A stretch of DNA of 32,000 nt from Methylophaga frappieri (GTDB taxonomy: Bacteria > Pseudomonadota > Gammaproteobacteria > Nitrosococcales > Methylophagaceae): assembly GCF_000260965.1 (NCBI RefSeq), contig NC_017856.1, forward strand, positions 240,001 through 272,000. The letters run 5' to 3'. The notes under the pieces are model-generated. The model searched no databases, was not told the DNA's origin, and saw only the letters and a program-made list of their open reading frames with translations. Of this stretch, positions 1 to 32,000 are shown one piece after another. How positions within the stretch are numbered: the first letter of the stretch is position 1; every line of letters begins with the position of its first letter. The translations under genes and the position numbers were made by a program.

Positions 1-523
1 GCGCTTTCTCCAGCAGTCGAAACAAATCCTGTTTGTTCCACCAAGGCTCCCGCAGATTGATGTCAACAAAAATCGAAACTGCTGCCGATTGGGTAAGATG
101 TGCCAGAGATTGCTGGTTTGCAGCATGCCGTAAAGCCAAGCTGCCATGATAAACAATGGCATCATTTTGTAGCACAGGCAGTTTGGCTGAACTAATTGCA
201 TCGTAGGCGACATGATCCTTAATCTCGTAAAATGGCTCGCTGCCTCGCAGCGTGACCTGAACAGAGCCTGTCGGCAAATCAGCGGATGTTTGCATGCCTT
301 CAAGCCGCATCTGCCAGTTTTTCATTGCTTCTTTTATCGCATCACCACGGTCATCCTGACCGACACAGGAAATAAACACCGGATCTTCTGCCAAAGCCTG
401 TAAATGCCAGGCTACGTTGAACGGCGCCCCACCCAGTTTTTCTTGATCCTGAAAACAATCAAACAAAGCCTCTCCGTAGATCGCTAGTTTTGCTTGAGTC
501 GGGGAAGTATCGGAATCAATCAT
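1..523 (-). CDS. PfkB-family carbohydrate kinase, probable fructokinase (N-terminal ~174 codons; 3' end lies beyond the window start)
   Basis: Not in the ORF track because it is truncated. My reverse-strand translation from the ATG at 523 reads MIDSDTSPTQAKLAIYGEALFDCFQDQEKLGGAPFNVAWHLQALAEDPVFISCVGQDDRGD..., which is the GEALxD...GGAPxNVA N-terminal signature of PfkB fructokinases. Its ATG overlaps the stop of the upstream sucrose-phosphatase gene by 8 nt (516-523). The position matches sps-spp-fructokinase operons. Confidence 0.7.
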   Translation of the reverse strand, partial: MIDSDTSPTQAKLAIYGEALFDCFQDQEKLGGAPFNVAWHLQALAEDPVFISCVGQDDRGDAIKEAMKNWQMRLEGMQTSADLPTGSVQVTLRGSEPFYEIKDHVAYDAISSAKLPVLQNDAIVYHGSLALRHAANQQSLAHLTQSAAVSIFVDINLREPWWNKQDLFRLLEKA

Positions 524-1373
524 AAAAGGTCTCCGTTTGTAACGATTGCCGGAATGCGGGTGAAAAGTGCCAAACACCTTGTAAAACACCGGCACTGTAA
601 TTGCCATTCATACCCAGTGGCCCGTTATCACGTGCGATATATAATTTATCAAGGCACCCCTGCTCATTCGCCAATTGATACGCCAGCGATTTGATTTCTG
701 CGCTGGCATTGTTAACCAGTACGGACTGAACTGGACTAGCCAAGACCGGCATATCGTTGCCACTATCTCCAGCGAAAACCGTCTCGTGATCCTGATAGCC
801 CAATTGTTGTTGCAAAAACTGAATGGAATGCAGCTTGGTCGCGTGCTTGGGTAGCACATCAATTAAGCCAATATTGGTCAGCTCATCGACGCTCCACATC
901 ACGGTTGCGGCAATATTTTTTTCTTCCATACGTTGCTGCATGGCTTGAATAACCGGCGTCTTATCCTGATAAAGTGGCAAATAGTAGCTGAGTTTGTGCG
1001 TATTCTGCTTGCTCATTTCCTGTAGCTTTAAGCCGCGAATATCACGCAGTAACAGCTTCAGATCCTGATGTGAATATCCCTGCCAGTCTTGTGCGATTTC
1101 ATCCCGCCAGCTTTGTAATTCCTGCCATCCTTGCCCGAACTGATAGATTTTGGTGCCAACATCCGTGATGACATAGTCTGGTTGGGGCAATTGATAACTG
1201 CGAATGGCTTTGTCTACTAACTGCCGGTGGCGACCGGTAACATAGACCAGCGCGACATTGTCCTGATGACAAAACGCTCGAAAACGACGCCTTGCTTTTG
1301 GGTGCTCTGGCTGCATGCCATTCGGAATCACCGTTCTGTCCATGTCGGTGCACAGTAATAAACGATCGGTCAT
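516..1373 (-). CDS. spp: sucrose-6-phosphate phosphatase (HAD-IIB family)
   Basis: 285-aa ORF with the HAD motif I DMDRT (LLLCTDMDRTVIPNG) and motif IV GDSGND. It lies 6 nt downstream of the sucrose-phosphate synthase gene. Confidence 0.8.
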   Translation of the reverse strand: MTDRLLLCTDMDRTVIPNGMQPEHPKARRRFRAFCHQDNVALVYVTGRHRQLVDKAIRSYQLPQPDYVITDVGTKIYQFGQGWQELQSWRDEIAQDWQGYSHQDLKLLLRDIRGLKLQEMSKQNTHKLSYYLPLYQDKTPVIQAMQQRMEEKNIAATVMWSVDELTNIGLIDVLPKHATKLHSIQFLQQQLGYQDHETVFAGDSGNDMPVLASPVQSVLVNNASAEIKSLAYQLANEQGCLDKLYIARDNGPLGMNGNYSAGVLQGVWHFSPAFRQSLQTETFYD

Positions 1374-1379
1374 GGAAGG

Positions 1380-3515
1380 TTATCCAGCTTTTAATTCAAA
1401 AAAACGATAATGCGTCAGCGCCTCCAGAATGCCGGCAGCATAGGGCTTTTCAGCAAAGTAAATATGTGAAGTATCTTCCAGCTGAGACAATTCTTCATGG
1501 TGTCGATTTGCCACTACGGCAGAGAGCATGTTGCCCCGCATCATATCTTCATCCGCCCCACTGCCGCCTGCAACAAAAATTTGCTCCAAAGGTAACTGCC
1601 AGCGTTCTGCAACATAACGCAAGGCCATTCCTTTGGAAGCACGCAATGGCATAATATCCAGAAACTGTCCAAATGCCAGCTGCACATGTACCGATTGCTC
1701 TTCACGATGCAATAAGCTTTTTACTGTCTCCAGAGAAGTTTGCTGGGGATCAATGTAGTAACTGATTTTGAACTCACTTTGTTCTTCTTTGGGCTGACGA
1801 CTGACGCCTGGCAAATCATCAAGTAATTCAGCCACTTTTCGTGGTTGCCAATGATGATCTATATGGCGTTGCCAAGCCGTATCTGGTGTCAGTTTCGGGG
1901 CATAGCAAATTTCCGTTCCAGAGCTGGTAATCAGAATATCCGGCTCCGGAATACCATGCTTTTTCATCAATTTTAAAGCACGATCCAGCCTTCGCCCCGT
2001 GGCAATCGCAAACTTGGTTGTTTTTCGGTGCTGGCGAAGTAACTGCATCAATGTCTTCAGCGCATCATCATCGCCCAACAGATTTAAATCCAGATCAGTC
2101 ACCAAAGCGCGTTCAACCCGTGACAGCGGTTGGACATCGGCAGGCATCGATAGCGGCTTGACAGTCGACGCCAGCGGCATCACCCACTGCAGGTATTGCT
2201 TGGCATGCGCTTCCCAGGAATAGTTTGCCCGCACGCCATCCAGCCCATTTTGCTGACATTGCTGCCAATAGGTCTTATCCGATAACAATTTGCTGATTGC
2301 CTGACTAATTGTCTCAGGTTCTAGCGGATCAATTAATTCGCCGTTGTGGCAATTAGCCAAAATATCACGAGGTCCACCATCTTCTGTCGCCACAATCGGC
2401 AAGCCACTGGCCGCCGCTTCAATCAAGGTCAGTCCAAATGGTTCTGTCAACGCTGGATTGACAAAGACCCCGCCGCTGGCGGCAGCGATACGATAGATTT
2501 GAGGCACTTGGTCCCGGCGGTGATGTTTAGGCATGGTAACTTTGCCATACAAATCATAACGATCAATCGTTAACAACAGCTCTTTGAATACCGACTGTGC
2601 GCCTTTATCCAAATCAGCTATATCATCGCGGTTACCGGCAATAATCAACAGATTCGCTTGTTGCTGCAAGTACTTGTCTTCGCCATAAGCCGTCAATAAG
2701 GCATTAATGTTTTTTCGTTTATCAGGTCGTGACAAAGCGAGAATCAAAGGCTTGTCTGGTTGCGTTAAGCTCTGCGTCAAATCTGCATAAAACTCGGTGT
2801 GCTGTTCATCACCACGTGGTGGAATAAACTGGGTAATATTGGTCCCCGGAGGAATAACCCGCATTTTTTCCGGCTGATAATGATCATACAGCTCGTATTG
2901 CTCTTCAATTTCCTGATGAGTACTGGTAATCACCTGCTCCGCAGTAGCCAAAGTAATTTCTTCTGCTTCGATTCTCCGCGTCATGTTATACAACAACTCA
3001 AGTTGCGTATTATCAACGCCCCCAGCCAGTAACCGGCGACGTTTTACTCGCCCTAATGAGTGCCCGGTGTGCACCAGAGGCAACCCCAACTGATTTGCAA
3101 CATGGGCTCCAACCAGGCCAGCATCAGCATAGTGACTGTGGATCAGCGCTGGTAATTGTGGCTGTTGTCGAAAATAGCGAACCAGAGTGTCCGCAAAACT
3201 ATCGAGATGCTCCCAGAGCTGTTCTTTAGGCAAATAATTTTCTGGCCCGGCGTCAATACGCACAATGCTCAGTTTGTCATTAAAATGCTCTTGAGCCTGG
3301 GCATACGCTTCATCAACGTTCGGATCGGCAACCCGTCTGGTAATCAGTTCGACTTTGCCGACCTCGGGTAATTTCGACAACGCTTCCGCCAATTCCAGTA
3401 CATACAAGGTCTGACCGCCGGTATCTGCATCTCGACCCAGCTCCAGGTTGTCGCCACGGATGAGACCATGGATACTGATCAATGCAATATAAAGTGGTTT
3501 TTTTGGCTGCGTCAT
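1380..3515 (-). CDS. sps: sucrose-phosphate synthase (GT4 glycosyltransferase domain plus C-terminal SPP-like HAD domain)
   Basis: 711-aa ORF. The N-terminus reads ISIHGLIRG..LELGRDADTGGQTLYV. The GT4 C-terminal motif is EPFGLTLIEAAASGLPIVATEDGGPRDI. The C-terminal ~250 aa resemble the HAD/SPP fold (LVTDLDLNLL..., GGSGADEDM). Confidence 0.85.
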   Translation of the reverse strand: MTQPKKPLYIALISIHGLIRGDNLELGRDADTGGQTLYVLELAEALSKLPEVGKVELITRRVADPNVDEAYAQAQEHFNDKLSIVRIDAGPENYLPKEQLWEHLDSFADTLVRYFRQQPQLPALIHSHYADAGLVGAHVANQLGLPLVHTGHSLGRVKRRRLLAGGVDNTQLELLYNMTRRIEAEEITLATAEQVITSTHQEIEEQYELYDHYQPEKMRVIPPGTNITQFIPPRGDEQHTEFYADLTQSLTQPDKPLILALSRPDKRKNINALLTAYGEDKYLQQQANLLIIAGNRDDIADLDKGAQSVFKELLLTIDRYDLYGKVTMPKHHRRDQVPQIYRIAAASGGVFVNPALTEPFGLTLIEAAASGLPIVATEDGGPRDILANCHNGELIDPLEPETISQAISKLLSDKTYWQQCQQNGLDGVRANYSWEAHAKQYLQWVMPLASTVKPLSMPADVQPLSRVERALVTDLDLNLLGDDDALKTLMQLLRQHRKTTKFAIATGRRLDRALKLMKKHGIPEPDILITSSGTEICYAPKLTPDTAWQRHIDHHWQPRKVAELLDDLPGVSRQPKEEQSEFKISYYIDPQQTSLETVKSLLHREEQSVHVQLAFGQFLDIMPLRASKGMALRYVAERWQLPLEQIFVAGGSGADEDMMRGNMLSAVVANRHHEELSQLEDTSHIYFAEKPYAAGILEALTHYRFFELKAG

Positions 3516-3605
3516 AGCGTCGGATCGGGTTCCAGATTAAATTCAGGGTCAGGTAAATAGCATTAAGCCGCTCTTTGTATTAAAACTACCTGCTCGCCAG
3601 CGCAT

Positions 3606-3635
3606 TGACAAATAATCTGACAAACTATTTTGTCA
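3606..3635 (+). promoter_or_regulatory. candidate operator/promoter: TTGACA box plus a perfect 7-bp inverted repeat TGACAAA-N4-TTTGTCA and a third direct half-site
   Basis: TGACAAA occurs at 3606-3612 and 3618-3624, and its reverse complement TTTGTCA at 3629-3635. TTGACA at 3605-3610 matches the sigma-70 -35 consensus. The site lies 50-80 nt upstream of the ATG at 3683. Confidence 0.3.
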
Positions 3636-3682
3636 TTTACTGGTCAGTGTTGAATCAACATATCATGATAAAGGTGCATACT

Positions 3683-4513
3683 ATGCAACGCTACCTGAAC
3701 AGCTTGGCAATTTTGTTCGGCTTGCTCTTCACCAGCCCTTTGGTTTTGGCTGATTCCGGCTTGATAGAGGCCGTGAATGACACACGCCGTGATGCACAAA
3801 ATCGTGCCAGAGATTCAGCACGCCACCCAGAGCAAACCCTGGCATTTTTCCAAATCGAGCCTGGCATGCGCGTCGCAGAAATTTGGCCGGGACGCGGGTG
3901 GTATACCGAAATTCTGGCACCATGGCTAAAACAAGGTGACGGTCATCTAATCGCTGCGGGATTTCCGGCAGATATGGGACCAGACTGGCGACAACAGCTT
4001 CGTAACAGCTATAACGATTGGCTGAGTAGCGACACAACGCGTTTTGATGAAGTTGAAATCATCGAATTTGGTCCCGGACACTGGCAAATTACCCAAGCCA
4101 ATAGCCTGGATGCCATTGTTACTTTCCGAAATGTGCATAACTGGGTAAAAGCCGAGACAGCAGAGGCTGCGTTTTCGGCTATGTTCGAGGCACTCAAACC
4201 GGGTGGGGTTCTAGGGGTGACTGACCATCGCGCCAAACCAGGGACAGATAGGGAGACAATGAAAAAAACGGGTTATCTAACTGAATCCCTTGTCATCGGA
4301 CTTGCCGAGCAGGCTGGATTCAAGCTCGATGCAACCAGTGAAATCAATGCTAATCCCGCCGATACAACCCGGCATCCGAATGGCGTCTGGAGCCTGCCGC
4401 CGACACTGCGAATTGCTGATGAGGACAAAGCTAAATATCAAGCTATCGGTGAAAGTGATCGCATGACTTTACGCTTCATTAAGCCGCAAAATATCTCATT
4501 GCCGGACGGTTAA
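3683..4513 (+). CDS. exported class I SAM-dependent methyltransferase-like protein (COG4798-like)
   Basis: The track ORF begins at a TTG (3605). The ATG at 3683 gives [25 protein letters not shown], a typical Sec signal peptide. A Rossmann-type motif [17 protein letters not shown] and the later LKPGGVLGV segment fit SAM methyltransferase motifs I and post-I. Confidence 0.65.
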
Positions 4514-5235
4514 TTTCGATATAAGGCCCGGTTGAGCGTTACGATATTTTCCGTGCTGATTTGCTTGGGACAACTGCGTTCACATTCACGATAGTTACTG
4601 CAACTACCAAAGCCTTCTGCCTGCATCTGGGCGAGCATTTTTGCTGGTCGTTCCGCGTCCAGTTTGCCTTGTGGCAAGCTGGATAAGTGACTCACCTTGG
4701 CGGCAACAAATAAGGTCGCCGAGGCGTTTGGACAAACAGCAACACAAGCGCCACATCCAATACAAGTGGCGGCATCAAATGCCTTGTCGGCAACTTTTTT
4801 GGCAACCGGTATGGTATTTGCCTCGGGTGCAGCACCGGTTCTTACCGGAATATAGCCGCCCGCCTGAATTAGCCGATCCAAAGCACTGCGGTCGGTTATC
4901 AAGTCCTGAATAACCGGAAAAGCAGCGGCCCGCCAGGGCTCAATCCATAGTTCTTTTTGATCCTGATAATCACGCATATATTGCTGACAACTGGTTGTTG
5001 CTCTGTGCCGGCCATGGGGCTCACCGTTAATGACTAAACTGCAACTCCCACAAATTCCTTCCCTGCAGTCATGATCAAAAGCAACCGGTTCTTCGCCAGC
5101 TTGAATCAGCTGCTCATTCAGCGCATCGAGCATCTCCAAAAATGATGACTCGGCTGATACCTCAAGTTCATAACGCCTAAAATTACCTGACTCGGCCGGT
5201 CTCGATTGACGCCAGATGTGCAAAATAAACTTCAT
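4510..5235 (-). CDS. sdhB: succinate dehydrogenase/fumarate reductase iron-sulfur subunit
   Basis: 241 aa with three Cys clusters: [10 protein letters not shown] (2Fe-2S), [12 protein letters not shown] and [16 protein letters not shown] start/stop overlap with sdhA at 5232-5235. Confidence 0.85.
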
Positions 5236-7172
5236 TGGTAGTTCCTGATACCAGGACTGACAAAATCAAAATGCAGCGGCTCTTTTACCAAAATTGGCTC
5301 ACTGACATTGCCGCTATATCGCCAAGCCGAGACGTAGGAAAATTGGTTATCGTGACGCTGCACTTCGCCCGTTGGCGTCAAATGCTCCACGCGGGCATGA
5401 CAGCCGCAGGACTCTTCCCGTTGTAAGGCATCTCTGCACATCAACTCTGCCAGTTCCATAAAATCTGCAATGCGACCAGCGCGTTCCAGTACCTGATTTA
5501 TCTGCTTATTATCGCCCGTTATCTTGACCTGCTGCCAATAGGCTTCACGTAACTGCTGGATCTGCATAATGGCTTGACGTAAATCATGATCATTGCGCGC
5601 CATGCCACAGTTATCCCACAAAATTTGTCCCAGTCGTCGATGGAAGTCATCGGGACTGTGCTTCGGATCCGGCGCGGAGAGTAATCGGGATAAGTGTTTT
5701 TGGACTGACAAGCGCGTTTCTGCTACTTCAGGATAATCTGCGTCTGCGAGTGGCTTTTGCCTGGCCAGGTAATCTGAAACCGTCGCTGGCAGAATAAAAT
5801 AACCATCAGCCAAGCCTTGCATCAAAGCACTGGCACCAAGACGATTCGCCCCATGATCAGAAAAGTTAGCCTCGCCACCAGCAAACAGGCCATCAATCGT
5901 CGTCATCAAATTATAATCAACCCATAAGCCGCCCATGGTGTAGTGCACTGCTGGGTAGATACGCATGGGTTGCTGCGTCGGATCTTCCGAGGTAATACGG
6001 TGATACATTTCAAATAAATTACCGTATTTTTCATTAATGGTTGTCGCGCCTTGCTCAACGATAGCATCAGCAAAATCCAGATAGACACCTAATTTTTGTC
6101 CATTAATTTCATGGCCTACCCCGCGTCCTTCATCACAAATAAGCTTAACCGCTCGCGAGGCAATATCTCTGGGCACCAGATTGCCAAAAGCCGGATACAT
6201 GCGTTCCAGGAAGTAATCGCGATCTGACTCGGCAATCTCATTCGGATTGCGATCACAATCTTTGGCATGTTTGGGCGCCCAAATCCGACCATCATTACGA
6301 AGTGATTCGCTCATCAAGGTCAATTTAGACTGTAATTCTCCATGCTGGGGAATACAGGTTGGGTGGATTTGCGTAAAGCTCGGATTAGCGAACAAGGCGC
6401 CTTTCTTGTGCGCGCGCCAGATGGCAGAGGCATTACAGCCTTTCGCATTTGTCGACAGGTAATAGGCATTACCATAACCGCCAGTACATAATAAAACGCA
6501 GTCTGCCAGATGTGAGACCAGTTCACCGGTCAGCAGGTTACGGGTAATGATGCCTTTTGCCTGTCCCTTAATTAAAATCAGATCCTGCATCTCAGTCCGG
6601 GAAAGATGGCGAATATGGCCCAACGCCACCTGACGACTCATTGCCTGATATGCCCCCAGTAACAATTGCTGTCCGGTTTGACCGCGCGCATAGAAAGTTC
6701 GCGACACCTGAGCGCCACCAAATGACCGATTTGCCAGATAACCACTGTACTCCCGAGCAAAAGGCACACCCTGTGCCACAGCTTGATCAATGATGCCAGT
6801 ACTTAATTCTGCAAGTCGAAAGACGTTGGATTCACGTGCACGAAAGTCACCACCTTTGATCATGTCGTAAAAAAGCCGCCAGACACTATCACCATCGTTA
6901 TGATAGTTCTTGGCCGCATTAATACCACCTTGTGCGGCAATACTATGCGCACGTCGCGGGCTATCCTGAAAACAGACTGTGGTGACCTGATAGCCCATTT
7001 CAGCCAAAGATGCAGCGGCTGATGCACCCGCAAGACCAGTGCCAACAACAATAATTCGATAATGTTTCCGGTTGGCCGGGCTGACGACACGTAAATTATA
7101 TTTATGCTGCGTCCAGCGTTGCTCCAGTGGCCCCTTTGGGCTATGCCCATCCAGTTGAATCGTCTCGTTCAT
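5232..7172 (-). CDS. sdhA: succinate dehydrogenase/fumarate reductase flavoprotein subunit (long, Bacillus/Bacteroides type)
   Basis: FAD-binding motif [15 protein letters not shown]. The covalent-FAD region reads [21 protein letters not shown] prefer the start at Met25 of the track ORF (MNETIQL..., 7172) because it forms an ATGA overlap with the stop of the cytochrome b gene at 7169-7172. Confidence 0.9.
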
Positions 7173-7759
7173 GGTGTACTCCAAAATGCCATTATTGGCA
7201 CCACGGCAAAGCCGCCTATCAACAACGCCACCAGTAATAAACAAAGATACAGATATTGTTTTGATGTTTTCCCTAATGTCTGCAACACATTGGGTAACGC
7301 ATGACCAAGATGTAAAGCCATTAAACCCAGTCCTGCCAGATAGATCAGGACTTGATGACCCTCAGCGAATAGTTTTCGGGTTTGACCATGAATATCAGCG
7401 CCACCAAAAAACCACATTTGCGCCAGATGATAAATCATGAACGCCAGAATAAGACTAATGACGATAGAGACCAGCCAGGATGGAATCCAGTGGTGCTGAC
7501 GATGATAGTACGCAATTGGCCTTGCCTTACGATTATGCCGCCGTATTTGCACCGCAACCCAGACATGTAAGGCCAACGCAATGACCATGACAATCCAAAC
7601 AGGCCAGCGAATTAAAGGCTGATTGTATAACGCGTAAACCTGATTAAATGTGGCCGGATCAACAAAACTCAGATTGACCAGCATGTGTATTACCAAATAA
7701 ATCGTAAGCACCATTCCTGCCAGAGCCATCAGGCGCTTTTTTATTTGCAGCAGCGCCAT
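7169..7759 (-). CDS. sdhC: succinate dehydrogenase cytochrome b subunit (single-polypeptide b558-type membrane anchor)
   Basis: 196 aa, about five hydrophobic helices with several conserved-looking His residues. It sits immediately upstream of sdhA-sdhB and is coupled to them. There is no separate sdhD. Confidence 0.7.
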
Positions 7760-8262
7760 TAACTCTCCCGACTCATTTGAACCTTATCCTGCTCGGAAAC
7801 CGGTTTTAGCTTTTCTCTGGCAATGGTTCTAACGCAGCTGTTCCATCGCAAGATCGACTCATCATTATGCTCAGGCCGGATTTTTTCAGCCTGCTGATAA
7901 CACTGCAACGCTTTGACAAAGTAATCATAAGCAAATGCGCGTGACATCGGTTGACTAAGCATAAAACGAGCACGCCGTTCAAAATAAATACCTGTGTAAT
8001 ACTGCTGCTGATAGGGATTATCCAACAGTTCGATAGCCGTCTCGATGGCTTGAAATGGAGACTGGCTGCCACTGACATCGATTTGATCCGTCAAAGCCAA
8101 AATATAGATGATACGTGCCTGTTGATTATCAGGCTGAATATGAAGCACATCCAGACAAATACTCTCCGCAATTTCAGGTTCCAGTAACGAACGATACTGG
8201 CGAGCACGATCTATTGCTAACTCAACTGAATCTGCGTGGATGTCATGCAGACTTAACTCCAT
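7759..8262 (-). CDS. hypothetical all-helical (TPR-like) protein, translationally coupled to sdhC
   Basis: 167-aa ORF. Its TAA stop shares one base with the sdhC ATG (TAATG at 7757-7761). I recognised no family motif. Confidence 0.5.
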   Translation of the reverse strand: MELSLHDIHADSVELAIDRARQYRSLLEPEIAESICLDVLHIQPDNQQARIIYILALTDQIDVSGSQSPFQAIETAIELLDNPYQQQYYTGIYFERRARFMLSQPMSRAFAYDYFVKALQCYQQAEKIRPEHNDESILRWNSCVRTIAREKLKPVSEQDKVQMSRES

Positions 8263-8425
8263 GATGACCTCTTGTTTCTCCGCACCGTTAACCCGGCTGC
8301 TTCTGTCAATCTAAATTAATCCCCCCTGCATTTCAATGCAGGTCCAATAACGTGTTTAGACATAGAGTCACTATCTGAATTCTGGTATCTTAACCGGTTT
8401 TTCAATGACAAATTTTTGAGACGTC

Positions 8426-10453
8426 ATGCAACGACACATTCTGGTAACCAGCGCCCTGCCCTACGCTAATGGATCTATTCACTTGGGTCACTTGGTGGAA
8501 TACATCCAAACTGACATCTGGGTACGATTTCAAAAAATGCGCGGCCACGCCTGCCACTATGTTTGTGCCGATGATGCGCATGGCACGCCAATCATGCTCC
8601 GAGCCCAAAATGAAGGCATCTCAGCAGAACAACTGATTGCGAAAGTCAGTGAAGAACATCAGGCTGACTTTGCTGCGTTTAATATCGGTTTTGACCACTA
8701 TCACAGTACGCACAGTGACGAAAACCGTACTTTATCGAACCAGATCTATCTGGCTAACCGGGACGCAGGCCATATCGAAAGCCGCACCATCAGTCAGGCC
8801 TATGATCCAGAAAAAGAAATGTTTCTTCCGGATCGTTTTATCCGTGGCGAGTGCCCAAAATGTGGCGCCGCTGATCAATATGGCGATAATTGTGAAGCTT
8901 GTGGTGCAACCTACGAACCGACTGAACTGAAAAATCCGGTTTCTGCGGTTTCTGGCGCTACGCCCATCACCAAAGACTCAGAACATTACTTCTTTAAACT
9001 GGGCAATTTTGAGCAATTATTGCGCGATTGGACAGGGGGCGAGCATCTGCAACCTGAAGTCAGCAGAAAACTGGCCGAATGGTTTGAATCAGGTCTGCAA
9101 GACTGGGATATTTCCCGCGACACTCCTTATTTTGGCTTTGAAATTCCAGATGCTCCAGGGAAATTCTTCTACGTCTGGATGGATGCCCCCATCGGCTATT
9201 TGGCCAGTTTCAAACATTACTGCGATAAACAAGGCATTGATTTTGATGCCTTTATGAAGCCTGATAGCCAGACGGAAATGGTGCATTTTATTGGTAAAGA
9301 CATTATTTACTTTCATGCCTTGTTCTGGCCAGCCATGCTCAGTGGTGCTGGTCTACGCCTGCCAAACCGGATTTTTGCTCACGGATTTTTAACGGTTGAT
9401 GGCAAAAAAATGTCCAAGTCGCGCGGCACTTTTATTAAGGCGCGCACTTACCTGAATCACCTTAATCCCGAGTATCTTCGGTATTATTTTGCGGCTAAAC
9501 TCGGCAATGGTATCGAAGATATCGATTTAAGCCTTGCTGATTTTCAGAATCGTATCAATGCTGATCTGGTTGGCAAAGTGGTCAATATTGCCAGCCGTTG
9601 TGCTGGATTTATCAACAAAAAATTTGATGGCAAACTGACACAAACCCTGGCGGACCCTGCTTTGTTTCGGGTATTCACGGCAGAGTCAGAAAATATTGCG
9701 CGCCGCTATGAACAACGCGAATATGCCCAGGCCATGCGTGAAATTATGGCGCTGGCCGATAAAGCTAATCAATACATTGATGAACAAAAACCCTGGGTTT
9801 TAGCAAAAGATCCTGAACAACAAGATGCCGTTCAAGCTGTTTGCAGTCTCGGTATCAATCTGTTCCGCATTCTGATTGCCTATCTCAAACCCGTCTTACC
9901 GGCTACGGCGCAGCAAGCAGAAGCTTTTCTTAACATCCCGGCCCTGCAATGGGAATCTATCGGCACACCAATGCTGGATCACGTTATTAGACCATTTACG
10001 CCACTAATGACGCGTATTGAGTCTGACAAAATCACTGCCTTGCTGGAGGAATCAAAGGAAACGCTCGAAACCGAGGTAAAACCAACGCAAACTACCGCAC
10101 CACCTGCTGATATTGAACCCCTCGCGCATGAAATTAACTTTGATGATTTTGCCAAGCTCGATCTGCGTATTGCCCTGATTCAAAATGCAGAGCACGTCGA
10201 GGGTGCTGACAAGTTGCTTAGATTAACGCTCGATATCGGTTTAGGAGAAAAACAAGTTTTTGCCGGTATTAAATCTGCCTACCAGCCGGAGCAGTTAATC
10301 GGTAAATTAACGGTCATGGTTGCCAATCTCGCACCACGTAAAATGCGTTTCGGCCTATCGGAAGGCATGGTTTTAGCGGCTGGCCCTGGTGGAAAAGATT
10401 TATTTATCCTCAACCCAGATCAAGGCGCCACACCAGGCATGCGAGTCAAATAA
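8426..10453 (+). CDS. metG: methionine--tRNA ligase with C-terminal Trbp111-like tRNA-binding domain
   Basis: 675 aa with the HIGH-type motif ([10 protein letters not shown]), KMSKS (GKKMSKSRG) and the zinc knuckle [18 protein letters not shown]. The C-terminal segment [27 protein letters not shown] is typical of the dimerisation/tRNA-binding domain. Confidence 0.95.
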
Positions 10454-10463
10454 AGGTGATAAT

Positions 10464-10489
10464 AAAAAGCCGGCGAGAGCCGGCTTTTT
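10464..10489. terminator. bidirectional Rho-independent terminator shared by the convergent metG and PepSY genes
   Basis: AAAAAGCCGGC-GAGA-GCCGGCTTTTT. The GC stem is 10469-10474 paired with 10479-10484, flanked by an A-run and a T-run. Confidence 0.75.
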
Positions 10490-10496
10490 AAGTAAA

Positions 10497-11051
10497 TTAC
10501 ATTTCTTTTTCCATGCCAATTTCATAAAGCTCAAGGTTGGCTTCCTCTATTTCACCTGTAATAGCATCGACATCGACTTTGTATTCACGGCCGTGAACAT
10601 TAACGATGTCATATTCATAGGTGACCTCACCTTCCATGCCAACCTCATATTCCATTGCAACAACATCGCCAGGGACAAAATCTGTCGCAATTTGTCGTGC
10701 TTCTGACTCAGAAATCTTCGCATACTTTTTAAATATGGCATCATCTGCACCAGCTTCACGCTCAACTTCGGTTACAAAGCCCTCTTCAGCATTACACTCA
10801 ACATTATAAGTTTGACCATCAGCACTTGCCTCAATGTCAAATTCATAGGTTGGGTCATCACCTTCCATTTTCATTTCAAGTTTCCGCGCATTACCAGGAA
10901 TGGTATCTAAGGCGGCATCGAGACAGGTTTCCATCTTTACGATATCCCATGCTCGAATATCATCAAGATCAAAATTATCGCTATCTGCAATCGCATTTCC
11001 GGTAAATCCAATTACCGCAATGAGTGGCAGGAGTTTCATTGATTTGTTCAT
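10497..11051 (-). CDS. exported PepSY-domain protein (two PepSY-like modules)
   Basis: Signal peptide MNKSMKLLPLIAVIGFTGNAIA/DS. There are two acidic modules of the PepSY pattern, for example ISESEARQIATDFVPGDVVAMEYEVGMEGEVTYEYDIVNVHGREYKVDVDAITGEI. Confidence 0.65.
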   Translation of the reverse strand: MNKSMKLLPLIAVIGFTGNAIADSDNFDLDDIRAWDIVKMETCLDAALDTIPGNARKLEMKMEGDDPTYEFDIEASADGQTYNVECNAEEGFVTEVEREAGADDAIFKKYAKISESEARQIATDFVPGDVVAMEYEVGMEGEVTYEYDIVNVHGREYKVDVDAITGEIEEANLELYEIGMEKEM

Positions 11052-11157
11052 GATTATGCTCCAATGTGACGGTTTAAAAATACATTCTCCACCCGCAAGA
11101 GCAATGAAAATTATTATTATCTGGTAGGGAATTTTTCCTATACCGATTTTGATTATA

Positions 11158-11190
11158 ACTAAAACCCGATATTTTTCAAAAAATATCGGG
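11158..11190 (-). terminator. Rho-independent terminator downstream of hsp20
   Basis: The minus strand reads CCCGATATTTT-(loop)-AAAATATCGGG followed by TTTTAGTT. It starts 10 nt after the hsp20 stop. Confidence 0.7.
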
Positions 11191-11199
11191 CTAGTTGAT

Positions 11200-11625
11200 T
11201 TACGCGGCTTTAATGTCGATTTTTCGACCTTGTGTTCTGACCGACTTTGGAAGAGAGACTCTCAATACGCCATCTTGGTAGTTTGCCGTAATGCCATCGA
11301 CATCAATATTGTCTGGCAAAGTAAATCGGCGAAGAAATTTCCCATTAACTCGCTCATTGCGTTGAAAAGCGATTGTTTCATCTTGTGCAAAGCCAGTGCG
11401 TTGACCATCAATGGATAACACCCCGTTATCGGCTGTAATCTCAATTTCTGTCAAGTTAACACCAGGCACATCTACATAAACCGTAAAACCTGCTTCTGAT
11501 TCAACGATATCAACCGCGGGTGACCATTGTGTCTCGTTTTTACTCACCGACGCGCCAATCACTGAGGACATGTCTCGTTGTAACTGATCTAGTAAACCAA
11601 TAGGTCGATAAAACTTCGTCGCCAT
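11200..11625 (-). CDS. Hsp20/alpha-crystallin family small heat-shock protein
   Basis: The alpha-crystallin core reads WSPAVDIVESEAGFTVYVDVPGV...FLRRFTLPDNIDVDGITANYQDGVLRVSLPK. I prefer the ATG at 11625 (MATKFYRP...) over the GTG at 11637 because a perfect GGAGG lies 5 nt upstream. Confidence 0.85.
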   Translation of the reverse strand: MATKFYRPIGLLDQLQRDMSSVIGASVSKNETQWSPAVDIVESEAGFTVYVDVPGVNLTEIEITADNGVLSIDGQRTGFAQDETIAFQRNERVNGKFLRRFTLPDNIDVDGITANYQDGVLRVSLPKSVRTQGRKIDIKAA

Positions 11626-11678
11626 CACAACCTCCACAATCTAATTCATTTTGAAAACAAGGCTTTGTTCAAGTAATT

Positions 11679-11706
11679 AGATGTGGTCAGCAACGATCAT
11701 TTCAAG
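11679..11706 (-). promoter_or_regulatory. sigma-32 (RpoH) heat-shock promoter for hsp20
   Basis: The minus strand reads CTTGAAA-13 nt-CCACATCT, against the consensus CTTGAAA-N13-15-CCCCATNT. It sits about 50 nt upstream of the hsp20 start. Confidence 0.55.
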
Positions 11707-11754
11707 ATAAAGCGCGTTGATTAGTTGAAAATAATGGCCTGACCGTGTTGACAA

Positions 11755-12426
11755 TTACGGTTTTATAATTCCAAGTGCTACAGCGATATTTGCCAGATCG
11801 GCCGTCGTATTTGCATTTAGTTTATTTTTGATAGTGGTGTTGTAATTGGCCACCGTTTTGTAACCAAGGTGTAATTCGGCAGCGACCTCATGCGCCGTCA
11901 AGCCTTTTGCTGTTCGACAAAAAACATCAAACTCTCGCGGCGAAAGTAATTCAACTACCTCACCATAATGCAAGGTTGCCGCGGGTTGTTTAAAATCATC
12001 AAGTCCGGGAAGTATTTCAGGGTCGATATAACGCTGACCTTGCATAACTTTTGATACTGCTTCCGCTAAAACTTCAGCGGCGCTATTTTTCGTCACATAT
12101 CCTTTTGCACCGGCTTGCATAGCACGTTCAACATAGACAGACTCGTCATGAATACTGTAAACGAGAATAATTGCCGCGGGATCTTGACGCTTTAATCGTC
12201 GAATCGTTTCCAAGCCGCCAATCCCTGGCATAGATAAGTCCATCACAACCACATCAGGGTGACTTCGTTCATACTCATGACAAACGAGCTCTCCCCGATC
12301 CACGTCGGTAATCTGACCGATAAAGGCTTGTGATGATAGCAACATACGGAAGCCCGCTCTAACGACGGCATGGTCATCTACCAATAAAACATCAATTTTC
12401 TTATCGTTCATCCTGCTGTTTCTCAT
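11755..12426 (-). CDS. NarL/FixJ(LuxR)-family response regulator
   Basis: REC domain (VLLVDDHAVVRAG..., VVVMDLSMPGIGG) plus a LuxR-type HTH (LSPREFDVFCRTAKGLTAHEVAAELHLGYKTVANYNTTIKNKL). An alternative start at 12411 (MNDKKID) is possible. Either start overlaps the kinase stop at 12401-12403. Confidence 0.85.
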   Translation of the reverse strand: MRNSRMNDKKIDVLLVDDHAVVRAGFRMLLSSQAFIGQITDVDRGELVCHEYERSHPDVVVMDLSMPGIGGLETIRRLKRQDPAAIILVYSIHDESVYVERAMQAGAKGYVTKNSAAEVLAEAVSKVMQGQRYIDPEILPGLDDFKQPAATLHYGEVVELLSPREFDVFCRTAKGLTAHEVAAELHLGYKTVANYNTTIKNKLNANTTADLANIAVALGIIKP

Positions 12427-13744
12427 CTATCGGCATCCACGCCTGAACACTTGCTCCCTGATTAGGGACAGATTCAAACCGGAAACGTCCCCCCATATTT
12501 TCAACGCGTTCACGCATAGCCAAGATACCAAAACCCGGTTGCTTTTCATCAATACTTTTGCCTTGGCCATCGTCTTTAATTCGCATTACGACTCGCGGGG
12601 TGCTTGTCTCACCTTCTTTAATAACTTGAATCCAGATATGCGTTGCATTTGCGTGACGTACCACATTGGTCAGCGACTCCTGCACAATACGGTACACATG
12701 AATTGCCAATTCATGTGGTATAGCATCAAGCCGATGGTCATACTGTAAATTAATTTTAAGTGCTGGATAACGGCGTCTAGATTCGTTCACCATATCAGAC
12801 AACGTTGCACCCAGCCCCAAATCGGTCAGACTGAGCGGATGCAATGTCCGCATCATTGATCTCACGACCCCTGATAAATGCGTACAAATTTCTATCATCG
12901 AGTCAGAAATTTGCACATGATTTGCGGTCTCTTTGCGATTGGTCACCGCCATCGCCTTAATTGCTGTTAACGACTGCCCCATTTCATCATGTAACTCCCG
13001 AGAAAGGTTACGACGCTCATTTTCTTGAATATGCATCGTATGTCTTGCTAGTGCTTGGTTACTATCTCTTGCCGCTTGCAATGCGTCAGTCAAATTGTTG
13101 ATTTCACTGGCAATAACATCAAACTCACTAATTTGAAAATTGGGCAGTTTTTTGCCATATTGGCCTGACTCTACCCGACGAAGCCCTATCACAATGCTAT
13201 GAACAGTCCGTAGCATTGAATTAAAAACCACATTAATCGCCAGAAAAATAACGCCCATCATCGCCACAACAGACCAAAAATAAGATTGAGACTCACCCCA
13301 CGCCTCTTCAATCTCATCAATTGGATCAGCGCGAATAATCATCTTTTTATTTCGCCCATCAGCAAGTTGAATATTGTATTCAGCTTGCGGATAATCATTA
13401 ATAACCAAGTTAACGAACCAGTCCGGTGGTATCTTTTGGCTATCACGCAATACGTCTTCTTGAAACCATTCAACCTCTTCGCCCATATCATTAACAATCG
13501 AAATATTGATATGGCGAATCTTTTGAATTGTACTTACTTGCCGAAGCCAATCGAACTCGGATAAAGACGACCGCGATAAATGACTGAAGCCCAAATCAAT
13601 CATTTGCAAAGCGAGATTAAATGAAGAGTCCACTTCACGTTCAACGGCTTTTCTGGCTTGCCAAACTGTCAGCAGACCACCGACAATAATAATCAATAAA
13701 ACCGTAATAATAATGCGGACATTAATTAGACCACGAAGACTCAT
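12401..13744 (-). CDS. NarX/UhpB-type (HisKA_3) sensor histidine kinase with periplasmic loop and HAMP domain
   Basis: Two TM segments (IIITVLLIIIVGGLLTVW and YFWSVVAMMGVIFLAINVVF) flank a loop of ~130 aa. H-box LSRELHDEMGQSL. ATPase G-boxes DDGQG...GFGILAMRERV. It starts 22 nt after the barrel gene stop. Confidence 0.85.
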   Translation of the reverse strand: MSLRGLINVRIIITVLLIIIVGGLLTVWQARKAVEREVDSSFNLALQMIDLGFSHLSRSSLSEFDWLRQVSTIQKIRHINISIVNDMGEEVEWFQEDVLRDSQKIPPDWFVNLVINDYPQAEYNIQLADGRNKKMIIRADPIDEIEEAWGESQSYFWSVVAMMGVIFLAINVVFNSMLRTVHSIVIGLRRVESGQYGKKLPNFQISEFDVIASEINNLTDALQAARDSNQALARHTMHIQENERRNLSRELHDEMGQSLTAIKAMAVTNRKETANHVQISDSMIEICTHLSGVVRSMMRTLHPLSLTDLGLGATLSDMVNESRRRYPALKINLQYDHRLDAIPHELAIHVYRIVQESLTNVVRHANATHIWIQVIKEGETSTPRVVMRIKDDGQGKSIDEKQPGFGILAMRERVENMGGRFRFESVPNQGASVQAWMPIDEKQQDER

Positions 13745-13766
13745 TAGATGATGGCTTACCTAGTGT

Positions 13767-14897
13767 TTAAAACACATAGTTTAACCCGAGACTTACCCCA
13801 TAGCTGTCCCATTCGACTTCGTTAAATTTAGTCGTTAATTCCGTTCCATCGACCAAATAGGTCGTGTCTTTACCTCGACGATCCGCTAACCACTTTTGAA
13901 ACTGCAGATCCAAAGTCAACGCCAAGTCAGGCGTAAAATGCCACTGACTACGTAACTCGGTTACCCAGCCATAGCCATCGGCTTCGTGCTCAAAACTCTC
14001 TGGCTGGGCAAAATCGGAGCGCAAGTTCCATTCAGCCGTCGCATCATAATCAATATAGTGGTATTCAACATTGAGTCCTAAACTAAACTTACCCGTTTGA
14101 AAAAACACGCTTTCAAGCCCAACCCACGGCCCAAACCAGCTTGTGTCGTAACTGGATCTGAGTCCTGGGAATCGAATCGAAACGGGTTCAGAGTTTAGGA
14201 TGGTTTGGCGGCCATCAACTATTTTTAAATCTTGGGAGTGATAGGCGACACCCAACTTTGGCCTGAGCTCGAAACCTGCAGTACCCGCCTCATTAAATAA
14301 CCATTGATAACGGTAACCAAACCCCACTGAAAAATCCAACACGTTGCCTTCATCCGCACCATTATTTGAGCGCGAAAATTCTTCACGTCGATTATTTTCA
14401 AAATAATCTGAATCTTGATTTTCCCCATTTACGATTTCGCCCCAAACCGCATCACCAGTTACGAACCAGTTATTGCGCATCTGCAACGTCGCCCCTAAAT
14501 TCAACGTAGCAATTTCAATGTCTTTCCAGGTTAGCTCTGACAGTATATTTGGTCTCCCGCCTGGCCCAGCAATACTCCATACCAGATCATCTCGCCGATA
14601 CCCGGCCTTGAAATAAACATCCGCTTTGTCATAGGCAAAAATCGGCTTTTTCTCCGGCCGACGATCATACACATGGACTTTGAGCGTCTCCGGTTGTTTG
14701 GCTTGACCCACCGGTAAGTCTGGAATCACTTTTGCCGGAATTTGCGCATTGTGATCAGGATTTGCAATAGGTGCAGGTGACGTCGTCGACTCCGCTTCAA
14801 ATACATGCATCACTAAGCTGGGGGCAGCCTGAATAGTCGTTGAGGACAAAAACGTAACGCAAAACGATGTCACCCCTAAAAATAATCTAGCGCGCAT
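13767..14897 (-). CDS. outer-membrane beta-barrel protein, omptin-like by eye
   Basis: Signal peptide ...SSTTIQA/AP. Alternating beta-strand pattern with the C-terminal OMP signature GLNYVF. By-eye collinearity with OmpT: SELTWK vs SQLDWK, GDAVWGEIVNGENQDSDY vs AAGWTTLGSRGGNMVDQDW, and LRPKLGVAYHS vs YRLGLMAGYQES. The start overlaps the secretin stop by 11 nt. Confidence 0.6.
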   Translation of the reverse strand: MRARLFLGVTSFCVTFLSSTTIQAAPSLVMHVFEAESTTSPAPIANPDHNAQIPAKVIPDLPVGQAKQPETLKVHVYDRRPEKKPIFAYDKADVYFKAGYRRDDLVWSIAGPGGRPNILSELTWKDIEIATLNLGATLQMRNNWFVTGDAVWGEIVNGENQDSDYFENNRREEFSRSNNGADEGNVLDFSVGFGYRYQWLFNEAGTAGFELRPKLGVAYHSQDLKIVDGRQTILNSEPVSIRFPGLRSSYDTSWFGPWVGLESVFFQTGKFSLGLNVEYHYIDYDATAEWNLRSDFAQPESFEHEADGYGWVTELRSQWHFTPDLALTLDLQFQKWLADRRGKDTTYLVDGTELTTKFNEVEWDSYGVSLGLNYVF

Positions 14898-17220
14898 TGC
14901 CCATCACCTCTTCAAAGGGTAAGGCTGAAATAAGATACATAAAGCTGGTATCGCCCTGCTGTCCTCTTGCCGCTAACACCGTATTCTCAACGGAAGAGGC
15001 TAACCAGCGTCCATTAATATCTTGATAATTCACAGCCTGTTCAGTGCTCGTGCTATTGAGTATCTGTAAGCCGGTCACATACATTCCGCCACGATTCCAT
15101 GAACCTAACGGTTTCGCCACAACACGATCATCGGCAAAAATATCACGCCGCATTGCGCGATCCACAGGCACAGGTTGATAAAGCGGATCCGTCACGCGTT
15201 CAAAGTCATTCGTTCGCATCATCTCGGCAGCATACTGACTCATCTCCATATAAACCGATTGTCGACTTGCTTCCGTGCGTTGTGCAGGACTCACTTGTGA
15301 TTGAGGCGACGTTACCTCTTCATCTTTATCGATAAAGCGATTAGGGAACTCGGCTGGATCCGGATATCCCTGATTATGCGATTTGTAAAACAGATTTTCT
15401 CCATCACGACGAATCGACTCACTTTCACCTGGCGTATTCATAATACGCGGGGTAATCAATAACACCGTCTCGGTCTCTTGTTCACCATCAATTGTTGAGG
15501 TAAATATTCGGCCAACGAGAGGAATTTCACTCAGCAGCGGCACTTTTCGCTCATTACGATTTTCACTGGTTCGAATCAACCCACCCACCGCAACGGTCAA
15601 ATTATTTTTGGCCATAACCGTACCGGTCAAGCGCGCTGTATCAACTGTATCGACCTGAAGGTTCGTAATACCATTTACGGTATCTCCAACAGGTATCGTT
15701 CCGCCTCCCACGTTTACAGTAGAATTTTCCTGTTCAATATACAGCTCCACTGTACCGTCGTTATTTATTCGGGGACTGATACGTAGTGTAATACCGATAT
15801 CTTCACGGGTAATCTGAGCCTCAACAAAGGCTTGTTGCAACACAATACCGTTATCAATCACAGCAGGAAAAAACTCAAATCCTTCTGTAAGTAAAGTTTC
15901 TTCACCGATAAAGAGCTCGGCAGGACGATGATTGGATGCCACCACCATAGGATTAGAAAGCACTTTGATCCGGTTCTGCTCTTCGAGAAATTGAATATTG
16001 GCTCGTAATCGATTATTCAAAAACTCGTAAACAAAAGTCCCTGAATTTAATAATGCATTGTTTCCCAGCAATACCGGTTGCTGAGATTGATTGCTTCCAC
16101 TTGGCTGGAGGGCAAAGTTGAAAATTGAGTTGATATCCTCACCCAAGATGACGTTTAAGATACGCATTTCCAGCATCACCTGAGGCACTGGTATATCCAT
16201 TTTATCAATCATCTTCTGAATGCCAGACAATACCGACTTATCATCCGTCCGGACAATGATCATATTGTGTTCATTATTGACCGTGACATAAATCGGTTGA
16301 GATTGAACAGTGGTTTGCTGCAGGGTTTCCTGACTGACATTTCGGCTGCCAGTCAATTCAATCGCTTCGGCTATTTGCGAAATCTGATCAACACTCAATT
16401 CTTCAGCATCAAGCTGCGTGCCCGACTCAATAAAATTATTTCGGCCAAAACCACTACGGCTACTGCCAATACTGCCAAACCCACGACGTGATGATGTGCT
16501 ATTTCTGACCGAGCGGTTATTTCCTCGAACTGAACCAAATCCGCTGCTACTGTTTCCAAAGCCACTACTGTTTCCAAAGCCACTACTGTTACCAAAGCCA
16601 GTATTCCCAAAGTTATTAGAAGCCGGTGGTAAGCCCAGAGATAAGATTACTCTTGGGCCATAAATGTCTTCGATCGCCTGAGCAAGGATCTGCACATTCG
16701 CATTCAATAGCCGAAATATTTCTATATTTTCGCTTTCGCGGATAATCAGGTCTTTGCTGTATTCTTCGCGCGTCATTAACCTAAAAGTATTCGTGTCATC
16801 ATCATAGCGATACCATAAATCGCTGATTCGACTGATCGATTTCACGGCATCTAAGATCGAGGTATTTTTTAGATGGATGGTCACCTCACGGTTCGCCGCT
16901 TCACGCGTGGCAATAATATTGTGATCACTTAATTCCGATAACGCACGCACCACGTCGCTCATATTGGACCCGTTAAACTCAATCTCCTCAATCATCGTGG
17001 TGTTATCAACGTCCGGTCCTTCCTCCTGTACCGGAATCAATGTTGGCGCACGATTACCTGGCACGACAGGCTGTTGCGCGGATAGCGTCGTCGTATTTTG
17101 GGGATTAGCAATTGCCGGTCCTTGCTCACCAGACACAACGCCGCCTCCCCAAACTGGTAACACCACCATCCCGAATAAACTGGCATGGATCACACTGGAC
17201 AATAACTTCATATTCATCAT
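14887..17220 (-). CDS. secretin (GspD/PilQ/MshL superfamily) with FG/GS-rich linker and long C-terminal extension
   Basis: 777 aa with a signal peptide and N0/N1-like domains (IEFNGSNMSDVVRALSELSDHNIIA...). The secretin core signature is NNLTVAVGGLIRTSENRNERKVPLLSEIPLVGRIFTS...VLLITPRIM. ATGA overlap with the upstream gene at 17217-17220. Confidence 0.85.
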   Translation of the reverse strand: MMNMKLLSSVIHASLFGMVVLPVWGGGVVSGEQGPAIANPQNTTTLSAQQPVVPGNRAPTLIPVQEEGPDVDNTTMIEEIEFNGSNMSDVVRALSELSDHNIIATREAANREVTIHLKNTSILDAVKSISRISDLWYRYDDDTNTFRLMTREEYSKDLIIRESENIEIFRLLNANVQILAQAIEDIYGPRVILSLGLPPASNNFGNTGFGNSSGFGNSSGFGNSSSGFGSVRGNNRSVRNSTSSRRGFGSIGSSRSGFGRNNFIESGTQLDAEELSVDQISQIAEAIELTGSRNVSQETLQQTTVQSQPIYVTVNNEHNMIIVRTDDKSVLSGIQKMIDKMDIPVPQVMLEMRILNVILGEDINSIFNFALQPSGSNQSQQPVLLGNNALLNSGTFVYEFLNNRLRANIQFLEEQNRIKVLSNPMVVASNHRPAELFIGEETLLTEGFEFFPAVIDNGIVLQQAFVEAQITREDIGITLRISPRINNDGTVELYIEQENSTVNVGGGTIPVGDTVNGITNLQVDTVDTARLTGTVMAKNNLTVAVGGLIRTSENRNERKVPLLSEIPLVGRIFTSTIDGEQETETVLLITPRIMNTPGESESIRRDGENLFYKSHNQGYPDPAEFPNRFIDKDEEVTSPQSQVSPAQRTEASRQSVYMEMSQYAAEMMRTNDFERVTDPLYQPVPVDRAMRRDIFADDRVVAKPLGSWNRGGMYVTGLQILNSTSTEQAVNYQDINGRWLASSVENTVLAARGQQGDTSFMYLISALPFEEVMGNAR
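16534..16612 (-). repeat. in-frame 18-nt tandem repeat encoding (GFGNSS)n inside the secretin gene
   Basis: The plus strand shows CCAAAGCCACTACTGTTT / CCAAAGCCACTACTGTTA / CCAAAGCCAGTATTCCCA, preceded by the degenerate copy CCAAATCCGCTGCTACTGTTT. This translates on the minus strand to NTGFGNSSGFGNSSGFGNSSSGFG. Confidence 0.8.
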
Positions 17221-17660
17221 CTTAAAACGCGAATCCGGCCTAATGTACCGGTTTCAATGGTTATACTCAGACGGCTGATTTCCGAGATTCGAATTGCGCT
17301 GGCTGGTTGACGTGGGTCAATATTAATTTCGTCTCCTTCCCGCACCATGAAAACACCACTACCGGCGATATCCAATAAAGCCAGTTCTTCGCCAGTTTCC
17401 TTTTCCGTAATTAATCCACGCAAGCGCATTCGTGGTATTTGAAAATCAGGAATATCTCCGGGACGAAAACCAAAAGCATCACTGCCAATATTCGATAGGG
17501 TCCCGGCCTGTTCATACATCAACGCACTTGGCGTAAACGGATCACGAATCGTCACTTCCGATGATTCGCCAAGACTCACTGGCTCAAAAGCCATTGCTGA
17601 GAGTGGCATCCAAACGGAACAAAGCCCTATTAAAATCGGAATGTTAGGTTTGCTGTACAT
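17217..17660 (-). CDS. periplasmic PilP / GspC-HR / MshK-like secretin-coupling protein (putative)
   Basis: 147 aa with signal peptide ...PLSAMA/FEP. The C-terminal beta-rich segment LRGLITEKETGEELALLDIAGSGVFMVREGDEINID resembles PilP/GspC HR domains. It sits between the platform and secretin genes, abutting the platform stop (TAAATG) and overlapping the secretin start. Confidence 0.45.
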   Translation of the reverse strand: MYSKPNIPILIGLCSVWMPLSAMAFEPVSLGESSEVTIRDPFTPSALMYEQAGTLSNIGSDAFGFRPGDIPDFQIPRMRLRGLITEKETGEELALLDIAGSGVFMVREGDEINIDPRQPASAIRISEISRLSITIETGTLGRIRVLR

Positions 17661-18884
17661 TTATCTTCCTCCGCCAGCCAGAGCGAATAAAGCCTGAAAA
17701 AAGGCGTAATAGACAAAACCCACCATGCCGCCAATCAGTAATATCATTGCCGGCTCAATCATTGCTGAAAGGCGTTTTATCGCGATCTCCAACAGACTTT
17801 GATAATAAACACCCAGCTCCTGCAAAATCTGATCTAGTGAGCCTGTTCGCTCACCGATGGCAATCATTTGTGTCACAAGGGGAGGCATTTTTCGATGTTC
17901 TATACTTGAAGCCAGATCCCGACCGGCAAATACCCGATCCGATGCAGAGCGCATCGTATCGGCATATATTTTGTTAGCGATCAAGTCTGAGGTAATTTTC
18001 AACCCCTCAAAAATCGTCACACCACTGCGTAACAAAATGGACATCGCCCAATTCATCTGGGCCATGGAGCCATAAACAATCATCGGCCCAAATACCGGAA
18101 AACTCAGTAAAATCCGGTCTATCAGGCGTCTGCCTTTGTAAGTTTTGTAAATAATAAAAAGTAAAATTGTGGTGACAATCGCCGTGCCGATTATAAATAA
18201 TCCGTTTTCTCTCAAATAGGCAGCACCATCAATTAAACTTTGCGTCGACGCCGGTAAAGGCCGGTTTTGTCGTTCAAGAAACGTGGCAAATTTCGGAATT
18301 ATCGCGACCACCATAAAAGTCGCCACCCCGATGGCTGCAATCACAACGACAACCGGGTAAATCATGGCATTGATCATTTGTTTTCGAAGCTGGGATTTTT
18401 TTTCTAAATGAATCGCCAACCGCTCCATGATGACATCCAGCTCCCCGGTATTTTCACCTGCCACCACCAGATTGATAGCGATATCACTAAACACATCATT
18501 ATGTTTTTTTAGTGCAACCGATAATGATTTTCCGGCCTGAATATCACGATGCATCTTCCGAATAGCAAGATTAAGCCGCGGACTCGTAATTTGATTTGAT
18601 GCCAGCTCTAAGCATTCCGCCACAGCTAACCCCGCGCGGAGCATAAACGCCATCTGCCGATAAAAGAAAATCAGGGAATCATTAGAAACAGAGCGTTGTG
18701 TTGCATACCAGTCTGCAAAGGTATCTTGCCCTAAAAATCCACGACGTTTTTTCTCGTTAATTTTTAAAACGCGCAGCCCTTCGGTTCGCAGTGCTTGCGC
18801 AGCTGCATTCAAGTTATCCGCATGCAACTGCCCAGCACGTTCTGTACCTGTTCGGGTGAGTGCTTGATAAGCAAATACCGGCAT
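17661..18884 (-). CDS. type II secretion / type IV pilus inner-membrane platform protein (GspF/PilC/MshG family)
   Basis: 407 aa with a duplicated T2SSF-type architecture: two cytoplasmic helical domains, each followed by TM segments. The conserved GERTGSLDQIL (GExxGxL) motif is present. It follows the ATPase gene after a 1-nt gap. Confidence 0.9.
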   Translation of the reverse strand: MPVFAYQALTRTGTERAGQLHADNLNAAAQALRTEGLRVLKINEKKRRGFLGQDTFADWYATQRSVSNDSLIFFYRQMAFMLRAGLAVAECLELASNQITSPRLNLAIRKMHRDIQAGKSLSVALKKHNDVFSDIAINLVVAGENTGELDVIMERLAIHLEKKSQLRKQMINAMIYPVVVVIAAIGVATFMVVAIIPKFATFLERQNRPLPASTQSLIDGAAYLRENGLFIIGTAIVTTILLFIIYKTYKGRRLIDRILLSFPVFGPMIVYGSMAQMNWAMSILLRSGVTIFEGLKITSDLIANKIYADTMRSASDRVFAGRDLASSIEHRKMPPLVTQMIAIGERTGSLDQILQELGVYYQSLLEIAIKRLSAMIEPAMILLIGGMVGFVYYAFFQALFALAGGGR

Positions 18885-18885
18885 A

Positions 18886-20535
18886 TCAGGTCACCGTGGC
18901 CTTTTGTATCTGCTTGAACAAGGCCACATTTTTAACTTCATCTAATGTGGTTAAGCCCCTAACAACTTTTTCACAGCCATCTTGCCACATAAACTTCAAG
19001 CGTGAACCGGCACTGGCCTCCAGTGTCTCTTCATCTGCACCACGCGCAACTAAACGGGCTAATTTCTCATCAAACCAGAGTGTTTCAAATAAGCCCAACC
19101 GGCCTCGAAATCCTTGTCCCTGACACACCGCACACCCAACAGGCTCATATATTTCCACAGCCACTTCACGACCTAATAAGGCTAATTCTTCTTCGGTGGC
19201 TGCTCGGGGTTGCGCGCAATGACGGCAAAGTCGTCTGACAAGACGCTGTGCAATAACAGCGGTCATCGTTGAGCCAATCAAAAACGGTTCACAGCCAATA
19301 TCGACTAAGCGCGTCACCGCACTGACGGCATTGTTTGTATGCAATGTAGAAAAAACCATATGCCCCGTCATCGCCGCTTTAACCGCCACATCGGCGGTTT
19401 CTGCATCACGAATCTCCCCCACCATTAAGACATCGGGGTCATGTCGCAGTAACGAACGCAACGCGTCGGCAAAATTGATTTTAGGGCCAGTTTGAATTTG
19501 CGAAACCCCATCAATCACATATTCAATCGGGTTTTCAACGGTCATAATATTAATATCTGCCGCATTGATTTCCTGCAGCGCGGCAAACAAAGTAGTCGAT
19601 TTACCACTTCCCGTTGGCCCCGTCAGCAAAATCATGCCATATGGCTTTCTTATTGCCTCTTGAAACGCGGCCAAATCCGCTTCAAGAAAGCCTAGGTCGG
19701 TGAGCGTCAAATCACTACTTTCTTGTCCCAGTAGTCGCATGGTGATGCGTTCACCATGTCGAATAGGTGCGGTAGCGACCCGGATATTAAATTCCAAATC
19801 AACGGGGGGGCCAAGATAATAGGTAAACCCACCATCTTGCGGCATCCGTTGCTCCGCAATATCCAATCCAGCCAACACTTTGACACGCGAAATTAGCCCC
19901 GCAGCCATACTGATATCACTCTCCAGGGGATAATCCGTTAATTTTCCATCAACCCGAAACCGAACACGCAAACCGTCATCCTCGGCCATAAAATGCACAT
20001 CGGATGAACGATTAAGATAGGCATCACGCAGTATCCGATCCAATAGCTCAATCAAGTCGGTTTCGGTTGATTCCTGACTGCCCGATTGAGCCTGCACAAT
20101 GGCTGAATTGGCTAATTGGCGTTTGACCATTAATTGCAACTGAGCCGGATCTGCCATCACCACTGGCAAATCACGTCCCATTAATCGGCGAGCTGATTCC
20201 GTCCCATTTCGATCGTGCGGGTCTCCTGTGACCAATAAATCCTCACCATCCAAAATGATTGCTAACAACATTTTGCGGTGAACCAAACTGGCCGGCATTT
20301 TTTTGGTTAAAACCGTGTTGATTTGAGCATGCTGTAAATCGACAAATGGCAACCCTTGCTCTTGGGCAAGAGCACGATGCAGCGCGGAGAGTGGAATACG
20401 ATATTCCGCTAAAACCTTACCCAATATGGGCGTACGCTCACGACGGGACTTGATACGCAGCTCATCAATTTCCGGCTGGGCCAACAGGCCGGTATCGATT
20501 CCTGCTTTTATCAATTGGTCATCGGTTATCGCCAT
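18886..20535 (-). CDS. type IV filament assembly ATPase (GspE/PilB/MshE family)
   Basis: 549 aa with a T2SSE_N-like N-terminus (ILGKVLAEYRIPLSALHRALAQEQGLPFVDL). Walker A is GPTGSGKST, the Asp box/Walker B is DPDVLMVGEIRD, and the His box is TGHMVFSTLHTN. A tetracysteine zinc motif is present (CRHC...CAVC). A GAGAGTAGG Shine-Dalgarno sequence precedes the ATG. Confidence 0.9.
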   Translation of the reverse strand: MAITDDQLIKAGIDTGLLAQPEIDELRIKSRRERTPILGKVLAEYRIPLSALHRALAQEQGLPFVDLQHAQINTVLTKKMPASLVHRKMLLAIILDGEDLLVTGDPHDRNGTESARRLMGRDLPVVMADPAQLQLMVKRQLANSAIVQAQSGSQESTETDLIELLDRILRDAYLNRSSDVHFMAEDDGLRVRFRVDGKLTDYPLESDISMAAGLISRVKVLAGLDIAEQRMPQDGGFTYYLGPPVDLEFNIRVATAPIRHGERITMRLLGQESSDLTLTDLGFLEADLAAFQEAIRKPYGMILLTGPTGSGKSTTLFAALQEINAADINIMTVENPIEYVIDGVSQIQTGPKINFADALRSLLRHDPDVLMVGEIRDAETADVAVKAAMTGHMVFSTLHTNNAVSAVTRLVDIGCEPFLIGSTMTAVIAQRLVRRLCRHCAQPRAATEEELALLGREVAVEIYEPVGCAVCQGQGFRGRLGLFETLWFDEKLARLVARGADEETLEASAGSRLKFMWQDGCEKVVRGLTTLDEVKNVALFKQIQKATVT

Positions 20536-20552
20536 GCCTACTCTCGACTACC

Positions 20553-21215
20553 CTACAACGCTAAAACCAGATCGGTTTTTAATAATTGCGACATACCACG
20601 TAAAGGCGCCACATCCAGTTTTTGAATGTTCACCTGCACCACCGTGACCTGATAAGGCAACTCATCCAACCCATAAATAAATCGTCTCAGAGAGGGAAAA
20701 TCACCATCAATTTCTAATCGTTGCATGGGTCTGGCATACATGGATCCCGGTGACAGCCGTCTTATCCACCCTGCCTCTGGCGGCACAATAATTTCTTCTG
20801 AGCTGGTATTATTGCGTCGATTATTACCCAGTCGAACCGGATCCGGACGCAAATTTTGATTCACCCGAATCCGAATTCCACTATCTCTGGCTAACTCGGA
20901 AATGCGTACCCGTAACTCCTGCGAATCAATCGGTGCCAAGAGCGTTTCCACCTGCTGGGCATTTTCACGCACCGCATCAAGGGCTTTTTCCAAATCATCC
21001 AACTCGGCATTGATATCGTCGATTTTCTCGCGTGGCTCTTCCGGTATTTCCATTGTGGAGATTCGATTCATGGTAGCGTTCTTTTGACGCTCTAAGGCCG
21101 CGATTTGTGTTGAACGTGGGTCATAGCGCAAATAACCATACCCGCCTAACAACACCACAACCAAAATGGCACCCGCCAGCCATTTTTCCCGTTGATTTAA
21201 TTGTTTTAATTTCAT
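20553..21215 (-). CDS. bitopic PilO / GspM / MshJ-like alignment-complex protein (putative)
   Basis: 220 aa. It has a short cytoplasmic N-terminus, one TM segment (WLAGAILVVVLLGGYGYL), a coiled-coil region, and a C-terminal alpha/beta region. ATGA overlap with the upstream gene at 21212-21215. Confidence 0.5.
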   Translation of the reverse strand: MKLKQLNQREKWLAGAILVVVLLGGYGYLRYDPRSTQIAALERQKNATMNRISTMEIPEEPREKIDDINAELDDLEKALDAVRENAQQVETLLAPIDSQELRVRISELARDSGIRIRVNQNLRPDPVRLGNNRRNNTSSEEIIVPPEAGWIRRLSPGSMYARPMQRLEIDGDFPSLRRFIYGLDELPYQVTVVQVNIQKLDVAPLRGMSQLLKTDLVLAL

Positions 21216-22981
21216 GGCGCTTCCTCTTCAATCGGCACCACATGCAAGATACTCATCGATACGGAATAACCACTCATGTTCATCGGACCGATTTTTTCAA
21301 ACACTTGAATATCACGAACCTCCATATCCCACGCTGCCACTGCTAACTTCATATTTTGCACAAATTCCTGACCGGCACTTTCAGTCAAAGCCCAAGCATC
21401 AATATTGAAGTTATCTTTAACAATATGGCCCGGCCGCACTGCGGTCGGAGCAGTATCTGCCTGCACACCAACCCGCCGCCCCATCTCATCTATCCGGTTG
21501 ATGATGATTTGTTCGTTAACGGTATTCTGGATAATGCCCAGCACTGCCTGCACCATCAGTGACCGTTCTGGCATTTCTTGCCCAAAGAAATCCAGCCGTG
21601 ACTCCATCCGGCGCTGACTCTCCTGTTGGGCCTCTAATTCTGCTTGACGCTTATCAATCTCTTCGCGCTGTGCATTAATTCTGGCAACCGCATCATCAAG
21701 CACCTTGGCGCGGGCGTCGATTTCTGCTTTTTCTTTACTGACGTTGTTGTGTTGAATAAACATCACCAGTTCGGCAACCAAAATCAACGCAATAAGGCCA
21801 CCCACCAGTAATGCCGCCTGGTTTTCCTGACGTTTTAATGGCGGCGGCAAGGGGCCCCCCTGACGGATTAAACTAATGCGTTTACCGCCTTTTAAATTGA
21901 AAATATGCCGTGCAGCAGCCATCACGCCCGGCGATAAATACTCCGGATTTTGACTTGGCAAAAGTGACACTTCATGGCCAATCGCTTCTTTAAACTGGGC
22001 TTGCAAATCTGGCAGATTATCGGTCGGACAACTCAGCAAGATTGCTGGATGCTGAGTCAGATTTTCACTGTGATAGGCTTCCAGACAAGCATTGAGCATT
22101 GACTCGGTATGATTCAGGAGATGCCGAACCGAGACCACATTTTGACGATGAAGACGCACTGCCGTCGTGGTGAGTGATGAGGTTTCTAAAATCAACGCAG
22201 ACTTATCGGTTTGCTCCAATAAAGCCAGACTATTGCCAGTCAGCGGCATCAAACCAAGCAACGTTAAATCATGATCATCACACAGCGTTGTCCATTTTTG
22301 GATGGATGAGCTATACGCGGCGCTGACTAACCAGTTCCATACACCGGGCGCATCATCAACCTCACCCTGAGCTGACCAGCCACATTGCACTTCATCATCT
22401 TCATCCCGGAGCCAATCCTGTACCACAAACAAAGATTGAACCTGTTCACGACTGACATAGCCCAGATCCATGGCCAATTCGCCAAACCGTTTGGTTGGGG
22501 TGCGATCAACCGAACGTGGCGCGCCAGTATTTTTGGCTTGTCGTTTTTGAATATCATTGATTTCGACTATTTGCTCATGACTTAACATGCCATGTAATTC
22601 GAGCAAAAAGCCAAGTGTCCATTGAGCTTGATGTTGCATCAAAAGCGGTTCTACTTCCCAGCGAACCAATTCGTGCATTTGCTCAACCGGTTTCGGTTTT
22701 TTGGCCGACACCGGTAATTCAATAATCGCATTCATGGCAGATGGCGTCAGCACCACAACATGCTTGCCTTTCCAGCCCTGCTGGCGCACAGAAAGTAACA
22801 CATGCTCAAATGCCTCAGCCGGATCCAGATGATCGGCTTCCGCCTCTGCTGAGATATACAGGCTTTTCCCTTTTCGACCAAACACGGTACCCCGCAGGAG
22901 CCTCGCATCCCACTCGCAGATAAGAATTTGATGACTGTGAATTTTTGCAAAATGAGCTTTTATATCGTCAACTAAACTCAT
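21212..22981 (-). CDS. PilM+PilN fusion / GspL / MshI-like bitopic protein (putative)
   Basis: 589 aa. A cytoplasmic region of ~385 aa carries PilM/GspL-like strings (VLTPSAMNAIIELPVSAKKPKPVEQMHELVRWEVEPLL). It is followed by one TM segment (ALLVGGLIALILVAELVMFI), a coiled coil, and a periplasmic domain of ~120 aa. Confidence 0.55.
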   Translation of the reverse strand: MSLVDDIKAHFAKIHSHQILICEWDARLLRGTVFGRKGKSLYISAEAEADHLDPAEAFEHVLLSVRQQGWKGKHVVVLTPSAMNAIIELPVSAKKPKPVEQMHELVRWEVEPLLMQHQAQWTLGFLLELHGMLSHEQIVEINDIQKRQAKNTGAPRSVDRTPTKRFGELAMDLGYVSREQVQSLFVVQDWLRDEDDEVQCGWSAQGEVDDAPGVWNWLVSAAYSSSIQKWTTLCDDHDLTLLGLMPLTGNSLALLEQTDKSALILETSSLTTTAVRLHRQNVVSVRHLLNHTESMLNACLEAYHSENLTQHPAILLSCPTDNLPDLQAQFKEAIGHEVSLLPSQNPEYLSPGVMAAARHIFNLKGGKRISLIRQGGPLPPPLKRQENQAALLVGGLIALILVAELVMFIQHNNVSKEKAEIDARAKVLDDAVARINAQREEIDKRQAELEAQQESQRRMESRLDFFGQEMPERSLMVQAVLGIIQNTVNEQIIINRIDEMGRRVGVQADTAPTAVRPGHIVKDNFNIDAWALTESAGQEFVQNMKLAVAAWDMEVRDIQVFEKIGPMNMSGYSVSMSILHVVPIEEEAP

Positions 22982-23172
22982 GCGTTTATCCTGAACTGCA
23001 GATAGGGGGTGGTCAGTAACATTGCAAGCAAGCCATTGGCATAGCTTACTGCTGCGTATGGGGAATAATCTTGCTCGTCAATTTTGGGTAGCAAAATTGC
23101 TGTATCAGTAATGATCGGAACACTCCATTGCACCCTACTTATGCTTAATGAAGAAGCGATATTTTTAATCAT
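22978..23172 (-). CDS. small hypothetical protein (64 aa) embedded in the filament operon
   Basis: With the ATG at 23172 (MIKNIASS...), the ORF makes ATGA overlaps at both ends: 23169-23172 with the 529-aa prepilin stop and 22978-22981 with the next start. It has a C-terminal hydrophobic stretch GLLAMLLTTPYL. I recognised no family. Confidence 0.4.
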   Translation of the reverse strand: MIKNIASSLSISRVQWSVPIITDTAILLPKIDEQDYSPYAAVSYANGLLAMLLTTPYLQFRINA

Positions 23173-24758
23173 AAGCCTCCCCAAAAAAGTGGTTCAGGCT
23201 TAAGCGGTATGCTCGCTCTTGGCACGGCAAAAACTTTTTTTGTAGCAGTTGAAAAGTTACCTTGTTCACAACTAGCGTCGGCATAAACGTACCCGTTACT
23301 ATCACAAACCACTGTCAGGGTATGGATGCCGGCAGGTAGTCTTAAAGAGGCTGGAATAGTTAAATCATTACCGTTTTTAAGTGTACCGGGTGGCACGGCA
23401 AAAGTGTCTCCTGACAATGTCATCACGATGTTATTTTCCAGCGTGAATGTTTCTGAGACCGTTATCTCTGCCCCACCAAGAGTAACTTTACTATCTATGA
23501 CTTCACTACTACTTCCAGCCGGTAAGTCCACTGTAGTATCACCCGGTAATGTCAGTGTCGTCCCGGTAATATTGCTGCCAGGCGGTACATAAATAACCCG
23601 CTTTGACAGGTTACTGGCAATAAAACCTACAACCGCGGTAGAGGCTGTCAATTCCGCGCCTGATGTTGTTGTGACAGTAGAATGATTACCATCTGGTAAT
23701 GGCGATGTTCCATCTGAAGTTTGTAAGTTTGTCATTTGAATTGTGCAGCCACCGGCACAATACGGTGCTATTTGATATTCATCAATATAATCTTCTGGCT
23801 GCGGAGTTACTTCGTCGGTATAGCTAATTACTGTGCCGGGTTGAAGTGTGATTTCATTACCTGCTTTATTCACTGGTATTGAAAATTGAATAAATTCTAA
23901 ATCGGCAACTGGCACAACAATATTCCCAAACTCATCGGTCTCCATGTCAAGGGTTGGGAAAACTGCCGATAGTGATAAATCTAAATCGCGCTCAGTTACT
24001 GTGGCCGGCCATTGAGGTGGTGCTCCATTTTCTGGAAAATTTAATTTCAGCCTGAAATTCGGAGGGGGATCCTGAAGTGGAAGAAAGTTTATAAAGGCAG
24101 CAACGTTTATCCAGTCATTACCAACCGTGACGGTAAAATCATTTAGTTCCAACAATGTGACACTGATATCGTCACTGTTGCTTGATAAATCCAATCCATT
24201 ACTGGTGATATCAACTTGACCACTAAACGCATCGACCTGATAAATCCAGCCATAGTTCAGATGATCCTCGACTGGGTCAGCATCAATATTGTTATAGCCA
24301 TCACGAAAGCTTTTGATACCACTACCTTCCTGATTCGCCCTTAAATAAGGGCCACGCCAGCCAGCGCCAGAGCCTGTTGCCGGATCCAGTTGCCAAATGC
24401 GAATATCATTAGACGGATCATTATCACAGGACGATTCGAAAATACCATTTTCCAGCGAGACAGCGGCACCTAATTCAACTAATTCTCTCAGGCACAACGG
24501 TAAACGGCCCACATCTGAAACAAAACCACTTAATTCAGGCGATCCATTCACTGTTCGACTAGTATCCCCTGCAATTGCTTGTTTAATCAGGTCCAACCGT
24601 TGTTGGGTTTCATCAAATTGCGCCTGTTGTTCTATATTATCGGTAAATAACAAACCGGCAGAAGCCAGCAAACCAACCAAAAATAAAACCAGCACCATCT
24701 CCAGCAGGGTAAAACCGCGAGATTGGTGAAGAGATGACATTGAGGCCCGTATCGTCAT
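23169..24758 (-). CDS. large prepilin-type (class III signal peptide) protein, candidate minor/tip pilin
   Basis: MTIRASMSSLHQSRG/FTLLEMVLVLFLVGLLASAGLLF matches the G/FTLxE prepilin cleavage-methylation motif with Glu5. The mature part is ~514 aa, rich in Thr/Ser/Val/Asn beta-type sequence, with several Cys pairs. Confidence 0.75.
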   Translation of the reverse strand: MTIRASMSSLHQSRGFTLLEMVLVLFLVGLLASAGLLFTDNIEQQAQFDETQQRLDLIKQAIAGDTSRTVNGSPELSGFVSDVGRLPLCLRELVELGAAVSLENGIFESSCDNDPSNDIRIWQLDPATGSGAGWRGPYLRANQEGSGIKSFRDGYNNIDADPVEDHLNYGWIYQVDAFSGQVDITSNGLDLSSNSDDISVTLLELNDFTVTVGNDWINVAAFINFLPLQDPPPNFRLKLNFPENGAPPQWPATVTERDLDLSLSAVFPTLDMETDEFGNIVVPVADLEFIQFSIPVNKAGNEITLQPGTVISYTDEVTPQPEDYIDEYQIAPYCAGGCTIQMTNLQTSDGTSPLPDGNHSTVTTTSGAELTASTAVVGFIASNLSKRVIYVPPGSNITGTTLTLPGDTTVDLPAGSSSEVIDSKVTLGGAEITVSETFTLENNIVMTLSGDTFAVPPGTLKNGNDLTIPASLRLPAGIHTLTVVCDSNGYVYADASCEQGNFSTATKKVFAVPRASIPLKPEPLFWGGL

Positions 24759-24765
24759 CGCCCAA

Positions 24766-25596
24766 TTACCGCAACAGACACAGAATCAGATCATCGCTTC
24801 CGGCAGGCGGGACACACATATCATCAGTAGCCAGATCATATTCATCACTGGCACTTTCCAACACGCCATTCTCCCCCGTGCTGACTAAGCGGACAATATT
24901 GCCCGGAATAATATAATCGGCCGGTAATGCGCCGTCTGTGACCGACTGACAGTTATAGAGATCTGTTGTCCCATCTATCGCCAGTTGACCGGTTACGGTC
25001 GCATGTTCTTGACAATACACGGTTTGGTTGTAGTCCAACTCAGGGTCAAGCAACCGATAACGGTTACCCCAGCCATCCGTCAACGCCTCTTTTGATATAT
25101 AAGGGCCATTCCAGCCAATCTGCCGCGTGCGGTCCCAAAACAACACGCTATGTGCCGCTGCATCATAAGGAAACACGTTTAACATCAAAAGCGCATGACT
25201 GGCTTTGTCTGCCCCACCTGAGTTAGCCTGGGATTGACACCAGGTGTGCCAGTCATCTCTATCGGTATCAGATGGAAAAAGATAGCTACCGCTAAATTGG
25301 TTGCCGTAAGCATTTTCAAAATCAAATGGATTATATTCACCGTCGCGGTAAACACGACAAGGCAATTCGCGGTTATCACGGCGGAATTGCAGCAAGGCTT
25401 TTTGCAGCTCGACCATTTCCAGTCGCGTCACGTTGAATCGAGCCTGATCTTCATTGCCCTCAAAGGCATTCAGCGCCGCAACACTAATCACCGCCAGCAA
25501 CGTAATCACCAACAAAATTTCGATTAGGGTAAAACCCTGCTGTGACTGTCTGCCAGCCGAAAAACTGAGGAGTCGGTTAAACAATAAACGCCGCAT
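24766..25596 (-). CDS. prepilin-type protein (GspG/pseudopilin-like N-terminal region), 276 aa
   Basis: MRRLLFNRLLSFSAGRQSQQG/FTLIEILLVITLLAVISVAALNAF. This is followed by the pseudopilin-like helix LEMVELQKALLQFRRDNRELP. The leader is 21 aa. Confidence 0.8.
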   Translation of the reverse strand: MRRLLFNRLLSFSAGRQSQQGFTLIEILLVITLLAVISVAALNAFEGNEDQARFNVTRLEMVELQKALLQFRRDNRELPCRVYRDGEYNPFDFENAYGNQFSGSYLFPSDTDRDDWHTWCQSQANSGGADKASHALLMLNVFPYDAAAHSVLFWDRTRQIGWNGPYISKEALTDGWGNRYRLLDPELDYNQTVYCQEHATVTGQLAIDGTTDLYNCQSVTDGALPADYIIPGNIVRLVSTGENGVLESASDEYDLATDDMCVPPAGSDDLILCLLR

Positions 25597-25719
25597 TTAC
25601 TTGTTCCCGATTGTGGTCATTTTGTCAGTGCGCTAAGCACACCCCCTGACGCTGCATAACATCCTGTTGATACAAAACGTTCTGCAAATATGCAAGATAT
25701 TGGCGCAACGTTCTGGTTG

Positions 25720-25750
25720 ATAAAGAAAGGGCGGACCAGGCCCGCCCTTT
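25720..25750 (-). terminator. Rho-independent terminator immediately after the 337-aa prepilin gene
   Basis: The minus strand reads AAAGGGCGG-GCCTGGT-CCGCCCTTT followed by CTTTAT. It lies 27 nt after the TAA at 25777-25779. Confidence 0.7.
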
Positions 25751-25776
25751 CATATTTCTCAACTTAAGCGATGAGA

Positions 25777-26790
25777 TTAATCATCATCACCTGCTGAAGA
25801 TTGGTTGGCTTCAGAAACCAACTGGTCGATGTTTTTACCATCGGTAGAAACAATCGTGATCAAACGCAGTTGATCATTCCATTCCCATTCATTATCTACG
25901 TCGTCATATTGACCGGCGTGGAACAGACCGATATAACGCGAATAGTGAATTTCTGGGTTAATCGCGGTATCACCGTCACCAGTTGTCGCGATGTAAGATG
26001 GTGATTGGGCAATCGCCACATTACTAAAGGCGGTAGAGGCCGCAGCATCACCACCAAAGCCCAGCGCGATCAGCGCATGACATTCGTCACCTTCCAGCGC
26101 ATCACCATAAGCATTTTGCAGTTCGTTATTAGAGATTGAAACAGTTGGGTCAAAAGCAGCAGCTGGATAACCACCGGCTGCACCGAAAGTAGTACATTGC
26201 GGGCTAGGAACTACCGCAAGGCTGACCGGAAAATCACCATCTTCGATTTCTACTTCTGCTGAAAGGCCCGCACTTTCGTTATGCATACGGTTTGGTGCGC
26301 CGGTTGGAGAATCATCAACTTCGGCAGCAGCTAAGACTTCTTGCAGCTCTTCAATACCTGACTCTTCAAACATTTCAACCAAAACAGCATCAAGACCAGC
26401 TGAACCAGCGACATCCCATTCGCCGAGGAAACCTTTCATGCCAGAAGCAGCAAAGGTCAGTTCATCGCCAGCCGCATCCATCAGGGTATCCCATTGATTT
26501 GGATAGACATTTTCTACCGCACGGTAGGTCCGAATTGCACGGTCAAGTGTCCCGATTGTATTCGCAGCTTGGGCTGCTTCCGCAGATTCACCAACATTTT
26601 CGTAGGCAACCAGCGCACCTGTTGCCAAAATAGCGATCAGGGTGATAACAACTAATAGCTCAAGTAAAGTAAAACCTTTTTCTTTACCTTGCAGTTTTTG
26701 CGCTTTGGCACGCAGTTTTGCATCTTTGATGACTGACAAATCCGCTTTACGGAATTTGGCAATCGCCGATTTCATTTGATTGATATTCAT
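25777..26790 (-). CDS. very large, highly acidic prepilin-type protein with a 39-aa basic leader (candidate major filament subunit)
   Basis: The leader is MNINQMKSAIAKFRKADLSVIKDAKLRAKAQKLQGKEKG, followed by /FTLLELLVVITLIAILATGALVAYEN. The mature part is 298 aa, with only about 8 Lys/Arg against several dozen Asp/Glu by my count. It has one Cys pair (SPQC...DEC) and its own terminator downstream. Confidence 0.8.
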   Translation of the reverse strand: MNINQMKSAIAKFRKADLSVIKDAKLRAKAQKLQGKEKGFTLLELLVVITLIAILATGALVAYENVGESAEAAQAANTIGTLDRAIRTYRAVENVYPNQWDTLMDAAGDELTFAASGMKGFLGEWDVAGSAGLDAVLVEMFEESGIEELQEVLAAAEVDDSPTGAPNRMHNESAGLSAEVEIEDGDFPVSLAVVPSPQCTTFGAAGGYPAAAFDPTVSISNNELQNAYGDALEGDECHALIALGFGGDAAASTAFSNVAIAQSPSYIATTGDGDTAINPEIHYSRYIGLFHAGQYDDVDNEWEWNDQLRLITIVSTDGKNIDQLVSEANQSSAGDDD

Positions 26791-26952
26791 CGAATAATCT
26801 CTCTCTTTGATGCCGCAGCTACCCCGAGCAGCCTGTTGGCTAAATGGTTAAATAAAGATTCAAACTGATGTGACCCCTTCACACTCATGGTCATCAAAGT
26901 AATGTGGTGAGCCGAGTTACAATGTTTGTTTTGCTGATTCACGCCAAACCCC

Positions 26953-27147
26953 TCAGGCAGACTGCGGTGCATCAATGACAAACCGGTACTGCTTACCACA
27001 ATGTAGAATCACTTCTTTTTGATGACGCTTGAGGATCCGTACCTCAACCCGAATATCGCCATAACCATCATGGGCAAGCACCTCATCAACCAAATCCATC
27101 AGCTTAGCTTTTACCGGCTGTGAGGAATTTTGACTGGTTAATGACAT
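26953..27147 (-). CDS. small YezD/DUF2292-like protein (64 aa from the ATG; the track ORF starts at an upstream TTG)
   Basis: MSLTSQNSSQPVKAKLMDLVDEVLAHDGYGDIRVEVRILKRHQKEVILHCGKQYRFVI. The G-x-hydrophobic beta-hairpin pattern resembles YezD-type mini-proteins (...YGSVxIxIxxGxVVxIExxEKxR). The ATG at 27147 is preferred to the TTG at 27168. Confidence 0.4.
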   Translation of the reverse strand: MSLTSQNSSQPVKAKLMDLVDEVLAHDGYGDIRVEVRILKRHQKEVILHCGKQYRFVIDAPQSA

Positions 27148-27168
27148 TATCTTTACCACGCTGATCAA

Positions 27169-27488
27169 TTTTCGGTGACTTGGAGTGTAGAAGAGTAAGG
27201 AAGTTTTTCCCTATAGGAAATATTCCTGAATTTGGTATTTTTTCACATTTTTACAAAGCCATTACTTTTATTTATTATTTATCAGACACTTAAAATAGTT
27301 TTAACCAATCGTATAATTTTTATTTAGGCCGACATTATGTCTAAACGGGAAGTATTTCCTGCAAATAAACGTGAATTCCCGGAATTAATTAAGGATTAAA
27401 TCGATCAAAACATCGAGACAATAGCCAAAAAATTCCTGTAATTCTCCCTACAGAACTACAGGTGAATTTTCTTCACGCTTTTCTTTGA
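27169..27488 (-). promoter_or_regulatory. AT-rich 320-bp control region with clustered GGAA/TTCC palindromes upstream of the filament locus
   Basis: GGAAGTTTTTCC at 27199-27210, TTCCCTATAGGAA at 27207-27219, GGAAATATTCC at 27216-27226, and GGAAGTATTTCC at 27348-27359. A perfect 13-bp palindrome AATTCCCGGAATT lies at 27374-27386. No long ORF is present on either strand. Confidence 0.4.
27423..27462 (-). terminator. weak candidate terminator after the PglL-like gene
   Basis: The minus strand reads CCTGTA-N16-TACAGG followed by AATTTTTT. The stem is short (6 bp plus 3 interrupted bp), so it is tentative. Confidence 0.3.
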
Positions 27489-29282
27489 CTATTGATCAGA
27501 TTTATTCGGGGTATCAGGCTGATAGGGATCCTGCACGATAATTAACACGGGCAATAATCGATCTTCGCCACGCGCCACGCGCTGCAACACAAATCGATGG
27601 AATTTTTCCCGATACTCAGGATATTGCTTTATCGCTTTACGCATCATCTGCTGCGCTTCAACCGGCTGATCATTAACCGCCAGAAGATAGGCATGCATAT
27701 AGGTTTCGAGTCGTCCTGGCCAGTTTTCGACAACCAGCTGGCTCAAGCTCAGCTTATCAGCATAAAAAGGCTGACTATTCGGCAAGACTCGGACGAAAAA
27801 ATTATCGGCGTAATGAGTAAAGAGGGTTTGTCTACGCAAGTCGTTAAACTGCACCAGGTTTGATTCAACCTGCTCAGGTGATAAGCCTTCTTGTCTCAAT
27901 TTGGTAATCGATTGTTCAAGCTGCTTATAGTCATGAACAATGCTGCCCAGTGTCCAACATCCGAACACGAATACCATGATAAAACACACTGGCGCCAGCC
28001 GGAATCTGGTTGATAAGGCATTCTCGGAGGATAAGCCAATCAGCAAGCTCGCAAAGGCAAGAAAGTGGCTATACCACAACGGAAACTCTAATAAGCTATG
28101 CGCGCCAATAATGCCAAGTAAGGCTAATAGCCACCATTTTTCAACGGTTAATTTGCTGGTAAATTGGCCAGCGAACCAATACACCACCCCCGCCAGAAAT
28201 ATCAGGCCACCGATGAGGCCGGTTTCTGCAAAAAGCTGGGCAATAATATTATGCACATGCCCCCACATGCCTTTCAGGCTCGGGTATTGTTCGGTCAAAT
28301 TATAGTTAAACCACGGGAATTCTGCCCAGCCAATCCCCAGCCATGGGCTGGATTGAAACGCCCGCCAGCCTTGCTCTAACAAAATAAGCCGTGTTGATTC
28401 CCCGCCTAGCGTATTCATCATGCGTTTGGCAGGCACAGTGGCGGGATCTAAAAAGGTTAAATATGGCACTAAAACCTGCGCCACAATAAAAGCGGGAATA
28501 AGCCATAAAAGCTGAGCAGGTCGTATAGGCAAAGGGTGTGATTTAGCAATCGGTTTTAGGAGAAGCCAGCCCCCCACTGAAATCAATAGGACATACAAGA
28601 TCGCCATCCGCTGACCTGCCTGAGCAAGGCCAATTAAAAATAAAGCGATTAAAATAAGCAGCAAAGTTTGCTTAAGACGATGGGTAAAATACAGATACAA
28701 CACGGAGGCCATCGCTAAGGCGATATAGTTTGAAAAATGATTGACTTGGCCGATATTGCCAGCGCGTCCATCCAATATCCAAGGCGCCAGCATGTGTGTC
28801 TGCGGAATAAATTTACTGATAATGAGCAAAACCATTATTAATGTTGCGCCGACAGTAAAAGCCCAAGCCAAGGTGGGCACCACTTTTTGTACGGTCAATA
28901 CATGCCGAAGATTGGCGCCCAGTACGATCATCAGGGCAGCAAACCCCATATAGAGCATGGCAATAAATTGATTTTGCCAATAGTCGGGTTTCAATACGAC
29001 AATTTGCAGACCTAACACCACGATGAGTAATAAAGGTACAAAGGTCATGACCGGTATTTGAAATGTTGGGCGGTTTCGACCCACCAGAAATAATGTTGCA
29101 AACACACCAAACACAGCGGTAAGCCATTCTTTATAGAAGCTGGCGATGGGCGGTACGTGATACGTCACTAAAAAAGGGACGGCGATCATGAGTGAAAGAC
29201 AGATCAAACTGGCAATACTGAGCAGCGTATGTTGATTAGCTGACTGTTCGGTCGCTGAGGCGTGCATGCTCTCTCCTGGCAT
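27489..29282 (-). CDS. O-antigen ligase / PglL-family polytopic membrane protein with C-terminal soluble helical domain (candidate pilin O-oligosaccharyltransferase)
   Basis: 597 aa with at least 10 hydrophobic helices. A Wzy_C-like loop region (GQRMAILYVLLISVGG ... WLGIGWAEFPWFNY ... HNIIAQLFAETGLIGG) is present. The C-terminal ~150 aa are soluble and TPR-like (YLLAVNDQPVEAQQMMRKAIKQYPEYREKF), as in PglL-type ligases. Confidence 0.65.
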   Translation of the reverse strand: MPGESMHASATEQSANQHTLLSIASLICLSLMIAVPFLVTYHVPPIASFYKEWLTAVFGVFATLFLVGRNRPTFQIPVMTFVPLLLIVVLGLQIVVLKPDYWQNQFIAMLYMGFAALMIVLGANLRHVLTVQKVVPTLAWAFTVGATLIMVLLIISKFIPQTHMLAPWILDGRAGNIGQVNHFSNYIALAMASVLYLYFTHRLKQTLLLILIALFLIGLAQAGQRMAILYVLLISVGGWLLLKPIAKSHPLPIRPAQLLWLIPAFIVAQVLVPYLTFLDPATVPAKRMMNTLGGESTRLILLEQGWRAFQSSPWLGIGWAEFPWFNYNLTEQYPSLKGMWGHVHNIIAQLFAETGLIGGLIFLAGVVYWFAGQFTSKLTVEKWWLLALLGIIGAHSLLEFPLWYSHFLAFASLLIGLSSENALSTRFRLAPVCFIMVFVFGCWTLGSIVHDYKQLEQSITKLRQEGLSPEQVESNLVQFNDLRRQTLFTHYADNFFVRVLPNSQPFYADKLSLSQLVVENWPGRLETYMHAYLLAVNDQPVEAQQMMRKAIKQYPEYREKFHRFVLQRVARGEDRLLPVLIIVQDPYQPDTPNKSDQ

Positions 29283-29574
29283 AATTATTATTTAAGCCTA
29301 TGCATCATAGTGAGCATACACCAGTAAAACAGTAGGAAAAAATCCTAAAATAGCATTGCCGGCTTATTTTAAATGACCATTACTACTGAAATTTAGACTT
29401 ATTAAACAATAAGATAGCGTTCTTTAGCGCCATTTTTGAATACACACCAGCCGAAACAGGAATTATTCCTATATCGGCATTAAACCAAACTGACTATTAT
29501 CTTACTTAACTTTAAAACCTGTCTGTTTTCACTGATTTAAAGTTATCCTTGTGGCCGTGACGGCTCATATGTTG

Positions 29575-29607
29575 CTGCGAATGTTTACTCATTCGCAGTT
29601 TTTTTTT
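29575..29607 (+). terminator. orphan plus-strand Rho-independent terminator with no plus-strand gene upstream
   Basis: CTGCGAATG-TTTACT-CATTCGCAG (perfect 9-bp stem) followed by nine T residues (29599-29607). On the minus strand this hairpin is preceded by A residues and not followed by T residues, so it is directional. Confidence 0.6.
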
Positions 29608-29609
29608 GC

Positions 29610-29633
29610 AAAAAAAACCCGCACTAGGCGGGC
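29610..29633 (-). terminator. Rho-independent terminator of the suf operon
   Basis: The minus strand reads GCCCGC-CTAGT-GCGGGT followed by eight T residues. It lies 27 nt after the sufT stop. Confidence 0.7.
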
Positions 29634-29659
29634 TTAATCATCAGCCATGTGATCGTCAA

Positions 29660-29995
29660 TCAGAACATACCCAATTGCAACCGCGCTGATTCGCTCATTA
29701 ACTCTTTGCTCCATGGCGGATCCCATACCAGTTCGACATGGACTTTATTAACGCCATCCACCGTTTCGACTTTGCTCTCAATGTCGCCCGGAAACGATTG
29801 TGCCACTGGGCAGCCCGGCGCCGTGAGGGTCATTCGGATAACCACGTTGCCTGAGTCGCTGACGTCAATGTTATAGATTAATCCAAGCTCGTAAATATTA
29901 ACCGGTATTTCAGGGTCATAGATGGTTTTCAGCATCTCGATGACATTCTCCCGAACTTCATCGGTGGTAAAGGGTTTGACAGCATTATCATTCAT
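29660..29995 (-). CDS. sufT: SufT / DUF59 (MIP18-family) Fe-S assembly protein
   Basis: 111 aa with the conserved IYDPEIPVNIYELGLIY...MTLTAPGCP motif. It is the last gene of the suf cluster. Confidence 0.8.
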   Translation of the reverse strand: MNDNAVKPFTTDEVRENVIEMLKTIYDPEIPVNIYELGLIYNIDVSDSGNVVIRMTLTAPGCPVAQSFPGDIESKVETVDGVNKVHVELVWDPPWSKELMSESARLQLGMF

Positions 29996-30006
29996 AGGCT
30001 TATTGT

Positions 30007-30453
30007 TTATTCAGTGGTAATTGAAATATCGTGGTCACTATCCATCGCCGCATGTGCGGTATGCCATGACAACGTCGCACATTTAACACGGGCTGGAAAA
30101 TCTTTGACACCGCTCAGCACTTCAAGTTTACCAAGCAGATCCCGATCAGATGACTCCCCTGTCATGACTTTATGTACTTGCTGATAAATGGCATCGGCTT
30201 CGGTCACCGTTTTGCCCTTGAGCGCTTCGGTCATGAGTGACGCCGAGGCTTTTGAAATCGCGCAGCCACTGCCGGTGAAACTGACATCGATTATTTTTTC
30301 GTCTTCCAGTTTTAAATAAACAACCAGTTTGTCACCACAAAGCGGATTATTACCATGGGCCAAATGATTCGCGTCATCAATTTCTCGAAAATTTCGCGGG
30401 TTTTTATTGTGGTCCATGATGACTTGTTGATAGAGATCACGTAAATCACTCAT
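30007..30453 (-). CDS. sufU: SufU-type (zinc-dependent NifU-N-like) sulfur-transfer/scaffold protein
   Basis: 148 aa with NPLCGD, GSGCAISKASAS and RVKCATL cysteine motifs. The third Cys lacks the preceding His of IscU. Its ATG shares one base with the sufS TGA (30453). Confidence 0.8.
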   Translation of the reverse strand: MSDLRDLYQQVIMDHNKNPRNFREIDDANHLAHGNNPLCGDKLVVYLKLEDEKIIDVSFTGSGCAISKASASLMTEALKGKTVTEADAIYQQVHKVMTGESSDRDLLGKLEVLSGVKDFPARVKCATLSWHTAHAAMDSDHDISITTE

Positions 30454-31676
30454 CAGGAAAATAACTCCTGTGTCTTTAAAATCGCACGAATCAATGCTTC
30501 TACTTCCGCCTCATTATTATAAAAGGCAAAGGAAGCACGTGCTGTGGCTGGGATATCATAAAACGCCATGACCGGCTGGGCACAATGATGCCCGGTACGA
30601 ATGGCAACGCCATCCTGATCAAAGATAGTCCCGACATCATGCGGATGGACACCCTCAATCATAAATGAGAGCACAGCAGCTTTATTTGCTGATGTGCCAA
30701 TAATCTCGACGCCTGGCAATGCCCTTATTTTGTCTGTCGCAAGTTGCAATAAGTGATGCTCTTGGGCAGCAATGTTATCAAGACCGATTGACCACATATA
30801 CTCAATGGCTGCACCGAGACCGATCGCCCCGGCAATATGCGGCGTGCCAGCTTCAAATTTATAGGGCAATTCATTGTAAATTGTTTGCTCAAAGCTGACC
30901 GACAAGATCATATCGCCACCGCCTTGATAAGGTGGCATGGCCGCTAATAACGTCTCGCGACCATAGAGTGCGCCAATCCCGGTTGGCGCAAACATTTTAT
31001 GACCAGATAAGACATAAAAATCACAGTCAATATCAGTCACATCAACGGCCATGTGTGGCACAGCCTGAGCACCATCAATTAAAACTGGAATAGCTTTGGC
31101 GCGGGCTTTGGCGGTGATTGCTTTCACTGGGTTTATCGTTCCCAGCGCATTGGACACATGACCAATTGCCAACATTTTAGTGCGACTGGTCAGCAGATTA
31201 TCCAGATCGGATAAATCCAGCTCGCCAGACTGCGTCATGGGAATCACATTCAGCTTTGCACCGGTTTGTTCACACAGCATCTGCCAAGGAACAATATTCG
31301 CGTGATGCTCTAAATAGCTAATCAGGATTTCATCACCAGCTTGTAATTTTGGCCGCAAAAAGCTTTGCGCAACCAGGTTAACCGCTTCGGTGGCCCCGCG
31401 CGTAAAGATGATTTCCTTATCACTCGCTGCATTGAGAAATTGTCGAACTTTGTCACGGGCGCCTTCATAGGCATCGGTGGCACGTTGACTCAGTTGATGT
31501 ACACCACGATGAATATTAGCGTTATCCTGCTGATAAAAATCGCTGACCGCGTCGATAACCTGCTTCGGTTTTTGGCTGGTCGCGGCATTATCCAGATAGA
31601 CCAACGGCTGACCATTGATCTGTTGATGCAGGATCGGGAAATCGTCGCGAATCGCGTTGATATTCAATACAGACAT
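30453..31676 (-). CDS. sufS: cysteine desulfurase, SufS class (group II)
   Basis: 407 aa with the PLP-lysine motif SGHKMFAPTGIG and the catalytic loop RTGHHCAQP. Confidence 0.95.
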   Translation of the reverse strand: MSVLNINAIRDDFPILHQQINGQPLVYLDNAATSQKPKQVIDAVSDFYQQDNANIHRGVHQLSQRATDAYEGARDKVRQFLNAASDKEIIFTRGATEAVNLVAQSFLRPKLQAGDEILISYLEHHANIVPWQMLCEQTGAKLNVIPMTQSGELDLSDLDNLLTSRTKMLAIGHVSNALGTINPVKAITAKARAKAIPVLIDGAQAVPHMAVDVTDIDCDFYVLSGHKMFAPTGIGALYGRETLLAAMPPYQGGGDMILSVSFEQTIYNELPYKFEAGTPHIAGAIGLGAAIEYMWSIGLDNIAAQEHHLLQLATDKIRALPGVEIIGTSANKAAVLSFMIEGVHPHDVGTIFDQDGVAIRTGHHCAQPVMAFYDIPATARASFAFYNNEAEVEALIRAILKTQELFS

Positions 31677-31681
31677 AAGCG

Positions 31682-32000
31682 TTAGTTTCTTGGTAAACGT
31701 TGTTCGACGACGCGAATAATCGCATCACGAATATCGGTGTTATCAATTTGCTCAATCACGTCAGCAGCAAATGCGAAAGTCAGCAAACTTCGGGCACTGG
31801 TTTCACTTAACCCACGAGCGCGTAAGAAAAACAATTGGTCTTCATTTATTTGACCAATCGCACTGCCATGACCACATTTGACATCATCGGCGTAAATTTC
31901 CATTTCGGGCTTACTGTCAATTTCAGCACCACGAGATAACAGCAGGTTTTTATTAGCCTGATTAGCGTCTGTTTTTTGCGCATCTCGATGCACATGCACT
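31682..32000 (-). CDS. sufD: Fe-S cluster assembly protein SufD, C-terminal part (5' end beyond the window)
   Basis: The frame is open to the window edge. The C-terminal sequence EIYADDVKCGHGSAIGQINEDQLFFLRARGLSETSARSLLTFAFAADVI matches the conserved SufD tail (VKCSHGATxGxLDxxxLFYLxSRGI). Confidence 0.8.
   Translation of the reverse strand, partial: VHVHRDAQKTDANQANKNLLLSRGAEIDSKPEMEIYADDVKCGHGSAIGQINEDQLFFLRARGLSETSARSLLTFAFAADVIEQIDNTDIRDAIIRVVEQRLPRN

Follow-up and report, generated by a model that had tools for sequence, protein, structure and literature searches.

A complete type IV pilus-like machine in Methylophaga frappieri outside the named classes of type IV filament systems

Introduction

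Does a compact gene cluster of Methylophaga frappieri that encodes the parts of a type IV filament (TFF) machine belong to one of the named classes, namely T4aP, T4bP, T2SS or the MSHA pilus, and does it build a pilus or a secretion system? The cluster lies within a stretch of 32,000 nucleotides (contig NC_017856.1, positions 240,001 to 272,000), hereafter called the window, in whose numbering all coordinates are given. A reading of its letters had proposed a permuted, minimal machine that fits no canonical class (the original prediction). In the survey of Denise et al. 2019, 884 'generic' systems were left unassigned, and an unclassified TFF locus is therefore in itself not rare (PMC6668835).

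Results

The 11 large open reading frames of the cluster were all found where they had been placed, on the minus strand. The gene order starts with the small protein and the large pilin and continues with two minor pilins, PilM-PilN fusion, PilO-like protein, ATPase, platform, PilP-like protein and secretin. The ATGA start/stop overlaps (23169-23172, 22978-22981, 21212-21215 and 17217-17220) and an 11-nt overlap at 14887-14897 were re-found, between the 276-aa prepilin and the barrel the remaining junctions measure 0-17 nt each, and the gap before the histidine kinase gene is 22 nt. The core TFF parts (ATPase, platform, secretin, three prepilins, PilM-like and PilO-like proteins) are all present and intact, and profile searches of the whole window gave no prepilin peptidase, PilT or PDZ-bearing GspC, as had been predicted. 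The extent of the unit had been drawn too short, since a PglL-like oligosaccharyltransferase and a two-component system also belong to it.

The pilin transcription unit opens with Q7C_270 (26953..27147, minus strand), which encodes a conserved, basic, cytoplasmic protein of 64 aa with 236 homologues, each annotated 'hypothetical' and none with a Pfam domain (0/236). Its core, HDGFGDIRVEVKILKRxQKEVILHCGKQYRFVVD, is near-invariant from Gammaproteobacteria through Nitrospinae, and the AF2 model (three strands and one helix, pLDDT 71.5) gave no match in a fold search. The earlier label "YezD-like" was abandoned, given no Pfam match in 21 homologues, no PDB sequence match and no fold match. Between this gene and the pilin ATG lies a conserved, structured leader RNA (26788..26884, minus strand) with hairpin 1 (26868-26884) and hairpin 2 (26813-26839), both with G-rich loops, a conserved single-stranded AUGACCAAC and a GAGAGA Shine-Dalgarno region. 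The covariance model R1 gave one match per locus at 26 loci (E<=6e-5), each immediately upstream of the pilin gene, and nothing further in 1.27 Mb; the RNA is absent from Rfam. Of the cells in the alignment, 97.9% are paired, compensatory changes were observed in 8 of 13 pairs, G.U intermediates are among the pairs, and the observed covariation values were reached by 0 of 500 shuffles.

The major prepilin (25777..26790, minus strand; 337 aa; N_methyl and TIGR02532 matches) begins with a basic, conserved leader of 39 aa (nt 26674-26790), followed by G/FTLLELLVV, and its mature form has 298 aa, a pI of 4.05 and 2 Cys. Exactly three class-III signal motifs are present in the window; their leaders are 39, 21 and 15 aa long, and they have Phe+1 and Glu5, in agreement with the original prediction. 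The long leader had been taken for a type IVb trait, but it is a conserved sequence specific to the family and recurs in Methylophaga, Colwellia, Methylobacter, Neptunomonas and Motiliproteus. The strong hairpin expected 3' of the pilin gene was confirmed (25725..25751, minus strand; 10-bp stem with 7 G-C pairs, ~25 nt past the stop), and it is a terminator or attenuator that sets the highly expressed pilin apart from the assembly genes. A separate transcription unit (27489..29282, minus strand), with a terminator-like hairpin at 27435-27462, encodes a PglL/O-antigen-ligase-like membrane protein of 597 aa (Pfam Wzy_C_2 8.5e-50, Wzy_C 3e-16, PglL_A 2.8e-5). In loci of Methylophaga, Methylophilaceae and Methylomonas, homologues of this gene adjoin that of the major pilin, and the protein is probably a pilin O-oligosaccharyltransferase.

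The first minor prepilin (24766..25596, minus strand; 276 aa, 21-aa leader, N_methyl) carries a GspG-like GWxGPY motif and matches Pfam T2SSG (5e-8) and, over the N-terminal 64 columns, E. coli GspG (hhalign probability 98.7%). The second (23169..24758, minus strand; 529 aa, 15-aa leader) has a C-terminal part of variable length among relatives, about 300-640 aa, and is a candidate tip or adhesin subunit. The 64-aa ORF that follows (22978..23172, minus strand; ATGA overlaps at both ends) had been counted as a member of the cluster, but it is not conserved: tblastn gave no match below E=1, and in most relatives the stop of the minor pilin gene directly overlaps the PilM-PilN start. Its coding status is doubtful, and when it is disregarded a gap of 187 nt separates the minor pilin and PilM-PilN genes.

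The 589-aa protein (21212..22981, minus strand) proved to be a PilM-PilN fusion of GspL-like architecture, as predicted, in which a PilM-like, actin-like cytoplasmic half is followed by a TM helix (about aa 387-405), then a coiled coil and, in the periplasm, an alpha/beta domain (AF2 pLDDT 82), with Foldseek matches to PilM (5eou, E=4e-14) and to the cytoplasmic part of GspL (E=5e-7). An insert (aa 121-188, nt 22418-22621) holds two MshEN-type motifs of 24 residues, and the motif residues are invariant among 18 homologues. The best PDB profile match, at E=0.047, is the N-domain of MshE, with both MshE motifs covered by the alignment, and the motif expression gave 58 matches per 41 kaa of homologues versus 0 per 744 kaa of other ORFs. 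The likeness is short, with an inter-motif spacer of ~19 aa versus ~5 in MshE, and the Pfam model finds no MshEN in this protein. The motif pair points to putative c-di-GMP binding. As in the MshEN receptors (V. cholerae MshE and the GSPII domains of Thermus PilF), two tandem motifs (R)xGxxLxxxGxxxxxQ(L/V)xxxxxxQ are present, each a predicted helix-turn-helix; in those receptors they form the N-terminus of the traffic ATPase, whereas here they sit inside the actin-like PilM domain.

The bitopic protein of 220 aa (20553..21215, minus strand) is PilO/GspM/MshJ-like. Its Pfam T2SSM match (1.7e-4) is under the cut-off, and a comparison by hhalign with the protein of 215 aa that occupies the PilO position in the Aeromonas MSHA cluster (probability 92.8%, E=4e-7, 163 columns) bears out the PilO/GspM-like assignment in its PilO/MshJ-like form. 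Profile searches also confirmed the GspE/PilB ATPase, the GspF/PilC platform and the secretin. The extension ATPase (18886..20535, minus strand; 549 aa; T2SSE 1e-120, MshEN 6e-7) shows a Walker A box and two CxxC pairs by eye and is equidistant from GspE and PilB; comparison of N-termini showed that its MshEN-fold N-domain lacks the c-di-GMP motif glycines. The inner-membrane platform protein (17661..18884, minus strand; 407 aa; T2SSF 1e-52) is 27% identical to GspF, 27% to MshG and 23% to HofC by BLASTP. A secreted protein of 147 aa (17217..17660, minus strand), which has a signal peptide and whose C-terminal 70 aa are conserved and beta-rich, stands ahead of the secretin in nearly all loci. 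Its label as PilP/GspC-HR/MshK-like fits in position, signal peptide and sequence pattern, which suggest such a role, but no significant Pfam, PDB or hhalign match was obtained.

The secretin (14887..17220, minus strand; 777 aa; Secretin 2e-32) has a low-complexity linker rich in Gly, Ser, Asn and Phe (aa 196-262, nt 16435-16635) and, at its C-terminus, an additional domain like DUF3438 (5e-10) and TIGR03749 (9e-13) at aa 641-766 (nt 14923-15300), which is kept across 31 loci. The outer-membrane beta-barrel of 376 aa that overlaps the secretin stop by 11 nt (13767..14897, minus strand) had been called omptin-like and belongs instead to the Pom family (PF17251, E=2.9e-110). It occurs at 13 of 74 loci (12 of them directly downstream of the secretin), is missing from the closest Methylophaga relatives and is a variable accessory. 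A HisKA_3 sensor kinase (12401-13744) and a NarL/LuxR-type response regulator (11755-12426), both on the minus strand, adjoin the cluster. Loci of Methylophaga, Colwellia and Alteromonadales have this pair next to the cluster, either downstream or in divergent orientation upstream, and the two proteins are probably its dedicated regulators.

The same gene order recurs at 74 loci across five phyla, in methylotrophs, marine Gammaproteobacteria, Nitrospinae, Planctomycetota and Verrucomicrobiota. With 554 representatives of the PilM-PilN family at E<=1e-3, the locus is not a one-off, and the family comprises at least several hundred 50%-identity clusters. Every NCBIfam equivalog scored below its cut-off: GspE 463/630, PilB 462/676, GspF 301/424, PilC 299/700, GspD 137/351, PilQ 97/284, MshL 90/250 and GspG 46/89. 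BLASTP with E. coli Gsp and Aeromonas Msh proteins detected none of GspC/K/L/M/O or MshI/M/N at the 74 related loci, and no prepilin peptidase was found at these loci. In a neighbour-joining tree of the ATPase with a small reference set (n=8), the family is monophyletic with 99% bootstrap and no GspE, MshE, PilB or HofB reference is nested inside it; its sister relation has 22% bootstrap. Literature searches gave no published description of this machine. The low equivalog scores, the separate ATPase clade and the order conserved across phyla support the view that the cluster fits no canonical class. The sequence affinity of the parts leans slightly to T2SS/MSH: the secretin best matches GspD, both minor pilins have the GspG motif, the PilM-PilN fusion mimics GspL, and the best detectable relative of the PilO-like protein is an Aeromonas MSHA protein. 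The "minimal" architecture holds for the Methylophaga sub-clade only, since the operon of distant members includes PilT, and these members also have a fourth ORF of pilin size. This PilT scores 404-432 bits with TIGR01420 (PilT/PilU, cut-off 319), and the family is therefore regarded as ancestrally a retractile pilus. The sub-clade of Methylophaga, methanotrophs and Methylophilaceae has lost it, and therefore its pilus should be non-retractile or use a housekeeping PilT.

Discussion

Herein, we propose that the genes of this locus specify a self-contained machine for the assembly of type IV pili, from a distinct lineage in the T4aP/T2SS/MSH branch, known from its genes alone, and we give this reading a probability of about 0.6. 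It is read as a pilus and not as a secretion system because the operon of distant members has a PilT above the curated cut-off, because the first pilin gene is large and has a 3' hairpin and its own leader RNA, because three lineages show linkage between a PglL-like gene and the pilin gene, because homologues of GspC, GspK and GspI/J were undetected, and because the flanks hold no conserved candidate substrate gene. In the proposed mechanism, a promoter upstream of the 64-aa gene would drive a short, highly expressed unit of small protein, leader RNA, major pilin and hairpin attenuator. The 337-aa prepilin would enter the inner membrane, where a prepilin peptidase from elsewhere in the genome would cut the 39-aa leader after Gly-1 and methylate Phe+1, and the very acidic mature pilin would probably be O-glycosylated by the neighbouring PglL-like enzyme. 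Both GspG-like minor pilins might prime the fibre, with the large, variable member of the pair probably at the tip, while the hexameric ATPase would turn the GspF/PilC platform, and the PilM-PilN fusion with the PilO-like and PilP-like proteins would connect this motor to the secretin, whose extra C-terminal domain goes along here with a presumed coupling to the Pom-type barrel. Assembly would probably be gated by c-di-GMP through the motif pair in the PilM-like domain rather than by way of the N-domain of the ATPase, where the motif is missing, and transcription would probably be controlled by the two-component system next door. Such a pilus would likely serve adhesion or aggregation, whether on surfaces or on partner cells.

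A divergent T2SS is an unlikely reading that nevertheless deserves weight. In that case the pilins would assemble into a pseudopilus in the periplasm and drive one substrate or a few through the secretin; such substrates are possibly encoded elsewhere, or the large acidic 'pilin' might itself be one. By a slight margin the ATPase has its best score against GspE, the best secretin matches are GspD, the 276-aa pilin has a T2SSG domain match, both minor pilins have GspG-like N-terminal regions, the fusion has the architecture of GspL, and the Methylophaga clade lacks PilT at the locus. However, the GspD/E/F/G equivalogs are all under cut-off, GspC, GspK, GspL and GspM homologues are detectable at 0 of 74 loci, no small pilin genes fit for GspI/J, no conserved substrate gene lies nearby, and the first pilin, whose mature form of 298 aa is roughly double the size of GspG, has a linked glycosylase and an attenuator of its own. 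In addition, sister clades have PilT in the operon, and we know of no T2SS with a PilT. That the cluster is a divergent member of the MSHA class we consider quite improbable: it resembles MSH in being a single locus without prepilin peptidase (PMC6668835), in its MshEN-type motifs and in the PilO-like protein, whose only significant remote match is from the Aeromonas MSHA cluster, but homologues of MshM, mandatory in the MacSyFinder MSH model (PMC6668835), and of MshN occur at 0 loci. Moreover, the MshL equivalog TIGR02519 reaches 90 bits against a cut-off of 250, Aeromonas MshE falls outside the family clade, the gene order differs, and the MshEN motifs lie in the PilM-like protein rather than the ATPase.

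DNA uptake is a frequent role of type IV pili in the T4aP branch, and distant members have PilT. A pilus for DNA uptake (competence) or electron conduction is nevertheless very improbable here, for ComEA, ComEC and DprA genes are not linked to the loci, a strongly acidic pilin (pI 4.05) is unfavourable to DNA binding, and its aromatic content of 7.7% (23/298) is under the e-pili threshold of 9.8% given in part of a preprint (bioRxiv 10.1101/668343). An inactive remnant of a once functional system, as the loss of PilT relative to sister clades and the non-conserved 64-aa ORF in a gap where relatives overlap directly might suggest, is scarcely credible: 11 of 11 genes are intact and tightly coupled, the catalytic motifs are intact, orthologues from Methylophaga species, located at the same place in the chromosome, are 58-86% identical, and the leader RNA shows compensatory evolution.

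Compared with the MSHA pilus (MshH-Q; Vibrio and Aeromonas), the cluster is likewise a single locus without prepilin peptidase, its PilO-like protein shows remote similarity to the protein at the PilO position of MSHA, and c-di-GMP motifs of MshEN type are present; unlike MSHA, it lacks MshM and MshN, stays under the MshL model, excludes MshE from its clade, carries the motifs in the PilM-like scaffold and not the ATPase, and differs in order and pilin set. With the T2SS (GspC-O) it shares a single locus, a GspL-like fused architecture, GspG-like motifs in two pilins, and a secretin and ATPase marginally nearest GspD and GspE. Unlike the T2SS, it lacks GspC, GspI/J/K, GspO and, by sequence, GspL/M, differs in gene order, has all equivalogs under cut-off, and has a large major subunit, an attenuator, a linked glycosylase and, in sister clades, PilT. 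In contrast to the T4aP (PilA, PilBCD, PilMNOPQ, PilT; Pseudomonas, Myxococcus), the cluster is a single operon-like locus with pilins at its start and the secretin at its end, PilM and PilN are fused, and PilD, the FimU/PilVWXE-PilY1 set, the PilF/Tgl pilotin and, in the Methylophaga clade, PilT are lacking. It is also far under the PilB, PilC and PilQ model cut-offs, its mature pilin of 298 aa follows a conserved 39-aa leader, and its secretin has an additional C-terminal domain. The modules in common with the T4aP are Phe+1/Glu5 pilins, an extension ATPase, a PilC-type platform, PilM (the best fold match of the actin-like domain), PilN/O-type bitopic proteins and a secretin, and distant family members have a bona fide PilT. 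The cluster is a complete type IV pilus-like machine outside the named classes, a variant with unusual parts of a known kind of machine.

Results

The ORF list reproduced all the coordinates of the cluster ORFs in the original prediction (13767-27168, minus strand), and the junctions were found as described there, namely four ATGA overlaps and an 11-nt overlap between the secretin and barrel genes; the remaining gaps in the cluster are 0, 1, 7 and 17 nt, and 22 nt separates the histidine kinase. The hairpin reported after the first pilin gene (25725-25751) was also observed, with a 10-bp stem containing seven G-C pairs, approximately 25 nt downstream. A six-frame motif scan of the 32 kb revealed only three class-III signals, whose leaders measure 39, 21 and 15 aa and which have Phe+1/Glu5, and neither a prepilin peptidase nor PilT was found within the window, both in agreement with the earlier reading. 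Pfam and NCBIfam identified the secretin, the GspF/PilC platform, the GspE/PilB ATPase with an MshEN-fold N-domain, three N-methyl pilins, the HisKA_3 kinase and a NarL/LuxR-type regulator. The parts by which the superfamily of type IV filaments (TFF) is recognised in the generic sense, i.e. pilins with class-III signals, a PilB/GspE ATPase, a GspF/PilC platform and a secretin, are all present. A gene encoding a PglL/Wzy_C-type membrane protein lies upstream, beyond the predicted boundary of the cluster. In many gammaproteobacterial loci, the leader of the 276-aa minor prepilin (25534-25596) opens with a conserved M(R/W/G)(C/F/R)LLF; its ORF begins at the first codon past an in-frame stop. The kinase and response regulator genes share 26 nt (12401-12426), and the periplasmic part of the kinase gave a weak LapD_MoxY_N match under the cut-off (E=7e-4). 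Elsewhere in the window, a fumarate-reductase/succinate-dehydrogenase pair, MetG, a PepSY protein, Hsp20 and Suf proteins are encoded, and at 516-3515 a sucrose-phosphate synthase (GT4 and S6PP domains, 711 aa) is followed by a separate sucrose-6-phosphate phosphatase; these sucrose genes probably serve osmolyte synthesis, unrelated to the pilus locus.

The 589-aa protein corresponds to Q7C_264 of Methylophaga frappieri (100% identity) and has no Pfam match. In the AlphaFold model of this protein (pLDDT 82), an actin-like domain is followed by a TM helix, a long coiled coil and, at the C-terminus, an alpha/beta domain, and Foldseek ranked PilM first (E=4e-14), followed by FtsA and the GspL cytoplasmic domain (E=5e-7). 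Because of these modelled domains and this ranking, the protein is predicted to be a PilM-PilN fusion with a GspL-like architecture, consistent with the PilM+N/GspL-like label originally assigned; the fused PilN portion gave a weak match (E=8.5e-4). The Pfam models for PilM, PilN, PilO and PilP gave no significant match in the cluster. The PilO-like label of the 220-aa protein was upheld by an alignment over 163 columns with the PilO-position protein of an Aeromonas MSHA cluster (hhalign 92.8%, E=4e-7). For the 147-aa protein (p147), the proposed likeness to PilP/GspC-HR stands in part: the position ahead of the secretin is kept, and a signal peptide and a conserved beta-rich C-terminus with the PilP/GspC-HR/MshK pattern are present, but no search returned a statistical match, the p147 profile giving nothing significant against PDB, Pfam, GspC or MshK. 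Similarly, the 64-aa ORF reported between the 529-aa pilin and PilM-N genes (22978-23172) exists, but its coding is doubtful and no homologue was found; in relatives without it, the large minor-pilin and PilM-N genes directly overlap. The barrel, previously called omptin-like, matched only Pom (PF17251, E=3e-110) and, weakly, DUF4421, and none of 21 homologues of the first 64-aa ORF (26953-27147; Q7C_270), previously called YezD-like, matched YezD/DUF2292 at E<=1. Except for these two labels and the one doubtful ORF, the observations of the original prediction are sound.

Between the N-terminal domain and the core of the 777-aa secretin, a low-complexity linker (aa 196-262; 16435-16635) consists of GFGNSS-type repeats rich in Gly, Ser, Asn and Phe, with Arg. 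An extra C-terminal domain of the secretin (aa 641-766; 14923-15300) shows a relation to DUF3438/TIGR03749 of integrative conjugative elements; this domain is kept in 31 family secretins and is missing in the shorter secretins of methanotrophs, Methylophilaceae and Moritella.

Related loci (n = 74) were retrieved with a PilM-N profile from a species-representative genome collection, and synteny was determined using ORF calling and BLASTP against the window proteins. The gene order is near-constant in these loci (small protein, major pilin, minor pilins, PilM-N, PilO-like, ATPase, platform, PilP-like and secretin), and the hosts include Methylophaga, Methylomicrobium, Methylotuvimicrobium, Methylobacter, Methylomonas, Methylophilaceae including Methylotenera, Colwellia, Moritella, Neptunomonas, Motiliproteus, Chromatiaceae, Thiodiazotropha, Nitrospina, Planctomycetota and one Verrucomicrobiota MAG. 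An exhaustive profile search, covering 1.84 billion cluster representatives, yielded 554 PilM-N relatives at E<=1e-3 and 223 at E<=1e-30, and every named match of PilM-N or of the small protein is annotated as 'hypothetical protein'. The secretin is shifted upstream in methanotroph loci, and in a Neptunomonas-type group the PilP-secretin pair lies upstream and a third ATPase has been added. This third ATPase, found in Neptunomonas/Motiliproteus-type loci, has 429-456 aa and no N-domain (locus L067, 16339-17682, with equivalents at L056, L057, L063 and L065); two of these proteins were included in the ATPase tree, and both grouped loosely with PilB references. In all distant clades, an extra gene of approximately 360 aa between the PilO-like gene and the extension ATPase encodes a PilT that passes the curated PilT/PilU threshold (TIGR01420, 404-432 bits vs 319). 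The loci without PilT group in a single clade (100%), whose sister is a planctomycete locus that has PilT (97%), indicating that PilT was lost once. Of the 74 loci, the Pom barrel was observed at 13, and in 12 of these 13 it lies immediately downstream of the secretin; a PglL-like gene adjoins the pilin in Methylophaga, Methylophilaceae and Methylomonas, and the cluster has a two-component pair beside it in Methylophaga, Colwellia and Alteromonadales. The neighbours of the Methylophaga locus are constant, with suf genes on one side and Hsp20/PepSY on the other, and therefore the locus is a stable chromosomal trait in this genus. The Methylotenera mobilis JLW8 genes Mmol_1380-1409, described in PeerJ 2013 as a 'unique pilus / Type II secretion module' with methanol induction of up to ~1000-fold, were rejected as homologues, as the supplement of that report shows an unrelated Tad/Flp system (Flp pilin, CpaB, TadE, A24 peptidase).

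All curated equivalogs for canonical machines were missed by a wide margin. The scores were below the cut-offs for T2SS (GspD TIGR02517, 137/351; GspE TIGR02533, 463/630; GspF TIGR02120, 301/424; GspG TIGR01710, 46/89), for the MshL secretin (TIGR02519, 90 bits vs 250) and for T4aP (PilB TIGR02538, 462/676; PilQ TIGR02515, 97/284; PilC models, 299 and 256 vs 700). Using BLASTP, E. coli GspC/K/L/M/O had no match in the window or the 74 related loci, and Aeromonas MshI/M/N had none in any of the 74 loci; MshM is mandatory in the MacSyFinder MSH model (PMC6668835). The small pilin set is absent from the loci, the absence of GspI/J being judged from gene content. A type IVb pilus would have a long leader with a variable +1 residue, a BfpD/TcpT-type ATPase and T4b-specific accessory genes; here, Phe is at +1 in all three pilins, and the match of the ATPase to BfpD (130 bits) is far weaker than those to GspE or PilB (330-356 bits). 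The NCBIfam and solved-structure comparisons place the ATPase equally close to GspE and PilB. The platform is 27% identical to E. coli GspF, 27% to Aeromonas MshG and 23% to HofC. A tree was built by neighbour joining over 328 columns, with 100 bootstraps and the in-operon PilT proteins as root, from 23 family ATPases and eight references, namely E. coli K-12 GspE and HofB, pO157 EtpE, Comamonas GspE, Aeromonas MshE, V. cholerae EpsE, and Geobacter and Myxococcus PilB; the PilB and EpsE cores were taken from PDB alignments, and the only MshE reference came from Aeromonas caviae replicon L075 (NZ_AP026896.1). This 4.94-Mb replicon, the source of the MSHA reference cluster, is listed as a plasmid in PLSDB, is almost unannotated there and is evidently a chromosome; the MSHA cluster of a Vibrio taketomensis plasmid had no ORF of at least 200 aa on the match strand. 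The family ATPases were monophyletic (99% bootstrap), with none of the eight references nested inside and the sole MshE reference outside the family clade, and the position of the family relative to GspE and MshE received 22% bootstrap. Thus, a nesting of the ATPase in a well-studied clade such as MSHA, which would count against the original prediction, was not observed in this eight-reference tree, nor did the profile and synteny searches assign the locus to an already characterised system, and the placement of the machine outside the canonical classes agrees with both the equivalog scores and the separate ATPase clade.

The leader of the 337-aa major pilin (26674-26790) is conserved over 39-40 aa (MNIxQMKxAIxKFRxADxSxIKDxxLRAKAQKLQxKxKG, followed by FTLLELLVV) and is shared in its long form by Methylophaga, Colwellia, Methylobacter, Neptunomonas and Motiliproteus; in Methylophilaceae, Methylomicrobium and Moritella the leader is short. 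For a cleaved peptide, such conservation across distant genera is unusual, and the loci with the long leader all have the 64-aa gene, with one possible exception (L058), while the converse does not hold. The mature major pilin has 298 aa, a pI of 4.05, and 50 acidic vs 8 basic residues. In Methylomicrobium album BG8, PMC13274458 describes Metal_1116 as an abundant extracellular 'prepilin-type' protein, which could be a homologue of the family major pilin. The 64-aa protein (26953-27147) is the most conserved of the cluster, far above the structural proteins, and no recognisable family or fold was found for it. Its homologues at two Nitrospina-type loci (L045, 5435-5893, and L064) and a Thiohalocapsa locus (L050, minus strand) have long Arg-rich C-terminal tails with DRR/ERR repeats, and these tails suggest nucleic-acid binding.

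The 96 nt that precede the pilin ATG form a leader RNA (26788-26884, minus strand) containing two hairpins whose loops are G-rich, bordered by conserved single-stranded stretches. With a covariance model derived from 12 sequences, 26 loci gave exactly one match each, always immediately upstream of the pilin gene, and no further match occurred in 1.27 Mb. In the alignment used for the pair counts, whose fitting to the model somewhat inflates pairing, 97.9% of the cells are paired and 8 of 13 pairs show double compensatory changes; none of 500 shuffles attained these values, and slid controls paired at 25-46%. Hairpin 2, with compensatory changes, was also recovered when RNAalifold was applied to an independent MAFFT alignment. 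The start of the element lies, in several loci, at most ~25 nt past the stop of the small gene; because of this proximity, the 64-aa and pilin genes are probably co-transcribed, with the RNA element intercistronic. No Rfam family reached the gathering score, and the weak Rfam matches suggesting a riboswitch or known RNA were rejected as driven by the terminator hairpin. A CRP-type DNA palindrome was rejected for hairpin 1, since the spacing is N5 and not N6, and the G.U intermediates argue for RNA and against a DNA operator. A pseudoknot between the G-rich loops and a C-rich spacer was inconsistent across sequences by eye.

The PilM-like domain contains an insert (aa 121-188; 22418-22621) with two tandem 24-residue motifs, WTLGFLLELHGMLSHEQIVEINDIQ and KRFGELAMDLGYVSREQVQSLFVVQ, which resemble the c-di-GMP-binding MshEN repeats of V. 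cholerae MshE, KRLGDLLVEEGIVSEAQLEQALNAQ and RRLGDTLISLGFLSETQLLNFLAQQ (pattern RLGxxLLxxGxIxxxQLxxALxxQ, two tandem copies of 24 residues). The Gly, Gln and Arg positions do not vary among 18 homologues, the second motif is kept in Nitrospina, Chromatiales and Planctomycetota members, and two helix-turn-helix pairs are predicted in the model of the insert. The motif regex gave 58 matches in homologues and none in 744,000 residues of other ORFs, and the N-domain of the family ATPase lacks the motif glycines. The profile match in the PDB was weak (E=0.047), with an inter-motif spacer longer than that of MshE, and the Pfam MshEN model gave no match. Among the 15 titles and abstracts listed for MshEN together with PilM, the only MshEN domains described were ATPase-borne. 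We hypothesize, from sequence resemblance, that the insert might bind c-di-GMP.

Discussion

In the present study, the reading that the machine belongs to none of the canonical classes was supported within the reach of the searches and the tree used. Unclassified status is not exceptional in itself, as Denise et al. left 884 systems 'generic' (PMC6668835), and the locus is best regarded as belonging to a T4aP-like pilus family, widespread and uncharacterised, and not as a categorically new machine. Hundreds of 'generic' TFF loci are unassigned, and the family that this locus defines is coherent, of wide phylogenetic range and fixed in its architecture. Mechanistic statements that go past gene identity are inferences.

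The main rival to a surface pilus is a role in secretion. Machines of the T2SS class secrete folded proteins and build no surface pilus, and the GspG-type motif in two pilins, the GspL-like fused scaffold and the affinity of the secretin with GspD would all fit such a role. However, several traits favour a surface pilus: the first pilin is large and has an attenuator of its own, a glycosylase is linked to it, GspC and a GspI/J/K set are absent, and no substrate gene is conserved.

Herein, we propose a joint reading for the pilus family, to which, for all its parts together, we give a probability of only about one in five. The family would be a separate eighth TFF class, ancestrally a single-operon retractile pilus, in which c-di-GMP would be sensed by an MshEN module within the PilM-PilN scaffold and not by the ATPase. 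A very large, glycosylated, acidic pilin would be controlled post-transcriptionally by the two-hairpin leader RNA, hitherto undescribed, and the 64-aa protein, and the PilT-less sub-clade would have moved horizontally among gamma- and betaproteobacterial methylotrophs and methanotrophs. The leader RNA may be the binding site of the upstream 64-aa protein, or an element for mRNA processing or stability. Physical partnerships between methylotroph and methanotroph guilds are known, and if the joint reading is true, the pilus of the PilT-less sub-clade could mediate them. As members of the family are common among bacteria that oxidise methane and methanol (Methylophaga, Methylococcales, Methylophilaceae), a role in attachment to surfaces or partners would bear on the assembly of carbon-cycling consortia. 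If the machine is an ordinary adhesion pilus, the main value would be a better annotation of present 'hypothetical proteins'.

Experiments would be most worthwhile on the MshEN-in-PilM arrangement and on the pilin leader RNA. Among bacterial nanomachines, type IV filaments are some of the best studied, and the family departs from the textbook machines in a putative c-di-GMP receptor motif in a PilM/GspL-type scaffold, in a major pilin that is among the largest and has a conserved leader of 39-40 aa, and in a dedicated leader RNA before the pilin gene, with a small protein encoded just upstream.

Follow-up and report, generated by a model that had tools for sequence, protein, structure and literature searches.

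How a secretin is targeted to the outer membrane and held there is understood only in part, and the dedicated helpers of secretins are, to our knowledge, all lipoproteins or periplasmic proteins so far. The stretch of Methylophaga frappieri DNA analysed here (the window; 32,000 nucleotides of contig NC_017856.1) carries an unusual pilus/secretion operon whose last gene encodes an outer-membrane barrel and starts inside the secretin gene. The locus raises the question of what this barrel is and what it might do for the secretin.

The barrel gene, its family and its fold

The gene (13767..14897, minus strand) encodes a 376-aa outer-membrane protein of the Pom family with an omptin fold, as judged from its open reading frame, Pfam, AF2 and Foldseek. 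Its ATG start codon (14897-14895) precedes the end of the TAG stop codon of the secretin gene (14889-14887), giving the 11-nt overlap described in the sequence-only reading. A GAGG Shine-Dalgarno sequence lies at 14907-14910, with the ATG 9 nt downstream, and relatives have junctions similar to this tight one (14887..14910, minus strand). The overlap implies that barrel and secretin would be translated from one mRNA in a coupled manner. The earlier proposal of stoichiometric production thus holds as far as coupling is concerned, while the overlap is no proof of stoichiometry.

Residues 1-24 form a predicted signal peptide (14826..14897, minus strand) with a signal-peptidase-I type site after TIQA24, ahead of AP, and without a lipobox Cys. 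Because the 376-aa start yields this signal peptide and homologues align over the region, we take it to be the correct start. The database gene call (P0001) begins at M30 and gives a protein of 347 aa, which would lose the signal peptide. Homologues are labelled 'TonB-dependent receptor' in the database, a label that the family relation corrects.

The protein matches the Pfam family Pom (PomS/PomT, PF17251) with an E-value of 2.9e-110 and 368.5 bits (cut-off 22.4) over profile positions 2-285 of 285, and all 64 aligned homologues match the same family. It had been described as omptin-like, with a profile search as the suggested check. In that Pfam search the 376-aa protein had no match to Omptin (PF01278) at E<=1, and Omptin was absent among the 25 families matched by most of the 64 homologues at E<=10. 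Local hhalign comparisons of the Pom alignment with a single OmpT and with a 33-sequence omptin alignment were not significant (probability 1%), and PDB sequence searches with the protein and with the family profile returned nothing relevant.

The AF2 model (mean pLDDT 85) has 10 strands, and residues 91-376 (13770..14627, minus strand) form a 10-stranded beta-barrel by DSSP with pLDDT mostly >90. Foldseek ranks 1-11 in the PDB are all omptins, led by Pla, OmpT and pOmpT, with E-values of 1e-13 to 1e-9 and TM-scores of 0.74-0.83, normalised to the omptin (target) chain; PDB 9NH1 is the next-best match outside the omptins. Furthermore, a secretin-linked Pom homologue (locus L085) reaches 32.1 bits for Omptin, where the gathering score is 22.6, and also exceeds the gathering score for Pom, so that one homologue of the barrel passes the Omptin threshold that the barrel itself does not reach. 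On the predicted model, the omptin likeness exceeds chance at the level of fold, and Pom proteins and omptin proteases are distantly related families with a common fold. The omptin assignment therefore stands for fold and through the bridging homologue, whereas the formal family is Pom. A limited similarity between PomS/T and omptins was already noted by Reddy and Saier in 2016, who suggested a relationship (PMC4827864); the fold and the bridging sequence now tie this little-studied family to the omptins.

Residue correspondences between the two families could be drawn only from hhalign in global mode and from the HMM alignment of a divergent homologue. The peptides previously quoted are all present in the 376-aa protein (SELTWK 120-125, GENQDSDY 158-165, LGVAYHS 215-221, YDATAEW 284-290), and the proposed counterparts SQLDWK, GNMVDQDW and LMAGYQE all occur in E. 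coli OmpT. The omptin HMM pairs the 32.1-bit homologue exactly as had been proposed (SELDW with SQLDW, DSDW with DxDW, IGYAWS with MAGYQES). More specifically, barrel and omptins (OmpT, Pla, PgtE) are both tall 10-stranded barrels that share S-x-L-x-W where strand 2 begins and, 42 versus 43 residues apart from it, G-x-x-x-D-x-D-[WY] atop strand 3. Strands 5 and 6 also align, at the G-Y motif and at P-[WY]-x-G-L, respectively. What sets the barrel apart from its closest structural match is the missing Omptin HMM match, the missing Asp210-His212 dyad, an added periplasmic N-terminal extension and a gene position inside a secretion/pilus operon.

The suggestion that the first catalytic Asp pair is kept proved right: D162-S163-D164 (14406..14414, minus strand), at the top of strand 3, aligns with the omptin D-x-D (OmpT Asp83/Asp85) in the global hhalign and HMM alignments, and D162 and D164 are each conserved in 63/64 homologues. 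In omptins the Asp210-His212 dyad is essential. It could not be placed by eye, and in the only HMM alignment that spans this stretch, that of homologue P0013, the equivalent position reads R293-S294-D295. The sole invariant histidine, H280 (14058..14060, minus strand), is conserved in 64/64 sequences of the alignment and in 81/81 across loci; it falls close to omptin FKYS in the HMM alignments and does not correspond to OmpT His212. E278-x-H280 was considered as an equivalent of Asp210-x-His212 and rejected, because by DSSP H280 is mid-strand on strand 7, ~9 residues short of its top, and in the HMM alignments it lies ~10 residues ahead of the omptin dyad. H304, close to the top of strand 8, is conserved in just 47/64.

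With the Asp-His dyad not kept, a canonical omptin-type protease activity is unlikely, and the earlier notion of the barrel as a possible protease loses ground accordingly in that form. The polar residues S120, E121, N160-Y165, E173, R176, S177, H280, N291 and R293 are identical in secretin-linked and unlinked clades, which implies an ancestral function that an anchoring role leaves unexplained. In the model, conserved polar residues of all clades lie close to the extracellular strand tops or within the barrel's outer half, and the barrel may thus have retained a second activity of its own.

Linkage to secretins and the motif-bearing extension

A secretin gene lies directly before the barrel gene on the same strand in 22 of 80 homologue loci; the 80 are the loci most similar to the window, and the count is no unbiased frequency. 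Wherever the contig extends far enough, the linked loci also contain GspE and GspF. The linked barrels form one clade with two exceptions, one whose contig has just 150 nt ahead of the gene and one unlinked paralogue. This clade spans at least five proteobacterial lineages (Methylophaga, Colwellia, Methylococcales, Chromatiales and Methyloversatilis). The same operon gene order is found in loci L002-L013 and L025, and of 21 linked loci tabulated, 18 have a spacing of -29 to +34 nt between secretin stop and barrel start. Two further secretin-Pom pairs (L085 and L089) came from sampling by the secretin domain. Conserved linkage is therefore present, and the earlier reservation that secretins might not accompany the barrel in other genomes falls away.

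Most members of the Pom family are stand-alone genes. The neighbours of the 58 unlinked homologues are housekeeping genes, including those for a PlsC-type acyltransferase, RNase J, FtsK and CysS, with the acyltransferase as the nearest divergent neighbour in 12 loci; no alternative partner system emerged from these neighbour genes.

Between signal peptide and barrel lies an N-terminal extension (residues 25-90; 14628..14825, minus strand), predicted to be periplasmic and disordered on its own, with a pLDDT of ~48-64 over most of its length and up to 78 at residues 81-90. Homologue comparison finds this extension only in secretin-linked barrels, where it carries one to three copies of [LM]x[MV]H[VI][FY]. 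A strict-motif scan locates two copies here: LVMHVF at residues 28-33 (14799..14816, minus strand) and LKVHVY at residues 72-77 (14667..14684, minus strand). Counted with the strict form [LMIV]x[MVLI]H[VIL][FY], the motif occurs in 19/23 linked and 0/58 unlinked N-termini, and the 29 copies observed compare with <0.1 expected by chance. The motif-bearing extension was gained in the linked clade alone.

The secretin domain and lipoproteins in place of the barrel

The secretin itself (777 aa; 14887..17220, minus strand) matches Pfam Secretin with an E-value of 2e-32 as well as DUF3438, and falls below the cut-off of all named NCBIfam secretin models. Its C-terminal domain, residues ~638-777 (14890..15309, minus strand), is DUF3438/TIGR03749-like by Pfam and NCBIfam matches and is the proposed docking site for the motifs. 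A DUF3438-like C-terminal domain is present in 22/22 linked secretins. Modelled by AF2 with a mean pLDDT of 88, the domain has as its best PDB matches, at a moderate level (E 2e-5, TM 0.34-0.43), chains of ~216 residues from the outer ring of the F-plasmid T4SS, which from their length we take to be the VirB9-like TraK. A sequence link to TraK did not emerge, the PDB profile searches returning secretin-core matches or nothing. For relatives of the C-terminal domain, a word-index search was empty and an exhaustive search of representatives succeeded.

The rest of the operon (17217..26790, minus strand), delimited by ORFs, Pfam and NCBIfam, encodes a periplasmic protein of 147 aa, a GspF/PilC-like protein, a GspE/PilB-like ATPase carrying an MshEN domain, a GspM-like protein of 220 aa, a protein of 589 aa named by no profile and three large prepilin-like proteins. 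It does not amount to a canonical T2SS or T4aP gene set: the secretin, ATPase and platform protein stay below equivalog cut-offs, the 589-, 220- and 147-aa proteins matched no named model above its cut-off, and the operon showed no gene for a prepilin peptidase.

Sampling by the DUF3438 secretin domain revealed related secretins (L082, L086 and L087) that are followed, with a 4-nt overlap, by a gene for a lipoprotein of 84-92 aa. The L082 lipoprotein carries the motif itself (VLKMHVY), those of L086 and L087 have a degenerate form without the His (IEVFVF, LTMFVV), and a cut ORF in L083 combines a lipobox with LPMHIF and LRMFLF. One ICE locus encodes, two genes behind the TIGR03749 protein, a TIGR03751 lipoprotein with the sequence LVMFIY; in a second ICE locus (L093) no lipoprotein follows the DUF3438 gene, and a third (L092) is truncated by the contig edge. 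Neither GspE nor GspF was seen in the DNA covering L082, L086 and L087, and these lipoprotein-type secretins may serve another machine. The idea that the barrel stands in for a pilotin or anchor gains independent support from these loci, where the gene behind a related secretin is for a small lipoprotein that bears the motif of the barrel's extension or one like it.

An anchoring role and its alternatives

With modest confidence, we favour the reading that the omptin-fold Pom barrel is an anchor subunit that docks through its motifs on the secretin C-terminal domain and replaces a lipid. In one proteobacterial clade, the barrel would then belong, as a dedicated outer-membrane subunit, to a non-canonical T2SS/T4P-like machine. 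Its two motifs, presumably strand-like, would dock on the VirB9/TraK-like domain, a contact that we infer from co-occurrence alone, much as VirB7/TraV lipoproteins dock on VirB9/TraK in type IV secretion systems, and the barrel would take over the role that the lipid anchor has in pilotins, be it anchoring or piloting. A bolder version, which we regard as rather unlikely, is a T2SS/T4P-like secretin that took over the anchoring logic of the outer ring of conjugative T4SSs and in which the peptide has moved from a lipoprotein to a barrel. Here the VirB9/TraK-like domain of each secretin protomer would grip a VirB7/TraV-like strand peptide, giving, around the pore, a stoichiometric ring of 12-15 barrels that might also have a surface catalytic or binding activity on filament or cargo.

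The conserved polar residues leave room for two enzymatic explanations. An active omptin-like surface protease, cleaving or releasing filament subunits or secreted substrates on their exit from the secretin, could account for the omptin fold of the model, the almost invariant Asp-x-Asp, the numerous conserved polar residues close to the strand tops on the extracellular side and the one homologue over the Omptin gathering score. We nevertheless consider it improbable: in the HMM alignment R293-S-D295 occupies the place of the dyad, H280 sits ~10 residues lower on strand 7, and PomS and PomT, characterised members of the family, act as porins. The 58 unlinked homologues, moreover, keep the same residues in housekeeping contexts, and these residues are therefore not filament-specific. 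A lipid- or LPS-acting enzyme in the manner of PagP, PagL or LpxR, recruited to remodel the membrane for secretin insertion or gating, would likewise fit polar residues conserved in the outer barrel half of all clades. Omptins bind LPS, and the PlsC-type acyltransferase is the nearest divergent neighbour at 12 unlinked loci. This neighbourhood, however, is limited to related taxa, where it occurs alongside RNase J and FtsK and may therefore be plain synteny, and no similarity to PagP, PagL or LpxR appeared in any profile or Foldseek search, which leaves this explanation highly improbable.

The barrel could also be an ordinary small PomS-like porin or channel that shares an operon with the secretin without physical association. 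PomS and PomT of Protochlamydia amoebophila (PF17251, TCDB 1.B.72) have a full-length family match in common with the barrel, PomS forms anion-selective pores in bilayers and is an abundant general porin of the chlamydial symbiont with no secretin link reported (PMC3561449), and stand-alone genes make up most of the family. In contrast to PomS, the clade of the barrel has obligate secretin adjacency, kept with tight junctions across all five lineages named above, and a motif-bearing extension restricted to linked members; the motif also recurs on lipoproteins behind related secretins. We therefore give the porin explanation little credence.

The anchor-subunit reading can be set beside several known systems. 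Pilotins (GspS/AspS, PilF/PilW/Tgl, TadD and those of the T3SS) are, like the barrel, outer-membrane-anchored partners encoded with a secretin, and the barrel is likewise proposed to bind the C-terminal region of the secretin and to aid its targeting or stability. However, pilotins are lipoproteins, whereas the barrel is an integral protein of 352 aa in its mature form, with a signal-peptidase-I signal and no lipobox; in the sister systems its place is taken by a genuine small lipoprotein whose motif matches or resembles that of the barrel. The usual C-terminal region of a secretin is a short S-domain, compared with the 140-aa DUF3438 domain found here.

A search of the literature on secretins with omptins, PF17251, DUF3438/TIGR03749 or associated barrels found no description of a secretin-barrel pairing. 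The locus offers a putative secretin partner in the form of an operon-encoded, conserved integral barrel, a natural swap of lipid and barrel on one short motif, and a secretin domain apparently borrowed from a T4SS core. If the reading is true, it would provide a testable model of anchor-mediated secretin assembly and illustrate how modules pass between the machines of type IV filaments and of type IV secretion.

The type IV secretion systems provide the second comparison. In the F-plasmid T4SS, the C-terminal domain of TraK holds strands of the lipoprotein TraV, and the secretin C-terminal domain matches the ICE protein family TIGR03749/DUF3438; a TIGR03751 lipoprotein in one ICE example has LVMFIY, resembling LVMHVF of the barrel. 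Unlike in the T4SS rings, the domain is here fused to a T2SS/T4P-type secretin and the partner peptide is on a barrel. Arrays of 10-strand porins are integrated with, and anchor, the outer-membrane complex of the Legionella Dot/Icm system (PDB 9NH1). The family-profile PDB search detected no sequence relation of the barrel to Lpg2961/9NH1. Porin I (Lpg2961) is a general major outer-membrane protein that is encoded elsewhere and contacts Dis1 helices, whereas the barrel studied here is operon-encoded with its own predicted tether.

Gene junction and fold of the barrel

The last structural gene of the operon encodes the 376-aa barrel (13767..14897, minus strand), downstream of the secretin ORF (14887..17220, minus strand). 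In the junction sequence, a Shine-Dalgarno (GAGG, 14907-14910) precedes the barrel ATG (14897-14895), and the secretin TAG lies at 14889-14887, so that the two reading frames overlap by 11 nt. Such translational coupling would favor co-production of both proteins but does not prove 1:1 stoichiometry; in the sequence-only reading, the two had appeared to be made stoichiometrically. The 376-aa start is backed by homologue alignment and includes a signal peptide (MRARLFLGVTSFCVTFLSSTTIQA, followed by AP), while the gene call in the database (P0001, 347 aa) has its start at M30 and lacks it. Homologues are misnamed in public records (P0006, P0013, P0021, P0053, P0090), several as 'TonB-dependent receptor' at NCBI; no TonB-dependent receptor family is among the Pfam hits listed.

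Residues 96-376 of the barrel match the family 'Pom' (E = 2.9e-110), which comprises PomS/PomT of Protochlamydia (Pfam PF17251). Pfam returned no Omptin match for the barrel, and all 64 aligned homologues behave likewise, with Pom and no Omptin among the matches listed. No NCBIfam model matches the barrel, PDB sequence searches with it were empty, and profile-profile comparison of the Pom alignment with a 33-sequence omptin alignment gave no significant match. The AF2 model, with the 64-sequence alignment as input, has a mean pLDDT of 85 and contains ten long strands (residues 91-375) preceded by a low-confidence N-terminal region. In Foldseek searches of the PDB, omptins (Pla, OmpT, pOmpT) occupy places 1-11 (E 1e-13 to 1e-9, target-normalised TM 0.74-0.83), and Legionella Dot/Icm 'porin I' and OpcA follow at TM about 0.6. 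Furthermore, the barrel of locus L085, encoded after a related secretin, matches both Pom (1.3e-43) and Omptin (E 8e-08; 32.1 bits, gathering score 22.6, whole profile covered). Based on the Foldseek ranks and this bridge sequence, the omptin-likeness proposed by eye is real; by profile search it holds for the L085 homologue but not for the barrel itself. The omptin relationship of the Pom family is an already published idea and not new, limited PomS/T-omptin similarity having been remarked by Reddy and Saier 2016 (PMC4827864).

Conserved residues and the protease question

The peptide strings quoted in the sequence-only reading are all found in the barrel and in E. coli OmpT, and our own omptin HMM recovers the same three correspondences on the L085 protein (LSELDW with vsqLdW, DSDW with DtDW, IGYAWS with maGyqes). 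Within the Pom alignment, S120, E121, L122 and W124 are invariant, H280 is present in 64/64 sequences, D162 and D164 in 63/64 each, and E278 in 56/64. The 80 genome loci sampled here were retrieved with the NQDSDY pattern, so that their D-S-D motifs do not count as independent evidence. In the AF2 model, DSSP places D162 and D164 at the top of strand 3 and H280 in the middle of strand 7.

One rival explanation holds that the barrel is an active protease. The first catalytic Asp pair, suspected earlier to be kept, is indeed kept, with D162 and D164 aligned to the omptin DxD. The Asp-x-His dyad, which could not be aligned by eye, has no counterpart: its position is R293-S-D295 in homologue P0013, the sole HMM alignment spanning it, and H280 adjoins the omptin FKYS, about 10 residues ahead of Asp210-His212. 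Judged from these alignments, the second half of the omptin active site is not kept in the barrel. We conclude that the barrel is not a canonical omptin protease. Conserved polar residues gather near the extracellular strand tops, alike in the clades with and without a secretin neighbor, and the Pom family probably has some conserved surface-side activity or binding site.

Secretin linkage and a proposed domain-peptide pair

Among the 80 loci most similar to the window barrel, 22 have a secretin gene directly upstream on the same strand, a count biased to the window's own clade that does not give a family-wide frequency. Wherever their contigs extend far enough, these linked loci also hold genes for GspE- and GspF-like proteins, and they come from Methylophaga, Colwellia, Methylobacter and other Methylococcaceae, Methylocaldum, Chromatiales and Methyloversatilis; the closest relatives (L002-L013, L025) keep the window gene order in full. 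The other 58 loci (Desulfobacterota, Nitrospirota, Planctomycetota, Omnitrophota and others) have no secretin nearby, and their recurring neighbors are housekeeping genes (PlsC-type acyltransferase, RNase J, FtsK, CysS). In a neighbor-joining tree of the barrel region, one clade of 25 takes in all 23 linked proteins, the remaining two being L017, whose contig ends 150 nt upstream of the gene, and the unlinked paralogue L067. In 18/21 loci tabulated, the barrel starts -29 to +34 nt from the secretin stop, and several linked loci overlap by 1, 4, 11 or 14 nt. The linkage to a secretin gene read from a single locus is thus conserved in other genomes.

Canonical secretins end in only a short S-domain. 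The window secretin instead ends in a domain matching DUF3438 and the ICE family TIGR03749 in Pfam and NCBIfam (residues about 638-777; 14890-15309, minus strand), and a C-terminal domain homologous to its residues 600-777 is present in 22/22 linked secretins. An exhaustive search found the domain in only 277 representatives, where it forms the C-terminus of either a secretin (about 660-920 aa) or an ICE protein (about 250-370 aa). The AF2 model of the domain (mean pLDDT 88) has one long helix followed by four strands and a C-terminal helix, and its best PDB matches are two ~216-residue chains, 7SPB chain C1 (E 2e-5) and 7OKO chain 3 (E 2e-4), both from the outer ring of the F-plasmid T4SS. 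Their length would fit the VirB9-like subunit TraK. The C-terminal domain of TraK, four strands and a helix, clamps strands from TraV, a lipoprotein (PMC8770708).

Behind the signal peptide, the linked barrels carry a 60-100-aa extension in which a short motif is present one to three times: LVMHVF (residues 28-33) and LKVHVY (residues 72-77) in the window, LQMHVF and MKMHVF elsewhere, with three occurrences in Colwellia. A match to the strict pattern [LMIV]x[MVLI]H[VIL][FY] is found in 19/23 linked vs 0/58 unlinked N-termini, and 29 motif copies were counted in the table of N-termini vs <0.1 expected by chance. The extension has low pLDDT in the monomer AF2 model, as would be expected for a tether folding on binding. 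One Chromatiales MAG holds two clade members, the secretin-linked L021 with degenerate motifs and the motif-free L067 (6156-7310), a pair useful for dating gain or loss of the tether.

Eight further secretins were selected on their DUF3438 domain and not on the barrel. Two are followed by a Pom barrel with a 4-nt overlap (L085, L089). In three others, which make up a second class of secretins with the DUF3438 domain, a secretin of about 705 aa precedes an 84-92-aa lipoprotein, again with a 4-nt overlap (L082 6118-6396; L086 5096-5353; L087 3940-4194); the L082 lipoprotein holds the motif proper, VLKMHVY, and those of L086 (IEVFVF) and L087 (LTMFVV) a degenerate form without the His. The ORF downstream in L083, which ends at the contig edge, combines a lipobox with LPMHIF and LRMFLF, a downstream fragment in L090 contains ENLHVF, and the DNA downstream in L088 is uninformative. 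No GspE or GspF was seen in the flanking DNA examined of the three lipoprotein loci; beyond the lipoprotein lie a DHOR di-haem oxidoreductase gene (L082, L087) and MoxR-type AAA genes, and L082 additionally has DUF58 and transglutaminase genes. Because a barrel or a lipoprotein follows such secretins, the conserved pairing is that of DUF3438 domain and motif peptide, the peptide being anchored by lipid or by a Pom barrel. In one ICE locus (L091 764-3211; gene order TIGR03749, TIGR03752, TIGR03751), the TIGR03751 conjugal-transfer lipoprotein, two genes past the DUF3438 protein, contains LVMFIY, close to the barrel's LVMHVF; a second ICE locus has no TIGR03751-type lipoprotein gene. These sequences hint that the motif-domain pair originated in an MPF-G type T4SS.

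The barrel is a proposed secretin accessory anchor assembled from known parts, with a Pom/omptin fold for the barrel and a domain-peptide pair of T4SS type. An outer-membrane barrel with an even number of strands has both its termini in the periplasm, and the secretin C-terminus lies at the pore periphery, below the outer membrane. The N-terminal motifs would add as strands to the VirB9/TraK-like domain of the secretin, and the barrel would act as a pilotin-like anchor integral to the membrane. The rivals, all less likely, are the protease, a porin unrelated to the secretin and a local lipid- or LPS-modifying enzyme; none of the three explains the co-occurrence of motif and domain or the swap between lipoprotein and barrel. 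A precedent for the accessory anchor is found in a 2025 in situ Dot/Icm structure, in which arrays of 10-strand porins are integrated with the core complex and serve as its outer-membrane anchor (bioRxiv 10.1101/2025.06.23.660953). The literature searched contained no description of a barrel partner for a secretin, a DUF3438 secretin domain or the motif.

Surrounding machine and flanking genes

By its sequence matches, the surrounding machine is non-canonical. The secretin, the ATPase and the platform protein all score under equivalog cut-offs, and the 589-, 220- and 147-aa components match no named model above its cut-off. The operon showed no gene for a prepilin peptidase. Its pilin-like proteins are unusually large (276-529 aa); in the first (25777-26790, minus strand; 337 aa), the GFTLLE processing motif comes after a lysine-rich leader that is unusually long, at about 38 residues, and the remaining two measure 276 and 529 aa. 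Within the secretin, a Gly/Ser/Asn/Phe-rich repeat (GFGNSSGFGNSSGFGNSSSGFG...RRGFGS...SGFGRNNF; about 16411-16623, minus strand; residues about 200-270) splits the Secretin_N domain and weakly matches nucleoporin FG-repeats. It is an unusual disordered insert in the periplasmic domain.

At its N-terminus, the GspE/PilB-like ATPase (18886-20535, minus strand) has an MshEN domain, which in MshE binds c-di-GMP, so that c-di-GMP may control the machine. Immediately upstream of the first pilin-like gene lies the gene for a 597-aa Wzy_C/Wzy_C_2/PglL_A protein (27489-29282, minus strand), by type an O-antigen ligase or a protein O-glycosylation ligase, which suggests glycosylation of the filament subunits. 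On the other side, the barrel is followed by a histidine kinase (HisKA_3 with a weak LapD/MoxY-like periplasmic domain) and a LuxR-type response regulator (11755-13744, minus strand), an arrangement shared only with L002-L004, the closest Methylophaga loci. The kinase begins 22 nt past the barrel stop, and since no terminator-like hairpin was seen in this spacer, the pair is probably co-transcribed with the barrel.

Follow-up and report, generated by a model that had tools for sequence, protein, structure and literature searches.

We consider it fairly probable that Q7C_268, a 337-residue prepilin of Methylophaga frappieri with a 39-residue basic leader, is the most abundant subunit of a distinct type IV filament machine. 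The gene lies in the window analysed here, a 32,000-nucleotide stretch of contig NC_017856.1 (positions 240,001 to 272,000), and the features of the locus are collected in Table 1. The predicted product of the open reading frame shows 100% identity to Q7C_268. On this comparison the frame is no chance occurrence, since it is identical to an annotated protein that has many homologues: 547 in a first search and, when relatives were searched exhaustively, 50 cluster representatives with E<1e-30 and as many as 215 with E<1e-10.

Table 1. Features of the prepilin locus, in window coordinates
Feature	Position	Strand	Evidence
PglL-type O-oligosaccharyltransferase-like membrane protein	27489..29282	-	Wzy_C_2 8.5e-50, Wzy_C 3e-16, PglL_A 2.8e-5
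Terminator-like hairpin of PglL-like gene	27435..27462	-	Hairpin prediction
s71, conserved 64-aa cytoplasmic protein (Q7C_270), candidate hairpin binder	26953..27147	-	Homologues, position, structure prediction
5' UTR hairpin HP1, GUGUGA[AGGGG]UCACAU	26868..26884	-	Compensatory changes, conserved NNGGG loop
5' UTR hairpin HP2, GGCUGC[UCGGG]GUAGCU	26817..26833	-	5/6 pairs changed on both sides
Shine-Dalgarno-like motif GAGAGAGA (GAGAGA), 8-15 nt 5' of ATG	26798..26805	-	Same distance in 14 orthologous loci
Prepilin gene Q7C_268, 337 aa, probable major subunit	25777..26790	-	ORF and translation; Q7C_268 identity; N_methyl/TIGR02532; Nc
Leader peptide M1-G39, 39 codons, basic, removed at G39/F40	26674..26790	-	Composition, identity, codon-position bias, AF2 helices
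Mature N-terminus F40-N65, FTLLELLVV..., hydrophobic alpha1-N helix, Glu +5	26596..26673	-	Invariant G39-L46
Acidic globular region, aa 94-337, without recognised family or fold	25780..26511	-	Pfam, PDB, Foldseek searches
Cys199 codon (26194-26196) to Cys237 codon (26080-26082), probable disulfide pair	26080..26196	-	Invariance
D248-A-A-A-S-T253 motif at start of low-confidence loop, candidate O-glycosylation site	26032..26049	-	Invariance, pLDDT, co-occurrence
Terminator-like hairpin, 12-bp GC-rich stem and U-rich tail, 26 nt past stop codon	25716..25751	-	-22.5 kcal/mol, z -3.7
Second prepilin, 276 aa, GspG-like motif	24766..25596	-	N_methyl and T2SSG matches; Nc 50.7
Third prepilin, 529 aa, probably minor or tip pilin	23169..24758	-	N_methyl match; Nc 53.1
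Assembly machinery: 589-aa protein, GspM-like 220-aa protein, GspE/PilB-like ATPase with MshEN domain, GspF/PilC platform protein, 147-aa protein, secretin with DUF3438 C-terminal domain	14887..22981	-	Domain matches; synteny

Q7C_268 is a bona fide class III signal-peptide protein, with a leader ending in Gly, about 20 hydrophobic residues after it and Glu at +5. The KG/FTLLELLVV site (KG/FTLLELLVVITLIAILATGALVAY) matches Pfam N_methyl (PF07963; 33.5 bits, cutoff 21.2) and TIGR02532 (30.4 bits, cutoff 16.3), residues G39, F40, T41, L42, L43, E44, L45 and L46 are invariant in a 90-sequence alignment, and F40-N65 is the sole segment of the protein that matches solved pilins when its HMM profile is compared with PDB sequences. 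The leader M1-G39 contains 9 Lys, 2 Arg, 2 Asp and 1 Glu (net +8, pI 10.5), and the mature part F40-D337 (298 aa, 31.3 kDa, net -42, pI 4.05) has 2 Lys, 6 Arg, 25 Asp and 25 Glu and ends in SSAGDDD. The initial annotation had described a canonical cleavage site, a basic 39-residue leader with 9 Lys and 2 Arg, and an extremely acidic mature part with about 8 Lys/Arg, and our profile matches and counts agree with it, with the caveat that the other two prepilins of the cluster are likewise acidic (pI 4.1-4.5). Its estimate that the mature part is about twice the ordinary size also holds, given that 1,955 surveyed type IVa major pilins measure 141 +/- 25 aa with a range of 42-297 (PMC11046646); at 298 aa, Q7C_268 is at or beyond the largest of them. 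The single Cys pair that it reported is present, but the two residues, C199 and C237, are 38 and not about 45 residues apart. Both are invariant in the 90-sequence alignment, though not across the wider family, and form a probable disulfide 100 residues from the C-terminus. No peptidase A24 (prepilin peptidase) gene was found in the 32-kb window.

On indirect signs we regard Q7C_268 as the probable major subunit, as had been proposed: its codon bias is the strongest in the window, a hairpin follows the gene in most loci and the gene order is conserved. Its Nc of 37.1 is the lowest among the 23 genes of the window (45.7-61 for the others), and in 41 of 67 loci the pilin gene has the lowest Nc among the cluster genes, with a mean difference of -5.5; low Nc could come partly from composition or gene history. 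The hairpin behind the terminator noticed earlier downstream of the gene is real: it lies at 25725..25751, has the stem and stability given in Table 1 and is followed by CUUUAUC, an imperfect U-tract. About 62 of 79 loci carry a hairpin with a T-tract 3' of the pilin gene, and the Q7C_268 homologue is always the first pilin gene of its cluster. The combined signature of codon bias and terminator is that predicted for high, separate expression, and it is conserved across the family.

The surrounding cluster encodes three prepilins, L-like and M-like proteins, an ATPase, a platform protein, a small protein and a secretin, and its assembly machinery genes are syntenic in related loci. The best reading is of a type IV filament machine of a distinct kind, akin to type IVa pili and type II secretion systems. 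Against GspE, PilB and BfpD the ATPase scores 356, 340 and 130 bits, respectively, and the T2SSM match of the GspM-like protein is below the cutoff. An unlikely alternative is a type II secretion-like machine, in which the 276-aa GspG-like prepilin would form a short periplasmic pseudopilus and the 337-aa protein would be a minor or tip component or a cap. The 276-aa prepilin matches Pfam T2SSG (33.4 bits, cutoff 21), has a GspG N-terminus and could be the real fibre subunit instead; moreover, the secretin scores best against GspD (137 bits; 97 against PilQ) and the ATPase against GspE, the M-like protein weakly matches T2SSM, and all three prepilins are unusually large. However, it is the 337-aa gene that combines the low Nc (37.1, compared with 50.7 for the 276-aa gene, a pattern that recurs across loci) with a terminator-like hairpin after it and a dedicated regulatory region before it, whereas the cluster lacks GspC, H, I, J and K, and every equivalog model scores below its cutoff. 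The adjacent PglL-type enzyme is, in addition, a known feature of surface pilins (PMC3643930).

The syntenic cluster, with the Q7C_268 homologue as the first pilin gene, was found in at least 226 species genomes. Its hosts include marine and freshwater methylotrophs and methanotrophs, as well as wastewater Accumulibacter, Azoarcus and Dechloromonas. The family is widespread and has never been studied. All of these hosts live in flocs and biofilms. A "unique pilus / type II secretion" island of Methylotenera mobilis JLW8 is highly induced by methanol (PMC3728764) and was considered as a match; its gene table, with a Flp pilin, CpaB and TadE, is of the Tad/Flp type and unrelated. Our search of the literature on Methylophaga pili returned nothing usable.

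The acidic globular region had no match in Pfam even at E<=10, none among PDB sequences beyond alpha1 (HMM profile), and none among PDB folds at E<=0.001 (Foldseek, with a model of pLDDT 81.5), where the best pilin match was 1oqw with E=5.6. Its core is nevertheless modelled by AF2 with a pLDDT of about 90. A fused functional domain, suggested in the initial annotation, could not be made out: the entire mature part behaves as one homologous unit across the family and lacks Pfam, PDB-sequence and Foldseek matches. Against the major-subunit reading stand a globular domain unlike any pilin head (Foldseek) and an extreme size, and because of these two properties the packing of Q7C_268 into a filament is putative. 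The same properties, a globular region without similarity to any pilin head and a size at the extreme of known major pilins, would suit a protein that is not polymerised at all: a large acidic protein of the periplasm or surface whose pilin N-terminus serves only as a membrane anchor or export signal, and which the machine would present or release as cargo or as a "substrate-like" pilin. We find this quite improbable, given that the alpha1-N helix with Phe+1 and Glu+5, which is needed for polymerisation, is the best conserved segment of the protein (89% identity), the expression signature fits a stoichiometric building block, and Pfam detected no catalytic or binding domain.

The leader of Q7C_268 is translated, and from the first ATG. 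Leader substitutions fall on codon positions 1/2/3 in the ratio 106/72/217, and the first ATG is kept; this codon-position bias, the conservation of the ATG and the Shine-Dalgarno-like motif together support the start. A long leader arising as an annotation artefact, with the true start at the ATG of codon 6 or the TTG of codon 18, is accordingly very hard to sustain. Both in-frame codons exist, one homologue from a transcriptome assembly was called from M6, and there are natural relatives with leaders of 6-18 aa; yet codons 1-17 themselves evolve as coding sequence (44/31/96 differences by codon position against 14 orthologues), the leader motif MNI.QMK..I.KF is conserved as amino acids while the DNA diverges, 14 loci retain the GAGAGA motif 8-15 nt 5' of the first ATG, and a start at M6 would still give a leader of 34 residues. 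The short leader from a downstream start that had been considered earlier can be set aside on these grounds.

Selection has acted on the leader more strongly than on the exposed part of the protein. Among 90 close homologues, identity is 81% in the leader, 53% in the globular part and 89% in the alpha1-N helix; across the wide family, where long leaders measure 39-45 aa, it is 48% in the leader versus 21% in the globular part, and relatives with diverged globular parts retain the motif ..KF..xD.S.IKD..LRAKa.KLqaKqGG. Purifying selection on the leader is thus stronger than that on the exposed mature domain. AF2 predicts two amphipathic leader helices at residues 3-14 and 24-35 (pLDDT 73-81). 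It had been suggested that the basic propeptide neutralises the acidic subunit. This is unlikely because the leader of a prepilin stays in the cytoplasm while the globular domain is periplasmic (PMC10191384), and because relatives with leaders of 6-18 aa have an equally acidic globular domain. Most likely, the leader is a strong "positive-inside" topogenic signal; since specific hydrophobic positions are conserved, it probably doubles as a small helical module in the cytoplasm that meets a partner ahead of cleavage. A leader conserved above the mature protein suggests that prepilin leaders may carry functions beyond topology, a question that concerns all long-leader pilins.

Upstream of Q7C_268, 162 nt separate it from the preceding small gene, in agreement with the leader region of about 160 nt noted before; this gap is not a mere spacer, since it contains two covarying RNA hairpins, HP1 and HP2, conserved and with NNGGG loops. 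The motif is strand-specific (73 sense versus 0 antisense occurrences). HP1 was considered as a CRP-type DNA site (TGTGA-N6-TCACA) and rejected: the spacer is 5 nt, clades share the loop but have wholly different stems, and the motif, as stated, is confined to the sense strand. A sigma-54 promoter upstream of Q7C_268, read by eye, was discarded for its unfit spacing. No Rfam family matched at the gathering threshold, and none matched the UTR at E<=10. The fold of the whole UTR is not unusually stable (z = +0.24), and the evidence for the hairpins is therefore comparative only.

The preceding small gene encodes s71, whose 236 homologues are all annotated as "hypothetical" and share 27 invariant positions. 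Its predicted structure consists of a helix and three strands. No match was found in Pfam, NCBIfam or PDB sequences, and none in Foldseek was significant; a suspected resemblance to YezD/DUF2292 was confirmed by no tool. In most loci the s71 gene is the immediate upstream neighbour of the pilin gene, and the hairpins co-occur with s71. These observations make s71 and the hairpins a candidate for a new, previously undescribed regulatory pair, in which s71 may bind the NNGGG hairpins, and offer a directly testable new mechanism for the control of pilin expression. An obligatory partnership between s71 and the long leader is weakened by loci in which s71 and hairpins accompany leaders of 10-15 aa (L023, L076-078 and L081), and the dependence, if any, is therefore one-way. 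We also considered a three-part feedback circuit, in which s71 would be a new small RNA-binding protein for NNGGG hairpins, the 39-45-residue leader, either on the uncleaved prepilin or as a freed cytoplasmic peptide, would bind s71 or the hairpins, and pilin translation would be tuned to the rate of prepilin processing and assembly. We hold such a circuit to be rather unlikely; if true, it would be unlike any known pilus system and would make the leader more than a signal. The closest analogues of the s71/hairpin pair are CsrA/RsmA with their GGA-loop hairpins and the phage lambda N peptide with boxB. Similar to these systems, short 5' UTR hairpins, often at least two of them, lie near the ribosome-binding site, each with a purine-rich conserved loop and a stem that covaries freely, and are paired with a small basic protein. 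In contrast to CsrA/RsmA, the loop here is NNGGG and not A(N)GGA, and s71 resembles neither CsrA nor any solved protein in sequence or, to a significant degree, in fold; its binding to the hairpins is a candidate interaction.

The gene upstream of s71 points to a possible modification of the pilin. The PglL-like gene has the same orientation as the pilin gene, from which it is separated by the s71 gene and a terminator-like hairpin, and its upstream position is conserved in the close family. In the pilin, D248, A249, A250 and T253 of the DAAAST motif are invariant and A251 and S252 nearly so in the 90-sequence alignment, and residues 251-270 are modelled with low confidence (AF2 pLDDT 49-53). 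The DAAxST motif co-occurs with an adjacent PglL-like gene (14/16 loci versus 3/52), although all co-occurrence counts reported here are confounded by phylogeny, the short-leader, s71-negative loci belonging mostly to one Methylophilaceae-centred clade. This co-occurrence suggests that the loop is a likely O-glycosylation site for the adjacent enzyme, and makes the pairing a new candidate glycosylation acceptor. It has been reported that pglL homologues adjoin their pilin targets in 21 of 31 genomes and that Ala-Ala-Ser-Ala-Pro favours glycosylation (PMC3643930). As with PglL/TfpO-glycosylated pilins such as Neisseria PilE and Acinetobacter baylyi ComP, a PglL-type gene (Wzy_C, Wzy_C_2 and PglL_A) adjoins the pilin gene, and Q7C_268 has a flexible Ala/Ser-rich segment (AAAST...AQSPS). 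Unlike in those systems, PglL_A scores 24.2 bits, narrowly short of its cutoff of 25, the s71 gene and a hairpin intervene, and glycosylation is predicted.

Following established prepilin biology, the Q7C_268 prepilin would be inserted into the inner membrane by SRP/Sec with its leader in the cytoplasm, and a prepilin peptidase encoded elsewhere would cut after Gly39 and probably methylate Phe40. Polymerisation of the 31-kDa acidic subunit would follow, driven by the GspE/PilB-like ATPase and mediated by the alpha1 helix, with the secretin as the channel for extrusion. As suggested by co-occurrence, the neighbouring PglL-like enzyme would attach O-glycans to Ser/Thr of the flexible DAAAST loop. 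Control of expression probably acts once transcription has begun, through the two GGG-loop hairpins of the 5' UTR, possibly bound by the 64-aa protein, and the hairpin past the stop codon would lower read-through into the minor pilin genes.

Bacterial type IV filaments fall into six classes, for which leader length and pilin size serve as sorting rules of thumb. By its predicted features, Q7C_268 is of the known type IV pilin-like kind, unusual in size and leader, with a GspE/PilB-like machinery that is not type IVb. Among type IVa pilins, the large PilA major pilin from Myxococcus xanthus (208 aa mature; PDB 8TJ2) shares with it Phe at +1, Glu at +5 and the GFTLxE motif. In both, extra mass lies in an enlarged C-terminal globular region, and the ATPase and platform are of the PilB/PilC-GspE/GspF type. 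The PilA leader of M. xanthus, however, has about 12 aa or fewer, as opposed to 39 in Q7C_268. The short leader of PilA/PilE (K02650; about 5-10 aa, with Phe at +1) is thus matched only in its Phe+1. Neither the size nor the head fold of type IVa pilins (alpha1 on an antiparallel sheet, C-terminal disulfide D-region) is found in Q7C_268, whose globular part lacks detectable sequence or fold similarity to the large type IVa major pilins, and the cluster lacks a PilM/N/O/P/Q or PilT set. Curated type IVa models failed as well (NF041775 PilA_Myxo 18 bits, cutoff 400; PRK10574 24.8, cutoff 138).

Type IVb pilins (TcpA, CofA/LngA, BfpA) have a Lys-rich long leader, a larger subunit and Met, Leu, Val, Ser or others at +1. 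In their single compact cluster the gene for the major pilin is the first, and a minor pilin of very large size comes after it (CofB, TcpB, about 430-520 aa). Q7C_268 resembles them in its long Lys-rich leader, large subunit, first position in a compact cluster and very large minor pilin following. Long leaders, of 15-30 aa, define this class (PMC10191384), and the leader of Q7C_268 is long by this measure, its 39 aa exceeding the quoted range. In contrast to type IVb pilins, the leader is longer (39-45 aa) and conserved in sequence over a wide family, all 90 homologues keep F40 at +1, the ATPase stands far from BfpD (130 bits versus 356 for GspE), and the cluster contains no prepilin peptidase; Phe+1 and the ATPase relationship rule out type IVb membership. 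With GspG of type II secretion systems, Q7C_268 shares the class III signal peptide and alpha1 helix, and the cluster shares GspE-, GspF- and GspD-like parts. Q7C_268 is, however, 2-3 times larger, and TIGR01710 (GspG) covers residues 38-101 only, with 30.9 bits against a cutoff of 88.85; the GspC/H/I/J/K/L/M gene set is not present as such, with just three prepilin genes and no GspH-K set. The Q7C_268 family thereby breaks the sorting rules, combining a type IVa-style cleavage site and a GspE/PilB-type motor with a leader beyond the type IVb range, a subunit of about twice the usual size and an unrecognisable head.

The 337-aa ORF that opens the cluster is identical to the hypothetical protein Q7C_268 of Methylophaga frappieri, as found by homology search, and most of its initial annotation is borne out. 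The leader (M1-G39) has 39 residues with nine Lys and two Arg (net charge +8, pI 10.5) and ends at the cleavage site KG/FTLLELLVV, with Phe at +1 and Glu at +5. The 298-aa mature part terminates in SSAGDDD and contains 25 Asp and 25 Glu but only 2 Lys and 6 Arg; by composition count it has a mass of 31.3 kDa, a net charge of -42 and a pI of 4.05. A single Cys pair (C199 and C237) is unchanged throughout an alignment of 90 homologues, the distance being 38 residues rather than the approximately 45 originally given. Pfam and NCBIfam recognize only the N-terminal motif (N_methyl, 33.5 bits; TIGR02532, 30.4 bits; both above cutoff), and the GspG, GspH and PilA models of these databases cover only the first 40-60 mature residues with scores far under their cutoffs. 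The globular part is confidently modeled by AlphaFold (pLDDT ~90 over residues 100-250, pTM 0.74). A Foldseek search of the PDB with this part gave no match at E<=0.001, the best pilin match having E = 5.6.

Table. Features of the filament cluster and its surroundings (positions in the window)
Feature	Position	Strand	Remarks
Sucrose-phosphate synthase/phosphatase fusion and sucrose-6-phosphate phosphatase genes	516..3515	-	outside the cluster
HisKA_3 sensor kinase and LuxR-type response regulator	11755..13744	-	cluster flank
Pom-family (Protochlamydia outer membrane protein) gene	13767..14897	-	E 2.9e-110
Secretin	14887..17220	-	777 aa; C-terminal DUF3438/TIGR03749 domain
147-aa protein		same as pilin gene	downstream
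Platform protein, GspF/PilC-type		same as pilin gene	downstream
ATPase, GspE/PilB-type	18886..20535	-	N-terminal MshEN domain, 29.7 bits (cutoff 23.1)
220-aa protein		same as pilin gene	downstream; weakly GspM-like
589-aa protein		same as pilin gene	downstream; without family
Second prepilin	24766..25596	-	276 aa
Pilin (Q7C_268)	25777..26790	-	337 aa
DAAxST motif	26032..26049		pilin aa 248-253
Hairpin HP2	26817..26833	-	GGCUGC[UCGGG]GUAGCU
Hairpin HP1	26868..26884	-	GUGUGA[AGGGG]UCACAU
s71 (Q7C_270)	26953..27147	-	64-aa ORF upstream of pilin gene
PglL-type O-oligosaccharyltransferase-like gene	27489..29282	-	upstream

The alternative that translation begins at a downstream site, leaving a short leader, is contradicted by codon-position bias and by conservation of the start region. 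Compared with 14 orthologues with 39-codon leaders, nucleotide differences in the leader number 106/72/217 at codon positions 1/2/3 (44/31/96 for codons 1-17 alone), and both the ATG and a GAGAGA motif 8-15 nt upstream are conserved, so that on comparative grounds the long leader is real. Identity in the 90-sequence alignment is 81% for the leader, 89% for alpha1-N, 73% for alpha1-C and 53% for the globular part; among 18 distant relatives it is 48% for the leader versus 21% for the globular part. In such relatives the leader motif (..KF..xD.S.IKD..LRAKa.KLqaKqGG, 37-46 aa) is still recognizable despite a diverged central globular region. Two short amphipathic helices are predicted in the leader (residues 3-14 and 24-35, pLDDT 73-81). 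The long leader is not universal: a Methylophilaceae-centred clade and a few others carry 6-18 aa on the same acidic domain, and in one related locus (L081) an in-frame stop proves a leader of only 15 aa.

It had also been suggested that the basic leader neutralizes the acidic subunit. This is unlikely, since established prepilin topology places the leader in the cytoplasm, the site of peptidase action, and the globular domain in the periplasm (PMC10191384), and since a charge of +8 cannot offset -42; moreover, the short-leader relatives are acidic too (net charge -13 to -37), as are the other two prepilins of the cluster. Acidity is a family trait, stronger in marine members.

A word-indexed search returned 547 pilin homologues, nearly all of 320-355 aa, and an exhaustive profile search against representatives of 50%-identity clusters found 50 at E<1e-30 and 215 at E<1e-10. 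When one genome was scanned for each species, at least 226 relatives emerged; 80 loci were kept for comparison (L handles below). BLASTP of all ORFs of these loci against the window proteins showed that the entire cluster is syntenic, with the pilin gene always first. Among the relatives listed, the close family sharing the globular domain comprises mainly methylotrophs (Methylophaga, Methylotenera, Methylophilus, Methyloprofundus, Methylococcaceae and a methane-oxidising endosymbiont), and the wider family includes Neptuniibacter, Amphritea, Neptunomonas, Colwellia, Azoarcus, Accumulibacter, Dechloromonas, Propionivibrio, Thiodiazotropha and one Verrucomicrobium. The concentration of the close family (L001-L025) and of s71 homologues in methylotrophs and methanotrophs from two classes of proteobacteria (Methylophaga, Methylophilaceae, Methylococcaceae) suggests horizontal spread inside the guild or a guild-tied function. 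One 51%-identical homologue (P0110) was assembled in a transcriptome project on marine eukaryotes (MMETSP), its source presumably being an associated bacterium; this is weak evidence for appreciable transcription of the family.

Three independent proxies, namely codon bias, a separate transcript end and an own regulatory region, agree with the reading that the 337-aa pilin is probably the major subunit. Its effective number of codons (Nc) is 37.1 versus 45.7-61 in all 22 other window genes, and is the lowest in 41 of 67 related loci when 5-8 cluster genes are compared (mean difference -5.5). According to the main rival explanation, the machine is T2SS-like and its fibre is formed by the GspG-like 276-aa prepilin; the Nc values of the other two prepilins are 50.7 and 53.1. 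The annotated terminator, which would give the pilin gene a separate transcript end, is a terminator-like 12-bp GC-rich hairpin (-22.5 kcal/mol, z = -3.7) that follows the stop codon and leads into a U-rich tail; a comparable hairpin and T-tract follow the orthologous gene in ~62 of 79 loci, and the genes beyond it all abut or overlap. With 298 aa, the mature part is extreme for a major pilin: 1,955 surveyed type IVa major pilins measure 141 +/- 25 aa (maximum 297), and the largest with a solved structure, M. xanthus PilA, has 208 aa (PMC11046646).

The spacer between s71 and the pilin gene, annotated as a 160-nt leader region, is indeed present and, beyond a plain leader, holds two covarying hairpins, HP1 and HP2. 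In an alignment of 14 sequences, 98.1% of cells pair and both sides vary in 7 of 11 pairs, values reached in none of 500 shuffles, while slid controls pair at 26-53%. We scanned the 170 nt before the pilin ATG across the family for any stem of 5 bp or more that closes a loop NNGGG(N). At least one copy was found in 52 of 56 s71-bearing loci (mean 1.34) and none in the 16 short-leader, s71-negative loci; against a background of 0.033 per 170 nt over 2.74 Mb, this is a ~40-fold enrichment in s71-positive loci. Such hairpins share this position among loci L001-L078, the stems being wholly different between clades (GUGUGA, GCGAC, GCCAGG, GCUCC, GUUCCC, GCUUUU, GCCAUA) and the loop kept. All 73 copies in 55 loci lie on the sense strand and none on the antisense strand, a bias that favours an RNA element over a DNA operator. 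Nothing resembling these hairpins, a candidate new cis-regulatory RNA motif, is present in Rfam.

The s71 protein has 27 invariant positions among 28 diverse homologues, a core HDG[FY]GDIRVEV[KR]ILKRxQKEVILHCGKQYRF and a predicted fold of one helix and a basic three-stranded sheet; it belongs to no recognized family, and searches yielded neither a PDB sequence match nor a significant fold match. Its gene immediately precedes that of the pilin in most family loci, including those of the methanotrophs Methylobacter, Methylomonas and Methylotuvimicrobium, and is upstream of 50 of 54 long-leader pilins versus only ~4 of 21 with short leaders. The long leader is nearly confined to loci with s71 and the hairpins; since both also accompany some short leaders (L023, L076, L081), the tight link is that of s71 with the hairpins. 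From this link we propose that the two may form a post-transcriptional control module for pilin expression; that the leader takes part in it is speculation.

The PglL-like gene shows the domain architecture of PglL, with matches to Wzy_C_2 (8.5e-50), Wzy_C (3e-16) and PglL_A (24.2 bits, cutoff 25). In 21 of 31 genomes a pglL homologue adjoins its pilin target, and modification is favoured by Ala-Ala-Ser-Ala-Pro (PMC3643930). In the pilin, the segment GFGGDAAAST (aa 244-253), near-invariant in the 90-homologue alignment, leads into the model's only low-confidence loop (residues 251-270, pLDDT 49-53). Across loci, a PglL-like gene is adjacent in 14 of 16 cases for pilins with the DAAxST motif and in 3 of 52 for other pilins, counts that are confounded by phylogeny. 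O-glycosylation at S252/T253 is therefore predicted as likely.

The pilin gene is the first of three very large prepilin genes (337, 276 and 529 aa), with the remaining cluster downstream on the same strand; no prepilin peptidase gene was found within the 32-kb window. The second prepilin has its own conserved leader of 20-21 aa in L001-L017, unusually hydrophobic (M[RW][CFR]LLF...), and carries a GspG-like DGWGNRY motif. The ATPase scores highest with GspE (356 bits), followed by type IVa PilB (340 bits) and, remotely, type IVb BfpD (130 bits), and every equivalog model scores under its cutoff. By these profile scores the machine belongs to the T2SS/T4aP neighbourhood of the superfamily, outside the curated families. 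MshEN is the c-di-GMP-binding module of MshE-type ATPases, hinting at c-di-GMP control of assembly. DUF3438/TIGR03749 is otherwise known from integrative conjugative elements, and the 3' end of the secretin gene overlaps the Pom-family gene by 11 nt. The kinase and regulator pair also flanks many relatives (L008, L013, L015, L017, L019-21, L025, L032, L036, L080); the periplasmic part of the kinase bears a weak resemblance (19.9 bits, under the 25-bit cutoff) to LapD_MoxY_N, which is the sensor domain of MoxY, a regulator of methanol oxidation. Distant clusters (L026-L077) have one or two additional ATPase-like genes (~360-450 aa) without counterpart in the Methylophaga cluster; these separate the M-like gene from the main ATPase and follow the platform gene. 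Beyond the cluster, the sucrose genes fit compatible-solute synthesis in a marine organism; neither these nor the MetRS, Hsp20, IscS/IscU and fumarate reductase/succinate dehydrogenase-like genes are linked to the pilin.

The pilin carries the defining feature of type IV pilin-like proteins. It differs from type IVa PilA in leader, size, fold and model scores, and from type IVb pilins in its Phe at +1, an ATPase outside the BfpD clade and an operon without a peptidase; nor is it GspG. On present profile and fold comparisons it is a new pilin family. The published 'unique pilus' island of M. mobilis was considered as a match and rejected, being a Tad/Flp system. In type IVb systems the major pilin gene comes first and is followed by a very large minor pilin; the cluster works most like this arrangement, with the predicted major pilin gene leading and a very large minor pilin following. 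Unlike type IVb systems, however, it is built on T4a/T2SS-type motors, and its predicted PglL-type glycosylation is as in Neisseria and Acinetobacter. Among type IV filament systems, the cluster probably forms a new branch.
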